From: Azolla caroliniana
Lineage: Eukaryota; Plantae; Polypodiophyta
Reading direction: 5' to 3'
Length of the DNA stretch: 64,000 nucleotides
Assembly (NCBI GenBank): GCA_043228905.1
Contig: JBHGNT010000018.1
Location: forward strand, 9,486,001-9,550,000
Shown: positions 1 to 64,000 of the stretch, piece after piece
Layout: each line of letters starts with the position of its first letter
Position numbering within the stretch: the first letter of the stretch is position 1
Made by a program: the position numbers and the translations under genes
Notes under the pieces: model-generated
The model's input: only the letters and a program-made list of their open reading frames with translations
Database searches by the model: none
Told to the model about the DNA's origin: nothing

Positions 1-898
1 TTGAAAATATGTTCATAGATCCAAGTGCTTGATGCATCAATCTCTTGTCAAGGTTTTCGTGGGGTTCGTGATAAAATTTTCGGCTCACCAATCAAAGTTC
101 TTAAGGAGAAATTACGAGGAAAAGACAATGATGAACGTCATGAGAAAAAAAGTCTTATCTTCGACCTTGGAATTTTGGGCGGTGTCTTGACAATGGTTTG
201 CCTAGTCCTTTTGTCATTCTTGGGCATTGATTAGGTCTAAGATCAAGGCTTGATTAACCTAGTTGAGTGTTTACATTCGTTATTTCATTGACAATGGTTG
301 CCACAGAATTGATCCGTCTGCCATTCTTGGGCATTGTTCCGCTCCAAGACTAAGTCTCGATTAACCTCCTCAAGTGTCTTATTATGTTCATTCTTTCATA
401 GAAGGTTTTACTAAGGTTATTGGCATTTCCACATTATTGTTGTTTTTGACTAGATTTGAAAGGGGACCGAACCCATATTCAAATGTGAACTAGTCCCAAG
501 TCATTGAAAGGTTCCAATTTCTCACCTCATGCTTGGAATCGTGTTCCGAAAAATCCGACACTAACCTCACATAAATTCTTCCCATGGACAATGCGAGTTT
601 TTAAATGTGGTCATTCTAGGACTCATCTTTTTGTCAAGTGTTTCTTCAGATTGTGTAAATTTGCGCTCCGAGTTCAAAAAAATTGAGTCGAAAAAACCAG
701 TGGGTTTCTCGTTTGATCGTGATTAGTTTTAGGTTGAGAATTTCTTTTTGCGTTTCTTTTCCCCTGACATCATATCATGGCTTTGGGAGCAGAGATGCCA
801 ATCGTCATCGTGTGCAGGAAAAAGGGAAGGGAATGCTTCTTCTTCTTCTTCATTTGTTTCTTCCAAAATTACACAAAGAGCCACCCCTCAAGCCATCA

Positions 899-1000
899 TG
901 CTGATGATGATAGATGGAACTAATGATAAGTGATTGATGATAGATGATTGATAACGATGATAGATGATGATCATGATGTTAGATGATGATGTTAGATTAT
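899..1000. repeat. Degenerate (GAT/GATA)n simple repeat
   Basis: Run of gatgat/gatagat units. Confidence 0.7.
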
Positions 1001-2048
1001 CATGCTATTAGATGAGGCTGGTAACTACCATGTGTATAGATGGTCCTTGTTTTGTTATGTCTCTCTAGTTCCCAGTTGCGTGGCCCTACCCCTTGTGTGT
1101 GTGTACAGGAAATGGTTTGCCCTCCATGTAGAAGAGAAAAACTGAGCTCCTTGATGGGGTTGTATTTCACTTGTCTTTGATGCGACATCATGTGTGGACT
1201 GGGTGGATGCCCAAGCTTGCTTGGTGTTGAAAACCGAGCTCTCAACGATATGTTTCTTTTCCGATGGCGGGTTACTAATTAATGGGGCAAACAATTTTTG
1301 TTTGGTTGTGGAACCTAATCTTTGGACAATATCTTACAACATTGTCATGTTGGGTGGATGATTGCTTTGCCATGTATAGAAGCTAGGACTTTGAGGAAAG
1401 CTTACTTGTCTTATGGTAGAAGGGTGTTGGATGGGTGGAAAGTTTTTTGTTGGTGTAAAATCTAAGATTTTAAGTATACTTTACTCATCCAATGAGGTGC
1501 GGAAATTGTTTTGTTTTGTGCAAAATTTTGGGGCTATCTTACTTGTTTGATGGTCAAGTATTGAACAAATGGACAACTTTTTGTCTATGCAAACCTAGGT
1601 TTTCAAGAATATCTTACACATCATGTGAGGTGGACTAACTACTTGTCTAGTTTACGATGATGTTTGGCACAAGATCACTAATCATAGAAAAAATTGGTTT
1701 TTCATTGATCATTGTTTGTCTTATTCACATTGTTGTGGCACAATTGAGTTCCCGAAGTACCTTGCGAAGTAGTCTCACGAGTAATGATGGCAAACTACTA
1801 CGTTGTATATTCATTGATTTCCCCTTAGACTTGCCCTTTACATGATGTCAATCTTTATAACAACAACATCAATACTAGTCCTACCCAATGGTTTCCCCCC
1901 CTTCTCTATACACACTAAACTTTGATTTTTCATATTCACAGATTTGAGTTCCCTTATTTTGAGGGCCCAAACCTTGAAGTGAAGCCTCTTTATCACCTGC
2001 TCTAAAAGATGTTCCTTCATCCATAACTACAATATCTTACATACCAAC

Positions 2049-2321
2049 TGTTGAGAATCAAACTCAACTTCCCTAGTGTGGGAACACACCCTAGTGTGTG
2101 AACACCCCACCACCTATTTTAACAACTAGTGTGTCATAGAATCTTATAGTTCTATGGCACATATTCAGTGTAGTTAAGTCTCCACCTCCCTTTAGTTAAG
2201 ATGTGGTTGTAGAAAGAGAATATAAAGAGAAGGTGACTATATAAGCACCCCCCCACCTTATTTGTAATTGTTGGTCATTCTTGCAATCTTTTCCTTGATA
2301 ATATAGTCTTTGTTGGGTTTC

Positions 2322-2357
<36 letters not shown>

Positions 2358-2363
2358 CGCGCG

Positions 2364-2398
<35 letters not shown>

Positions 2399-2435
2399 CT
2401 CTTCCGCTACACATACTCACTCTCAGTTCTTTACA
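2049..2435 (+). mobile_element. Solo LTR (~387 bp), family unassigned
   Basis: TG...CA ends (tgttgag...ttaca), 5-bp TSD CCAAC at 2044-2048 and 2436-2440, TATA-like ctatataag at ~2237, internal (CT)n(CA)n. Confidence 0.7.
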
Positions 2436-2599
2436 CCAACATCTCTCTCAACTCCTTCCTTAACATTCCCTTTATTAGGAACCTCCAAAGTTGAAGGACA
2501 ATGATGTTAGCATTCTGCCATAAAGTGACCCCATTCACCACATCCAAAACAATAACCTGCAAATGTCTCCCACTTCAAATTTGCCTAACTCTATGTATA

Positions 2600-2970
2600 T
2601 GTCATGGATGAGTAGAACAAAGCATAACCAAGACAAGAAACTAAATACTTCAAGAGAGAAGAGACAAGAGAAAGATAACAAAAACTCAACTTATGCTTCC
2701 GTAACTGGAGTTGTTCACCTTGATTGGAATAAAGGTACACCCAAGTATGTATACAAGAAGGTGGAGGTATGTATGCAAGCTAGGAATATTCTAGAGAATG
2801 CATGAGGATGCATTCTCTAGAAGTTTCTAGAAAGTTCTAGTGTTCAACATACAATGTATCAAGTTGAATTTTATACAAGGATGTCCCACATATGGGGTTC
2901 CCGATACAAATTCCTAGTATAAATCTATCTCATAATGATGCCACCTAATAATTGTGTTAATGTTGTGACA
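2600..2970 (-). mobile_element. Solo LTR related to the Tcn1-like LTRs at 15307 and 51152
   Basis: tgtcatg...gtgaca ends, TSD GTATA at 2595-2599 and 2971-2975; shares the ccgtaactgg..ttgttcaccttgatt motif and tctaga repeats with 15307-15679. Confidence 0.75.
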
Positions 2971-3039
2971 GTATAAGAAGATAATGAAGGCAGTTCATGT
3001 AGAAGAAGTGGTTCATCATGCTTGCTTCATGTGGATTCA

Positions 3040-3406
3040 AGGCCTTCATACGGTGATATAGACCGACAACCAAATCGCGTCGAGGTTGGTCATGAGATTC
3101 TATCGTATCAAGGAAGCCTTATCATCAATTAAGGATCAGTGACCGACCGAAGCATGATGTAGCTTCGGTGTCGTGTTAAACAAGCTAGCTACATTTGAGA
3201 GTATTATATTAAGTGACATTTGAGAGACTTCAACCCACAACCTTATATACCAAGTAGAAAGTACATATCACTAAGCTAAGTTGTTTTTCAAAACCATGTT
3301 TTCATCATTGTACTTATGCCATGTAAATTTTCATACACGAGAGCTCGAATGAGTGAGATGGTTATCATGCACCACATGCATTCCATGCATTTTATGCATG
3401 CCTTGT
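3040..3406 (+). mobile_element. Old Phygy-like LTR fragment (U3), truncated by a copia LTR; left end approximate
   Basis: 3260-3406 aligns with the reverse complement of 28037-28220 (gagctcgaatgagtgagatggttatcatgc...catgcattccatgcat). Confidence 0.65.
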
Positions 3407-3609
3407 TGTTGGGAAAATTGGTCCCTCCGGATGGAGAGATAAGTTAAATAGTCCATATTATGTATGAGTATAAATACACTTGGGGCAAATAATTATATAA
3501 GTGATGAATCATTAGGGTGCATTGGAGTGTAGTGTTTGTATAAGAGAGAGAGAGAGAATATAACTCCTTTGTAACTGTTTGTGGACGAGGAAGAACTCAA
3601 GGTTGTTGC

Positions 3610-4058
3610 TGTTGTCCGCCGGAATAGTAACCGACGGACAAGAGCACAGGAATACAGAATAGTATAATATTGTAACGCATGTAACGGTTCACGCGGGAAG
3701 CGTGAACGACTAAAAGACCTTGCGTATATAAAGGGCAGAAAACCTCTGATAGAGGGAGCGTGTAATTTTGAATGTAAGAGACGTATCGTAATAGAATTCT
3801 ATCTTCTTTGATATCTGTGTGTAGCTACGACTAATCTACTGTGTGTCTGTAACACCTGAGAGCGTAGGAGTAAGTAACGGCGTGTGTATTAGCCCACTGT
3901 CAAAGGAGCTCGGTTATAGCCGTCTCCCTTATACGCTGCTAGGTTACGGGGAACATCCCACTAAGTATTACGCACAGACGCTACCATTCGTTGTCACACA
4001 GTTACTTGGAGGTCTAGGTCGAAGGACTGACCGTAGATCGTGATCCTAATCGGTAACA
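3610..4058 (+). repeat. 5' LTR of the first Ty3 element
   Basis: Direct repeat of 12897-13344; TATA gtatataaag at ~3724. Confidence 0.93.
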
Positions 4059-4062
4059 CTTT

Positions 4063-4076
4063 TGGCACGCTTGGTG
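4063..4076 (+). promoter_or_regulatory. Primer-binding site, tRNA-Arg type
   Basis: TGGCACGCTTGGTG 4 nt after the LTR; matches the recalled plant tRNA-Arg(UCU) 3' end ...CACCGAGCGUGCCA with one G-U pair. Confidence 0.75.
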
Positions 4077-4092
4077 ATCTGTGTCTTCTCAC

Positions 4093-7000
4093 AGACGAAC
4101 AACGACGAATGGATGTTTAGCCGCAGACGCCCCAGAGAACCAACACGACCAGACTGGCCAATCACAAGGTCCATCACACGCCAGGCAGAGGAACGCGCAC
4201 GGGAGAAGCCTCGCCTCAGCGACCTCAACACTACCTGTCGTGATCACAAAGGTGATTTCCCGCTCTCCAAATACCTCGACGATACGCGGGGATCACGCTC
4301 ACCACAGCAGCACTGTGGTCTTTCCTAGCCCGCCGTAGCCCCCAGCATGGCCTTTGCCTATCCCTGCTTTAACGGCGAAACCGACGCAGCAACTCACATT
4401 CGCCTGTTCCTCAATGTCTGGAATGCAAACCACATGGCACAAAGCCTTTCTGAGGCGATAGCGCACCAGTCCAAAATGATGGAGTTCGGGTTAACATTGG
4501 ATGGGCAAGCGGCGTTTTGGCATTCCTAGATGGATCTGCCAGCAATCACGACCTTCGACCAGTTGTAGTCCGCCTTTTTGCGGTTCTTCCATCGGAGGGT
4601 TCCACAACGCGAAATCCTCGGACAGTTCTACACAATTAAGCAGCTTCTGACCGAGACAATTGTAGACTTCAACTTATGTTTCCAAAATTTACGGCGAAAA
4701 CTAGAACGGGGCCCCGCGGAGGACGAGGCTCGAGAGACATTTCTGGCGGCATTACGCCGATCCATACAGACAACACTCAACAAAAATAGCGTGAAAGGGG
4801 AGACAACGGATATGGTCATTGAACAGCGCTACAGCTCGAGTTGGACGACGAAGAGGAAAGGTTTTCTGTGTCATTACGACAAGCGTTACCTCAGGACGAG
4901 GAACGACAGTTTCATCAAGCAATCCAGTGCACGATTTGCTTGAACTCAAGGCATTCCGTAGTGGAGTGCAACATGCGAATCCACTGCCCAATCTGTCACT
5001 CGAAGGCTCACACAGTCGAACAGTGTGAATAGAATATGCTGAATAGAGCCGCTCCCACAATACGCAGCATGGACACACAATGTCCCCCACGCTGTCCTGA
5101 ACAAAGGAGGCAAGAAGACTGACCACGGTATATGGATCGCAACCCACGTGACGACCGGCACTACCGGAATAACCGGAATCACAATGATTCCGAGGAAGAC
5201 GAGCCAGAGGATGAGGACTACCGTGGTTCCCCTCGATATGCTAAAGGGGGCCGAGGCTATGAGAATCACCGGCCGACAAACAAACGTGGCGGCTTCAATG
5301 GATCTCGTGGGAAGCAGCGACAATATCGGGACCATCGACGATATGACGAAAGCACGGACGAAGAACGGCATCAAGAACCACGCCGGGCCCAACAACAACC
5401 ACCGTGTACGCTCCAAAAAACGAGGCCGGACTGTGAGGAGCAAGTCGCACCGGGGGATCGGCACGCACCACCAGGCGCCGAGAAGGGTGAATCGAGCATC
5501 CATTGTTTCGTTTGTCAGCAGCCCAGACATTATGCCGCGCAATGCCCAGTACGCAAGGGCAAGGGGCCCGCCGTCAATACGATTATGATAGAAGTGCAGC
5601 AAGTCACGACACGCCAGCAAACGAAAATGGCCGATTGGGCCGCGCAAGATGAGATACGACAACAAGCCCATGCATGGGTTGAAAAAACAAACGCGACAAA
5701 TACGGAATGCATGCGGAAGGAGTCTGCGAAAACAATGGGGCTAGTGGAGGATGAAAGATCGACCCCGGACCCCATTTGGCAAGCACTGGCAGGCTGCGAG
5801 ATAACGTTAACCATGGAGAAGCTGCTGCAACTAGTCCCACGCTTCCGCCAGACCATGGAAGAACGGGTGACGGGCATACCCGGGGCGAGCGTCGCTACGA
5901 ATCTCACGGACATTAGCGACGGACCTTCGGTAGTGGATCACCACAACCCGACTATTACATTGATATTACACGGCCAGGAAATCCCAAGCTGCATAATCGA
6001 TGGCGGCTCAGGCGTTAATGTAATTAGCGCGAAAACATGCGAGCAGTTAGGTATTTCAGAATGGGAGGCTTGCTCGTTCTGGCTCCTTATGGAAGATACC
6101 CGCTCAGTACGACCATTGGGGTTGATACGCAAGGTCGGCATTATCGTGGGAGGACATCGCTTCAGCATCTCGGCGGTAGTCCTCAGCCTGGACGCCCCAG
6201 GGGCATACCCTATGCTGCTGGGCAGACCGTGGCTTCGTGCAACGAATATCAAGCAGAGCTGGCAACACAAGTGTATCAGTTTTCGACACGGACGCACCAA
6301 GGTTCGCGTACCTATGGAGGAAAGGGCGACACAATCCAAGGGTATAACACCATTATACCCGGAAGATATAAATATGCTAGCCGGGGTGGAGGATGCAAAA
6401 TTAGAGGCATACCTAGACGAGCACCCTTGGATTATTCCGCTGTTCGAAATTGACCTCATCGCAACTGCGACAGAATATGCCACGACCACTACTCTCCAAG
6501 ACGAGACTTACAAACCAAACCTGGAGTCAATCTTGGAACTAAGCAGAGCACGCACAACATTCGAGAGGGAAATGGAAATTTCACGGCGAGTCACCGCCTC
6601 CGCCCTAGAAGAAGTAAACGTGGGTACGGCGTCAGAACCCCGTTTTCTCTCCATTGCAAAAGAATTAAGGCTGGATCAGAGAGACGCGATGATCGAACTA
6701 CTCAAGAAATATAAAGATGTGTTTGCCTGGGTTCATGAGGACATGAAGGGGTTAGATCCGAAGTTCTATCAATATAAGATCAATTTAGCAATCGACGCAA
6801 AACCGGTGCAGCAACGTCGCTACTGCATGAACCCGAACTACGCGACCCGCGTAAAGGAAGAAATTGACAAACTCCTAAAGGCGGGATTTATATGGCTAAT
6901 TAGACAAGCCGCATGGTTAAGTCTGATAGTAGTCGTTCCAAAGAAAAATGGCAAAATACGGGTATGCGTGGATTACCGAAAATTAAATGCCGTAACCATT

Positions 7001-9780
7001 ACAGACGTCATAATGTAAAAATAGGCTGTATGTAACCGTTTTTTTTTTTCGTAACAGTTACATATAGCCTATTTTTACATTATGATACAAGTGGGGCCGT
7101 CCACTTACGCTGCGGGTTCTCCGGCTTTGTCCTGTCCGGGGGTGAATGTGTTAGGTGGCGTAGGTAAGGTTTAAGGCGGAACCCATTCACCTTTTGTCGT
7201 AAGACTTCCCCGGCCAGTGTGCCTAGTTGGAACGTGCCTTGTTCCGCTCCTATTATCCAGTACGGTCTTGTCCAACGGAATCGTAACTTCCCTGGCATAT
7301 GGCCCATGCAGGTTTGGAAAACCAGTACCGCTCGACCGACCGCGAAATCCTTTTCCCGTTACCATTCACTGATAGTGTACTGGACGCCGTCGCAGGACAT
7401 GACATGTACAATTTTTTAGATGGCTTCAGTGGCTATAACTAGGTACACATGCATCCCGATGACCAAGAGAAGACGACATTTGTCACGGATTGGGGAGTCT
7501 ATGTGGCAGTCGTCATGAAGTTCGGGCTAAAAACGGCGCCGGCAACATTTCAACGGACAATCACGGAGATCCTTGGGGAATATATTCCAGCGTTGATGCA
7601 AGTTTTTTTAGACGATTTTGCGGTATATGGGAAAAAAACCGACCATTTTATGCATCTGCAACTGTGCTTGGAACATTGCCGCACCGCACGCTTAAGCTTG
7701 AATCCCGCGAAATGTGCCTTCGACGTGACTAGCGGGACGCTCCTAGGCCATATAGTCAGCAAAGAGGGAATAGCGGTCAATCCAAACAAGATCTCCGCGA
7801 TTACTCAAGACAAAACTCCGACAAACGCGAAATCACTCAACCGGTTTTTAGGCCAAATACGATGGTATAGTCGGATGATATGATATTTGGTGGACTTCGC
7901 CACGCCGTTACATGCTGCCGTGCATCAGACTCCCTTCCAATGGACTGCAACGGAGGACAAGGCCTATGAGGCGCTCAAGATAATGCTCACACAGGCACCT
8001 GTCGTATAGCCACCAGTTTGGGCGAAGCCATTCCACGTGTTCGTAGATGCCTCGGACATAGCAATAGGAAGTGTGCTAATGCAGCTCACCGAACTGAATT
8101 GGTACCGGCCAACCTACTACGCTAGTCGCAAATTATCAACAACGGAGTGTAACTATTCCACAACGCAGCTTGAGGCATTAGGGATGATCTATAGTATTAA
8201 TAAATTCCGGCATTATCTGTTGGGGAGGAAATTCACGTTCCACGTGGATCATTCGACATTGTTGTATTTGGTGGAGAAACAAGCACAGATGGGGAAATTG
8301 GCGCGATGGATGTTGCTGCTTCAAGAATTCGATTTTGTAATTCAGCACCGACCGGGTACGCAACACGTAGTGGCAAATTTTTTGAGTAGACTCGATAATG
8401 GAGAAACAGTACAGAAGGATGACGATGACTTTCCAGACGTAGACATTCTGCGGGTAGCAGCACTAGCAGAAAGAATGGAAACGACCTTTCCGAACCGGTG
8501 GCTTATGGAAATGACACAATTACGCACGGGCGAGAAGAAACGATTAGCCGTCCAGAGCCGTAACTTCTGCCTAGTAGAAGGAATTTTATATCACAAAGGT
8601 AGTGATGGCATTTGGCGACGTAGTGCACATCAGGATGAGAAAGAAACAGTCTTACGGGAGGCTCACTGCGGCACGGCAGGCGGCCATTACGCGGGCGATG
8701 TTACGGCTCGAAAAATATGGCAAGCAAGCCTATGGTGGTTGACTACACAGAAGGATGCATACGAGTATTGCATGAAGTGCAATTTGTGTCAATGGATGGG
8801 CCAGTCCACGGAGGGCGCAAGGATGCCTCACCAGCTCGTATTACCGTTAGATCTCTTCCAAAAGTGGGGATTGGATTTTGTGGGCCCCTTCACACCGATG
8901 GTGGCCCGTACGGGCAATAAATACATATTGGTAGCAACGGATTACTGCACCAAGTGGGTAGAAGCAAAGGCACTACGAGAGAATACGACGACCGTCACAT
9001 CGAGATTCCTTTATGAACACATCTGGTGTCGGTTCGGCTGTCCGATTGAGCTTATCAGTGACCAGGGGAGCCACTTTCTCAATACGGTCGTTCGAGAACT
9101 AACGCATCATTACGCCGTAGTCCACAAGAAAAATACGCCATATTATCCACAGGCGAATGGGTTAGCGGAATCCACCAACAAGACGTTGCAGACCATCTTA
9201 AAGAAAATCGTCAATGAAAATAGAACGGAGTGGGATACCAAATTACAGAGTGCGTTATGGGCGTACAAAACCAGCTACAAAACAAGCATACAGTCAACAC
9301 CGTTTCGACTAGCGTTTGGGTTGGAGGCCGTGATGCCGGTAGAGTTTCAGATACCCAGTTTACGGATTCAAGTACGGGACCGACTGTTGGAAGCCAAGTC
9401 GGAGGAGGTACGGCTCCACTAGCTACTCAAACTCGGTGAGAAACGCGTACATAGCATGGTGGTGTTGGAGCAGGAACAACGAGGCGTAAAGCGTTTGTGG
9501 ATCGACATCGGAATGCATGGGAAAGGAATTTCACGGTCGGTCAAGCGGTACTGGTTTTCCAAACCCGCATGGGCCATATGCCAGGGAAGTTACGATTCCG
9601 CTGGACATGCCCGTACTGGATAATAGGAGCGGAACAAGGCACGTTCCAACTAGGCACGCTGGCCGGGGAAGTCTTATGAAAAAAGGTGAATGGGTTCCGC
9701 CTTAATCCTTAGATGGGCCCTATGCCACCTAACCCATTCACCGTCTGACAGGACAAACTCGGAGAACCTGCGGCGTAAGT
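4093..9780 (+). pseudogene. Disrupted gag-pol polyprotein (gag, CCHC knuckles, protease, RT, RNase H, integrase)
   Basis: CFVCQQPRHYAAQC zinc knuckle, IIDGGSG protease, VCVDYRKLN and FLDD RT motifs, VDAS RNase H, HHCC and GLDF..DQG..AE integrase; several stops, frameshifts and an inverted insertion at 7008-7350. Confidence 0.92.
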
Positions 9781-10025
9781 GGACGGGCCACTTGTATCAT
9801 AATGTAAAAATAGGTTGTATGTAACCGTTACGAAACGAAAAAAAAAGGAAAAGAAGAAGAAGAGAAGATAACGACGCTATTAAAAAAGGACTGAATGCAT
9901 GCACAGACTTCTAGACAAAGAACACGTGGCACCACGATGGTTCACCGCCCAATGAACCTTAGGCCACAAAAAGAAGGAAATAGAAGGTCTTTTGCACAAA
10001 ATAGAAATCCACCTCCTAACCCTCA

Positions 10026-12849
10026 GTGCTCTCATCGCTCCCTTCCCTCACCTTCTCCTCCATCCTAGCACAGAGATCAAACCTACCGCCACCACCAATC
10101 TTCTCCCCACGAGCTTACTCTGACTATGCCGATATTTATCTCTATCGCCTTACGTCGATGGCTCGTGGAGAAACACCTGGATGGGCACATCAGGGTCGTA
10201 GAGGCACCTCCACACCCGGATGCATTGGACATCGCCAGGAAGCTCAATATCGACACGATCACCAACTCCATCCGGAAAAAGTTGGACCTGTCATCCCTAG
10301 GTGAGAGGCATTTCAAAATCCCCCCTACGGAGTCGCTGTAGAGGTATTTCGGCCTGTATTCCTCTTCCGCCAAGGCCTATAGAAAGAAGGAGATCCCGGA
10401 TCCCTTTTTCCGTGAAGTCGCCAAGTTCCTATTAGAGGTCGGATGCGTACACATAAACGCATATGGGATGCCCAAGCAGAAGGCAGGTATCATTATTGAT
10501 ACCTTTGAAGGGCGTGCGGTCGACTGGGGAGTCATCACGGGGCCGACGTTAAGGGAAGGCTTGCACGCATATCAAGGAGGCAAGAAGCTCAGGCCTATCA
10601 TACAACAGTACCTGACGATACTATTCCCACCCCGAGGCCTGCCGGCATCGTAGCCCAACAGACCCACGCCATCGCCCCGATCCACGAAGCGCAGGTTAGC
10701 GGAGTTAGCCGCCATAGAGTGGGAGGATGAACCCCAACCTGCCCAACCGGACACACGGACAACGCCGGAAGAGCAGGCGGCGCGCTCCGCGGAAGCGGCA
10801 CCAGAGCCAGGCGCCGAACCACGACAAGATAGCCCTAGGCCGAAACGACGAAGACTAGACAAGAAAGATGGGTGGGGATTAGTTAAAGACATACCCACGG
10901 CGGCAGAGACAACGACGGAAGGCGATGACTCCACAGCCATGGAGCCCAACACCACCTTCGAAATAATCCGGGAGCCACGGCCGATCATTACGGCCCAGTC
11001 ACAACGAGGGAAAGCCATATTGACGGCGGAAAGCGAGGTTTTGGGATATCCGGATATCCTGGACACGGCCCATGAATTCAACGCACTCTTGCAGTACGGA
11101 ACCTCTTTTGAGCTCATAGAATTCTTGGCAACGCAATAGATAAAGGCCTCACACTGAATGGCCGAGGAGCACGCGGAGCGCCAGATGATCGAGCGCGCCT
11201 TAACACAAATGGCGGAGAGCGACGATGAGGACCAGTTAGCCAGAGTCGGCAGACGGAGGAACGCCGGGATACGCCGAATGGGGATGGAACTACCCCCATT
11301 GAACACGGCCCTAGTTCAAGTCCATAGGGAACTGGCAAAGGTCAGCACGAGCGCTAAGGAGATGGCCATTAAAAATAAGAATGTCTGGAAGAAGGTGAAA
11401 CTGACCCAAGCCGAGCTGCAAAAAGCCAACGAATGCATCGTGGAGTTGGAAACTAACGCGGCTATGGCACAACAGGCAACTCCACCACCAAACCACGCCA
11501 TCGAAGCCTTGAAGGAAGAGATTGAGGCTCAGACCGCCATTGCCTCAAAAGCAAAAAGGGCTGTACACTAGCGGAATCAGAAATTGACCACCTCCGTGCT
11601 GAAATTCGCCAGTCCTCAAACAGGGAAAAGGATATCCGGGCCAACGGCTGAAAGGCAGTAAAAACCCTTGAAGAGGAACTCACTACGGAGACAACACAAC
11701 ACACCCGGACAAAAGTAAAATTACGGGAGGAAGCGAAGAAATCGGGAGCGGCAATGGCGGGTCTCCATGCCTTATTGGAGAAAAAGAAGGCTTGGTTCGA
11801 CGAGCAGCTGATGGGCAAACATGAAAGAAGGCATCAACTCGAAATCTGCCTAAACAATGAAATGGGGAAATTAGAAGAACTACATGTGAAGGAATCCCAG
11901 CTGTGGGCGGGTATGAAGAGCACGTATGAAGAAGTGACGACAGTTAGTTAGCAGGAAATCACAAACCTCAAGAAGTCGGTGGAAGAAGCACGCAACCGTT
12001 GCCAGGCCATCACAAACAACGTGCGTATCCTTCTACAAACCAATCGGCAGAGGTTTACAATGCAATTGAAAATGGCGTTGGACAAAGGATGGATGGCATG
12101 GGCAGCCCCAAGCGGCGGAATTGCACACGTATCATGCGGACTGGGAGAATCGGAGAAAAGACGGCTGAGGCTTCTATAAACTCAATGAGGAGAGCATTGC
12201 GGCAGTACGTGAGGACCTAGCGCAGGACTATCATGTGCTAGCGGACCAACATTTCAAAGAACTCGCGTAGCTATTAGATGATTTTGGTGAAAGTTAGGAG
12301 GATATGTTTCACCAGATCACGCAAGCCGGCAACCCACGAACGAATGAGGGACCCATCGCGACACCAATTCCGGATACTGCCGAAGAAGAGGAACCTCAGG
12401 CCAGGTCACTAGAAATCACAACTACGGTGAAAAGCGCAGAATGGCGAGCGGAGTCCCCCACCATACCAGACAACGTAACCTCTGCCCAAGAGGAACCCCA
12501 TCTACCAGAGCATACGCTATCGGCCGACCACACGGAGAACGTTGCGAACCAAGCGGAACCGCAAAACCACTCCCTAGTGCGTACAATGACGACCGACACC
12601 ACGGAGGAAGTGACGGATACGACGGAGCCGTGGACGACTGCAAGCCCGCCGTCGGCTGAGCCCAACCCCCTTGCCCACGAAGAGCCCATAGAACCCGGGC
12701 CACCCACACAGGACGATCGCGACACCATGAGAAGCCCTCCCGACCAAATAGGGGAACCACACCACGATGCACATACGGGCCCTACGCCGTCTCCGGACGC
12801 TGACACCGTAGCAGAGCCAAACATCAGGGGCATTTTGGAAGAAGAGTAA
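10026..12849 (+). pseudogene. Extra sense-strand ORF after pol (coiled-coil middle, Pro/Thr/Glu-rich end), fragmented
   Basis: Successive + strand ORF pieces (10026, 10126, 10468, 10939, 11158, 11754, 12304) ending at TAA 12849 just before the 3' LTR. Confidence 0.65.
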
Positions 12850-12896
12850 AGGGATGGGTCCGACGTGCCATGGCACTGTCCCACAAGCGTGCCAGG

Positions 12897-13344
12897 TGTT
12901 GTCTGCCGGAATAGTAATCGAGGACAAGAGTGCAGGAATACGGAATAGTATAATATTGTAACGCATGTAATGGTTCACGCGGGAAGAGTGAACGTCTAAA
13001 AGACCCTGCGTATATAAAGGGCAGAAAACCTCTGATAGAGGGAGCGTGTAATTTTGAATGTAAGAGACGTATCGTAATTGAATTCTATCTTCTCTGATAT
13101 TTGAGTGTAGCTACGGCTAATCTACTGTGTGTCTGTAACACCTGAGAGCGTAGGAGTAAGTAATGGTGTGTATATTAGCCCATTGTCAAAGGAGCTCGGT
13201 TGTAGCCGTCTCCCTTATACGCTGCTAGGTTACGAGCAACATCCCACTAAGTATTACGCATAGACGCTACCATTCATTGTCACAGAATCACTTGGAGGTC
13301 TAGGTCGAAGGACTGACCGTAGACCATGTTCCTAGTCGGTAACA
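12897..13344 (+). repeat. 3' LTR of the first Ty3 element
   Basis: Direct repeat of 3610-4058, followed by TSD GTTGC. Confidence 0.93.
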
Positions 13345-13548
13345 GTTGCCTTGTTGCTTATTATTGTACATTCCTCTTACCTTGGTCACTTGCTCTGAGT
13401 TTGTGGACTCTCGTGTTTTTTCCCTTTCAATGTTTCCACGTTAAAAATACTTGTGTCTCTGTGTTGTGCATCGTTTACGTTATTTAAGTTTTCTGCCATT
13501 CTCGTTTGTGCTTGAAAATCAATTGTGACCGATCCCATATAACAATTT

Positions 13549-14032
13549 TCTTCTTCTTATCATTCCTCTTCTCAACTATAACAATTTTCGATCTTCTCAA
13601 GTGTAACCTTCTTTTCCTCGCATCTTATGGTCATCGCATCTTCGTCTTTTTGTTAGCTTGACGAATGTCCTTTCCGGTCTAGGACCCGACGGTCTCGCTT
13701 CATTTCATGGACACATGAGGATTTTCCTCGCATCTTCGTCTTTTTGTTAGCTTGGTGAATGTCCTTTCCAGTCCAGGACCCCAACGATCCTGCTTCATTT
13801 GACTCCATATTAGAAGGTTGCGTGTTTGATCACATCAGGAGAAAGATGTTGAGGAAAATCCTCGTGTGTTCGTGAAATGAAGTGGGACTGCTAGGGTCCT
13901 GGACCGGAAAGGACGCTCACCAAGCTAATGAAAAGACAAAGATGCGATGAACATAAGATGCAAGGAAAAGAAGGCTACACTTCAAAAGATCGAGAATTGG
14001 TATAGGTGAGAAGAGGAAGGATAAGAAGAAGA
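13549..14032. repeat. Imperfect ~190-bp inverted repeat with an internal tandem duplication
   Basis: 13549-13737 is the reverse complement of 13843-14032; 13722-13800 repeats part of the left arm. Confidence 0.75.
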
Positions 14033-14079
14033 TGTTGAAGAAGAAAAAGAAGAAAAATATTATTATTCTTATTATGGCA

Positions 14080-14257
14080 AGATGGGACAAAACTAAAAAT
14101 GAGGTTGGGACGAGTCAGGATTGGTTGGGACTCGGCCACGACTTGCTGGGAGGTTAACCTAGGGTGGTGTCCGTTTTGGGACAGGGACTAGCGCTTTTTG
14201 TGAGTCCTAGTTCAGATTGGGACTGTGTCCCGGTTGGGATAGGACAAGGGCACCACA
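14080..14257. mobile_element. Probable DNA-transposon (hAT/MITE-like) end with clustered GGGAC subterminal motifs
   Basis: Multiple gggac/gtccc motifs ending in ggggcaccac; no partner TIR found. Confidence 0.35.
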
Positions 14258-14359
14258 AATATATGTTATAAGAACCCATCCCATTGTCTGCTATTTAAAT
14301 AATTGGTTGCACATGCACACACCAGCTTAGACTTGATTGAACTTATCTACCAAATCTAA

Positions 14360-14644
14360 TGTTGGGAAACAAGGTCCTTCTAGATGGGAAGAAGAACACG
14401 AGCCGAATCAGTTGTATCCGAAGGAGAAGAATGACTGGATTCAAATCCATATCAGTGTCCGGATAGACATTCAGAAAGGATACATATGTAAAATATGTTT
14501 ATGCTCTGCCTACTTGGGCCAGTTTTGTAAATAGCCCAAAAGTTATCTAAGTATAAAGATAACTAGGGCAAACTTTGTGATAGCTGTAGTTGTATAGTTA
14601 CTGTGTGAAGTCGTTGCCACGGTACCAGGAAACATCGTGTGTGA
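14360..14644 (+). mobile_element. Tork-like copia LTR fragment interrupted by the LINE 3' end
   Basis: tgttgggaaacaaggtccttctagatggg start and ttgtaaatagccc..gtataaa..agggcaaa TATA region resemble the LTR at 62779. Confidence 0.6.
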
Positions 14645-15306
14645 GATAGATAGATAGATAGATTTTATGATCATCTTCGGAGGTCAAATATGACCTATGA
14701 GACCAAAAATATTACATTTCATGTGACACGTGTGAAAGTGCGTAGTGACTCTCGATGTTCAAGAACTTTACCAATGAATGTTGCAATCGAGAGTGCACAT
14801 TGTGGTTGTGAGAGAAATTCGTGCAAGGATTGAGGTCAGTCGAAGAGATGTGGAAAGCATGGTCGAATATGATAAAGGGCAGAGCATTGTATCAAAGTGT
14901 GATACTCAAACTCGTGAACTTGTTTAGGGAAAAGTGTGCATAGCCGACCACTCTCATCACTTGTGCCCCAACGCCTTGTTTCACATCGTAATGCATGTGA
15001 GCTAAGTCTCATGGAAGCAATGGTTCAAATGGCAGATAACGGGATGGGCTCTAACATGTATCAATGTGTACAGTTTCCCCGTTCCGCAAAGAATATGGTT
15101 TTGTAGTGAGGTGCAACATGTGTAGTATAATGTGTGAAGCGTGAGCTTCCTCATTTGCCCCATGTCATGATACATTGGCGTTGCAAAAAAGCCTCATTTA
15201 TAGAGGAATCTAGTGATGCATCATGAAACAAGTGTCTCACATCCTATCTACCAAACCATTTTTCTATATCTTGCATCCAACCAGAACACAAAATTTTGCT
15301 TTTATG
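14645..15306 (-). mobile_element. 3' part of a LINE (RTE/RTEX-like): C-terminal Cys/His region and (ATCT)n tail
   Basis: Frame continues from 51497 across the TTATG TSD; RLSSHALRCETRRW..RLCTL..EYHTLIQC; gatagatagatagat tail at 14645-14663. Confidence 0.8.
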
Positions 15307-15689
15307 TATCATGGGTAGAAAATATACACCAGAGAGTAGAAGATAATCAAAGGGATGAGTTGACTAATTGAAAAACTCCGTAACTGGTGTTCACCTTGAT
15401 TATAATCTTGGTGAACACACATATGTATACAAGTTCTGAGATTGAATATCTGTAGCATATACATAAGAAATATCTCTAAAATATACCGCAAAAATATCTC
15501 TAGAATATACCATAGAACATTTCTAGAATATACTAAAGACTAGAATATATGCTAGGATATATAATATTAAACATATATACTTTACATATAGCTTAAGGCT
15601 TTTCAAATGGTTTAATATCTAATACTACATATTGGGTGTGTTATAGATCAGAGGTTCGAGTCACATCCTAGATGTGACATTATCCCCCT

Positions 15690-16212
15690 TCCTATGCCAC
15701 CTTCCCAAACCCGTCGCCGGTTCTGTGTAGGCATTTTGTAAATTCTGTGCGGGTTCCCACGTGGTGTCAGACAAAGGGTAACCCTTCCAGAAGACGAGGT
15801 ATTGCAGGTGTCGACGATGCAAAGGTGAGTCAAGTATTTGGTTGACCCCGTATTCCTCGCCTGTCGTCAATTGCACAGGGGGTGGTGGAAGGGCTTGGCG
15901 TCCTAGGATCTGTGAAGGATAATGGGGCTCGAGAAGGGAGACATGAAAAACATCATGAATTCGAAAGTGGGATGGAAGGGCCAACTGGAAGGTGACGACA
16001 TTAATGCGCTCAACTATACGGAATGGTCCCAACTTCTTGCAATCAAGTTTTGCACATGGACGGGTAGTAGAGATGTGCCGTCGTAACAACCAGACCATGT
16101 TGCCAACGACAAAGGGTGGAGTGACAGAGTGATGGCGATCAACGTGCTTCTTGTATCGTTCACCAGCGAGACGAAGTTCTAAGGATAAGTCATGATGTAG
16201 CTCTTCTAAAAT
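15690..16212 (-). pseudogene. Tcn1-A integrase C-terminus (GPF motif) and chromodomain
   Basis: KKLGPFRIV..IHDVFHVSLL..EEYGVNQILDS..WKGY..TWEP. Confidence 0.85.
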
Positions 16213-18353
16213 CCGGTGTCGAGGTATTCCTCGCGGATGCGTGGAATGAGGCGGGACCTCGGGGGTCTTGTACCGAAGAGCAAGAGAGAAAGGAGAAGGG
16301 AACCCACTACGTGCGAGCGTAGATTCACAGGGACACGGCCCTTCGACACAAAGACGCGAGTGGGACAGAGACACAGAGAGACACGAATGTATGTATGTAT
16401 TAACAAAGACAAACAACAAGAACACGAAGTCGGTTACAACCGAACAGGCCGGCGAACAGATGCCGATGCCTGTTCGTAAACGCACAAAAAGAAAGGAGTA
16501 GGTTGGAGGTGCTGCCGGAAGCACTCGGGCATTCCTCAGAGCAGCGCGAGCCTCCCGAAACCTGCACAGAAAGGAGCTATGGAGTTTGGAAGAGAGAGAA
16601 GCCTTCGGCCCGGAATCCGATAGCACTTCGTCCTCTCTTACTTCGCGATTCCTTCCTCTTCCTCGTCTCCCTCCTTTTCTAGGAAAGAAGGGAGTCGTTT
16701 CCTATTAACTTCCTACCTACCGAATCTGCCTACCTAGGATCTTCTACGTACAACATAAGGCGTAATGCATGAAGAGCCGGTTCCTACGCTCCGGTGCACC
16801 GATTCCGCTTGTGGACGGTTTTCTTCACGACATCCGCCCCCACCTAACCGCACATCCACCAGCATGCGCCAAATTGAGTTGGGACGGAGAAAACCGGTCC
16901 AGCCTTCATTCCTCGCCCGTCGGTTCTTCCTCGGTTTCGGATCGTTCGTCGTCGCGGTCCAGGTTAACCGGATCCGGACTAATGCCTTGACGATCGGTCC
17001 GTGTCCGCGCTCCACCTTTCCATTCGCCTCCGGATTGTACCCAGTGGTAAGCGAGAGCTTGACTCCTAACCGGTCGAACAACTCCTCAGCCTCTTCGGCG
17101 TCCAACTCCCCACGATCAGCCACGATCTTCCCGACGCACCCGTACCGGCATATCACGTCCTCGATCAGGAACCGACATACGGCTGCGGTCGTTTTGTTCT
17201 GAAGGGCCCGACCTTCCACCTGGTTCGTCAGATCTTCCCGAGCCAGGACCAGATACCGCATCTGTCCTACTCCCATCGGCATCGTCACCAGATCTACCAT
17301 CCATTTGAAGTGGATGGTTGGAGGGTACGTAGGGTGAAGCTCGTCCCGATGTCGGACTACGGAGTGCATCTGACAGCTCTCGCAAGTTGTCACGAACTGA
17401 TGCACGTCCCGGTACAATCCTGGCCACCAGTACTTCCCCTTTATCTTCTCGAACGTGGCCCACGTTCCACGGTGTCCAGCCCAAGGGCTGTCGTGGTAGG
17501 CTGTCAACAGCTCCTCCTGTTCTTCCTTCATCGCCACCACCCGGAGTGGGACGCCGTTCCTCTTCTTCGGGTGCTTCCATAAGTATCCGTCCCGGAGAAA
17601 GAATCGATAAGCTTTCTTCCGGATCTGGTTGGCCTCGTCCTTCGTCCATGACGCATCCGGCGTCATTGTCCTTAAAAATCCACCGATCTGGAGCCACTCG
17701 CCGTCGTACTTGCTCTCGTTGAAGTCGTTAAGTGCAGGAGTGCTCGTCCCATCGGTCGTCACGTAGGCCGCCTCGAAGAAGTCCACGCCGACTTCTTCGT
17801 CCTCCGAAACCATGCCGCCCTCGTCATCAAACCTCGCCCTCGAAAGCATGTCGGCCATGGCGTTGTCCTTTCTGGAAATGTGCCGTATTTCCGGATCCAG
17901 GAACTTGATGTACGCTATCCACCTGAGCATCGCCAGGTCCGGTGTCGCGCATCCGGAAACCATGCCGAGAATTGGCAGGCAATCCGTCTCGATAATCACT
18001 TCTGTCCTAATCAGGTAGTCTTTGTCGGCCTTTACTCCCGAAACGATACCCTAGAGTTCGCGTTTAACCTGGGCGTACCCTCGCTGTCACTCACTGAGGA
18101 CCTTCGTGCCGAATCGGATCGGGAACCGAATGCCGTCCCCGTCTTCTTGGTTGACGACCCATCCGATCCCGGTCGGACTCGTATCCACCGTTATGTATAC
18201 CGGGGTACCCTTCTCGTAGACAGCCTTCCGGAGCGCCGGTGCTGCCACAAGAGCTTCCTTCAGCTTCCGGACCGACTCCGTGTGCTCGTCTCGCCACTCG
18301 AATTTTCGCCCTTTCTTCAGCAACCCGTATAGCGGCTCCGCAATGTGGGTAAA

Positions 18354-18928
18354 TGTGAAAGTGTTTTTAGAATTCAAGGTATTGAAGTCTACAAGAATAT
18401 AAGGTATGGTGTGTTCACATCCGGAGGGCAAGATCACGAGCTAAGGTCTTGAGGATAAGTCAAACAAAAAGCAAGTCACGTGGAGAAAAGTAAAAGAAGG
18501 AAAAAGCAGACCACCAAAAAGCAGTCTACAACGAACGCTCATAACTCATTCGTTTGGAAGCCAAATATCACGTGTAAATATGGGTTAGAAAGCTTATGAC
18601 GAGAGTTATCCGTAGCTTTTTAAAACTCTAAATTTGGAGCATGGATGAGGGAGATATGACGATTAGAAGATCGTTGTATCATAGCTAAGAATAGGAGATG
18701 GAAAAGCTCTAAAAAAAGCGTGGAAAAGAAAGCAAGCGAAACTTATCTACTAGAGGAGAACTTCATATAAAGCAAGAAGAGTGAGGTGGTGAGGGGAGCT
18801 TTTTCTTGTGGGGTTTTTCTTGCCTATTCATGTAGCGCGTTTTTCTAGTGATCAATTCATCCTTGTAGGCTTGAGTTTATGTATCTTCTTTCTCTTGTTT
18901 CTATGATCATCACTCCTTATTAATATAT
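18354..18928 (+). repeat. Inverted LTR of a sister subfamily fused tail-to-tail to the gag-only element
   Basis: Reverse complement of 18979-19555; outer ~200 bp clearly diverged, inner ~370 bp near-identical. Confidence 0.88.
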
Positions 18929-21900
18929 GATGATAGAAAAGAGAGAGAAGGAAGATATAGAAACCCAAATCTACAAAGATATATTAATAAGGAGTGATGA
19001 TCATAGAAACAAGAGAAAGAAGATACATAAACTCAAGCCTACAAGGATGAATTGATCACTAGAAAAACGCGCTACATGAATAAGCAAGAAAAACACCACA
19101 AGAAAAAAGCTCTTTTTCACCACCTCACTCTTCTTGCTTTATATGAAGTTCTCCTCTAGTAGATAAGTTTCGCTTGCTTTCTTTTCCACGCTTTTTTTAG
19201 AGCTTTTCCATCTCCTATTCTTAGCTATGACACAACGATCTTCTAATCGTCATATCTCCCTCATCCATGCTCCAAATTTAGAGTTTTAAAAAGCTACGGA
19301 TAACTCTCGTCATAAGCTTTCTAACCCATATTTACACGTGATATTTGGGTGTCAAACGAGAGAGTTATGAGCATTTGTTTCTGACTGCGTTTTGGTGGTC
19401 TGCTTTTTCTCTTTTTAACTTTTCTCCATCTTTATTGCTTTTATTTGGACTTATCCACGAGATGTTAGTTCATGTCCTTGTCCTCCAAATGTGAATCCTC
19501 CATACCTTATATTCTTTTAGTGTCCAATGGCTTGAATTCTAAAAACAGTTTCACATTTAGCCCTCCCCCTTGCTTCTTGGTGAACCATTTATGGTGAACC
19601 CTAAGCTACTAATAAAACTAAAGGTTCTCCTTCGCCTTATTCATGGCTATAGACAAAGAAGGAGAAAATAAATAGAAAAGAAACAAACTATGTGAGTAAA
19701 ACCCCCGCTAGTCGATAGGAAAAACCTCACACTTCTAAACACACACACATACACATTGACAATTGCCATCACCATCTTTCTCCTTGTCAACACAAAGAAA
19801 GAGGTTACAACAATTAGTATATCTTCATCAACTTTCCAAACAGAAGTAGGTCTATGTGATACATAACTCTTGATAGAAGTAAGCATGTTAACATATGAAT
19901 AAATCTTTCGAGCGAGCGAACCTTTTGTACAAATACCTTCAAAGCTTCGAGACTTGTCAGAATTGTCATATTTTGAATTATGTCAATCTTTGCTTCATCA
20001 ACATGACTTTCTTCTTGGCACACCACATTCTCCACATTACCTTGTTTTTTATGTATGACCATTTCATCTAGAATCTCATCTCGAAAAGGAAGCAAAAATA
20101 AATCTCGTTTGGTTGAATCATTCAAGGATTGGAAGTTGACGTCTTTCTCCTTTGGAACAACCACAATAAGTGAGACAAACTTCAAATTCTCCAACTTGAT
20201 GTGGTGCTTGATGCCTTCTACTCTTATCTGTGAATACTCATTTATGAATAACTTTGTAAACTTAAAAAAGAGAGAAATAAACCTTAGATCCTCTTCTCCT
20301 TGGACATCGTTTGAAATCATCTTCTTTTTCCCCTTTAGGGTGATAATACTTTTCTCTTCAATGACTTCTTCTTCCTCCTTAGACACCATGTGGAATGATT
20401 TGTTTTCCCTATCCCACGAATATTCATCAATTGTTATGCTTTCCTCTTCTTGCTTGCCAATGTCGATAGATGATTCCTTCTCCTTTATACATTTGATTAG
20501 TTGTGGTGGATCCTTTGATGGTGATAAGTTAATGATACTCCAATCATGCATTACAAGTAAATCTCTTGGCTCTTGGTCAAATTGTTGTTGAAGAGTTGAT
20601 GCCCACATAACTTTGTTGCTACTCAATGCAAATCCAAAACATAAATCATGCACGAACACCTTCATACACTGCAACTTGGCACTTACCAATGCTTCCTTAC
20701 ACGCATTGATCTCCAAAAGCCAATCTCCAGCTATCACTTCTAGGTTACCTTCTTCATCTTGCAACTTCTTTGTGGGTACTTCACCATCAACAACTTCTTT
20801 TGTCATATCTTCCATTTCATCTTGCACATATTCATCATCAACCACCATATCACTTGTTGTATCAATAATGTCCTCAACATGATGTACATTGGCATCACCA
20901 TCCATAAAATCGCTTCTCATAACTATCTCCTTAGATTCGTCTTTCACATCATCATTCTTTATATCATGGTTGTCCTCATGAACTAGATGGGGGGACTCCA
21001 CATTCATCACCTCTTCTTCATTGTCTCTGGAATCACCTTCATAGACATCATTATAACTCCAAAAATTAGAATAATGATATGAGGGAACCTGTTGAATCGG
21101 ACATTGCAAGTAGGCTGGTTGTTGGCTCATGACCGATCCACAATTATTATAGCTTGGATTTATGGTATATGACGCCGATAATCCATATGCTTCACCGAAT
21201 AACAACTTCTTCAATTGTTGATCATAACTTTGACATACTCGAAGCAAATCATGGAAAGACCTTGGGTACTTCATATGCACTTCATATTGAAAATATGGAT
21301 CTAGCCCTGCTTTGAATCTTTCCATCTTGAAGTATACATCTTCAACGCCTCCAACAAGTCCAATCCAAGTGGACCATATATCCAAAAACGTATTCTCATA
21401 CTCGAGGTAGCACATTGGTGAAACCATACGCAATTGGAAAAGTTCTCTTCGTAGATCTGTCGCATCGCGAACTCCATATCGTGCCATTAGTTTGATGATG
21501 AATCGGTAGATCCAACCATCAATTAGTGGACAACCGTTCCTCCCGTTATACAGAAAGGATCGGCCCTCCCTGGAGCGCCAAAATGAAAAGAGAGATGATG
21601 ATAGAAAAGAGAGAGAAGGAAGATATAGAAACCCAAATCTACAAAGATATATTAATAAGGAGTGATGATCATAGAAACAAGAGAAAGAAGATACATAAAC
21701 TCAAGCCTACAAGGATGAATTGATCACTAGAAAAACGCGCTACATGAATAAGCAAGAAAAACACCACAAGAAAAAAGCTCTTTTTCACCACCTCACTCTT
21801 CTTGCTTTATATGAAGTTCTCCTCTAGTAGATAAGTTTCGCTTGCTTTCTTTTCCACGCTTTTTTTAGAGCTTTTCCATCTCCTATTCTTAGCTATGACA

Positions 21901-22223
21901 CAACGATCTTCTAATCGTCATATCTCCCTCATCCATGCTCCAAATTTAGAGTTTTAAAAAGCTACGGATAACTCTCGTCATAAGCTTTCTAACCCATATT
22001 TACACGTGATATTTGGGTGTCAAACGAGAGAGTTATGAGCATTTGTTTCTGACTGCGTTTTGGTGGTCTGCTTTTTCTCTTTTTAACTTTTCTCCATCTT
22101 TATTGCTTTTATTTGGACTTATCCACGAGATGTTAGTTCATGTCCTTGTCCTCCAAATGTGAATCCTCCATACCTTATATTCTTTTAGTGTCCAATGGCT
22201 TGAATTCTAAAAACAGTTTCACA
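18927..22223 (-). mobile_element. Non-autonomous gag-only LTR element (TR-GAG-like), young
   Basis: LTRs 21584-22223 and 18927-19555 (the latter lacks 11 terminal bp) look identical; PBS TGGCGCTCCAGGGAGGG at 21580-21564 (tRNA-Asn-like); PPT at 19556-19572; no pol. Confidence 0.88.
19814..21487 (-). CDS. 557-aa protein: retrotransposon gag-like N-terminus plus acidic C-terminal region of unknown function
   Basis: Intact ORF filling the internal region; LRRELFQLRM..LEYENTF..ERFKAGLDPYFQYEV resembles the Retrotrans_gag/MHR region. Confidence 0.7.
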   Translation of the reverse strand: MARYGVRDATDLRRELFQLRMVSPMCYLEYENTFLDIWSTWIGLVGGVEDVYFKMERFKAGLDPYFQYEVHMKYPRSFHDLLRVCQSYDQQLKKLLFGEAYGLSASYTINPSYNNCGSVMSQQPAYLQCPIQQVPSYHYSNFWSYNDVYEGDSRDNEEEVMNVESPHLVHEDNHDIKNDDVKDESKEIVMRSDFMDGDANVHHVEDIIDTTSDMVVDDEYVQDEMEDMTKEVVDGEVPTKKLQDEEGNLEVIAGDWLLEINACKEALVSAKLQCMKVFVHDLCFGFALSSNKVMWASTLQQQFDQEPRDLLVMHDWSIINLSPSKDPPQLIKCIKEKESSIDIGKQEEESITIDEYSWDRENKSFHMVSKEEEEVIEEKSIITLKGKKKMISNDVQGEEDLRFISLFFKFTKLFINEYSQIRVEGIKHHIKLENLKFVSLIVVVPKEKDVNFQSLNDSTKRDLFLLPFRDEILDEMVIHKKQGNVENVVCQEESHVDEAKIDIIQNMTILTSLEALKVFVQKVRSLERFIHMLTCLLLSRVMYHIDLLLFGKLMKIY

Positions 22224-23728
22224 GGCGTAATGCGGGATCCATATGTGGTAGAATGCGCATGCCCCGAGGAACCTCCGAACTTCCGTAACCGAGCTACAGT
22301 CGGTCTTCATCACGGAGATGGCTTCTACCTTTGCCGGAGACGGCTTCCGGCCATATGGTCCACATAGGTGTCTGACCACTAGGATTTCTGATTGCCCGAA
22401 GGCCGATTTCTCCCCGGAGAAGGTGAGCCTCGCATCCTCTAGCCTTTGTAGCACCTTCTTGCAGTCGTCGATGTGTGTTGCCACGAATCGCCGTCATCCG
22501 TCCGGTCTGAGTGTTGCGTCCTTCTCTTCTACTGGGCACCCCTTGATTGGAATGTCGTCTAGAAATGGCATGGTGATGTCCGGGATGCAATCCCTCAGTA
22601 CCTTGTTCATTGCATTCACCATGTGGGCCACCGAGTTGGTCCCTCCTTGTGGCAGGGTACACATTTGCACTAGGCCGAGGGGGGTTCGCATCGTCGTAAT
22701 GTCTCTGCTCTCCACGGCTAGCTGGAACTGGTCGTACCCCGAGTATAGATCACCGACCGAGTAAATCGACCTTCCGGCGAAGGCCTCCGCGAACTCGTCT
22801 ATGGTCGGTCCGATTCCTGCGTTCCGAATGGTCACTCTGTTGACCGGCTGCAGGTCTTGAATGAAGCGCAATGTTCTGTTTTTCTTTGGTACGGTAAACC
22901 ATCGGTTCGAGTATGGGGCACTTGACGGTTCGAGAATGCCCATATTGACTTTCTGCCTCAATAGCTCCATCAACTTCGGGATGTGAGCTCTCGGTACTGG
23001 AATCGGCTTGAGATTCCACGGCACATGCGGTACCGAGAATATCACCATCGGCTCCACGATCGTCGGGTCTACGCACCCGATCTCTTCCGATGAGAATGCG
23101 AAGGCTTTCTCGTGCCTTCCGAGCATCCTCCGAAACCGGTCTTCCTCCGCCGGCAGTAGGAACCCACCCCCACCGATTTTGAGCTCCCGAAGCGTTCCGT
23201 CGGTGAAGGTGTGTCCTATGCAGACCGGATCTCGCAAACTGGGGTCCGATGCAACCCCTCTGATCCGGGACTCGCTGCCCTCCGATAAGGGTGCCGCGAC
23301 TGGCCTTACCTTCTGGTCCACAGTCTTGTACTTCGTGCTAACTCGGGCCGTCCGATCCGACCCGAGCCCCCGACTGAAGTTCGCGATGACTTCGTACATA
23401 TCTTCGGAACGTACCGGTATCGTCCGGTCTTCGTTAAGGTCTTCTCTGGCTACCTCCCTCAGCATTCCCAAGGTGTCGTCAAAGGAGACCGCCTCCACGG
23501 CTCCGCTGATTTCCTCGTCTGGGCCGAGAACTCCGTACGCTCGAAGTCGCACTTCCGCCCTTGTCTTTTCTCGGCCAACGATGCCGACTATCATACAACC
23601 TCCGTTGTTGGAGAAGCAAAACTTCCTACCTATCGTACAGGGTTCCTTTGGTTTCGGTTCTATCGTACAGTCGTGGGGTCTTTTCCAAGTGTCCGGGCTG
23701 TCTCGGCCCCACGCCTTGGCAGCCCTCT

Positions 23729-25880
23729 CTAAAAATCCTCCCGGTTCTCGCAACCGAGGGATTCGCGGTTTCGCTCGTGGTTCGGCCGCACCGTCAGAAA
23801 TTGGACCGAATGGCGCCCGTCCTGGCTTTTGACCCTCGCGTAGGCTGAACCGTTGTCCAGCACCTTGGTCTCCATTCGCGCCGCCGTGATGTATGGTTCC
23901 CCTAATATGACCGGGTGCGAGGACGTCTCCTGTACGAAGAAGTGCTGGTCAATCTCGACGTCGCCGATCTTGACTCGCACGTTCGGGCAGGCCCCATGCA
24001 GTTCCTCGGTGGCGCGCGTCGCCGCCCGTATCTTCCACCCGTGCTTGGTGTTGATCGGCCACTTTCCCTTCTTATAGAAGTCCATGGACATTAGGTTTAT
24101 TTCCGAACCGTGGTCCACCAATGCTACCACCGGTTCCTGAACATCTCCGATCTTTACCGGGGTCTCAGTGGTCGCTCGGGCCCATTGCGGCCTTGAATAG
24201 TGGCTCTCCGCCCACTCATCTTCCAGCGCCATGTCGTCGATGTGCGTCGTCCGCACCTCCACCGGTCTTTCCGGTTCCGTCTCCGTCGACAGCCTCTTCC
24301 GTTTCACCAGGTCCACAATGGAGTCGTGGAACTCCTTCTTGGCGATCCCTAGCACCTCTCGCAATGACAGCTCCACTTTGCTGTCGAGGATCCGTTCTTC
24401 TAGGACCTTTCCTAGGTCCGTGGTCCTTTCTATTTCCGTCCCCAGTCGGTATCCGCCCTTCCTGGGGTTATCTTGCGAGCTGGACCCACCGGCATCGTTC
24501 CATCGTTGCCCGAATCGGGTCTCGTACCGTTGTGAGGGCCCGGCCGATCCGGCTTTCCCCACTCGTTTGTCTTCTACCAGAGCCTCGTAGTTCCGGCAGG
24601 CGGCCTCTACGAAGCCCGTCTTCTCCTCGACCGGGTCGCTCCACCCGGTTATTTCCCGGACCCGTCTCTCAGCGCGGTCCGTTTCATCTTTCCTTAGCCG
24701 TGCGCCGGCAAGACCTTCCAGCATTGCCGACCAGAATCCGTCTTTGCCCTCCTTTCGGGCCTCGCTGCCCCCGACCCGAATGCCGGCCGACGCCGAGTAG
24801 TGGATGGCCTCCACGTGTCGGGCCACTGCCTCTTCCATCAGTCTCTTCATTCCTCCTCGCCCATCGTTTCGGTTTAGGGCCCTTCTGGTGTCGCCGGCGT
24901 GCACCCGGCCTTCCCACAGGTACACCACCCGGTTCCTCAACGCTTCTGCGAAATCGCCGTAGTCCTTCCGGATGTGGCCGACCTCGTTGCACCACATGCA
25001 CCTGTTCCCTGCTACCGGCCGTCGGTCACGAGCCGGTTCGCCGCCTTCCCTTCGAGTCTGGGCGATCTGGAGATCCTTTATCGCCCGCGTCAACTCCTCC
25101 AGCGCTGCTCCTTCGGACGAGCCACTGACCATGCCGGTCGAAGCCGGACCTGTTTCGAGCCATTCCCGGGTTTCTTCCCTTCGCCCTTGCGGTGCTCGTT
25201 CAAGCCTCCTTGCTGTGACAGAGCCCGCACCAGCCGCCCCGTTGTCAGCCCATTCTCGCCGTTTGTCGAAACGGCCACATACTCTCTTAACTGCAGCCCA
25301 GTCGGTCGTCAGCCCGTCTCCGGTTTCCAGCAAGGATCCGACTTGATCCCGGTCCCGCTCGTCCACCGACTTGACGAACAGTAGGACCCGGCTCGTATCC
25401 AGAACGGTTCGGTCAAGCGCCGAAAGGCGCGCAAAGCGTTCTTCGAACTCCCGGAGGAGTGCCGACGCGTTTCTTCCCTTGCCGGGGGACTCCACCCATT
25501 CCATGAAGTCCCGTTTCGAAAGCCGGAGCGCGTCGTCCAGCCCGTATTTCTCTAGGAGTCGGCCTTCGAATTCCTCCTAGGTACGGCTCTCCGCCCGTAC
25601 CTCGAGCATCTCCGCATGGATTTTCGGCATCGCCACTCGAGGGAACCCGGCAAGACGCCTCTCTTCCGGAATGTCCCGCATCAGCATTTCGGCCCCGTAG
25701 GACGCCAAATGCTTCGTGGCATCCTTTCCGCTGAACCGGCCGATCGTACCGACGACCGCCTCAATGGCTCTGTCGAGGGCGCCGGAGCCCTCGCGTGCGC
25801 TCAATATCCGATCCACGGCCGAAGCCATGGCCTCCGCAAGATCCGACCCTTTCATCTTCTGCTCTTCTGCCGCCTTGTTC
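23729..25880 (-). pseudogene. Phygy-A gag-protease ORF1 (one internal stop at 25577)
   Basis: CMWCNEVGH knuckle and LVDHGSEIN protease; ends REDF* at a slippery site. Confidence 0.88.
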
Positions 25881-26513
25881 ACGTCGGGTTCACCAAGATG
25901 TCGAGGTATTCCTCGCGGATGCGTGGAATGAGACGGGACCTCGGGGGTCTTGTACCGAAGAGCAAGAGAGAAAGGAGAAGGGAACCCACTACGTGCGAGT
26001 GTAGATTCACAGGGACACGGCCCTTCGACACAAAGACGCGAGTGGGACAGCGACACAGAGAGACACGAATGTATGTATGTATTAACAAAGACAAACAACA
26101 AGAACACGAAGTCGGTTACAACCGAACAGGCCGGCGAACAGATGCCGATGCCTGTTCGTAAACGCACAAAAAGAAAGGAGTAGGTTGGAGGTGCTGCCGG
26201 AAGCACTCGGGCATTCCTTAGAGCAGCGCGAGCCTCCCGAAACCTGCACAGAAAGGAGCTATGGAGTTGGAAGAGAGAGAAGCCTTCGGCCCACAATCTG
26301 ACAGCACTTCGTCCTCTCTTACTTCGCGATTCCTTCCTCTTCCTCGTCTCCCTCCTTTTCTAGGCAAGAAGGGAGCAGTTTCCTATTAACTTCCTACCTA
26401 CTGAATCTGCCTACCTAGGATCTTCTACGTAGAACATAAGGCGTAATGCATGAAGAGCCGGTTCCTACGCTCCGGTGCACCGATTCCGCTTGTGGACGGT
26501 TTTCTTCACGACA

Positions 26514-27688
26514 CCGGGCTCGACCCTATGCTGAAGGGTTCACAGAAGTGGTAGGGAGGGAAATGTTGAAGCGAGGAAGGGGTCCACGATAAAAGATGAC
26601 ATCATCGGGGAGGCCATGCAAACGGATGACATTATTGAGGAGTATATGCGCCATTCCTTTGCCGGAAATGGTTTTTGAGCATGGAGTGAAGTGAGCCATC
26701 TTTGTAAACCGATCAACAACGACCAAAACGAAGTCATAACTATTGACCAAGGGTAGATAAGTTATGAGGTCCGTAGAGATAGAGGCCCATGGACGACTAG
26801 GGCATGGAAACGGCTGAAGCAAGCCATATGGCCGATGATGAGCAACTTTGGAGTGAGTGCAAACCTCACAAGTATTGATGTATTCATTGACTAACTTCCA
26901 TGGTTGTGGCCACCAGTACCCCCGAGAGATTAGTTCGAGGGTTTTTGCAACTCCGAAGTGACCTGCAAGGGGGTCATCGTGGCATTCTCGCAATACCTGA
27001 GTGCGACACGGGCCCTCCGGGACATATAAGAGATGATCGCGGAATAACAAACCATCTTGTATGGTGAAGTGGTCAAGTCCCATCCTTTTCGGTGTCTTGA
27101 AGGGATTTTGTAGACTATCTCGAATCTCGTTGGCAAATGCTTCAGATGTGGATGCATCGGTGATTTGTTGGAGTAATGAATCATCCTGGAACATACAAGT
27201 GACAAAAAGGTGCAATTGGTTGGGTTTCAACAAACAACGAGATTGTTGAGCATGAGCGACATCCCCGGGGCGATTGGCAAATTCAGCCCGACGAGAAAGA
27301 GCATCAGCCTTCCCATGTTGGCCACCAGGTCGAAATACGATCACAAAATCATAGTCGGCGAGAAATATCGACCAACGAGCCAACCTTCAATTCAAAGTAC
27401 GAGTAGTGGAAAAATAAATTAAATTCTTATGATCAATCAATATTTGGACACAATGTTGTGCTCTGGCCAATTAGGGGTGCCATTCTTCAAAGGCTACAAT
27501 GATAGCAGCAAGCTCCTTGTCATATATAGGATAATTGATTTTGGATGCCGTGAATTTGTGAGAGTAATAAGCCACTGGGTGCATTATGTTGGAGTCATTG
27601 GCATGGGATAAAATGGCACCAATGGCGAAGTCAGAGGCATCAGTTTCGACCTGGAAGGGTGATGTGGGGTCGACATGTAGAAGCACGG
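26514..27688 (-). pseudogene. Tcn1-A RNase H and integrase N-terminus/core fragment
   Basis: VETDASDFAIG, YDKELAAI, HDDPLAGHFG..CEVC, VVVDRFTKMAHF. Confidence 0.88.
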
Positions 27689-28917
27689 TGTCGTGAAGAT
27701 CCGTCACTACGTGCGGATCGTGAGGCGGAACCACCAGGGTTCTGGATCGGAAAGATTCGAAGTTTGCACTAGCTTTAGCGAGAAAATATTTAAGATAGAT
27801 TGAAAGAGAGAGAGATTGACATAAGATAGAACGCTTGACTTTTGATTGAGAGAGATTGAAATGGAGAGAGAGAGATTGAGATAAAGATTGAACCTTTGAC
27901 TTTAGATTTGAGGGACAAGATAAATCATCAATTGGATAACGAATTTTCTTCTTTTTTATTAAATTCTTGGTTAATACATCGCTGCCTTTGATATTTTTCA
28001 TCCACTCTTTTATAGACGCCCCCATGCATATGAGGGTACAAGACATGCATACAATGCATGGAATGCATGTGATGCATGTTTGCCATTTGGCGCTCATGCA
28101 TTACATGTGATGCATGATAACCATGTCACTCATTCAAGCTCTAATATGAGAATTTACATGTAAAAGTATAATGATAGAAAAAACATTTCTAAGGAGATGT
28201 TTTAGTTTAGTGGTAAGTCTATTGTCTCTTATCTTGGAAGTGCAAGGTTCAAGCCTTGCTTGCATCCCTTTGTATTAAAACTTTTACTAGGTTTTTTAGT
28301 CTAGATATTTTGTTCGTTTCACACCGAAATCGTCACGATCAACCTATTCGATCGATTCGTCTATACGGTCCGCATTCGACCCGGTGATCTGGTCTATCTG
28401 GTCCGGTTCCAGTGCTGGTCCTGGTCTCGGTTCGGCCACCATTCCAGTTCCGGTTCAGTCGCCGTCCGGTTCCGGTTCCGGCTCTGTCATTGTCTGTCCG
28501 GTTCTGTCGCTAGTTTTGTCACTGTCTGGTCACCCAAAACTGTTACGAGTAGTTAAGCCACAGTTTAGCCCAAGAACATTCCATGTTCCACTCATAAACA
28601 AAAAGTAATAAGTTCTGGCTCTGCTTATATACTGTGGGATCCTGATTTGTCCTATCTATGTGGGATATATCATAGTTTTGTTTTGTTTTGTTCTTCTCAA
28701 ACTTCACATTTACATAACTTGACATTTAGTTGTCCGTTTCAAATGTGGTAAAGTACATTTAGAAGCTCGTGAAGACCTCCATCTTCCCGTACCAAGATAT
28801 TAAGCTAATATAAAATAGTATCTTCACTATTATTGTTTCATGTCTTGTGTGAAGAACCACACTCGATTTTGTACATTCCTCGCAATTTTTACACCATTGC
28901 CGAAAATCTTCACGACA
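27689..28917 (-). mobile_element. Phygy-like solo LTR (1229 bp)
   Basis: 12-bp terminal inverted repeat TGTCGTGAAGAT..ATCTTCACGACA; flanks ACGG/ATAG (decayed 4-bp TSD that restores host TTTPVLLH); U5 motif shared with the other Phygy-like LTRs. Confidence 0.85.
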
Positions 28918-29395
28918 ATAGGGGTAGTGGTGAATGCGTGTTTGAGAGAGTCGAACGCATTTTGTGCCGTTGAGGTCCATAGAAAGGGAGTACCTTTGCA
29001 TGTGAGGGTGATAAGAGGATGGGCTAGAGTGGAAAACCCCTTGATGAAGCGACGATAAAAATTGGCGAAGCCAAGGAATGATTGCACATCTTTAAGTTGA
29101 GTTGGAGTCGCCCACTCCCGAATGACGGAAACCTTCTTCACATCCATCGTGATGCCAATGGGTGAGATGATGTAACCCAGGAATTCTATCGAGGTACGGT
29201 CAAATTCGCATTTCTCACTTTTGGCATAAAGGCCATGCTCCCGAAGTTTTGCGAGAACTAATCAGACTTGATGGGTGTGTTCCGCCATGTTTGGCGAAAA
29301 AATGAGAATATAATCTAGGTAGATGACCACAAAATGATCGAGATATTCCTGGAATATATCGTTCATCATATGTTGAAAAATAACTGGGGCATTAG
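28918..29395 (-). pseudogene. Tcn1-A RT C-terminal fragment
   Basis: [31 protein letters not shown]. Confidence 0.85.
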
Positions 29396-32300
29396 TGATG
29401 GAAATAATCGACACTTTCCAAACTTCACCTCTCGGCCACAACCAAGGAAACACACGAATCGTTGTTGCAGAAAATGGGAAATGCAAAGATAAATAAGTGG
29501 ACACACGATTTAACGTGGAAAACCCTGTACGGGAAAAACCACGGGAGTACAAGACTCCGAACCAAAACTATGCACAGAGAAATATACAATGGCGAGCTGC
29601 AAGGCGACGACCTTGAGCTCGCTGTCCTCGCCACAGGCGGCGGAATTACACAGAGGCGTCGACCTCTTCCTCTCTCACACTCTATCTCTCTCACGGCTGC
29701 TCTCTCTTCACTCCTCTTGAGTGGAAAAACAGAAAAATGAGTAGCAATATAAAAACTGTTTGCCCTAAGTCATATTTATACACATATGACTTTAGGGCTA
29801 TTTACAACTATAGCCTCAAGGGCCCTTGGCAAACATATTCACAGATATGTCCCCGCATCCGGATCTCTCTCCGGGTACATTCGTCATCCGGCTCCGAAGC
29901 CGGGGTCTTCATCATCCGGTTCCGAAACCGCAACCGGGCTTGTCGTCATTCATCTCCAGACATCCGACCATCCCATCCGGAGGGACCGTAATCCCAACAA
30001 ACTCCCCCTTCACTTCGGCATGGGATGTCTCTCCAATCCGATCCTCTTCCGGCATGCTTCCAGCTTGTCGGGTGTGAGCACCTTGGTCAGCATATCCGAC
30101 CCGTTCTCGTCCGTGTGGATCTTCGTCAGCACGAACTCCTTGTCTTCTATCCTTTCCCGGATCCAGTGATATCTTCGCTGGATGTGCTTCGTCCGGGAGT
30201 GATAGGCCGCGTTCTTCGCAAGGTGGATTGCACTCTGACTGTCGCAGTAGAGTCGGTACTCCTCCTGCCGGATACCGAGCTCTCTAATGAAGTCCTTCAT
30301 CCATATTATTTCCTTGCCGGCTTCAACAGCCGCCATGTACTCCGCCTCCGTGGTTGACAACGCAACCGTCTTCTGCAGCCTCGACTGCCATGAAACAGCT
30401 CCCCCTGCATACGTCATCACATACCTTGATGTGGACCGGCTGGTATCTGCATCAGCCGACATATCCGAATCGGTGAAGCCGTCGAGTTCGGGCTTACCGG
30501 AGCCGAATCGGAGGCACACGTTTGCCGTGCCCTTCAGGTATCGGAGTATCCACTTGGCCGCGTTCCAATGCTCTTTGCCGGGATTGCTCATGTACCGGCT
30601 CACCACTCCGACTGCATATCCTATGTCCGGTCGGGTACACACCATTGCGTACATCAAGCTCCCGACGGCAGAGGCATATGATACTTTCATCATGTCCTCC
30701 TTCTCAGCCTTTGTCTTGGGGCTCTGCTTGCTGGACAGCTTGCAGTTTGCCGGGAGTGTTGACCCGACCGGTCTTGCTTCCGACATGTTGAACCGGTGAA
30801 GCACCTTTGTCACGTACTTCTCCTGTGACAGCCACAACTGCTTCTTCTTCCGGTCCCGGATGATGTGCATCCCTAGTATTTGCCTCGCCGGACCCAGGTC
30901 CTTCATTGAGAAGGTTCGGTGAAGAGCCTTCTTCAGCATCCGTATCTTGACCTGGTCTCGTCCGACGATCAACATGTCGTCCACGTACAGGAGGAGTATT
31001 AGAAAGTCTCCTCCTTCGAACTTCTTCACAAACACGCAGTGATCGGACTGCGTTTTGTGGTACCCTTCGTCTGTCATGAAGGAGTCGAACTTCCGGTACC
31101 ATTGCCGGGGAGCCTGCTTCAGACCGTAAAGGCTCTTCTTCAACCGGCATACCAGGTGCTCCTTCCCTTTCTTCTCGAATCCTTCCGGTTGCTGCATGTA
31201 GATCTCTTCTTCGAGGTCACCGTGAAGGAATGCCGTCTTCACGTCCATCTGTTCTATCTCGAGGTCCATGCTTGCCGCTATGCTCAGCACCGTCCGGATG
31301 GAGGTCATCTTCACTACCGGGGCAAATATCTCGTCGAAGTCGACGCCCTTCTTCTGCTGAAACCCCTTCACCACGATCCTGGCTTTGTATCTCGGGGGGT
31401 TTCCGGCATCTCCCGGTTTCAGCTTGAACACCCACTTGTTACGGAGTGCCCGTTTTCCTTTCGGCAACTCCACAAGTTCATATGTGTGGTTCTCATGCAG
31501 GGAATCCATCTCCTCCTGCATGGCACTTAACCACCTGCGGCTATGGGTGTCATGCTTCGCTTCTTCAAAGCTCTCCGGCTCCCCCTCGTCGGTTAGCAGC
31601 ACGTGCTCTGGTTCCGGAAATCTCCGGGGAGCCCTTCTCTCTCTTAGAGGATATCTCCGTTCCGGAGCTTCGGTAACCGGTTCTTCCGATTCCTCTTCAT
31701 CCGAATCCATTTCGGGATCGGGGCCGGTTCCGGTATCATTTTCATCTTCTTCGGCCGGTTCTGTTTCTTCACCGTCTTCGGCTGGATCTTCGAGTGTTAA
31801 CCGGTCCCTTGCCGGTCGGGACTGCTCCTCATAGAGTTTATCCTCAGCGGTCGACTTGGAGCTCTTCATCTTCTTCTCCGACTCCCAGTCGGCGAGTGTC
31901 TTGTTCTCCATGAAGATGATATCACGACTCCGGAATATCTTCTTGTCGACCGGGTCCCATACTCGGTAGCCGAACTCGTCATCGCCGTAACCGAGGAATA
32001 TGCATGGCCGGGTCTTTGGATCTAGCTTTCCTCTCCGGTCCTTTGCCACATGCACGTATGCGAGACACCCGAACACCTTCATGTGCCGGTAGGATACTTC
32101 CCTACTGGTCCACACTCTCTGCGGCGTGTCTCCGTCCAAAGGTACTGAGGGTGATCTGTTTATCACGTATGTCGCCGTTGACATCGCCTCAGCCCAAAAC
32201 CCCTTGGGTAATTCCGCATGCGCCAGCATACTCCGGACCCTCTCCATTATGGTCCGGTTCATCCTCTTGGCCAGCCCGTTCAGTTCCGGCGTCTTCGGCA

Positions 32301-34717
32301 CAGTAAACTCGAGCCGGATTCCCTTCGAGCGACAGTACTCCGCGAACTGCCCCCGGTATTCCCCTCCGTTATCCGCTCGTATCGCTTTCAGCTTCTTGCC
32401 GGATTCCCTTTCCACTCTCGCGTGGAGTTCTTTGAAGACGCACAACACTTGGTCCTTTGTCTTCAACGGTGCCGTCCACAACTTCCGGCTGTGATCATCA
32501 ATGAATGTTACGAAGTACTGGGCTCCGCCATGTGACTTCGTTTCTACCTGACACACATCAGTGTGCACCAACTCCAATGGTGCGCTACGTCTCGTCGGTG
32601 GCCTTGAGTGGAAGGAGGTTCGGTTCTGCTTACCGGCCAGGCAATCGGTGCACTTCTCCAGGTGCACATGCTTCACTGGAATAAGGTTGTCTTCTGCAAG
32701 CCTCTTCATCCCCTTCTCACTCATGTGGCACAGTCTCTTGTGCCACAGCTCACCGGCAGTGTCGGCTGCCACGTTCAACTCTTCCGGACACAACCAGGCA
32801 TTCATAAGGTACAGTGTGTTGACTTTCCGGGCCCGAGACACTATCAGGCTCCCCTTGCTGAACTTCATTACGCCGTTCCGGATGCTACCTGAGTAGCCTT
32901 CATCGTCTAGCCTCCCGGCCGAAATCAGGTTCAATCGAACCTCCGGAACGTGTCGGACATCCTTCAGCAGCATTTTGCATCCGGTCGAGGTTGTCAACCA
33001 CACGTCTCCTATGCCGGCAATCCGGCACGTACCTTCATTTCCCATCCGAACACAGCCATGCTCACCGACTGTGTAGGATGAGAAGTATCTTCTCTCCGGG
33101 GTCAGGTGGAACGATGCTCCGGAATCGACCACCCAGGTCGTCTCATCGCCGGCAATGTTTAGTTCACCTTCTTCGGTGATGAGCATGATTTCTTCCTCAC
33201 TTACCGCGAGTGCCGTCGTTCCTTTCCGGTCCTGCCCTCGCCGATCCGGACCTCTCCGGTCCGTGGCTCCCCGGTATGCACCGTTTCTCTCCGGTGACTT
33301 CTTCGAATCGGTGTCGTCGGCTCCGTTGTCCTTTCGGTAATGCCGACAATTCTTCCGGAAGTGCCCCGGCTTCCCACAGTGGAAGCATGTGGGTCTTCCT
33401 CTTGACTGCGACCGGGTCCCCGACTTCTCCCGTCTTTGCGGACTCCGGTTCCATTGTCTTCCCCGTTCCGATTCGGTAAGCAGCGCCTTCGAGTCGGAGG
33501 CCGGTTCTTTATCTCTCCGACGCGCTTCTTTGTTCAAAATACTTGTCTTTACCGTTTGTAGGGACAAGTTATCTTCCGTGCAGGAGGTGCTGAGAGTCAC
33601 CACCAAGTTCTCCCAGCTTTCCGGCAATGTGCACATCAGAATGATGGCTTGCATTGCATCCTCCAGCGGGAACTTGATCGCCGCAAGCTGGTTCACGAAT
33701 CCCATGAACGTGCTTACGTGTTCCACCATACTCTCGCCGTCCCGGTACTTGAGGTTCACTATCTTCCTCATCAGGGAGGTCCGGTTCAACGCATTCTTCC
33801 TCTCGTAGAGGCCCGACAGCTTCCGCCACATCTCATATGCGTTGATGTCGTTCGCCACATGTTGTAGAACGCTCACGTCGACGTATTGCCGAATGGTTGC
33901 AACGGCTTTCTGGTTCAGAAGCCTCCATTCCGACTCAAGTACCCCCTTCGGTATTTCCGACCTGTCAATCGGTTCGTACACGTCCCGAACAATCAGAAGA
34001 TCCTCCATCTTGATCTTCCAGTCGGCGTAATTCTGCGCATTCAGCACCATCATCCCCGGCTGCCCGCTGCCGCCGCCTTCCATTTTCTGCAGCAGCTCAC
34101 TCTGATACCAAATTGATGGAAATAATCGACACTTTCCAAACTTCACCTCTCGGCCACAACCAAGGAAACACACGAATCGTTGTTGCAGAAAATGGGAAAT
34201 GCAAAGATAAATAAGTGGACACACGATTTAACGTGGAAAACCCTGTACGGGAAAAACCACGGGAGTACAAGACTCCGAACCAAAACTATGCACAGAGAAA
34301 TATACAATGGCGAGCTGCAAGGCGACGACCTTGAGTTCGCTGTCCTCGCCACAGGCGGCAGAATTACACAGAGGCGTCGACCTCTTCCTCTCTCACACTC
34401 TATCTCTCTCACGACTGCTCTCTCTTCACTCCTCTTGAGTGGAAAAACAGAAAAATGAGTAGCAATATAAAAACTGTTTGCCCTAAGTCATATTTATACA
34501 CATATGACTTTAGGGCTATTTACAACTATAGCCTCAAGGGCCCTTGGCAAACATATTCACAGATATGTCCCCGCATCCGGATCTCTCTCCGGGTACATTC
34601 GTCATCCGGCTCCGAAGCCGGGGTCTTCATCATCCGGTTCCGAAACCGCAACCGGGCTTGTTGTCATTCATCTCCGGACATCCGACCATCCCATCCGGAG
34701 GGACCGTAATCCCAACA
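29396..34717 (-). mobile_element. Ty1/copia element 1 (Tork/Tnt1-like), full length
   Basis: 604-bp LTRs 34114-34717 and 29396-29999 (about 5 transitions), TSD ATTAG, PBS TGGTATCAGAG (tRNA-iMet) at 34110-34100, PPT at 30000-30011. Confidence 0.96.
30010..34083 (-). CDS. Copia gag-PR-INT-RT-RH polyprotein (~1357 aa), integrase catalytic Glu mutated
   Basis: CFHCGKPGHFRKNC, VDSGAS, HTD..DNG..NGLAKRMNR, YVDD, DSD..EAEY..DSQ. Confidence 0.93.
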   Translation of the reverse strand: MEGGGSGQPGMMVLNAQNYADWKIKMEDLLIVRDVYEPIDRSEIPKGVLESEWRLLNQKAVATIRQYVDVSVLQHVANDINAYEMWRKLSGLYERKNALNRTSLMRKIVNLKYRDGESMVEHVSTFMGFVNQLAAIKFPLEDAMQAIILMCTLPESWENLVVTLSTSCTEDNLSLQTVKTSILNKEARRRDKEPASDSKALLTESERGRQWNRSPQRREKSGTRSQSRGRPTCFHCGKPGHFRKNCRHYRKDNGADDTDSKKSPERNGAYRGATDRRGPDRRGQDRKGTTALAVSEEEIMLITEEGELNIAGDETTWVVDSGASFHLTPERRYFSSYTVGEHGCVRMGNEGTCRIAGIGDVWLTTSTGCKMLLKDVRHVPEVRLNLISAGRLDDEGYSGSIRNGVMKFSKGSLIVSRARKVNTLYLMNAWLCPEELNVAADTAGELWHKRLCHMSEKGMKRLAEDNLIPVKHVHLEKCTDCLAGKQNRTSFHSRPPTRRSAPLELVHTDVCQVETKSHGGAQYFVTFIDDHSRKLWTAPLKTKDQVLCVFKELHARVERESGKKLKAIRADNGGEYRGQFAEYCRSKGIRLEFTVPKTPELNGLAKRMNRTIMERVRSMLAHAELPKGFWAEAMSTATYVINRSPSVPLDGDTPQRVWTSREVSYRHMKVFGCLAYVHVAKDRRGKLDPKTRPCIFLGYGDDEFGYRVWDPVDKKIFRSRDIIFMENKTLADWESEKKMKSSKSTAEDKLYEEQSRPARDRLTLEDPAEDGEETEPAEEDENDTGTGPDPEMDSDEEESEEPVTEAPERRYPLRERRAPRRFPEPEHVLLTDEGEPESFEEAKHDTHSRRWLSAMQEEMDSLHENHTYELVELPKGKRALRNKWVFKLKPGDAGNPPRYKARIVVKGFQQKKGVDFDEIFAPVVKMTSIRTVLSIAASMDLEIEQMDVKTAFLHGDLEEEIYMQQPEGFEKKGKEHLVCRLKKSLYGLKQAPRQWYRKFDSFMTDEGYHKTQSDHCVFVKKFEGGDFLILLLYVDDMLIVGRDQVKIRMLKKALHRTFSMKDLGPARQILGMHIIRDRKKKQLWLSQEKYVTKVLHRFNMSEARPVGSTLPANCKLSSKQSPKTKAEKEDMMKVSYASAVGSLMYAMVCTRPDIGYAVGVVSRYMSNPGKEHWNAAKWILRYLKGTANVCLRFGSGKPELDGFTDSDMSADADTSRSTSRYVMTYAGGAVSWQSRLQKTVALSTTEAEYMAAVEAGKEIIWMKDFIRELGIRQEEYRLYCDSQSAIHLAKNAAYHSRTKHIQRRYHWIRERIEDKEFVLTKIHTDENGSDMLTKVLTPDKLEACRKRIGLERHPMPK

Positions 34718-35110
34718 ATTAGTATGGCCGAAAAACATTACCTTGTATTCAAAATGCCCATATCGTGTTCGGAAGGCAGTTTTCCATTCATCACCGGGCT
34801 TGATGCATACCAGATTGTACGCGCCATGCAAATCAACTTTGGAGAAGACACGCACAATGCGGAGCCGGTTGAGGAGTTTGGGAATCAGAGGGAGTGGATA
34901 GTGGTTGCACACAGTGAATTTGTTGAGACCGCGATAATCTACACATAAGCGTAGAGAGCTGTCCTTCTTCTTCACGAATAATATTGGGGCCCCAGATGGC
35001 GACTTAGAAGGTTGAATAAATCCTTTCGTGAGGTTCTCATTGAGATACACTTGAAGGGCCTTTATCTCTGGTGCAGACAATCCATATATAGGACCAAAGG
35101 GTGGACACGC
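34718..35110 (-). pseudogene. Tcn1-A RT N-terminal fragment
   Basis: [37 protein letters not shown]. Confidence 0.88.
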
Positions 35111-36127
35111 TGTCGCGGAAATCCGCGAGTACGTGTCGGATCCGAGCGGGACCATCGGGGTCTTGGACCGGGGAGAGATGGGTTTCCGGAAGGTCGAGCT
35201 CTCTGGAGCCGGATATGCCGTCGAGACACCGGCCGGAGTAGTTCCGGATGCGACCTGGAGACAACCGATCCGGACGCGTTCCGGAATACGACTAGAATGC
35301 GTAGAGGGAGAGCACGCGCGTACACGCACTTGTTAGCCCTTCATAGCCGTATTTATAGAAGGATGATAGACTTAAGTATATATATTTATATGCATATTAA
35401 TAAGTATGCTGACTATGGTCCGGTTCACCGTGCTCATGTGCACGCTTGCACACACACATATATACATTGGGAAGAGGAAAACCCCGACACGCCGAACCGA
35501 ACACCAATGGTTTGCACAGAAAACACATAGAGAAGTTTTTATATATATTCGTACAAGATAAAGAGATACAACTCTGACCTCGAGCCGGACTAAGGTAGAT
35601 TAGGTTACAACAACCGTTTGCTGGCAAGCCACTGATCGGGGAGCTCTCGGGCTCGTCGCGCCGAGCAGGGTCTTGCACAGGAGATAGAGTGGAAGCGAAA
35701 TCCCCCTTAGGACATACAAGCTCCAAACCGGACTAAACCCTAAACAGACACGAAGACTCAACCCACACGACGACGACGACGAAGAAGACCTAGATGAAAC
35801 CCTAAAGAAAGTAAGTAAGAAAGAAATTAAGAAGAGAAACCTACCATATCTTGGACCTAAGTGGTAATCCCTCCTAACTCAAGATGGGCAACCCCCACAC
35901 AAGAAACCCTCCCTTCCTTTTATAGCACAAGGAGGGAGTGGTGTAACAATGTGGGATAAATATCCCTTATTACAAGGGATACTCTGTCCCGTTATTACTC
36001 ATATTCGGTGCCTTAAAGCCACCCTCTTCCTTTGTACATATTTTACAAGAGTGAGTGCACACGGTGCACTCTGCCGATATCCCCTACAACCTTGTTTTTC
36101 GCACTGTGGCCGTGAATCCTCACGGCA
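35111..36127 (-). mobile_element. Phygy-like solo LTR (1017 bp)
   Basis: TGTCG..CGGCA ends, exact 4-bp TSD ACGC, removal restores host QEDACPP; U5 motif like the LTR at 16217. Confidence 0.87.
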
Positions 36128-37342
36128 ACGCGTCTTCTTGAAGATCAATAGGATAGTCGTAGAGCCGGTGTTCGGGCAAACGATCTGCATTATGTTTCTC
36201 AAATACATCGGAGAAGTCTTTATACTTTTCGGTAATAGTGTGGAGTGTGTTAGAAGTAGCTCCACAAACAACGAGTGGGTGATGAACTAAGGGTTGCATG
36301 GTCGAGTCGGAATCGACCATCTCCGGAGGATGTGAAATTGAATTAACCTTCATAGTTGTGTGCGAGCATCCTGGCTCGCTAAATGTGATCGAGCGACGGC
36401 ACCAATCCATTATTGGATTGTGTGCCTCCAACTAGGATAGTCCTAAGATGATCATATGCCGAGGAGATGTGATGAGGTAAAATGGGAGCTCCTCCTGGTG
36501 GGAGCCCACATAAAGCCCTAATGGGATTGTAGTCTCGGTAATTGCTGCTGACGAGAGGGCACACCCATCAATGGCTTAAACAAGAATGGGGTTTGAGAGG
36601 CACACGAAGGGTATCCCATGTGCTCGGGCGAATGCCACATCGATGAAGCAAGAAGACGCTCCAGAATCAAGAAAAGCGACAAACCGAATGGAACTGGAAT
36701 TAAAAGAAAGGCATACCTCCAATGTGAAATTGCCTGATGTTCTACCAATGGAACCAAGAGAATGTGGATGACGGGAGACGTCCAGTTGCATGGCTCCTAA
36801 TGCAATCAGACAATGTCGTTTTCTGGATGTTGGGGTCCATTGACGTGATAGAATGGTGGGCAATTACTCCTAGGACAATGGCGAAGGAGATGACCCGATG
36901 CACTACAATATAGGCACAATCCATTAGCCCACCGAAATTGTCATTCGGCATCAGTCAATGGCCGAAATCGAGCTTGATCAATTTCCATTAGTACTGGAGC
37001 ATCTGCCAAAGTAGGGGAGCGTGACACCACCGGAGGGAGTGATACCAAGTGTTGTACGACTGGGGTGTGTCGTGTAAATGAATGAGTCGAACCCCAAGTC
37101 TGGCGCTCTTCCTGGCGAAATTCAAAAAGACGATTGTCACAATGGACTGCTTGTGAAATCACTTGGGATAACGAGGTGGGGTCGGGAAAGTTCTAGAGAA
37201 GATTCTTGAAATTGCTTTGAAGGCCTCTCCGAAAGTGATAAGCTAAAGCTTGATCATCCCAGTTGACGTCACGTGCTAGTTGTCATAATTCCGAAGCATA
37301 GACAGAAGTTGCACGTGAACCTTGTTCGAGTGCATAAAGCTT
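36128..37342 (-). pseudogene. Tcn1-A gag C-terminus and protease
   Basis: AVHCDNRLFE, MEIDQARF, FLDSGASSCFID, LPEHRLYDYPIDL. Confidence 0.85.
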
Positions 37343-37350
37343 GGTGATGT

Positions 37351-37394
<44 letters not shown>

Positions 37395-37789
37395 GGAAAG
37401 ATTGTATTGTAGAGTAAAATGGATTACAAGGAGTAGGCAATAGAGTGCTACAAAATGGCGTTGAACCAATTTAGGTTTGGGATGATTGATAGATCCCTAT
37501 TTATAAGTAATAGAGAACACTCTAGAATATTCTAGGTCATCCTAGAATGTAGAGTATTCTAGAAGGTTTCTAGAGTATTCTAGAAGGTTCTAGTGTATAG
37601 AACACTCTAGAATATTCTAGGTTATTCTAGAATGTAGAGTAATATAGATTATTCTTATGATATTAGATTATATATTCTAAAAACTATACATATAAGAATA
37701 TTAATTCAATGGTTAAGGTTTTGACATGTGTACAACAAGGTTGTGGGTTTAAATCCTTTCGAGGCATGATTTGAGTGTCATCATGACAC

Positions 37790-40700
37790 TATCCCCCTTT
37801 TTCGACGACATGTCTCACGGGTCGTAGGGTTTGTATTAGGACCTGGTTTACGAGGATATTGGCGATGAATTGCAGTGACCATATCCGCAACATTGGAAAG
37901 ATTTGCGGCAAGTTCCCAAGTTTGATCATTGGGGGTATAACCTAGCCAATCGACCAAGTAATACAGCTTGTTGCGCATGATTTTAGAATCGAGAATGGCA
38001 GCAACCTCAAATTCGGGTCCATCCAAGAACTCAACAGGTGGTGGTGGTGTCGTAAGACGGTCCGGAATTGAACTTGCATTCCCAAGTTTGATCATTGGGG
38101 GTATAACTTAGCCAATCGACCAAGTAATACAACTTGTTGCACACGAATTTAGAATTGAGAATGGCAGCAACCTCAAATTCGGGTCCATCCAAGAACTCAA
38201 CAGGTGGTGGTGGTGTCGTAAGACGGTCCGGAATTGAACTTGCATTCCCAAGTTTGATCATTGGGGGTATAACTTAGCCAATCGACCAAGTAATACAACT
38301 TGTTGCACACGAATTTAGAATTGAGAATGGCAGCAACCTCAAATTCGGGTCCATCCAAGAACTCAACAGGTGGTGGTGGTGTCGTAAGACGGTCGGTAAT
38401 TGAACTTGTAGAATAAGGTTCCAAACGGGATACACGAAACACTAGATGAAGACGCATGTGCGGAGGGAAGCCAAGACGAAATGCAACATCACTTATCTTA
38501 CCAGTGATCATGTAAGGGCCAAAATTCTGGTAATCCAATTTACTACAAGGCCGAGTGATCTTGATGTTGTGTTGGAGAAGCCATACATGATCCCCAACGC
38601 GGAACTTTTTTGAGGAGTCTAGGTGATGACAATCCGCAAGCCGCTTGTGTGTAACTTGAGCATCATGCAAATTGTGGAGAATGGTAGTGTGAATTTTTTG
38701 GAGGCGACTAAGACAATCCTCAACAGCAGGGTTGGTAGGAACGTGTGGATGCACATTCATCGTCCACTGAGGATGACAACCCGTATTTGCGAAAAATGGG
38801 GAATATCTTGTAGAAGAATGAGCTGAGTTGTTGTAAGCGAATTCAGCCAAGTGCAAAAAATCAACCCAATCATCTGGTTGATAGTTGATGAAACAAGGAA
38901 GATATTGCTCCAAAGTCTGGTTAGTACGCTCAATTTGGCCATTACTCTCGGGATGATAGCCCGAAGAAAGCTCAACCGAAATGTGGAGAAGTTTGAACAT
39001 GTGCTTCCAAAACTTTGAGATGAATTCTAGACCACGATCACTAATAATATCATCTGGCAAACCATGATGCCTAAATACCTCCCGCATAACGAGATCGACC
39101 ACCTCTTGACTAGTAATAGACTTTGTACATGGCAAGAAGTGTGCCATTTTGGTAAGTCGATCCACCACAGTGAGAATTGCATCAAAACCTTTTCAAGGAT
39201 ATAGATGTCCAAGGATTTTCCGGAATGGGAAGTGGTTGTAGTAAGCCATAGGATCGGTGTCGAAGACTCTTTGCTCGACAACATATATCACAACTGCGAA
39301 CATACTCCTCAACAAAATGACGAACGCGGGGCCACCAATAGTGTCGAGAAATTAATTCTAGAGTTTTGCGAACTCCAAAATGACCAGCCATTGGTGAGTC
39401 ATGGCAATGTTGTAAAACTTGTAGTCGTGGGGAACCATCAGGAACATACAATAGGTTTTCTGAAACAGAAAACCACCATGCTAATAGAACTGATGATATT
39501 CATTATGAGAGTTTTTCGACTGTGAGCAAGAAGCACCAACCGGGATGATATGATCCAAAACATCCTTGGCAAATTCATTAGTGACCATATGATCTTGAAT
39601 GGAATCAAGAAGAGTGGAATCTTCAAGCATTGTTATGGCATTAACTACCATTAATCGGAGGTGATTAGGACCCAAAAGGATTTGTTTTTGATGCTCGAAT
39701 GTAGGTTCCCCTGGACGAAGTTCCATGTAAGAGCACCGAGAAAGAGCATCTGTATTGCCTTGCTGCATCCCAGGGTGATATATGATGACAAAGTCGAAGT
39801 GAGTCAAAAATTGCGCCCACCGGGCTTGTCGCTGACTCAAGACTCGAGCATTTTGAAAATATGTCAGGTTCTTATGATTGTTGTAAACAATGATTTGCTA
39901 AGAAGAACCTTCTAGAAAATGTCGCCATTGTTGAAAAGAATTAACAATTGCAAGAAGTTCTTTGTCATGGATCTCGTAGTTGATCTCTACAGCTTCAAAC
40001 TTTTGGGAATGAAAGGCGACAGGGTGTAGTTGTCCATCATCTCTAGTCTGCGATATGACACTCCCTAGTGCAAAATTGGATGCATCGGCTTCAAGGATGA
40101 AGCATTTTGTTGGGTCAACATGTGCTAAGATAGGTGTCGTTGTAAACGTTCGTTTTAAGATTTTGAATGCCTCAGCTGCATCTGAACTCCATATAAATGG
40201 CTGATTTTTGTGTGTGAGTGGAAGCACGACATTGGAATAATCTTTAATAAATTTTCGATAAAAATGTGCAAACCCGGGAAAACATTGCACATCACGCACT
40301 GAAAGGGGTGTTTGCCACTCTAAAATTGCTTGTACCTTCATGGGTTCCATAGCAATACCATCTGATGATACAACATACCCCAAAAATTCCACTTGATTCT
40401 GGCCGAAACTACACTTTTCTAATTTTGGGTAGAGACCATATTCTTGGAGTCGACACAGTACCTGACGAACATGTTCATCATGCTCCTCTTGGGTCTTCGA
40501 GTAGATTAGAATATCATCCAGGTAAACTATAGTGAAGATATCGAGAAAGTCTCGAAAAATATCATTCACCATATGTTGGAAAACTGCAGGTGCATTCGTG
40601 ATACCGAATGGCATCACAGTATACTCAAAATGTCCATAGCGAGTGCGAAAAGCTGTCTTCCATTCATCCCCCAGGCGAATCCGAACTAGATTATATGCAC

Positions 40701-41688
40701 TGCGAAGGGCTAACTTTGTGAAATATTTTGCTCCATTGAGATGTTCCAAAAGATTCAGGATTAACGGTAGAGCATATCTATTCCGGATAATCACTTTGTT
40801 TAGGCCTCGATAATCCACGATCAACCAAAGAGTCCCATTCTTTTTCTTGACGAAGAAGATAGGTGCGCCCGCAGGGGATCTAGAATGCCGAATGAATCCG
40901 TTTGCCAAATTCTCATCAATATATTCCCGCAAAGTCTCTAGCTCTACAAGGGAGAGACTATAAATTGGGCCCCATGGAGGTTCTTTCCCTGGTTGTAAGT
41001 CAATAGGGCAGTCGTATGGCCGATGCTCCGGCAATGTATTGGCCTTCACCTTATCAAAGACATCTGAGAACTCTTTGTATTTCTCTGGTAGTTTAATGTC
41101 AGCTTCATGTAAAGTGGATGATGGAGTTGCTACTATTGTGAAGACGAACATGGCCTCGTTCCCCCCTTCCTCACGCAACTGTCGTAGAGAGATGGTCGAT
41201 AACTCAAGGGATCTAGTATCACATGTCCAAGAGAGGGATGCAGGGTTTGTGCTTTTTTCCCAGGTCTCCGCAATTGTGCTTTTCAACCAATCAATCTTTG
41301 GGTTATGGAGTTCAAACCAAGGGAGACCTAGCACTATTGGGTGTTCCAGATTGCGAATAATGTTGAAAGAGATTATGCTTGCCAAATCGCCAAGAACTAT
41401 CCGAATTGGCTCGGACTCCTCGACTTTATCTCCTGATGCTATGGGATAGCCATCAATCACTCCTACGGCTACTAGGCTTGGGAGCTTATTCAAGAGGATG
41501 TTTTGTGACAAGGCATATTCACGATCCATGAAACAAGAGGTGGCTCCAGAATCTAGGAGGGCAGAGGCTAGGACTCGATGACATGTAGATGTGGTAAGCT
41601 CGACTTGTGCAGAAAAAACTTGACTCACTTGATTTGAGGAAATGGAACCACGACTAGGAACTAACTCTACATAGCTAGGATGGTCCAA
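37790..41688 (-). pseudogene. Tcn1-B pol (PR-RT-RH-INT-chromodomain), disrupted
   Basis: LLDSGATS, YLDD, EADAS, HDSPMAGHFG, EFEVAAILDS..YLVDWLGY..TWE. Confidence 0.92.
37913..38410. repeat. Three tandem 166-bp copies of the chromodomain-coding segment
   Basis: Units start at 37913, 38079 and 38245. Confidence 0.9.
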
Positions 41689-42050
41689 CCAAATGGCTCC
41701 TATTTTGGCCAGACTTACTCGTTTAGCACATCCTCTAATTGGTTCAAGACATCAAATCTATTTTCATGGCATGGACAATGAGGCTTACTTATGTTATTAG
41801 AAGTAACAATGGAACTCGAAGTAGGGTTGTCATGGGCACTTGGTATACTTGACGTCTAGGTTTATGTGGACAATTTACAACTGTATGTCCTGGACCGTCA
41901 CAATATAGGCATAGGCGATGCACTCAACGATGTTACTTCTCGGCATCTGATAAATGCTCACAACATTGTGTTGACTCTATTTCCATCGAAGTTGGGTCAT
42001 CCCTTGCAATGGGTCTGGAAGCTTGTGGAGGTGTTTGACTACGGAAGCAC

Positions 42051-45000
42051 TGTCGTAGTGTAATTCGCACACTACGTGAAAATTGCATTTTGGTTCCTCT
42101 AGATGGGACAAGGAGGAACTGGTAAGGAGAATCGGTTGAAGGAGGAACCGGATGAAGGAGGAACTGGCAAGGAGGACCCGGTAAGGAGACCTAGATCAAG
42201 CAGAACCAACAAGAGCTGGATAAAGAAGGCCGGTGAGAGTCTCTCACCGGATGAAGAGAAAAATTTGTAAATAGATGAAAAGATTGTTACATGCACAGGA
42301 CAAGATTCGAACCCTGTACCTCCACGTAGACAAACCCCAACCTTGCCATTGTACTAACTTATTCTAAGTGATTTAAATAAAGATTTAATACGTATAAGAC
42401 CTTTATTAAAAGGTAAGTCATGCATTTTTTGAATGCGTGAATACATTATTTATAAGAAAAATGTACACCAATAAAAAAAAATTACTCGTGCGCATCTAGC
42501 GAGCATGAGCACTATATTTAGTAAATAAAAGCATAGTGTAAAAAGCAACTCATGCACATTTAGTGTGCATGAACACTTTAGAAAAAGCACGAAGCTATGC
42601 TTAGCCTCTTCCATCCTTATATAAGGAGGAGAGAAATATGTATGGGGTTGTTGATTATTTTACATGAATTGATCAATCTAATATATTCGTGGGATTCACG
42701 AGTTTATCATCAAAATTCTCTTTCTTACAATCTAAATATTGATTAAATACACAAAACACGTGGGATTCACAAGTTTTATTTCTTACTTCTCTTCTACCTA
42801 TTCATAACTAGCCTTATATTGAATTCTTCTTTCTCCTAGTCCAAAACCTCAGTGGTTCCCACCCGACTCACGCAACGATCCGGAGCCGAAAGGCACATCA
42901 CAAGTGGTGAACCCGACATGAAACCGGGTGGAAAGGAGATGGAAAATCAACCAGGGGCTAACAACATGATGGCGATGTTTGAGTGGATGCTACAAGAACA
43001 ACACGCGATGTTGGAGATTGCGGTGGCAGTAGAGCGGCTTGTGCAACGGAACCAGCAATTCAACGGGAAAGACGTGTCGCGATATTTGCGAGATTACAAG
43101 GCAGAAATGCTACGGTGCGGGATTTCGGAAGGACTGCAAGTGACATCCTTCAACCGCGTGGCGACCGACGGGATTCAAGGGAGTATCCATGGGATACGAC
43201 AACAAAATCCGACGTGGGAGGCATTTGAAGAGGCGCTAAGGACCACCTTCGCCATCGAGGACTCCTCCAAGGCAACGAGGAGGAGATTCGAATATTGGGT
43301 GGAAACACTGGATAAGGGGATGAAGGTCCTTGATGTGTTTTCATCATTTGAAAGTCAGTTTGGGAGGTTGTTTGCGAGAGATCAAGCTATCGTTGCACCG
43401 GAAAAAGTGATCATGTTCCTACGAGTTGTGGATATCCGGCACCAGAAAGATCTTGGAGTGCTTTTGGAGGACACGACCACTGAGAGTGGCCTCGCCGAAA
43501 CATGGGAAAACATGCGGGATATCGTCATGCGATACACGAAGAAGGGGCAATGGCTTGCTAGCGAAGAAAAGAGGGTTTCAGAACCGATTCCGAAACCGAG
43601 ATCCGGTTTGGAAGACCATCAACCAAGGGCTCGGGAGACTACGACCGAGAAGGGAATTGATGCAACCACGGTGGAGCAGTTGTTGAAAGAAATGGAGAAT
43701 CTGAAAATTGCGATGGTAAAGAAGTCTGATGACCGTCCCACAAGCTCCAAGTATATGGACCGTCGGTGCATATGGTGCGATAGCCCTGAACATGATCGGA
43801 GGGATTGCGACGAGCACAAGGAGGCATTACGACGGGATCTTATGTACTACGAGGGAAATCAGATCCATTCAATGGACTCTCGGAAGCCACTCCGATTGAA
43901 CTTCCGGAAAGGCGGCATGAAGAAGGTCCTCGAGGAGGAAATAACAGTGAAAAGCAATTATGTGACAACTGCGGGAATATGTGTTGGGGAGTCATCGGGA
44001 GCAAAGGCGTCTTTTTGGCCGGAAGTGCTAGAAAACCCCAAGAAAACCGATTCCAATGAGATCCGAAGCACTGCGGAAGGCATTTGAGAAGCTACGAAAT
44101 GGGAGTGCCCCATTGATAAGAATAGTGTACACGACGCCCTATGCCAATTGCATGAGGTGTATGTAGACGACAAACGACGGTGCACGGATGATGCGGATGG
44201 ACCATCAAAGACACCAGAAAGCTGGAACTCCGGAGGGAAGGGGAAAGAAAAGACGATTCCGTCATTCAAACTCGCCTCAGACATCGAACAACAAACAGAC
44301 TTGAAAAAAGTGTTCGAGGAGAGAATCCTCGATAGCTGAGTGGAATTTTCGCTTCGGGAATTGCTTGGAATAGCGAAGAAGGAGTTCCATGATCTTCTTG
44401 TGGATCTCGTGAAGAGAAAAAGACAAAGTACGGAGGAGAACGCTCCAAGCGTAAATGCGAACACGGTTTTAATGAATGACACCGAAGTGGAGGACGAAAT
44501 TCCGAACTCCCACTACACAAGGCCACACTGGGCACGTGCAACTACGAAGACTCTGATCCGAATCGGCAACATCAAAGAGCCCGTGCTAGAATTGATTGAT
44601 CACAGATCGGAGATCAATTTGATGTCCAAGGAGTTCTACCGGAAGGGGAAGTGGCCTATAAACACTAACAATGGATGGAAGATCCGTGCAACCACTAAAG
44701 CAATAGAAGACCTATTTGCGGCTTGTTCGGATGTGACGGTGAAGATCGGAGATGTGGAGATAGACCAAAATTTCTTTGTGCAAGATGAGGTCTCACACTC
44801 CGTGATCCTCGGGTAACCCGTTATCACGGCATCATGGATGGAGACGAAGGTGCTCGATAGCGGTGCGGCTTTTGCACAAATTCGGAGTCAAAGCGGAGGG
44901 AAATCCATCCAATTCCTAACTGTGCCTGCGAATCATGTAAGGAACAAGAGAGAGCTCTTGTCCCAAACAAGGATGAATTTTTAGAGTGGATTTTTGCGAA

Positions 45001-48000
45001 GTGGGGAAGTGATAGTCTGAGAAGCCCTGAACCCCACATAGGAAGAAAACTCTCGGAGCAAAACAAATACGAATTGGTCCGGATGGGGCATCTACGTACA
45101 TGGCCATAACTAGAGGAAAGAAGAAAGAATACCGAAAAGTAGAGGATAAGTTGCGGTCGGCATCAATAATAAAAGAAGACGAAGAAATCGTGGGGTTAGT
45201 CGAAGAAGTGTTCTATGGGAACATGCTACAATGGCTTGAAGAGCTTGTGGAGGATAAAAGCCAAGGAGACCGGGTAGTCTCGGTGGAATCGGTCGAGATG
45301 TACTAGATCATTGCGAAAATGGGGCCGGATGTGCTCCACAAAGAAGAAGCAATGGTAAGTACGAAATACAAGACCGTGGAGAAGAAAGTGAAACCGGCCG
45401 TGGGACCGTTACCCGCCGATAGCGAGCAAAACAGGAAAGAAGTCTCGGGAGATCCGACACTTAGGAAGTTCGTGGATATCGGAGATACCTTCACGGATGA
45501 GACCCGGAAGAAACTTCGGATCGGTGGAGGTGGTTTCCTTTTACAAAATGAAGAAGAACAATTCCGTGGGATGTTGGAACAACATGGGAAAGCATTTGCA
45601 TTCACATTGAAGGAGATAGGGTGCGTTGATCCGAAGATAGTGGAGCCGATGGTGATCTTCATGATTGACCATGTGCCGTGGAATCTAAAGCCGATTCCGG
45701 TGCTGCGGGCACATATTCCCAAAATCATTGACTTGCTCAAGGAGAAGGTGGCGATGGGGATTCTAGAGCCATCAAACGCTCCGTACTCAAATCGATGGTT
45801 TACGGTTCCGAAGGAGAATGGGTCACTTTGATTTATCCAAGACTTGCAACCGGTGAACAAGGTCATGATCCGGAACTCCGGAGTCAGTCCGATAGTGGAC
45901 AAATTTGCAGAAGCATTTGCCGGTCGTGCGATATACTCCATTGGAGACCTATACTTAGGGTATGACCAATTCCAACTAGCCATGGAGAGCCGAGACATCA
46001 CTACTATGCGGACACTGATAGGATTAGTCCGAATGTGCACACTACCACAAGAAGCGACAAACTCAGTTGCACATATGATGAGCGCGATGAACAAGGTGCT
46101 TCGAGATTGCATTCCGGAGATAACGATGCCGTTCCTAGATGACATTCCGATGAAAGGATGCGCGGTAGAAGAAAAAGATGAAACTATGGATGATCGGGGA
46201 TGCCGAAAATTCGTAGTCGACCATATTTGTGATTGCAAGAAAGTGCTTCGAAAGTTAGAAGATGTGCACCTAACACTTTCCGGGGAGAAATCGGCATTCG
46301 GGCAAGAAGAGATATTGGTAGTCAGATATCTATGTGGGCCCTACGGCCGAAGACCGTCACCAACCAAGATCAATGCGATTCAAGCTATGAAAGAAGTATG
46401 CGAGTCACAATCTGAAGTCTGAAGGTTTCTTGGAGCTTGTGCATTTTATCGCATATGGATTCCGCACTATGCACATATTGTGGAACCAATCTATCACTTA
46501 TTGTGGAAGGGGAAGAAGTTCAAATGGAAACCGGAACACACCAAAGCCATGAAGAAGCTCAAAGAAACACTACGGAGGGCTGAAGCACTTAAGAAGCCGA
46601 GCTATGAGCGACCGATCATAGAAACCGTTGATACAAGTCCAACCAGGATCGGATGGGTCATCAATGAAATCGGATTGAGGTTATTTGATCGGAGCCGAAG
46701 TAGTGATCGAAACGGATTGTCTTCCGATACTCGGGATGATGCGGTGTTGCACGATACTGTATGTGGCTATGCTAAGATGGATTGCATATGTTAAGTCGCT
46801 TAACCCGGATGTACAACACATCTCCGGAAAAGACAATGCAGTAGCGGATATGCTATCAAGGGCTCAGTTCAGAGACGACATAGCCGAATCCGATAATGAA
46901 GAAGTTTCTCAAAACTACTTTGCTTCGGAGCACATATGCTGAGTAAACGTAATCTGAGAATTCCGAGAAAAAGAATACGAGGGAGACAGCTTGATGATCG
47001 GGAAGGTGCTACAAGAGATTGAGGAATCATTGGACGATAAAGAGAAGAGAGCCGAGATCCGAAGGAAGAAGAGGGAAGTCCAAAAGTTCTTCTTGAAAAA
47101 TGGATTAATATGGAGGGAGCCGAAAAGACTGGATGGCATACTACTTCGGGTAGTCGGGATGAAAGAGCAACGAAACTAGATAATGTCCGAGTTTCACGAA
47201 TCCGATTGGGCTGGACATCGAGGAACATGGACAACTTTTGTGAAAATCAAACAAAAATATTGGTGGAAGAATATGTACAAAGATATAGCGGAGTTCATGA
47301 AAAGCTGCGAGAAGTGTCGAATCTACTCCGGAATTCGACACCGAGATGAGTTACATCCGACATTCTCACCGACAATCAACTTCAAATGGATGGTCGACAT
47401 TGTAGCTATACCAACCGGGATCGGACAAAAGAAGTACTTGGTGTTAGCTCGGGAAGATCTCACAAACCAAGTAGAAGGTCAGGCGCGACGAAGGAGAAAG
47501 TGTTCTGTGGTATGCCAATTTCTTTTGGAGGAGGTGTTTTGCAGGTACGGGTGCGTAGGACAAGTGATTGCGGATCGGGGAGAACTCGACTCTGATAAAG
47601 CTAGGTAATTCTTCACCAAACATGGAGTTCGGTTAACACTAACAACAACATACAATCCGGAGGCCAACGGGAAAATCGAACGAGGACATAGTCCGATCGT
47701 CAAAGCACTTGCCAAAGCATGCGACGGAAGGGCGAAGGATTGGCCGCAAATGTTCCCGTATGCACTATGGGTGGATTGGACGACGCATAGTTCCGTAATC
47801 GGTTATATGCTGATAGAACTTATGACCGGACAAGCACCGGTAATGTCGACGGAAACCGCAATTGCGACATGGACAACGCTGCCGTCGAAGGAAGAGATGA
47901 GCCGAGAAGAAATACTAGCGGTCCAGATACGACAACTGGGGGGAAGACCGGAAGACATAGCGGAAGCAACACGCCGACAATAGGAAGCGGGATTCCGGAA

Positions 48001-49321
48001 CAAAAACTGATTCGAGACAAACCACTGACTATGACCACGGAAGATTGAAGAAGGAGATTGGGGGATTGTCTATGACAGTAGTTTGGATCATCAACATACA
48101 ACGATACGGAAGTTCACAAAAAGGTGGTTCGGGCCATACGAAATTCGGAAAGTTTTCGACAACGGAACTTACCGACTATGCGAATTGGATGGAACGATAC
48201 TACGAGTGCCTATAGCGGGGAAACGGGTAAAGATCTTCAAGAAGCGGACTGACGACGAACCCTATGTAACCCTAGACAAGAGCGACAACGAGGAGCAACC
48301 GGACAAAGATCGTGGTGATGCGGAAAGCGAAGAAAGTGGACTTCAACTCGTAGAGAATCGGAGAGTGCTACGGATGAAAGCGAATAATGAGCATCGGGAA
48401 CTTCGGCACATACTGGAGGATGTGCGGGTTTGGAGGGGGCGAGTGTCGTAGTGTAATTCACACACTACGTGAAAATTGCATTTTGGTTCCTCCGGATGGG
48501 ACAAGGAGGAACCGGTAAGGAGGAACCGGTAAGGAGAACCGGTAAGGAGAACCGGTTGAAGAAGGAACCAGATGGAGGAACAGGCAAGGAGACCCGGTAA
48601 TAACCGGATCAAGCAGAATCGGCAAGAGCTGGATAAAGAAGGCCGGTGAGAGTTTGTCACCGGATGAAGAGAAAAATTTGTAAATAGAAGGAAAGATTGT
48701 TACATGTATAGGGCTGGATTCGACCTCCACGTAAACAAACCCAAACCTTACCATTGTACTAACTTATCCTAAGTGTTTTAAATATATATTTAATACATAT
48801 AAGACCTTTATTTACGCCTACCTTTATTAAAAGGTAAGTCATGCAGTTTTTGAATGTGTGAATACTTTATTTATAAGAAAAATGTACACCAATAAAAAAA
48901 AATTACTCGTGCACATCTAGCGAGCATGAGCACTATATTTAGGAAATAAAAGCATAGTGTAAAAAGCAACTCATGCACATTTAGTGTGCATGAACACTTT
49001 AGAAAAAGCACGAAGCTATGCTTAGCCTCTTCCATCCTTATATAAGGAGGAGAGAAATATGTATGGGGTTGTTGATTATTTTACATGAATTGATCAATCT
49101 AATATATTCGTAGGATTCACGAGTTTATCATCAAAATTCTCTTTCTTACAATCTAAATATTGATTAAATACACAAAACACGTGGGATTCACAAGTTTTAT
49201 TTCTTACTTCTCTTCTACCTATTCATAACTAGCCTTATATTGAATTCTTCTTTCTCCTAGTCCAAAACCTCAGTGGTTCCCACCCGGCTCACGCAACGAT
49301 CCGGAGCCAAAAGGCATGACA
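42051..49321 (+). mobile_element. Phygy-like Ty3/gypsy element B, degenerate
   Basis: LTRs 42051-42900 and 48444-49321, PBS TGGTGAACCCGACATGA at 42905-42921, PPT ggagggggcgag, flanks GCAC/ACGC (decayed GCGC). Confidence 0.92.
42918..48440 (+). pseudogene. Phygy-B gag-PR and RT-RH-INT with many premature stops
   Basis: CIWCDSPEH, IDHRSEIN, FLDD, HESDWAGHRG, WFGPY. Confidence 0.9.
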
Positions 49322-49325
49322 ACGC

Positions 49326-50095
49326 AAGTCTGTTCTGGTTGGCGGCGTAACATTTGTTGGCTCTTAGAAGGTCGCTCAAATAGGCGATTATCACATTGCA
49401 CGACTCGACTAATGGCCTCTGTAAGCAACTTCAGATCTTTATGGAAAGTAAGAAGAAGATCTTTGACATCATTTCGCAAACCTTGATGGAATTGATACAT
49501 TAAGGCCGCCTCATCCTAAGGGATATCGCATACAAAGAGACGATAATAAGTTGCGTAAGCCAACACGAGACGATCTCCTTGTCGGAGCCTTCAAATCTTT
49601 TTTATCGTTGTCCTAGTGGTGTCAGTGTCAGTGTCTCCTAAACTTGTTTGAAACTCCTTAACAAATGCCTCGAAATCCTCCAGCAACGACGATTTCTTCT
49701 CGAGAAGTGGTGCGAACCATGCAAACGCCGTACCACATAGCAAAGTTCCCACTAATCCAACACGAGCAACATCAGTGGGATACTGATTGGGATGTAGCTA
49801 AATAAACAAACAAACTTGATTCAAAAGCCTCGAAATAAAGACCTTGTACCATGAAACTTGGCAGGGAGGCTAATATTTAGGTCTTTAGGGGAGTTCTGAG
49901 CCCCTGACACTTGTTCTCGTAATGATAATATAGTTGCCTCGAGTTGGTGAACCCATTGTGATAATTCTTCATACTGTTGAGCTTTTTCGGCGCTCACATG
50001 TTGTAGGTCTCCAAGTAGCCTTTCATTTTCATGCTCTAATGCCACAAATTTATTCGTGAGCATGTCGAGCTCAGAAAGAACACACATATACTCAT
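49326..50095 (-). pseudogene. Tcn1-B gag N-terminal part
   Basis: ISLPAKFHGTRSLFRGF; FHQGLRNDVKDLL..CDNRLFE. Confidence 0.8.
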
Positions 50096-50194
50096 GTTTT
50101 GTCACGGAGCTTATGAGGGGAGAGGAGAAGGAAGAAGAGAACTTGTTAGGGTTTGTGGAAGAGGAAGAAATGAAAAAAAATTGTTTCAAACTGT

Positions 50195-50256
<62 letters not shown>

Positions 50257-50650
50257 GGAAATATTGTATTGCAGAGTAAAAGGGATTACAAGGAGTAGGC
50301 AATAGAGTGCTACAAAATGGCATTGAACCAATTTAGGTTTGGGATGATTGATAGATCCCTATTTATAAGTAATAGAGAACAGTCTAGAAGATTATAGGTC
50401 ATCCTAGAATGTATAGTAATCTAGAAGGTTTCTAGAGTATTCTAGAAGGTTCTAGTATATAGAACACTCTAGAATATTCTAGGTTATTCTAGAATGTAGA
50501 GTACCATAGAATATTCCTATGATATTAGATTATATATTCTAAAAACTATACATATAAGAATATTAATACAATGGTTAAGGATTTGACATGTGTACAACAA
50601 GGTCGTGGGTTCAAATCCTTTCGGGGCATGATGTGAGTGTCATCATGACA

Positions 50651-51069
50651 GGTGAGGGTTCTAACTTGGCGAGGAAGGTGGGAAAGTCCTCCAATAGAGG
50701 TGACGAAGTTTCTACTAAAGGTGCAAACCAAGCTTGGGCCAGACTGGAGAGGAGGGTGCCCACAAGACCAACTTGTCGAAGACCATCTGCATAACATTGA
50801 GGGTGTAGCTGAATGATTAGACGAATTTGGTTGATGAAACCCTGGAAACGTGACCTCGTTCCATCAAATTTTTTTGGGAGGCTAATCTTAGGGTCAAGAA
50901 AATGAGAAAAAGCTAGAACAGATGCTGGTAGAAGATTGGGCTCCGGGCTAGGTTGTGGTGGGACACTAGGTTCCATGGGTTGTGAGGATAGGGAGGCACC
51001 GACTTGAAGTTCTCCTAAAGAATTCTGAAGAGCTTCATTTTCAAGCTGGAGTTGTTGTAAGGTTGTCAT
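50651..51069 (-). pseudogene. Tcn1-A gag N-terminus
   Basis: PKISLPKKFDGTRSRFQGFINQ..AQAWFAPL (PEG10/DUF4939-like gag). Confidence 0.85.
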
Positions 51070-51496
51070 TGTCTTGCTTAAGTACAGGTTGGGTCCGACA
51101 TAACTATGGCTAATGAGAAGGAGAGCTACGAGGATGGGACGGTGAACAAACTATCACGGGTAGAAAATATACACAAGAGAGTTGAAGATAATCAAAGGGA
51201 TGAGTTGATTAATTGAAAGACTTTGTAACTGGTGTTGTTCACCTTGATTATAATCTAGATGAACACACATATTTATACAAGTTCTGAGATTGAATATCTC
51301 TAGAATATACTCGTGTAGAATATACCATAGAACATTTCTAGAATATACTAAAGACTAGAATATTCTATATGCTAGGCTATATAATATTAACCATATAGAA
51401 TTTATATATAACTTAAGGGTTTCCAAATGGTTGATCTAATACTACATATTAGGTTTGTTATAGGTCAGAGGTTCGAGTCACATCCTAGATGTGACA

Positions 51497-52561
51497 TTAT
51501 GCATCTTTTAGATCTTTTTGCTTGCTTCCCATGCAATTCTAGGAAGTCGATGTGAGGGACTTTTTTGAACCTTAAGCATGTATTCAACAACCCTTTCCAT
51601 GGCCATGATCTCAATGGGAACTGATCCCGTCTCAAGGAGGAGGGTGTAGAGCGTTTGTTTCTTAACTTGTAGAAACTTTGTAAGAAAATGTTTTTGGACA
51701 TTTTCCAACTCTTTCCACGTAGATTTAGGGATGCTATTGCCCCATACGTCCACCCCATAGAGAAGAACTGGTGTCACCAAAGTGTCGAAAAGAGATTTCT
51801 TGAGGACCCAACACTTAATATATCCAAGAATGCATGTGTTCTCAAATGCATAGTATGCTCGATTACCCGCCTCTAAGCAGCATGTAGCACATTCATTCCA
51901 TCTATGATTTGAAGGAACTTTAAGGCCAAGATATTTGAAGCTTTCCACACATTCAAGTGGCTCATTGTTGTACATAAAGCATGGTTTATCTCTTTTTTGG
52001 CTCTTCACAAGCATAATCTTTGTTTTAGAGCTATTGACACTTAATTTAGTATGCATGCAAATTTTTTCCAATGCCTTCATAAGCTTTGGTGCATCTCCTA
52101 AAGTATTTGCAGAAAGCACTACATAATCTGCATATAGCAAAAGCATAATCATAACATTCCCAATGGCAACTTCTTCAACACATTCTGCCTTTGTAAACTT
52201 GGTAACCATTTCTTCCAATTCATCAATACATAGACCAAATACTATTGGTGAGAGTGGGCATCCTTGCTTAACACCAATTGTGCTATTGAAAAAATCTGAA
52301 AGTCTATCTCTCATACGCACACAACATATAACCTTCTCATAAATTTGGGAAATTGCAAGCATATATTCACTTGGCACCCCAAGTTCTTCATTTCGCCTCC
52401 AAAGATGCTCACGAGGTACCATATCAAAAGCTTTCTTGAAGTCTACAAAGCAACAATATAAACCTTTACCTTTAAGACGACCTTTCTCCATTAATACTCG
52501 AAGGGTGACAATGTGATCAATGGTGCAATGGTGTTTTCGAAAGCCAGTTTGTCCATAAGCT
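51497..52561 (-). mobile_element. LINE ORF2 reverse transcriptase region (RTE/RTEX-like), runs into the assembly gap
   Basis: QTGFR, FVDFKKAFD, GVKQGCPLSP, LLYADY (degenerate YADD), FKYLG. Confidence 0.9.
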
Positions 52562-52661
52562 NNNNNNNNNNNNNNNNNNNNNNNNNNNNNNNNNNNNNNN
52601 NNNNNNNNNNNNNNNNNNNNNNNNNNNNNNNNNNNNNNNNNNNNNNNNNNNNNNNNNNNNN
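52562..52661. other. Assembly gap (100 N)
   Basis: Run of N. Confidence 1.
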
Positions 52662-52692
52662 AACACAAATAGCAAAAAGTGGACTTTCAATA

Positions 52693-52875
52693 GAAATCCG
52701 ATGCATTGCATCGGATTTCTTTTGAAAATTCATTATTTTCAATTTCTATATAGTTATTTATGAGAAAATAGACAAACAAAATACCAAAAAAATTCTAAAA
52801 ACTATGAAAATTTGGAAAAAAATAAGAAAAAGTGGATTTTCTACGGAAATCCGATGCAGTGCATCAGATTTCCAT
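52693..52875. repeat. Two copies of the palindrome GAAATCCGATGCA.TGCATCGGATTTC in AT-rich DNA
   Basis: Hairpins at ~52693-52719 and ~52846-52872. Confidence 0.7.
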
Positions 52876-53675
52876 TGAAATCTATTTTTTATAGAAAAAA
52901 TTCAAAAAAATTCAAAAAAATTCAAGAAAAAAAGCAAATTTGGAAGAAAATACGTTGTCGTAGTGTATTCCACACACTACGTGAAAACCATAAAATAATA
53001 TATCCGAATTTAGATACATATAAATAATAAATAATATATCAAAAGAATTTATCACGTGCATAGGGCAAGATTCAAACCATGCACCTCCACGTAGATAAAC
53101 CCCAACTTTACCATTGTAATAACTATCTTTAGTGGTTATAAATATAGATTTAATACGTATAAGACCTTTATTTACACATACCTTTATTAAAAGGTAAAAA
53201 TCATGTATTCTTTAGAGTGTGAATATTTTATTTACACGTGACATTAAAAGTGACTCATGCACGTCTAGCGTGCACGAGCCCTATATTTAGGAAATGACAA
53301 AACATCACATGCACATTTAGTGTGCATGGGCACTTTAGGTGAAAAAGCATGAAGCCATGCTTAGCCTCTTCCTTCTTTATATAAGGAGGAGAAAAATATG
53401 TATATGGTTGTTGATTAATATAGAAGAATTGATCAATCTAATAGATTCGGGGGATTCACGAATTTTGCCATCTAATTGCTCTAATAATCTAAATATTGTT
53501 TTAATTACACTAAACTCGTGGGATTCACGAGGTTACTATCTTACTTCTCTTCCTATTATTCATAACTAGCCTTAAGTTGTATTCCTCTTCCTCCTAGTCC
53601 AAAACCTCGGCGGTTCCCACCCGACTCACGCAACGATCCGGAGCCGAAGGGCACGACACAGTTGGTGAACCCGAC

Positions 53676-55739
53676 GTGAAAACGGGTGGCAAGGAGATGG
53701 AAAATCAACCGGAGGCTACCAACATGATGATGATGTTCGAGCGCATGCTACAAGAACAACGCGCGATGTCGGAGATAGCGGCATCAGTGGAGCGGCTCGT
53801 GCAACGAAACGGGCAATTCAACGGGAAAGACGTGTCGCGGTATCTTCGGGATTACAAGGCGGAGATGCTACGGTGCGGAATATCGGAAGGACTGCAAGTG
53901 ACGTCCTTCAACCGGGTGGCGACCGACGGGCTTCAAGCAAGCATCCATGGGCTACGACAGCAAAATCCGACATGGGAGGCGTTTGAAGTAGAGCTAAAGA
54001 GGGCGTTCGCCATCGAGGATTCCTCCAAGGCGACGCAAAGGGGATTCGAAGATTGGGTGGAGACGCCGGACAAGGGATTGAAGGCCGTTGATGTGTTTTC
54101 GGCATTCGAAAGCCAGTTCGGGAGGTTGTCCGCGAGAGATCAAGCTATCCTTGTACCGGACAAGGTGATCATGTTCTTGCGAGCCGTGGACGTCCGGGAC
54201 CGGAAAGATCTCGGAGTGCTCTTGGAGGACACAACCACGGAGAGCGGCCTCACCGAAACATGGGAAAGCGTGCGGGATATCGTCGCGCGATACACGAAGA
54301 GGGGGCAATGGATTGCCGACGAGGAAAAGAGGGTTTCGGAACCGATTCCGAAACCGAGAACCGGATTGGAAGACCATCAACTGAGGGCTCGAGAGACTAC
54401 AACCGAGAAGGGGATTGATGCATCTACGGTGGAGCAACTATTGAAGGAGATGGAGAATTTGAAGATCGCGATGGTGAAGAAGTCGGATGACCGCCCCACA
54501 AGCTCCAAGTATATGGACCGACGGTGCATATGGTGCGATAGCGCCGAACACGATCGGAGGGATTGTGACGAGCATAAGGAGGCGCTACGGCGGGATCTCA
54601 TCTACTACGAGGGAAACCGGATTCATTCGATGGACTCTCGGAAGCCACTCCGACCGAACTTCCGGAAAGGCGGCATGAAGAAGGTGCTCGAGGAGGAATT
54701 GGCGGCGAGAAGCAACTATGCGACAACCGCGGGAATATGTGTCGGGGAGTCATCGAGAGCAAAGACGTCTTTTTGGCCGGAAGTTCTAGAAAACACCGAG
54801 AAAACCGACTCCAACGAGATCCGAAGCACCGCGGAAGGCGTCCGGGAAGCTACGGGATGGGAGTGCCCTGTCGACAAGAATAGCGTATACGCCCTGTGTC
54901 AATTGCATAAGGTGTATGTGGATGAGAAACGACGATGAACGGAGGATGCGGCCGGTCCATCGAAGATACCGGAAAGCTGGAACTCCGGAGGTAAGGGAAA
55001 AGAAAAGGCGACTCCGGCATTCAAGCTCGCCTCGGACATAGAACAACAAACCGACTTGAAAAGAGTGTTCGAGGAAAGAATCTTGGATAGCCGGGTAGAT
55101 TTCTCGCTTCGGGAGCTACTCGGAATAGCAAAGAAGGAGTTCCACGATCTTCTCGTGGATCTCGTGAAGCGAAAAAGACAAAGTACGGAGGAAAATGCTC
55201 CAAGGGTGAATGCGAACACTGTTTTAATGAACAACACCGAAGCGGAGGACGAAATTCCGAACTCCCACTATACAAGGCCACATTGGGCACGCGCGACTAC
55301 GGAGACTCCGGTCCGAATCGGCAACATCAAAGAACCCGTGCTAGCATTGATTGATCACGGATCGGAGATCAACTTGATGTCCAAGGAGTTCTACCGGAAG
55401 GGGAAGTGGCCTATTAACACCAACCATGGATGGAAGATTCGGGCGGCCACCAAAGCAACGGAAGATCTATTTGCGGCTTGTCCGGATGTGACGGTGAAGA
55501 TCGGGGATGTCGAGATTGACCAAAATTTCTTCGTGCAAGATGAGGTTTCACATTCCGTCATCCTTGGCCAACCCTTTATCACGGCATCACGGATGGAGAC
55601 GAAGGTGCTCGATAGCGGTGCGGCTTTTGCGCGAATTCGGAGCCAAAACGGTGGGAAATCCGTCCAATTCCTAACGGTGCCGGCAAATCACGAAAGGAAC
55701 AAGAGGGAACTCTTGTCCCAAGTGAGAATGGATTTTTAA
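53676..55739 (+). pseudogene. Phygy-C gag-protease ORF1 (one stop at 54938)
   Basis: CIWCDSAEH..C and IDHGSEIN; ends RMDF*. Confidence 0.88.
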
Positions 55740-55977
55740 AGCGGACTGTTGCAGAGTGGGGAAGTGATAGTCCGAGAAGCCCTGATACCCCACACAGGAA
55801 GAAAACTCTCGGAGCAAAACATGTACGAATAGGTCCGGATGGGGCATCTACGTACACGACCGTAACCGGAGGATTGAAGAAAGGATACCGACAAGTGGAG
55901 GATAAGTTGCGGTCGGCATCAATAATAAAAGAAGATGAAGAAATCGTGGGGATAGTCGAAGAAGTGTTCTATGGGAG

Positions 55978-58900
55978 TGTCGAATACATGTGTATAATGG
56001 ACGTATTCACACCATCCCGTTTCGGCCATTTATGTAATTAGCATAAAGGGTAGTTGCCCTAAGTCGGTCACTATATATAGTGACCTTGTAACCTCTTTGT
56101 GAGGTTGGCTGTTGTATTATTACTTTATGCAATAAGAAAGTCTTTTGTGTCTCTCTCTCTCTCTCTCTCTCTCTGTGCAACGACCTACATTCTGTCATAC
56201 ACAGGGAATAAACAGGAATCGAGTGCTTCAAGATCTTCCGCACTGACGACATTGCTTCCAACATCTGGTATCAGAGCATGCACAGTAGTCGGTCCTTCAA
56301 TCCGCTGTCGGCCGTCGTCTCTGCACTCGGTTTCCTGCGTCATTCGAAGAAAGAGAGAAGAAGAACAAAAACGAGGTTTGCACCTCATCGCGTTAGATCC
56401 TCTTGCTTGGAGTAAGCCCTCAGGTTGTACTCTGTTCCTTGTGATCGTAACCGCTCGAGGTGAAATCCCCTTGCGCATCATTGACACGATCGTGCTCCAT
56501 TCGGTTAAACGGCATCCGAAGAGGTCACCAAACGCTGCTCGTTGTAACCACTCGGTGCAGATCGGTCTCAAGACAACAACCCCAAATTCGTGCTTCATCA
56601 GGCTGATCGACATTCGAGAGGATCAGTTAGATCCATCTCCCTCGTCGCTGCAGTCACCCGAAGCAGAATCGGTCCAGATAATCGGTTTCAATTATCGGTA
56701 TTCGGCATATATATCCGAAGCGAACCGGGCTCACTCCGACTCGGCCACATTCGGGAAGACCAGTCGGTTCTGTCCCTCAAGTTACCGGAGTCAATTCGAG
56801 CAAGTTCCGAAGCCGAACCGACTCGGGTTCAAATCCGACTAGAACGATATCGGGTGAGCCAACCGGCTGCACTCCAACAAGGTTCGTAGTCAACTCCGAA
56901 CCGAGCTTCGTCAACCGAAACCGAATTTGATGGCATCAACATCCGGCTCGTCAGAAATGAGTCTACGAAAGTTCGATGGATCGAACTTCAACTTCTGGAA
57001 GGAACAAATGCAGGACTATCTCATAGTCAAGGGGCAAATCGATCCCATCGAAAATGAAGAACCTCCAGAAGGATACAAACCAATTGAGTGGCAGAAGCTG
57101 GACAGAATTGTCCGCGCCACGATTCGGATGCACCTATCGGAATCGGTATACTTTACGGTGCAATCGTGTACGACAGCATTCGAACTGTGGAAAACACTGT
57201 CGGACACTTACGAAAAGAAGGTCGCCGCAACGAAGATGTTTCTGATCCGGCGCCTCTACAACTTGCGGATGAAAGAATCCGATTCGGTTCAAGCACACCT
57301 CAATGAGTACGAAAGCATCAGCTCCCAAATCTCATCTCAGGGGACGGCAATCGAGGATGAACTCAGAGCAATGATACTCATGAGCAGCCTTCCCTCATCA
57401 TGGGAAACTTTCGTCACAACCGTGTGCAACGCGTCAACCACGGCTGTTAAATACTCCGAAGTCACGAGCGCAATCCTGACTGAAGCAGCTCGGAGAAAGT
57501 CTTTCGCCAAAGACTCAACAGATGACGCTTACGTAGTACAAGGTTCGACAGACCGATCGAACATACGAGGAAGAGATTCCTCACGACCGCCGAACAATCA
57601 GCGAAGACGGAGCCAGTCACGGGATAACCGAATCTGCAACTATTGCAAGAAACCCGGACACATCAAAGCCGACTGCCGCGCACTCAAGAACAAGAACAAC
57701 AAGAAGAGTGGCCGGCATGAGGAGGTCAATTACGTCAGCTTCTCAGCTGATGTACTACCGGACGACCCGAATATACTATCAATCGAAAATCCAGTCGGAT
57801 CAGAAGTTCTACTCACGACTGAAGAATCGAGCACATGGCTCTTAGATTCGGGCGCGTCATTTCACGTGACTCCTCATCGATCCCAATTTCGGCAATACAC
57901 GATCCGTCACTCCGACTCAGTTCGGGTCGGTAACTCGCAACACTGTGACATCATCGGAATCGGCACAGTAGAGCTCAACCTTGCAGGTGGCTCTACACTT
58001 GTACTCCACAATGTCCGACATGTACCCGAGCTCTCAAGGCCATTGATCTCAGTCGGACAACTAGATGAAGACGGCATTCGTGCCGGTTTTTCTTCGGGAG
58101 GGTGGACACTCCACAGGGGGAACCTCCTGCTTGCTAGAGGACCCAAGATACACTCCCTGTATCCGTTACATGTTACGCTCAGAGAGGGTAACCTGTTTTT
58201 GGTGGATATTCCTGTGTCATCACTATGGCACCGACGATTGGGACATCTCAGCAAGGCCGGCATCACGCACCTATCTAGAGCCGGATACATCCCCAAACTC
58301 TCCTTCTCGGACCATCAATTCTGCGAGCATTGCCAGTATGGCAAACAAGTAGCCGCATCACACCCGACATCAGCACCAAGAGAAACGAGACCTCTCGATT
58401 TAGTCCATTCGGACGTCTGTGGCCCAATGCCGCATCAGTCTCTAGGCGGTGCCTCTTACTTCGTCAGTTTTATTGACGATTCGACTCGAAAGGTGTGGGC
58501 TTATCCAATTCGCACCAAAGATCGGGTCTTCTCGATCTTCTCCGATTGGCTCGCTATGGTAGAAAATCAAACCGACCGAAAACTGAAATGCTTTCGGACA
58601 GACAATGGGGGAGAGTTCAAATCCGAAGAATTCGTCAAATTCTGCCGACAACGCGGCATCCGACGTGAATTTACGGCACCACACAGTCCGGAGCAAAACG
58701 GGATTGCCGAACGCATGAATCGGACAATCCAAGAACGGATAGTTTCCATGCTCCAACACTCCGGACTGTCGGATGGCTTCTGGGCAGAGGCTCTACTCAC
58801 GGCAGTACACATAATCAATATGTCGCCAAGTAGACCTCTAGGACTTCAAATTCCTCAGGAACTATGGATCGGCAGTAAGCCGAATTACGACAAGCTGAGG

Positions 58901-61422
58901 ATCTTCGGATGCGAGGCGTACGCCCTTATTCCGAAAGATGATCGCCGAAAACTTGCACCTCGGTCCAGGAAATGCATTTTCCTTGGATATGGATCCGACG
59001 GCGAAATGGGATACCGACTCTGGGACCCCGAACGCAGACAAATCGTTCGAAGTTCGGACGTTGTGTTCAACGAGTCGGCTATGCATCCATCAGTCGAAAA
59101 ACCGATCGAAGTCCGAAGGGTAACATTTTCCGATGTGCCGACCCTTCAAGAAGGCCCCGCTCTTAACACACGGTCAGCTTCACGGGTAGCTGAACCTTAC
59201 ACTACCGACTCGGACAACCCCGACTCGGCACAGCAGAACAATCCGCTTTCGGACCATCCGACCCCGATACCCGATGCGACCAGTCCAATCATACCTCGAC
59301 GATCCGAGAGACTGTCGCAACCTCCGGAGAGGTATTCTCCTGGAATTTTCTTCACCGACGCCGGCGAACCGACGTCCTACGAAGAAGCATCGACATCTGT
59401 CGATTCCGCCACCTGGCATCTGGCGATGGAGTCGGAAATGCACTCCATTCGGGCAAACAAGACTTGGGATCTGGTCGAATTACCTAGGAACCGACGTGCT
59501 CTTCCTTGCAAGTGGGTTTATCGACTAAAAGAGACGTCCGATTCGACCACCCCAAAGTACAAGGCCAGATTAGTTGCGAAGGGCTTCCGACAAGAATATG
59601 GCGTCGACTTCGACGAGATTTTTTCACCAGTGGTGAAAATGACAACCCTTCGTTTTCTGCTCGGCGTCGTGGCAGCCGACAACTTGGAGTTGATTCAGCT
59701 AGATGTCAAAACAGCCTTCCTCCATGGTGATCTTGAAGAGGAAATTTATATGGAGCAGCCAAAAGGCTTCGTGGCGACTGGCCAAGAACATCTAGTCTGC
59801 CGACTCAGGAAGAGTCTATACGGCCTCAAACAGGCACCGCGACAATGGTACAAGAAGTTCGACGACTTCATCCAATCGATCGGCTTCTCCAAAAGCGATG
59901 AGGACCATTGTCTCTTCACCAACACAGCTCAAGATGGATCACCCATCTTCCTCATCATTTACGTGGACGACATGCTAATTTCTGGACGCCACGCGGGCGA
60001 ACTTGCCGATCTCATTCGGCAACTGCGGTTGAAGTTTGCCATGAAGGACCTCGGTCCGGCACGCCACATCCTTGGCATGAAGATTAGTCGGCATCGCGAT
60101 AAACGACATCTTTTTCTGTCTCAGACCGACTATATCCGACGTGTCTTAGAACGCTTCAACATGCAATCAGCCAAATCTGCTTCAACCCCGCTCCCTATGA
60201 ATCTTCGGCTCTCTCAGCGAGACTGCCCGACATCCGGTCCGGAGGGGGAAGATATGAAGTCGGTACCGTATGCACCGGCAGTCGGCTCTCTTATGTACCT
60301 GATGGTCGCGACACGGCCTGATATTTCTCACGCCGTAGGAGTCGTTAGCAGATTTATGCATAACCCTGGCCGATCGCATTGGAACGCAGTCAAGCATGTG
60401 TTCAGATATCTGACTGGCACAAAAGACCATGGCATTCTTTTCGGTCCGAACCGAACCTCAGGCGTAGTCGGTTACACCGACTCGGACTTCGCCGGCTGTA
60501 TAGACAGTCGGAAATCTACAACCGGATACTGCTTCAAATTCGGCAATGGAGCAATCTCGTGGAAGTCGAAACTTCAGGAGTGCACAGCGACCTCAACGAC
60601 CGAAGCAGAATATGTAGCTGCGTCCGACGCAGCAAAAGAAGCTTTATGGCTCGGTCGGCTGGCGCACACGTTTCGACAAGTCGACCATGACTCGGCTCCA
60701 GTTGTCTACAGCGACAGTCAAGGTGCTGTTGCCTTGTCGAAAAATCCGGTTCACCACAACGCCTCCAAACATATCGACGTTCGATATCACTTCGTTCGGG
60801 ACTGCGTCATTTCAGGGAAAATCGGTCTAGAGAAAATATCCACAACCGATAATGTCGCAGATGGAATGACCAAATGTCTCTCGGCAGACCGTTTTCGGTC
60901 TCTTCGGCATCAGATGGGCGTAACGACAAACCAGTCCGGTTAGAGCCGGACACAGAGCAGGATGGTTCCCGAAAACCGACATCAGCTCCTTAATGATCGG
61001 CTTCAACTGTTCCGACCCGACCAGTTCGGTCTTCTGTCTTCGGATCCTGCCGACTCGAACAAAGCTGATATGTCCGAGAACCTAAGTCTATACCTGTAAT
61101 CTTAGATAACCCATGTATACGCCCATTACGGGGGAGTGTCGAATACATGTGTATAATGGACGTATTCACACCATCCCGTTTCGGCCATTTATGTAATTAG
61201 CATAAAGGGTAGTTGCCCTAAGTCGGTCACTATATATAGTGACCTTGTAACCTCTTTGTGAGGTTGGCTGTTGTATTATTACTTTATGCAATAAGAAAGT
61301 CTTTTGTGTCTCTCTCTCTCTCTCTCTCTCTCTGTGCAACGACCTACATTCTGTCATACACAGGGAATAAACAGGAATCGAGTGCTTCAAGATCTTCCGC
61401 ACTGACGACATTGCTTCCAACA
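55978..61422 (+). mobile_element. Ty1/copia element 2 (TAR/Tork-like), intact and very young
   Basis: 286-bp LTRs 55978-56263 and 61137-61422 look identical, TSD GGGAG, PBS TGGTATCAGAGC at 56266, PPT gggggag. Confidence 0.96.
56930..60943 (+). CDS. Copia gag-PR-INT-RT-RH polyprotein (~1337 aa)
   Basis: CNYCKKPGHIKADC, LDSGAS, HSD..DNG..AERMNR, YVDD, DSD..EAEY..DSQ..ADGMTK all intact. Confidence 0.95.
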   Translation: MASTSGSSEMSLRKFDGSNFNFWKEQMQDYLIVKGQIDPIENEEPPEGYKPIEWQKLDRIVRATIRMHLSESVYFTVQSCTTAFELWKTLSDTYEKKVAATKMFLIRRLYNLRMKESDSVQAHLNEYESISSQISSQGTAIEDELRAMILMSSLPSSWETFVTTVCNASTTAVKYSEVTSAILTEAARRKSFAKDSTDDAYVVQGSTDRSNIRGRDSSRPPNNQRRRSQSRDNRICNYCKKPGHIKADCRALKNKNNKKSGRHEEVNYVSFSADVLPDDPNILSIENPVGSEVLLTTEESSTWLLDSGASFHVTPHRSQFRQYTIRHSDSVRVGNSQHCDIIGIGTVELNLAGGSTLVLHNVRHVPELSRPLISVGQLDEDGIRAGFSSGGWTLHRGNLLLARGPKIHSLYPLHVTLREGNLFLVDIPVSSLWHRRLGHLSKAGITHLSRAGYIPKLSFSDHQFCEHCQYGKQVAASHPTSAPRETRPLDLVHSDVCGPMPHQSLGGASYFVSFIDDSTRKVWAYPIRTKDRVFSIFSDWLAMVENQTDRKLKCFRTDNGGEFKSEEFVKFCRQRGIRREFTAPHSPEQNGIAERMNRTIQERIVSMLQHSGLSDGFWAEALLTAVHIINMSPSRPLGLQIPQELWIGSKPNYDKLRIFGCEAYALIPKDDRRKLAPRSRKCIFLGYGSDGEMGYRLWDPERRQIVRSSDVVFNESAMHPSVEKPIEVRRVTFSDVPTLQEGPALNTRSASRVAEPYTTDSDNPDSAQQNNPLSDHPTPIPDATSPIIPRRSERLSQPPERYSPGIFFTDAGEPTSYEEASTSVDSATWHLAMESEMHSIRANKTWDLVELPRNRRALPCKWVYRLKETSDSTTPKYKARLVAKGFRQEYGVDFDEIFSPVVKMTTLRFLLGVVAADNLELIQLDVKTAFLHGDLEEEIYMEQPKGFVATGQEHLVCRLRKSLYGLKQAPRQWYKKFDDFIQSIGFSKSDEDHCLFTNTAQDGSPIFLIIYVDDMLISGRHAGELADLIRQLRLKFAMKDLGPARHILGMKISRHRDKRHLFLSQTDYIRRVLERFNMQSAKSASTPLPMNLRLSQRDCPTSGPEGEDMKSVPYAPAVGSLMYLMVATRPDISHAVGVVSRFMHNPGRSHWNAVKHVFRYLTGTKDHGILFGPNRTSGVVGYTDSDFAGCIDSRKSTTGYCFKFGNGAISWKSKLQECTATSTTEAEYVAASDAAKEALWLGRLAHTFRQVDHDSAPVVYSDSQGAVALSKNPVHHNASKHIDVRYHFVRDCVISGKIGLEKISTTDNVADGMTKCLSADRFRSLRHQMGVTTNQSG

Positions 61423-61427
61423 GGGAG

Positions 61428-62778
61428 CACGCTACAACGACTTGAAGAACTTGCGGAAGATAAAAGCCAAGGGAACCGGGTAGTCCCGGTGGAATCGGTC
61501 GAGATGTACGAGATCATTGCGAAAATGGAGCCGGATACGCTCCGTAAAGAAGAAGCAATGGTAAGTACGAAATACAAGACCGTGGAGAAGAAGGTGAAAC
61601 CGGCCGCGGGACCACTACCCGCCGATAGCGAACAAAAGAGGAAAGAAGTCTCAGGAGATCCGACACTTCGGAAGTCCGTGGATATCGGACATGCCTTCAT
61701 GGATGAGACCCGGAAGAAACTTCGGATCGGTGGAGGTGGGTTCCTATTACAGAAAGAAGAAGAACGGTTTCGCGAGATGTTGGAGCAACACGGCAAAGCG
61801 TTTGCATTTACATCAAGGGAGATAGGGTGCGTCGATCCGAGAATAGTGGAGCTGATGGTGATCTTTACGATTGACCATGTACCGTGGAATCTGAAGCCGA
61901 TTCCGGTGCCACGAGCGCATATTCCGAAAGTCATTGACTTGCTCAAGGAGAAGGTGGCGATGGGGATTCTAGAGCCATCAACTGCTCCGTACTCAAATCG
62001 ATGGTTACGGTTCCGAAGAAGAATGGGTCACTCCGATTTATCCAAGACTTGCAACCGGTGAATAAGGTCACGATCCGGAACTCGGGAGTCGGTCCGATAG
62101 TGGACGAATTTGCGGAAGCTTTTGCCGGTCGTGCGATATACTCCATCGGAGACCTATACTCGGGGTATGACCAATTCCAACTAGCCGTGGAGAGCCGAGA
62201 CATCACAACCATGCGAACACCGATAGGATTAGTCCGAATGTGCACACTACACAAGGAGCGACAAACTCGGTTGCTCATATGATGAACGCGATGAACAAGG
62301 TGCTTCGAGACTGCATTCCGGAGATAACGATGCCGTTCCTCGATGACATTCCGATGAAAGGATGCGCGGTCGAAGAAAAAGATGAGACTATGGATGATCG
62401 GGGATGCCGAAAGTTCGTGGTCGACCATATTCATGCTTGCGAGAAAGTGTTGCGAAAGCTAGAAGATGTGCACCTAACACTTTCCGGGGAGAAATCGGCA
62501 TTCGGGCAAGAAGAAATATTGGTGGTCGGACATCTATGTGGGCCCTACGGCCGAAGACCGTCACCAACAAAGATCGATGCGATTCAAGCTATGGAGGAAG
62601 TATGTGAGTCAACATCCGAAGTCCGAAGGTTTCTCGGTGCATGTGCATTCTATCACATATGGATTCCGCACTATGCACATATAGCGGATCCGCTCTACCA
62701 CTTGTTGCGGAAAGGTAAGAAATTCGAATGGAAACCGGAACACACCAAAGCCATGAAGAAATTGAAGAAGACACTTCG
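61428..62778 (+). pseudogene. Phygy-C RT region (two frameshifts)
   Basis: PWNLKPIP, DLYSGYDQF, FLDD, VRRFLGAC. Confidence 0.88.
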
Positions 62779-62819
62779 TGTTGGGATTACGGTCCCTCCG
62801 GATGGGATGTCCGGAGACG

Positions 62820-63080
62820 AATGACGAGTACCCGGATGCGGAACCGGATGATGAAGAGTACCCGGCATGAAGCCGGATGACGAGTACCCGGATGCGGATC
62901 CGGATGATGAAGAGTACCCGGCATGAAGCCGGATGACGAGTACCCGGATGCGGATCCGGATGATGAAGAGTACCCGGCATGAAGCCGGATGACGAGTACC
63001 CGGCTGCGGATCCGGATGATGAAGACCCTGGCTACGGAGCCGGATGATGAAGACCCCGGCTACGGAGCCGGATGATGAAT
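62820..63080 (+). repeat. CCGG-rich tandem array in the copia-3 U3 (57-bp unit built from ~27-30-bp subunits)
   Basis: Repeats of ccggatgacgagtacccggatgcggatccggatgatgaagagtacccggcatgaag. Confidence 0.9.
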
Positions 63081-63569
63081 TTACCCGGAGAGAGATCCGG
63101 ATGCGGGGACATATTTGTGAATATGTTTGCCAAGAGCCCTTGAGGCTATATTTGTAAATAGCCAGAAAGTCATATGTGTATAAATATGACTTAGGGCAAA
63201 CAGTTTAAATGTTGTTGCTCATTTTTCATGCGTAGTGAGAGCAGCCGAGAGAGAGAGAGAGAGAGAGAGAGATGAAGAGGTCGTTGCCTCTGTGTATTAC
63301 CGCCGCCTGTGGCGAAGACAGTGAGCTAAAGGTTGTTGCCTTGTAGTTTCACCATTGTACACCTCTGTTCATAGTGATAGTTGGAGTTTGAGGACTCCCG
63401 TGGTTTTTCCCATTTAGGGTTTTCCACGTAAAACATCCTGTGTACCTTTCTCTCTGTTGTCTTCGTGCATTTTGTATTTCCTGTTTTCTGAGAGTTGATC
63501 CTATTCCTCGGTGGTGGCCGAGCGCTGTTTGCATCAACAAGTGGTATCAGAGCGACGGTAACACAGAAA

Positions 63570-64000
63570 ATGGAAGGCGGCGGTAGTGGGCCTCCGGGCA
63601 TGATGGTGTTGAACTCACAGAACTACGCCGACTGGAAGATAAAGATGGAAGACCTCCTCATCGTCCGAGACCTGTACGAACCGATCGACAATGCCGAGAT
63701 ACCCAAGGGGGTAATAGAGTCGGAGTGGAAGCTCCTGAACCGGAAAGCCGTAGCGACGATCCGGCAATATGTAGATGTAAGTGTTCTGCAACATGTGGCG
63801 AACGACACCAACGCATATGAGATGTGGAAGAAGCTGTTGGGCCTCTACGAGAGGAAGAATGCGTTGAACCGGACCTCCCTGATGAGGAAGATAGTGAACC
63901 TCAAGTACCGGGACGGCGAGAATATGGTGGAACACGTGAGCACGTTCATGGGATTCGTGAACCAGCTTGCGGCGATCAAATTCCCGTTGGAGGATGCAAT
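63570..64000 (+). CDS. Copia gag N-terminus (partial)
   Basis: Near-identical to the start of the 34083 ORF (NYADWKIKMEDLLIVRD). Confidence 0.9.
   Translation, partial: MEGGGSGPPGMMVLNSQNYADWKIKMEDLLIVRDLYEPIDNAEIPKGVIESEWKLLNRKAVATIRQYVDVSVLQHVANDTNAYEMWKKLLGLYERKNALNRTSLMRKIVNLKYRDGENMVEHVSTFMGFVNQLAAIKFPLEDA

Follow-up and report, generated by a model that had tools for sequence, protein, structure and literature searches.

A Ty3/Gypsy lineage in Azolla caroliniana lacks a polypurine tract (PPT), and its sequences make it likely that a host tRNA-Arg(UCU), bound to a minus-strand site 2 nt from the 3' long terminal repeat (LTR), primes the plus strand. To our knowledge, priming from a PPT is the rule for second-strand synthesis in LTR elements and the known priming exceptions all concern the first strand. 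Our verdict is that the inverted tRNA site described here is a real, lineage-wide feature and probably a new priming variant inside a known class of element.

The element in the window and its 3' LTR junction

The window, which is the whole stretch of 64,000 nucleotides that was analysed, contains an LTR retrotransposon at 3610-13344 with LTRs of 449 and 448 bp that are 92.9% identical and have TG..CA ends. These ends and the target-site duplication (TSD) GTTGC on both sides bear out normal integration, as a sequence-only reading of this DNA had claimed. The element encodes RT-RH-INT in Gypsy order, and the window copy is broken. Its parts are:

3605-3609, plus strand: left TSD, GTTGC
3610-4058, plus strand: 5' LTR, 449 bp, TG..CA
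4063-4076, plus strand: minus-strand primer-binding site (PBS), whose 14 nt can pair with the 3' terminus of host tRNA-Arg(UCU)
4349-9820, plus strand: gag-PR-RT-RH-INT region, limits approximate, broken by stops, frameshifts and an insertion
7009-7350, minus strand: inverted piece like the 3' end of INT (9519-9843), inserted in the RT region, incidental
10127-12849, plus strand: 3' extra ORF on the sense strand, broken in the window copy, start approximate
12851-12863, minus strand: second segment of the inverted site, where the minus strand is complementary to the T-loop and 5' T-stem of tRNA-Arg(UCU)
12864-12877, no strand: hairpin insert of 13-14 nt at the tRNA 58/59 boundary, its stem covarying across families
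12878-12894, minus strand: core of the inverted site, which can pair with the final 18 nt of mature tRNA-Arg(UCU) at 17 positions and leaves one tRNA C without a partner
12895-12896, plus strand: 2-nt spacer GG, with which the plus strand is predicted to begin
12897-13344, plus strand: 3' LTR, 448 bp
13345-13349, plus strand: right TSD, GTTGC

The order before the 3' LTR is GTCCCACAAGCGTGCCA (12878-12894), GG (12895-12896) and the LTR. The sequence-only reading had described this (12878-12896) as an inverted tRNA-Arg site plus GG in place of a purine run, with an 11-nt match to the PBS at 4063, and we read both as it did. The 2-nt spacing that it gave as normal is right for the inverted site and wrong for the true PBS, TGGCACGCTTGGTG, which begins at 4063, 4 nt from the 5' LTR. 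The palindrome that it reported at 12865-12876 is present; it is not a palindrome alone, being the hairpin of a bipartite site whose segment complementary to the T-loop had been missed. A purine-rich run at approximately 12836-12858, which codes for the final residues of the 3' extra ORF, ends about 38 nt 5' of the 3' LTR, in agreement with the distance of about 40 nt given before. The window's other LTR elements carry purine tracts next to their 3' LTRs, also as noted earlier. From 14000 to 64000 the window is filled by Copia and chromodomain-bearing Gypsy elements, nested in one another, whose purine tracts are of the ordinary kind.

A sister copy has an intact ORF of 1952 aa with gag, a zinc knuckle, RT, RH and INT. 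In this ORF we found no match to an extra RNase H or a chromodomain, and the RH match was single (E up to 0.1). The 3' extra ORF is 979 aa long in sister copy L149 (from 8527 onward). Its first 491 aa gave no Pfam match, and its matches in the ESM Atlas were all below 0.9, weak and to plant hypothetical proteins. Inverted INT-end sequence resembling the piece at 7009-7350 also lies within the LTR of a non-coding family (L114, ~7280-7380).

Conservation and structure of the inverted site

The inverted site is not a chance or single-copy feature; it is lineage-wide. Its core adjoined the LTR in all 30 nearest copies, retrieved with a query that included the motif itself (mismatches: none in 16, one in 7, two in 6; a deletion in 1). 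When copies were picked by RT-RH-INT protein alone, 19 of 20 had the motif, the 3' LTR of the twentieth lying beyond the stretch. The distance to the 3' LTR was fixed at 2 nt in 30/30 and 19/20 of these copies, a point that the sequence-only reading had proposed to check, and the one-off rearrangement with normal PPTs elsewhere that it named as the contrary case was not what the other copies showed. Subfamilies of 74-83% nucleotide identity retain the motif, and the lineage includes copies with identical LTRs. In the 523-Mb genome the exact pattern had 1,423 matches with the LTR start TGTTA and 490 with TGTTGTCC, and the reversed-pattern control had 0 in each case. The pattern is also carried by 115 stretches in metagenome assemblies, whose source organisms may be close kin. 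Viral contigs gave no match by protein or by pattern. Contigs from four DNA runs, one labelled as another organism, span the motif and include no informative joints.

We compared the site with the host tRNA-Arg(UCU) genes, whose 3' ends are GTCCCACCAAGCGTG and variants. The tRNA-end pattern gave 45 matches, of which 31 were read and 14, clustered on C22, were left out. Pairing with tRNA-Arg(UCU) covers 14 nt at the 5' PBS and, at the inverted site, 17 of the 18 terminal nt; the C left out there sits between the T-stem and the acceptor stem. Among the 31 matches read, none was a tRNA gene with a 1-nt-shorter end, though the pattern permitted it. By its sequence, the inverted site is a match to the tRNA itself that goes beyond the element's own PBS. 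At C11:693798-703402, C22:1428856-1504823 and C4:19551136-19587072, tRNA-Arg(UCU) genes form tandem clusters that include several variants of the acceptor stem and were possibly amplified alongside the elements that use them.

Moving upstream from the LTR, the site has the core, a hairpin of 13-14 nt and a segment resembling the tRNA T-stem and T-loop. We grouped 181 junctions, 82 from the organism's own genome and 99 from metagenomes (the latter selected by a pattern that includes the core), by LTR start into 44 clusters, which are not independent. The T-loop segment matched at 8 or more of 11 nt in 38 of the 44 clusters (shuffles, ~7%), and the gap between segment and core was 13-14 nt in 42. 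The search patterns contained neither the T-loop segment nor the left arm of the hairpin; they did include the length of the spacer and some of the right arm. Hairpin stems were GTGC/GCAC in 21 clusters, GTAC/GTAC in 7, GGAC/GTCC in 1 and GTGT/ACAC in 1, and 12 of the 44 had a stem with one mismatch or wobble. The predicted stem changes on both sides, that is, it covaries across families. A duplex calculation, approximate because it used RNA parameters, split the pairing with the tRNA into three blocks and left the hairpin outside it as a loop. Sorted by wobble direction, the changes in the T-loop segment were 18 G>A, 12 T>C, 5 C>T and 1 A>G, with no difference per site; in the same test stem mismatches were 5 versus 3. 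No polypurine tract was seen directly 5' of the 3' LTR in the 44 clusters. A hairpin and a short T-loop-complementary word also follow some 5' PBSs, inconsistently (window 4077-4100 and sister PBS regions).

A sister clade, at 63-71% identity in RH-INT, was read from elements whose TSDs are clean and whose orientation was verified. Their 5' PBS, TGGCGACCACG, matches tRNA-Arg(UCG), and their 3' LTR site is still Arg(UCU). In our tree this clade is a single branch (100/100) of a 13-row lineage (100/100), and families with an Arg(UCU) PBS branch outside it at a weak node. The position of the Arg(UCG)-PBS clade, with its Arg(UCU) site, within the lineage suggests a change of primer for the minus strand, with no change of the site for the plus strand.

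Retained tRNA copies and the proposed plus-strand priming

CCA joins tRNA post-transcriptionally, and tRNA copies ending in CCA are a record of primers copied by RT. A search at U3 ends gave nine matches: eight rows that represent five independent tRNA-Arg(UCU) events, and one degenerate motif (L170), which was dropped as a retained primer. Another candidate, L056, was rejected as a tRNA gene with genomic CCA behind it. Mismatches were scored against host tRNA genes plus CCA. Event (a) is 57 nt long with 0 mismatches and the spacer TG, occurs three times at a single locus, on Arg(UCG)-clade LTRs, and, because it is preceded by the 3' region of a non-coding family, is a template-switch product and not a plain outer end. 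Event (b), 18 nt and exact with the spacer TG, is located 5' of the 5' LTR of an Arg(UCG)-clade element that has no TSD. Event (c), also 18 nt and exact, with the spacer AG, occurs twice between tandem 5' LTRs of an element that has a TSD, LTRs 97-99.8% identical and a motif of its own unlike the retained piece. Event (d), 63 nt with 3 mismatches and the spacer GG, belongs to a related family whose LTR start is similar to that of the window family, and event (e), 16 nt with 1 mismatch and the spacer GG, has no pol nearby.

In all five events the tRNA is joined through the family's own 2-nt spacer and has its 18-nt form; the 17-nt form of the element is seen in none. Four of the five were oriented through RH-INT or extra-ORF homology, and in two of the five the LTRs belong to the Arg(UCG)-PBS clade. 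None was found on LTRs of the window's own family. At another tandem junction in the family of event (c), the minus-strand primer was kept and U3 starts AG, at the base after CCA. As read from these junctions, the U3 events are rare failures that show attachment at the right base, not how often the tRNA primes.

Copies at U5 ends match the PBS. They are of Arg(UCU) in L031, L045, L046, L048, L049 and L050, and of Arg(UCG) on the Arg(UCG)-PBS elements L304, L305 and L307 (3/6 matches). At U3 ends we found Arg(UCG) in 0/2: a search for Arg(UCG)-CCA at most 3 nt from TGTT gave two matches, both ordinary PBSs; this control is smaller still than the small number of U3 events. The 17-nt element form without the hairpin had six matches (five internal or decayed, one unclear) with a pattern that catches part of the cases. 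Blunt two-LTR junctions had 11 matches versus 19 in the control, and none was a clean junction. L038 and L060 are presumed U5-end copies with an orientation that lacks ORF support. The lineage's RT often copied the minus-strand tRNA far beyond 18 nt (L045, L046, L048, L352). L045 has a whole tRNA at the PBS that rejoins the internal region through short homology, and the joint in L046 and L048 leaves out most of the element. At L307:92-113 two U5 ends meet head to head, and each side has kept tRNA-Arg(UCG) sequence.

Priming of the plus strand by a second tRNA-Arg, the first proposal of the sequence-only reading, gained support from the family-wide conservation, the complementarity to host tRNA beyond the element's own PBS and the tRNA copies at U3 ends. 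In the mechanism we propose, a first tRNA, Arg(UCU) or Arg(UCG) depending on the clade, would prime the minus strand at the 5' PBS, and RNase H would remove the RNA after strand transfer. The bared minus-strand DNA would then be bound by a second tRNA, Arg(UCU), through its last 18 nt (one C bulged), its T-loop and its T-stem, and the DNA hairpin of 13-14 nt would be looped out of this pairing. RT would extend the CCA end through the 2-nt spacer first and the LTR next. RNase H would normally take the primer off, and integrase would trim the 2 nt, a step proposed because the TSDs are clean. Where primer removal failed, RT would copy the tRNA and either halt at 18 nt, as expected from m1A58, or continue. 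In retroviruses the start of the plus strand sets the U3 end, and m1A58 halts RT at 18 nt. A more speculative guess is that the bulge and the hairpin split the RNA:DNA hybrid into short pieces and spare the primer from early RNase H. The constant 1-nt gap and the mismatches in some cores are imperfect for a primer site, and the role we give them is a guess. Taken as a whole, this abundant and recently mobile plant Gypsy lineage and its non-coding partners probably replicate with two tRNAs and no PPT, with a three-way junction that shields tRNA-Arg(UCU) from RNase H and with primers that may belong to different isoacceptors and evolve independently.

The main rival is an RNA primer of the element's own, which the sequence-only reading had also raised: plus-sense RNA of the motif would escape RNase H and act as an unusual PPT, with tRNA binding being occasional. 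Such an RNA primer would have the same end base and the same LTR boundary, and PPTs are described as having no strict consensus (PMC3185511, in part). We consider it unlikely, as the last 17 nt before the LTR are just 48% purine in the 44 clusters, the retained primers are of the tRNA form in 5/5 events with no clear 17-nt form among the six matches, and the conserved T-loop-complementary segment would be left unexplained. A variant of tRNA priming, in which the usual primer is an 18-nt 3' tRNA fragment and not the whole tRNA, fits the two events of exactly 18 nt and the one of 16 nt. Events of 57 and 63 nt speak against it, as does the pairing of the second segment with tRNA positions absent from an 18-mer, and a stop at 18 nt is equally given by m1A58, as in retroviruses; we regard this variant as highly improbable.

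The sequence-only reading had also suggested that the motif pairs with the 5' PBS, either in RNA circularisation or in self-priming, taken here as that of the minus strand. In the window family this pairing covers 11-12 nt at -29.0 kcal/mol, and long-range 5'-3' pairing is known for Ty1 (PMC3592414, in part). The Arg(UCG)-PBS clade nevertheless retains the Arg(UCU) site with a score of just -10.7 kcal/mol, which argues against pairing of the motif with its own PBS. Furthermore, the U5-end tRNA copies show a tRNA-primed minus strand, and the plus strand would be left without a primer. As a general function this pairing is largely refuted and very unlikely; it may have a side role in Arg(UCU)-PBS families. 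There is hardly any chance that the motif is nothing but a captured, inert LTR-PBS junction and that the purine-rich run at ~12836-12858, about 40 nt upstream, is the real PPT. That run is present in the window, but it is not conserved, and several families are T-rich at the same place. Priming upstream would shift the LTR boundary, yet 5' LTRs begin TG right behind the TSD, and an inert motif would not retain a constant spacer, or a stem that covaries, across LTRs that are unrelated.

Classification and comparison with known systems

Our best reading is a non-chromovirus Ty3/Gypsy lineage that no named clade fits cleanly: it has the RT-RH-INT order, no chromodomain, TG..CA LTRs, a TSD and a tRNA PBS. 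The nearest named proteins are from Adiantum, Riccia, Cryptomeria, Taxus and angiosperms, at 35-54% identity. In a tree whose rows did not include labelled clade references, the 13-row lineage (100/100) falls in a 26-row clade (100/99) with proteins from Adiantum, Cryptomeria and Riccia, separate from the Malus, Rosa, Prunus and Rhodiola rows. A search with the distant protein P0013 returned members of the same clade only and found no lineage boundary. Non-coding families of ~2.3-2.5 kb (L127, L186, L193, L215, L231) bear the same inverted site and are probably non-autonomous partners; some non-coding families have motif, LTR and PBS in a row as tandem arrays with shared LTRs.

The lineage resembles Athila in having no chromodomain, a 5-bp TSD, a length of ~10 kb, a 3' extra ORF and no extra RNase H, and differs in its Arg(UCU) or Arg(UCG) PBS, the PBS of Athila being for tRNA-Asp/Asn (84%) (PMC6317226, in part). 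It shares a tRNA-Arg PBS with Ogre and TatIII, but the Tat elements (TatI-III, Ogre, Retand) have an additional archaeal-type RNase H that it lacks (same source, in part). Phygy has a 4-bp NCGN TSD and a tRNA-Trp PBS, unlike the 5-bp TSD and Arg PBS found here, and Selgy has a 4-bp TSD, a tRNA-Ala PBS and a length of ~5 kb, none of which applies to this lineage (PMC6317226, in part).

The sequence-only reading knew of no described LTR family with this arrangement; likewise, our search of the literature outside subscription journals, Repbase reports and the Tca3 primary paper found no description of an inverted PBS replacing the PPT. The accessible parts of a fission-yeast paper and a Candida review do not describe one. 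If true, tRNA priming of the plus strand would be a third priming mode, and the lineage concerned has about two thousand junctions in the genome. Both strands would then be open to control by 3' tRNA fragments. It would become testable how RT can start from a tRNA on DNA and how RNase H spares that tRNA and later removes it. Annotation and orientation based on PPTs can err for such elements.

Canonical LTR replication uses a PBS-bound tRNA for the minus strand and a PPT for the plus strand (PMC7197481, PMC10886601, each in part). The lineage shares TG..CA LTRs, a 5-bp TSD, a tRNA-primed minus strand and gag-PR-RT-RH-INT with canonical plant Copia and Gypsy elements, and differs from them in having an inverted tRNA site for the PPT and tRNA copies at U3 ends. 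Drosophila Gypsy also has two tRNA-binding sites, one by each genome end; its 3' site is on RNA, pairs with the anticodon and T stems, is not needed for cDNA synthesis and accompanies a PPT (PMC1635307, in part), whereas the site described here is on minus-strand DNA, binds the CCA end and borders on the LTR. As in the extended PBS of Ty1 and the bipartite PBS of Ty3, the acceptor end and further segments hold the primer tRNA, but those sites prime the minus strand on RNA (PMC3592414, in part), and the plus strand of Ty1 and Ty3 starts from a PPT (PMC3185511, in part). Self-priming in Tf1/sushi and Tcn1 is likewise a lineage-wide departure from standard priming. Those elements removed the tRNA from minus-strand priming and, in Tf1, kept the PPT, whereas the lineage described here would have done the opposite, for the plus strand (PMC10085805, PMC6317226, each in part).

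What the first reader, a model, noticed from the sequence alone, without database searches (positions are those of the whole stretch)
16213..52955. All five Phygy-like insertions hit NCGN sites with 4-bp TSDs: apparent CpG-targeted integration
Seen: flanks are CCGG/CCGG (16213, 26514), ACGC/ACGC (35107, 36128), ACGG/ATAG (27685, 28918), GCAC/ACGC (42047, 49322) and a left flank ACGT (52952). The two mismatched pairs reduce to ACGG and GCGC by transitions, and a 4-bp duplication restores the host frames (TTTPVLLH and QTCASVV). The 52952 site is an isolated CG in very AT-rich DNA. All other elements here have 5-bp TSDs without this pattern (GTTGC, TTATG, ATTAG, GGTGA, GGGAG, GTATA, CCAAC). Known: plant LTR elements usually make 5-bp, weakly specific TSDs, while sequence-specific 4-bp TSDs occur in insect errantiviruses. 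Inference: this integrase, in which I see no chromodomain, reads a central CG, possibly methyl-CG. That would be a route to heterochromatin targeting independent of histone reading.
Basis: partly seen in the sequence, partly recalled or inferred. Interest (0 to 1): 0.8.

Follow-up and report, generated by a model that had tools for sequence, protein, structure and literature searches.

The report
Moss retrotransposons that insert at CG
These Phygy-type jumping genes insert at four-letter sites with CG in the middle, a habit already published for moss Phygy elements, and the choice is likely made by the insertion enzyme reading the DNA letters themselves rather than a methyl mark.

Summary
Neumann et al. 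2019 (PMC6317226) list Phygy as 186 elements, '4 bp (100%) (NCGN)', tRNA-Trp primer, no chromodomain. Here 407 of 452 outer LTR ends of one family have a central CG, against 3.3% of background positions. Non-CG centres are nearly all CA or TG and arise at the rate LTR CGs decay, so the original target was close to always CG. The motif refines to V-CG-B (150 of 152): T first and A last are avoided, the same rule described for retroviruses with 4-bp duplications. That favours readout of sequence and shape by the integrase. The methyl-CG idea got no support: Phygy flanks lie in repeats no more often than flanks of two CG-indifferent LTR families (p=0.66), no methyl-reader domain was found, and one copy sits about 0.6 kb upstream of a housekeeping gene. 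No methylation data were available, so methyl-CG reading is untested, not excluded.

The parts
16217..26513 (-). E1: Phygy-type Ty3/gypsy element (family A), LTRs 16217-16832 and 25899-26513 (97.7% alike), tRNA-Trp PBS, integrase cut short, another element nested at 18354-22223; sits in a chromovirus integrase
16213..16216 (.). E1 left TSD CCGG
26514..26517 (.). E1 right TSD CCGG
27689..28917 (-). E2: solo LTR of a related family, flanks ACGG (27685-27688) and ATAG (28918-28921), in a chromovirus RNase H region
35111..36127 (-). E3: solo LTR of a related family, flanks ACGC/ACGC (35107-35110, 36128-36131)
42051..49321 (+). E4: degenerate two-LTR Phygy-type element (3' LTR 48444-49321), tRNA-Trp-type PBS, pol with the whole integrase C-terminus and no chromodomain; flanks GCAC (42047-42050) and ACGC (49322-49325)
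52956..62778 (+). E5: relative of E4 (5' LTR 52956-53658, tRNA-Trp PBS), interrupted by copia insertions at 55978 and near 63035; left flank ACGT (52952-52955); right end not in the window
3610..13344 (+). Control: gypsy element with 5-bp TSD GTTGC (family called G5 here; lineage not assigned)
29396..34717 (-). Control: copia element with 5-bp TSD ATTAG

Best explanation
These are Phygy-type Ty3/gypsy LTR retrotransposons that insert into 4-bp sites of the form V-CG-B, and the integrase complex likely picks the site by reading DNA sequence and bendability directly, with no need for methylation. Shown: 4-bp duplication, central CG, avoidance of T first and A last, DDE integrase without chromodomain. 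Inferred: a 4-bp stagger forces a sharp bend at the central step, which favours a pyrimidine-purine step as in retroviruses with 4-bp duplications; base contacts from the integrase would narrow that step to CG; T at the first position would be avoided through the known C5-methyl clash at the joining site. After insertion the duplicated CG is likely methylated with the element and decays to CA or TG. Because young transposons are CG-rich, a methylation-blind CG rule by itself would tilt insertions toward repeats.
For: 407 of 452 outer ends of family A have central CG; 152 of 186 outer junctions over four families, with 29 more CA, TG or TA; background 3.3%. 12 of 18 full elements have identical 4-bp copies and all 18 have NCGN on at least one side. 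V-CG-B in 150 of 152 although T-first and A-last are each 34% of background CGs. Serrao 2015 (PMC4422553; abstract, sections 6 and 14 read) reports central YR preference and T/A avoidance at positions 0/+3 for 4-bp retroviruses, largely independent of chromatin. ZAM integrase binds CGCGCg oligonucleotides in vitro (PMC2527525; abstract and passages). The predicted integrase (pLDDT 88) matches PFV and Ty3 integrases best. TSD CG loss 5 of 79 copies (6.3%) equals LTR CG loss (105 of 903 differ between LTR pairs, 5.8% per copy). Weighting random sites by the TSD motif raises repeat landing from 327 of 600 to 433 of 600. Phygy flanks (198 of 224 in repeats) do not differ from control families (55 of 64), p=0.66.
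Against: Family A flanks are in repeats more often (106 of 115) than motif-weighted random sites (433 of 600; p=9e-7), so sequence alone does not explain where surviving copies lie; the controls show a similar excess over uniform sites, which points to selection or a shared bias but does not prove it. Bendability alone would admit CA, TG and TA, yet these are nearly absent as true targets, so something more specific is needed and I did not identify the residues. One element has ACAC on both sides (L229). No biochemical or methylome data were examined. In ZAM the CGCGCG site was not sufficient for nicking, so that precedent is partial.
Confidence: 0.72

Rival explanations
1. The integrase reads methyl-CG (needs or strongly prefers 5mC at the central step) and so steers itself into methylated heterochromatin without a histone reader.
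For: Strict CG centre; 106 of 115 family A flanks in repeats; all five window copies sit in a nest of transposons; moss methylation is mostly on transposons (bioRxiv 2020.03.04.971267, passages). A 1992 study on CpG methylation and retroviral integration exists (title seen only in a reference list; text not held).
Against: No excess of repeat landing over CG-indifferent families (p=0.66 all, p=0.20 family A; controls are few, 64 flanks). No MBD, SRA or chromo match in Pfam scans of the polyprotein and 22 relatives. One copy (TSD CCAG/CCGG) lies about 615 bases upstream of the likely start codon of a glutamyl-tRNA synthetase gene, DNA that is likely unmethylated (inferred, single case, not measured). 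TG/CA, which present a 5-methyl group like mCG, are not used as targets in 6 of 7 checked cases.
Confidence: 0.12
2. CG is read as sequence, and a separate host tether or chromatin feature adds a regional bias toward heterochromatin; methylation only modulates efficiency.
For: Excess of repeat flanks over the motif-weighted background. The integrase has an uncharacterised helical linker (about residues 255-294) and an SH3-like C-terminal beta domain with an acidic tail. Phygy nests often in Tcn1 in P. patens (PMC6911290, passages).
Against: Controls show the same excess; fixed insertions are filtered by selection; no reader domain found.
Confidence: 0.14
3. The pattern is chance, a boundary error, or survival bias.
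For: Only five sites in the window, two with mismatched copies.
Against: 407 of 452 genome-wide; control families carry CG anywhere in the 5-bp flank in 3 of 37 and 4 of 27 junctions; LTR ends fixed by LTR-pair alignment, PBS and PPT.
Confidence: 0.01

Closest known systems
Phygy clade (non-chromovirus Ty3/gypsy, REXdb; Neumann et al. 2019, PMC6317226)
   Same: 4-bp NCGN TSD, tRNA-Trp PBS, no extra domain in the polyprotein, coding region filling most of the interior.
   Different: Elements here are 6.7-7.3 kb against 7,656-9,968 bp in P. patens; I refine NCGN to V-CG-B; no tree against REXdb references could be built.
Retroviral intasomes with 4-bp duplications (PFV, MoMLV, PERV, XMRV; Serrao 2015, PMC4422553)
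   Same: 4-bp stagger, central pyrimidine-purine step, T and A avoided at the first and last TSD positions; PFV integrase is the top sequence and fold match.
   Different: Their preference is weak (central YR about 63% above random) and admits all YR steps; here it is near-absolute and CG only.
ZAM subgroup of Drosophila errantiviruses (PMC2527525, PMC5408687)
   Same: Gypsy integrase with a CG-centred palindromic target (CGCG); direct DNA binding shown in vitro.
   Different: Different lineage, longer CGCGCg consensus plus a second binding site; that Drosophila has little CG methylation is recalled, not checked.
Chromoviruses (Tcn1 / RLG1 of mosses)
   Same: Ty3/gypsy, accumulate in transposon islands, host several of these insertions.
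   Different: Carry a chromodomain and make 5-bp TSDs without a motif.

Membership tests
Phygy | Ty3/gypsy order of domains RT-RH-INT | tested here: met
   (families A and E4/E5; coding parts of E2 and E3 families not examined)
Phygy | 4-bp TSD | tested here: met
   12 of 18 full elements identical; 25 of 51 paired sites identical and 19 more match at 3 of 4
Phygy | NCGN target motif | tested here: met
   407 of 452; by family 74 of 79, 30 of 39, 30 of 45, 18 of 23
Phygy | tRNA-Trp primer binding site | tested here: met
   PBS; its complement ends tRNA-Trp(CCA) genes of this genome in 6 of 6 loci scanned (63 matches in all)
Phygy | No chromodomain, no archaeal RNase H, no extra ORF | tested here: met
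   Pfam on two uninterrupted pol frames; window chromodomains hit 0 of 18 full elements, nor E1 or E4, and did hit the positive control. Extra ORFs judged from element length and ORF lists only
Phygy | Monophyly with REXdb Phygy RT/RH/INT sequences (the formal definition) | not testable with these tools
   No REXdb reference sequences were at hand; nearest named relatives are Riccia proteins at up to 65% identity over the whole integrase
Phygy | Length 7,656-9,968 bp (descriptive range from P. patens, not a criterion) | tested here: not met
   6,706-7,040 bp in 18 family A elements, 7,271 bp for E4
Chromovirus (Tcn1) | Chromodomain at the integrase C-terminus and 5-bp TSD | tested here: not met
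Methyl-CG-reading integrase (proposed) | Known methyl-cytosine reader domain (MBD, SRA) | tested here: not met
   No such Pfam match in 23 proteins or among the listed fold matches
Methyl-CG-reading integrase (proposed) | Landing in methylated DNA beyond other LTR families | tested here: inconclusive
   No difference by a repeat proxy (p=0.66); proxy only, small controls
Methyl-CG-reading integrase (proposed) | Dependence on 5mC in vitro or in met1 | not testable with these tools
   Needs methylome or bench data

The most novel reading that the evidence does not exclude
The Phygy integrase core itself reads 5-methyl-CG, giving a DNA-methylation-guided route into heterochromatin without any histone reader; my searches found no report of this for a retrotransposon.
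Probability: 0.12. Interest if true: 0.75.

Novelty: already known. Interest (0 to 1): 0.2.

Why it matters
As a discovery it matters little: the NCGN preference of Phygy is in print. What this check adds is modest: the rule holds in four families of another bryophyte-like genome, it narrows to V-CG-B, exceptions are explained by later decay of methylated CG, and the outer-base rule ties it to known intasome geometry. Phygy remains the only plant LTR lineage with a sequence-specific target according to Neumann 2019, and I found no paper on its mechanism. It is therefore a clean system to ask how an integrase turns a weak bend preference into strict CG choice and whether 5mC matters; if it did, that would be a new kind of heterochromatin targeting.

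Tried and rejected
A recalled claim that D-CGA sites are under-methylated in moss would have turned the A-last avoidance into a test of methyl reading; I could not find it and dropped it. I looked for relatives in organisms without CG methylation: papers on Ylt1 gave no target motif; metagenome relatives were mostly collapsed contigs, and only 2 of 80 gave a readable LTR-start flank in a self-match screen (GCGG, CCGT), of unknown host. Of 20 distant relatives looked up, 8 clusters had names (Chara, fungi, a nematode, an arachnid), with no DNA for TSDs. Nine non-repeat family A flanks were examined: one lies near a host gene, two near other retroelements, the rest were unresolved. Earlier scan findings were not available. 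TG/CA as true targets: of 10 non-CG left flanks chosen, 7 had a recoverable other end, 6 of them CG, 1 ACAC/ACAC. Neumann's per-element table was not among the supplement files searched (5 files, 17,418 characters) and may already show the V-CG-B bias. ARAGORN found no tRNA in the window.

Full report
Observation. There are two two-LTR elements (16217-26513, 42051-49321), two solo LTRs (27689-28917, 35111-36127) and one element whose right end is not in the window (from 52956). The host frames stay in register with a 4-bp duplication. The CG at 52952 lies in 23% GC DNA but has four other CGs within 300 bases. The other LTR elements have 5-bp duplications; one copia element also begins TGTCG.

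Genome-wide test. The window lies in a 523-Mb assembly. An exact 20-base LTR start of family A occurs 823 times; 371 are inner junctions next to the primer site and 407 of the other 452 have CG at the TSD centre. This is a lower bound, since mutated inner junctions remain among the 45. CG makes up 3.3% of positions in 60 evenly spaced 10-kb stretches. From fetched loci of four families, after dropping inner junctions, duplicates and the 20 loci I picked for odd flanks, 152 of 186 outer junctions are CG-centred, 19 CA, 9 TG, 1 TA and 5 other; one of the five is an inner junction that slipped through (L163), and both ends of one insertion can be counted, so 186 is not a count of independent events. 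Control families have CG anywhere in their 5-bp flank in 3 of 37 and 4 of 27 junctions. Of 20 element pairs fetched, 18 gave both ends: 12 have identical 4-bp copies and all 18 have NCGN on at least one side.

Exceptions. In 18 LTR pairs, 105 of 903 CG dinucleotides differ against 138 of 9,628 other sites, that is 5.8% loss per copy; TSD CGs of family A are lost in 5 of 79 copies, 6.3%. Of 10 non-CG flanks followed up, 7 had a second end and 6 of these were CG there; one was ACAC on both sides. So the target was close to always CG, and it was methylated after insertion (inferred). This says nothing about its state before insertion.

Refined motif. Among CG-centred junctions 150 of 152 are V-CG-B, although T-first and A-last each make up 34% of background CGs. 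They are disfavoured, not barred: TCGT/TCGT and ACGA/ACGA duplications exist, and hand counts of listed matches give 3 of 100 T-first and 6 of 100 A-last (one of them a mutated inner junction).

The element. An uninterrupted family A copy has overlapping gag and pol frames, DUF4100 in gag, RT, RNase H, H2C2 and integrase core in pol, and no chromodomain. Window chromodomains hit none of 18 full elements, nor E1 or E4, but hit the positive control. E1's own integrase stops at residue 1023 of 1227. The primer site is complementary to this genome's tRNA-Trp. The DDE residues are invariant over 30 aligned relatives. The model (pLDDT 88) matches PFV and Ty3 integrases best (sequence search). The nearest named relatives are from Riccia, up to 65% identity; more distant ones come from Chara and fungi. 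That the host is a moss or other bryophyte is inferred from these traits.

What is known. Neumann et al. [quoted passage not shown] Jedlicka et al. 2019 (PMC6911290; passages) confirm 4-bp TSDs for Phygy, CG-rich centres of 4-bp TSDs and nesting in Tcn1. The finding is therefore a re-observation. Formal membership by phylogeny was not testable, and the elements here are shorter than the published range.

Mechanism. Serrao et al. 2015 (PMC4422553; abstract, sections 6 and 14) show that retroviruses with 4-bp duplications favour a central YR step and avoid T and A at the first and last positions, largely independent of chromatin, with a C5-methyl clash modelled as the reason for T avoidance. V-CG-B is an extreme form of that signature. 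ZAM integrase binds its CG-centred site directly in vitro (PMC2527525; abstract and passages; review PMC5408687, passages). I therefore favour readout of sequence and shape by the integrase (0.72). The contacts that narrow YR to CG are not identified.

Methyl-CG and heterochromatin. By a repeat proxy on 300-base flanks, family A lands in repeats in 106 of 115 flanks, older Phygy families in 92 of 109, copia in 31 of 37, the 5-bp gypsy family in 24 of 27, motif-weighted random sites in 433 of 600 and uniform sites in 327 of 600 (this set includes the 20 picked loci). Phygy exceeds the weighted background (p=9e-7) but not the controls (p=0.66; family A alone p=0.20). Thus a CG rule alone shifts landing toward repeats, and the rest is shared with families that ignore CG. 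One copy, TSD CCAG/CCGG, lies about 615 bases upstream of the likely start of a glutamyl-tRNA synthetase gene, mild evidence against a strict need for methylation. The proxy is coarse, the controls few, and surviving copies are filtered by selection, so methyl reading is unsupported rather than refuted (0.12). Three full-text searches showed no paper testing it (listings only; subscription journals are not covered). Other papers seen: PMC7466625, PMC6453930, PMC2864245, PMC5014426 and bioRxiv 2020.03.04.971267 as passages; PMC9994747 gave no hits for my terms.

Verdict. Real, already known, interest 0.2. The open and testable part is whether 5mC matters to this integrase.

Noticed in passing
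window 18354-22223: Element nested in E1's RNase H region: two identical direct LTR-like repeats (18927-19555, 21595-22223) plus a third, inverted copy (18354-18928, 91%), a 628-aa frame with no Pfam match (19814-21700, minus) and no obvious TSD.
   Followed up: partly
window 55978-61422: Copia element whose identical LTRs also begin TGTCG but which has a 5-bp TSD (GGGAG); it would contaminate a TGTCG-based screen.
   Followed up: yes
window 37913-38410: Three tandem 166-bp copies covering a chromovirus chromodomain-coding stretch.
   Followed up: no
protein P0112 (unnamed source): A relative with 44% integrase identity carries a C-terminal PHD finger, a possible histone reader on this lineage.
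   Followed up: no
proteins P0022-P0026, P0131, P0200, P0232, P0234, P0252: Relatives occur in Riccia, Chara and fungi, several sharing DUF4100, although Phygy was described as specific to P. patens.
   Followed up: partly
L364:1-983 and L371 (G000:C8 near 12,746,100): Family A element about 615 bases upstream of a glutamyl-tRNA synthetase gene, with a copia LTR nested inside it.
   Followed up: partly
G000:C8 17.80-17.82 Mb and C16 4.99-5.11 Mb: Clusters of tRNA-Trp-like matches, spaced about 1.2 kb apart on C8; 63 matches genome-wide.
   Followed up: no
L162, L197, L332, L358 (contig C257): A small contig repeats this window's nest at 94-99% identity, with ATGG in place of ACGG at the E2 left flank; a duplicate or second haplotype.
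   Followed up: no
TSD pairs such as L034, L036, L230: The last TSD base is often T on the left copy and C on the right; a C followed by the LTR's TG forms a CHG site that would be methylated and decay (inferred).
   Followed up: partly
window 52562-52661: A 100-base gap of N just left of the AT-rich stretch that holds E5.
   Followed up: no

Follow-up and report, generated by a model that had tools for sequence, protein, structure and literature searches.

The window, by which we mean the whole 64-kb stretch analysed here, belongs to a 523-Mb genome and consists of a nest of LTR elements. Pfam searches identified chromodomain integrases at 38200-39192 and 15664-16701, several Ty3-type reverse transcriptase (RT) pieces and two Copia polyproteins. 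The chromovirus TcnB extends on the minus strand from 50650 to 37348, with a 5-bp target duplication, and three tandem 166-nt copies (37913-38410) lie across the end of its integrase/chromodomain. A further Ty3 element (3610-13347) has no purine tract before its 3' LTR (12870-12896), a peculiarity found also in three relatives. In what follows, TcnA and TcnB designate families of Tcn1-type chromoviruses, PhyB and PhyC designate Phygy families, and the module is the combination of an A box, the motif AGGT and a B box located in the LTRs listed in Table 1.

Table 1. Modules, LTRs and associated features. Coordinates refer to the window unless a contig or locus is named; spacing is the distance in nt from G18 to G53.
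Feature	Position	Strand	Score	Spacing	Remarks
TcnB 5' LTR module	50564..50617	(+)	25.2	36	T8 50564, G18 50573, AGGT 50600, G53 50609; in U3, antisense to element
TcnB 5' LTR	50192..50650	(-)			TATA 50367; then self-priming-type site at ~50191-50180
TcnB self-priming partners	50191-50180 and about 50334-50323
TcnB 3' LTR module	37702..37755	(+)	24.0	36	B box C56>T
TcnB 3' LTR	37348..37788	(-)			polypurine tract before LTR; TATA 37505; 5-bp target duplication shared with 5' LTR
TcnB pol pieces	38200..41751	(-)			RT, RNase H, integrase with SH3 and chromodomain
TcnA module	51420..51479	(+)		42	in LTR 51496-51152(-); AGGT and B box good, A box poor; TATA 51277
TcnA 3' LTR module	15600..15662	(+)		45	LTR 15679-about 15307(-); adjoins chromodomain integrase
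Phygy solo LTR module	28203..28255	(+)	28.1	35	LTR 28916-27686(-); TATA 28014
PhyB 5' LTR module	42304..42356	(-)	23.4	35	LTR 42051-42900(+); TATA 42618; tRNA-Trp primer site 42905
PhyB 3' LTR module	48712..48761	(-)			LTR 48444-49321(+); A box whole, B box partly lost in this copy
PhyC 5' LTR module	53069..53121	(-)	17.6	35	LTR 52956-53658(+); TATA 53378; tRNA-Trp primer site 53663
Old Phygy-type LTR fragment, decayed module	3226..3278	(-)	20.4	35	fragment starts 3169(+)
Free-repeat loci	L360-L372, L334, L341, L359; G000:C12 about 6813900-6814400
tRNA-gene arrays	G000:C18 about 9.58-9.72 Mb (L152-L166); L011-L019, L041-L042; C8 17.80-17.82 Mb; C16 4.99-5.11 Mb

An earlier note on this sequence had ascribed the LTRs to two unrelated Ty3 lineages, which we confirmed as a Tcn1-type chromovirus and Phygy; the presence of these lineages suggests a moss as the host. 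The chromoviral host element encodes a chromodomain integrase, lacks a tRNA primer site and is self-priming, and is assigned to Tcn1 by its match to the definition of that clade given in PMC6317226. The self-priming geometry, in which the 12 nt following the 5' LTR pair with 12 nt located about 33 nt past the TATA box, was found in four of six Tcn1 elements, with compensatory changes in the pairing seen between families. We considered whether the self-priming site and the B box are linked and discarded the idea: both hold GGTTCAA in some families, but elsewhere the site changes while the B box stays. Phygy elements were recognised by 4-bp NCGN target duplications (ACGT, CCGG and ACGT in intact relatives) together with a tRNA-Trp primer site, the two features by which a supplement row of PMC6317226 defines the group. 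The primer site of PhyB and PhyC matches the 3' end of the host tRNA-Trp, and the flanks of the PhyB copy itself do not form a clean target duplication. Internal regions of about 4.8 kb give RT and integrase matches, and Phygy elements are without a chromodomain.

The earlier note had described a segment of ~70-80 nt recurring in the U3 of nine LTR copies. All nine were found again, with the sequences as quoted and each located between the LTR 5' end and the TATA box; where a TATA box is present, it lies 143-262 nt from T8 of the module, in keeping with the ~140-260 bp first estimated, and the reported B-box deletion in the partner LTR of PhyB is present in its 3' LTR. The tRNA-like spacing attributed to the segment stands for six copies (both TcnB LTRs, the solo LTR, PhyB 5', PhyC and the old fragment), with 35-36 nt from G18 to G53, and fails for the two TcnA copies, with 42-45 nt and a poor A box; in class I tRNA genes of the same genome this distance is 34-37 nt. 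The proposed comparison of A/B-box matrices with shuffled sequence was carried out with matrices built from 15 of 16 host tRNA representatives, an incomplete set mixing nuclear and organelle types. At a score of at least 20 the window contains five matches, all among the nine segments, versus a mean of 0.19 (maximum 2) in 100 block shuffles. At a score of at least 16, the same two-box matrix and shuffling scheme yield ten matches versus 1.5 (maximum 6), seven of them among the nine segments, with the B box intact or nearly so, and three elsewhere.

Comparison of the boxes with their surroundings, also suggested in that note, came out in favour of the module. Pairwise identity over the 18 family clusters with a spacing of 35-36 nt (74 LTRs reduced to 27 clusters, 23 of them scoring at least 10) is 0.67 for the A box, 0.94 for AGGT and 0.84 for the B box, against 0.33-0.36 for the spacer and 0.35-0.38 for the flanks, with positions 49-51 at 0.46. 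Where the matrix itself scores a box position, the comparison is in part circular. Two checks avoid this: when only the B box serves as anchor, 17 of 25 families show an A.TGG core 34-36 nt upstream of it, and the motif AGGT, which plays no part in the matrix score, stands unchanged at positions 44-47 in 19 of 25. Family counts such as these are not independent, the families being related. AGGT is present in two of the 16 host tRNA representatives, as well as in Trp, Asn and some of the Ile copies, so that the motif may have been inherited and it is its retention that counts. Across 23 families the B box has invariant G53, T54 and A58 and a free position 59 (G in 7, A in 11, T in 3, C in 2), following GGTTCRANYC in agreement with GGTTCGANTCC as given in PMC3395662. 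The distance from the B box to the LTR end ranges from 6 to 63 nt in Tcn1, while the box spacing stays at 35-36 nt. The CG of the B box is often mutated in older copies, indicating that many copies were methylated.

The module has the A box and the B box, at tRNA-like spacing, that define a type 2 Pol III promoter, the A box being poor in TcnA. The earlier note had held that these segments are not functional tRNAs, and we agree: ARAGORN detected no tRNA genes in the window, and an Rfam search returned no RF00005/tRNA match at E<=10 over the whole window or in the 251 nt around PhyB, so that "tRNA-like" here refers to boxes and spacing only. Pairing in the anticodon (0.38), T (0.57) and acceptor (0.43) stems is no better than in row-permuted alignments, the corresponding values in host tRNAs being 0.83, 1.00 and 0.78. 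Boxes and spacing have thus been kept while the tRNA stems decayed, which, judged from the sequence comparisons, is selection on a promoter-type DNA signal; the pattern fits a double-stranded-DNA signal read by a two-part protein. In one Tcn1 family (L230-L234 and the own subfamily of L180), an inverted near-copy of the B arm lies in the spacer and gives a hairpin of about 15 bp.

The possibility that the segment is a SINE inserted in single copies does not hold, the module being present in 10 of 10 TcnB, 30 of 30 PhyB, 30 of 30 TcnA and 30 of 30 solo-family loci, a sample of 100 loci that were the top BLAST matches of module-containing queries and are therefore biased towards intact copies. 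Candidate numbers from a first look at the four window families are 814, 3558, 1572 and 2641. In the genome, 12,990 exact matches to the extended B box contrast with 39 for the reversed pattern; among the first 30 of the 12,990 matches, 14 have an LTR landmark (14 of 14 antisense), three are tRNA genes and 13 are without a landmark. A survey of 884 kb of the same genome yielded 95 module matches at a score of at least 20 versus 2-4 in controls, and 146 at a score of at least 16, of which about 48 stem from a degenerate host tRNA array and 116 have a spacing of 35 or 36. LTR elements in these 884 kb were delimited by direct repeat and target duplication (88 candidates, 34 past filters, 32 scored). 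The antisense module is present in all six intact Tcn1 elements, one of which is TcnB itself and two of which are near-identical (five at p=0.003; one, with a shortened 18-nt spacer, at p=0.03), and at p<=0.01 in none of 16 Copia, four other Ty3 and three unclassified elements. One of three intact Phygy elements carries it (p=0.02, with a sense match at p=0.003 in the same LTR), and two lack it. The intact Tcn1 element at G000:C18:9618907-9624567 (L155-L156) has lost the middle of its spacer, leaving 18 nt between G18 and G53 with both boxes kept.

The antisense orientation claimed for every case is correct for the nine window copies and does not extend to the whole genome, where orientation is biased, neither random nor fixed. 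LTR matches anchored by a landmark comprise 28 antisense and three sense modules. In one Phygy family (L310-L329), 20 of 20 copies have a sense module whose B box is followed by T4/T5 runs, and each LTR of the Phygy element L373 (1300-1800, 7800-8200) carries one sense and two antisense modules. A sense family and LTRs with modules on both strands fit a site acting as DNA.

Among Tcn1 3' LTRs located through the purine tract alone, eight of nine subfamilies carry the module. The analysis of other datasets included 80 loci on metagenome contigs encoding related integrases (52-95% identity), with a 3' LTR placed in 60; the module is antisense in 40 of these (p<=0.01) and sense in one. It is absent from all 13 placed LTRs from JGI records, the 11 distinct ones forming one fully supported clade, and seven of the remaining 47 fail p<=0.01. 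Scattered losses occur elsewhere in the tree of relatives, which is unrooted and thus permits, without proving, a single gain followed by losses. A search of viral contigs gave no relatives. A Phygy family tree, built from DNA after the primer site, aligned poorly and was set aside; its calls of families lacking the module are unreliable, as the LTR may have been displaced by nested insertions. The chromodomain-bearing RLG1 element of P. patens, whose expression comes from heterochromatic islands, showed by eye no antisense B box in the first 400 nt of its transcript, which begin at the LTR edge (PMC7466625). Relatives without the module weaken the case for insulation as a requirement.

Modules also exist outside LTRs, in a free repeat of about 200 nt composed of two A/B modules facing each other, which is both dispersed and tandem and often lies beside (GA)n. 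Over 63-65 nt, one of these two modules shares 84-85% identity with the U3 module of two Tcn1 loci from other datasets (L283, L284), the median identity between Tcn1 and other modules being 0.49, and one free-repeat copy is located directly before a Phygy-type TATA region. The free repeat suggests a shared donor or exchange between the lineages, and is a candidate SINE-like donor; the module likely arose when a tRNA- or SINE-derived head was captured, probably on more than one occasion. The genome also contains long tandem arrays of tRNA genes (Arg-like, Lys, Ile, Thr, Trp) in which many copies are degenerate.

The explanation we favour, held tentatively and with slightly more doubt than belief, is that the module is a type 2 Pol III promoter signal kept in U3 as DNA, a TFIIIC/TFIIIB site that would keep the LTR promoter open. 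Host TFIIIC would bind both the A and the B box in U3 and load TFIIIB on the AT-rich stretch between the module and the Pol II TATA box, and the resulting complex would keep the upstream LTR edge open against surrounding heterochromatin. That TFIIIC reads this box pattern we infer from work in yeast and human. Both yeasts and animals provide demonstrated cases of TFIIIC barriers, and for a pure barrier in yeasts the B box alone suffices; retention of the A box, together with the marked strand bias, therefore suggests real transcription as much as a barrier. TFIIIC is described as positioning TFIIIB upstream, within 50 nt, on AT-rich DNA (PMC13578239), and yeast TFIIIC sites as working as barriers (PMC3395662). 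The motive of a heterochromatin-targeting element does not apply directly to Phygy, which lacks a chromodomain. PolyA reads and contigs over window positions 36500-52000 and L180:4300-5400 are shallow, mostly 90-95% alike and without start or end peaks, and are uninformative on short Pol III RNA. A more elaborate version, in which two Ty3 lineages captured Pol III cassettes, exchanged them by way of a free, SINE-like donor and employ them as portable TFIIIC barriers for activity inside heterochromatin, strikes us as rather doubtful. If it were true, the genome's main TFIIIC sites would be these approximately 13,000 intact extended B boxes, which would shape the chromatin of the TE islands.

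The kept A box and the fixed spacing of 35-36 nt would equally serve a module that matters through its Pol III product, a short divergent or antisense RNA tuning the copy number or silencing of the element, which would run from the 5' LTR out into the flank and from the 3' LTR back over the polypurine tract and integrase. The 45 nt upstream are AT-rich by inspection, the antisense bias is 28 to 3 in landmark-anchored LTRs and 40 to 1 in other datasets, the sense Phygy family has T4/T5 runs past its B box, and foamy viruses are reported to make miRNAs by Pol III from U3 (PMC3993851). We nevertheless regard this account as unlikely, given that the would-be transcribed spacer is unconserved, that a covarying long flank-to-flank stem in Tcn1 is not above permuted controls (p=0.14), and that a T4 run lies within the LTR in only 5 of 23 Tcn1 families, with 25 of 40 lacking one in the 300 nt past the edge of the 3' LTR; as Tcn1 has no conserved terminator, the case for a defined small RNA is weakened. 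The same fold test gave p=0.03 for a non-Tcn1 set that is contaminated by tRNA pseudogenes and Tcn1 remnants. A role at the RNA level, with the U3 of the genomic RNA annealing to the D and T arms of a tRNA for priming or strand transfer, appears quite improbable. G53 and T54 never show wobble-compatible changes, and A58, in tRNA a modified, non-pairing base, is invariant; the best-matching tRNA varies by family, and a sense Phygy family exists. Phygy primes with tRNA-Trp, yet the B part of its module ranks Trp only 6th to 17th of 17 in seven of seven families, even though tRNA-Trp carries AGGT and its D arm ranks second of 17 for two of seven families. Exact stretches of 14-21 nt are common to some modules and host tRNAs, and the antisense-in-U3 geometry is exactly that of the Ty3 bipartite site in PMC5371799, but Tcn1 self-primes, in four of six elements here and according to PMC6317226.

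That the module is a neutral leftover of an inserted tRNA or SINE, passively retained in the LTRs, has a similarly small probability and is largely refuted already. Degenerate tRNA arrays and the free repeat with its similar module are abundant, modules are lost and boxes decay within old copies, all of which favours a relic; the identity of the boxes (0.67-0.94) relative to the spacer (0.33-0.36), and a spacing fixed at 35-36 nt while the distance from B box to LTR end varies (6-63 nt), argue the opposite. Repeated fresh capture could mimic part of this pattern, but not the fixed near-edge position in Tcn1. The location of the Tcn1 B box 6-63 nt from the U3 end would also suit a role in integration, either as a landing pad for Pol III-targeting elements or through TFIIIC near the cDNA end steering the element's own integration. 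To this we give the smallest weight. As regards the landing pad, among 271 external LTR junctions, a small sample partly chosen for uninterrupted LTRs, 12 fall upstream of a module or tRNA and 12 downstream at up to 400 nt, and no distance recurs among them.

It is a general question how an LTR element can retain a usable promoter after landing in heterochromatin, and a TFIIIC/TFIIIB site in U3 offers a precise, point-mutable candidate, in a plant group where gene targeting is available; the 12,990 exact extended B boxes imply thousands of mobile candidate TFIIIC sites. In open-licence PMC and bioRxiv we found no report of conserved A/B boxes in autonomous plant Ty3 LTRs and none of a TFIIIC barrier test for a plant retrotransposon LTR. 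A tRNA-like stretch is known in the U3-R of HIV-1. The part of PMC2864245 that describes Tcn1 LTRs does so without such boxes, and PMC10886601 refers to "not a few LTRs" with tRNA-like parts while its analysis, as presented there, concerns only TRIMs.

The yeast ETC and COC sites and tDNA barriers are similar in having a conserved B box with extra conserved bases and a proposed barrier role, but are fixed loci whose B box has a 3' extension, often without Pol III (PMC3395662), whereas the module described here resides in a mobile element and has an A box, tRNA spacing and a 5' AGGT. In Ty3, a bipartite primer-binding site makes U3 complementary to the T and D arms of the element's own primer tRNA (PMC5371799); in contrast, Tcn1 self-primes, and the B part of the Phygy module does not match the primer. 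Simian foamy virus provides a case of Pol III A/B-type elements in an autonomous U3 beside a Pol II promoter, with cassettes in which hairpins and terminators lead to miRNAs (PMC3993851), while conserved structure and terminator are absent here. Cassandra and Ajax TRIMs share an internal Pol III promoter in the LTR, but theirs is a 5S-derived type 1 promoter driving the genomic RNA of non-autonomous elements (PMC10886601). Helenus/TRIMp3 elements have a tRNA-like LTR sequence with conserved boxes A and B, a non-functional tRNA and a proposed SINE2 origin (PMC10886601), and here too the boxes stand in both LTRs (37702 and 50564 in TcnB, 42356 and 48761 in PhyB). Helenus elements are, however, non-autonomous TRIMs of 311-1263 bp, thought to be self-transcribed from their Pol III promoter, with Selaginella as the only plant case mentioned (PMC10886601), whereas the elements of the window are pol-coding Ty3 elements of 5-7 kb, neither short nor pol-less, with their own Pol II TATA box and a module mostly pointing away. 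The module, which is real and under selection and whose function we infer, thereby adds to the known Pol III-promoter-bearing LTRs and extends them from non-autonomous TRIMs to coding Ty3 elements.
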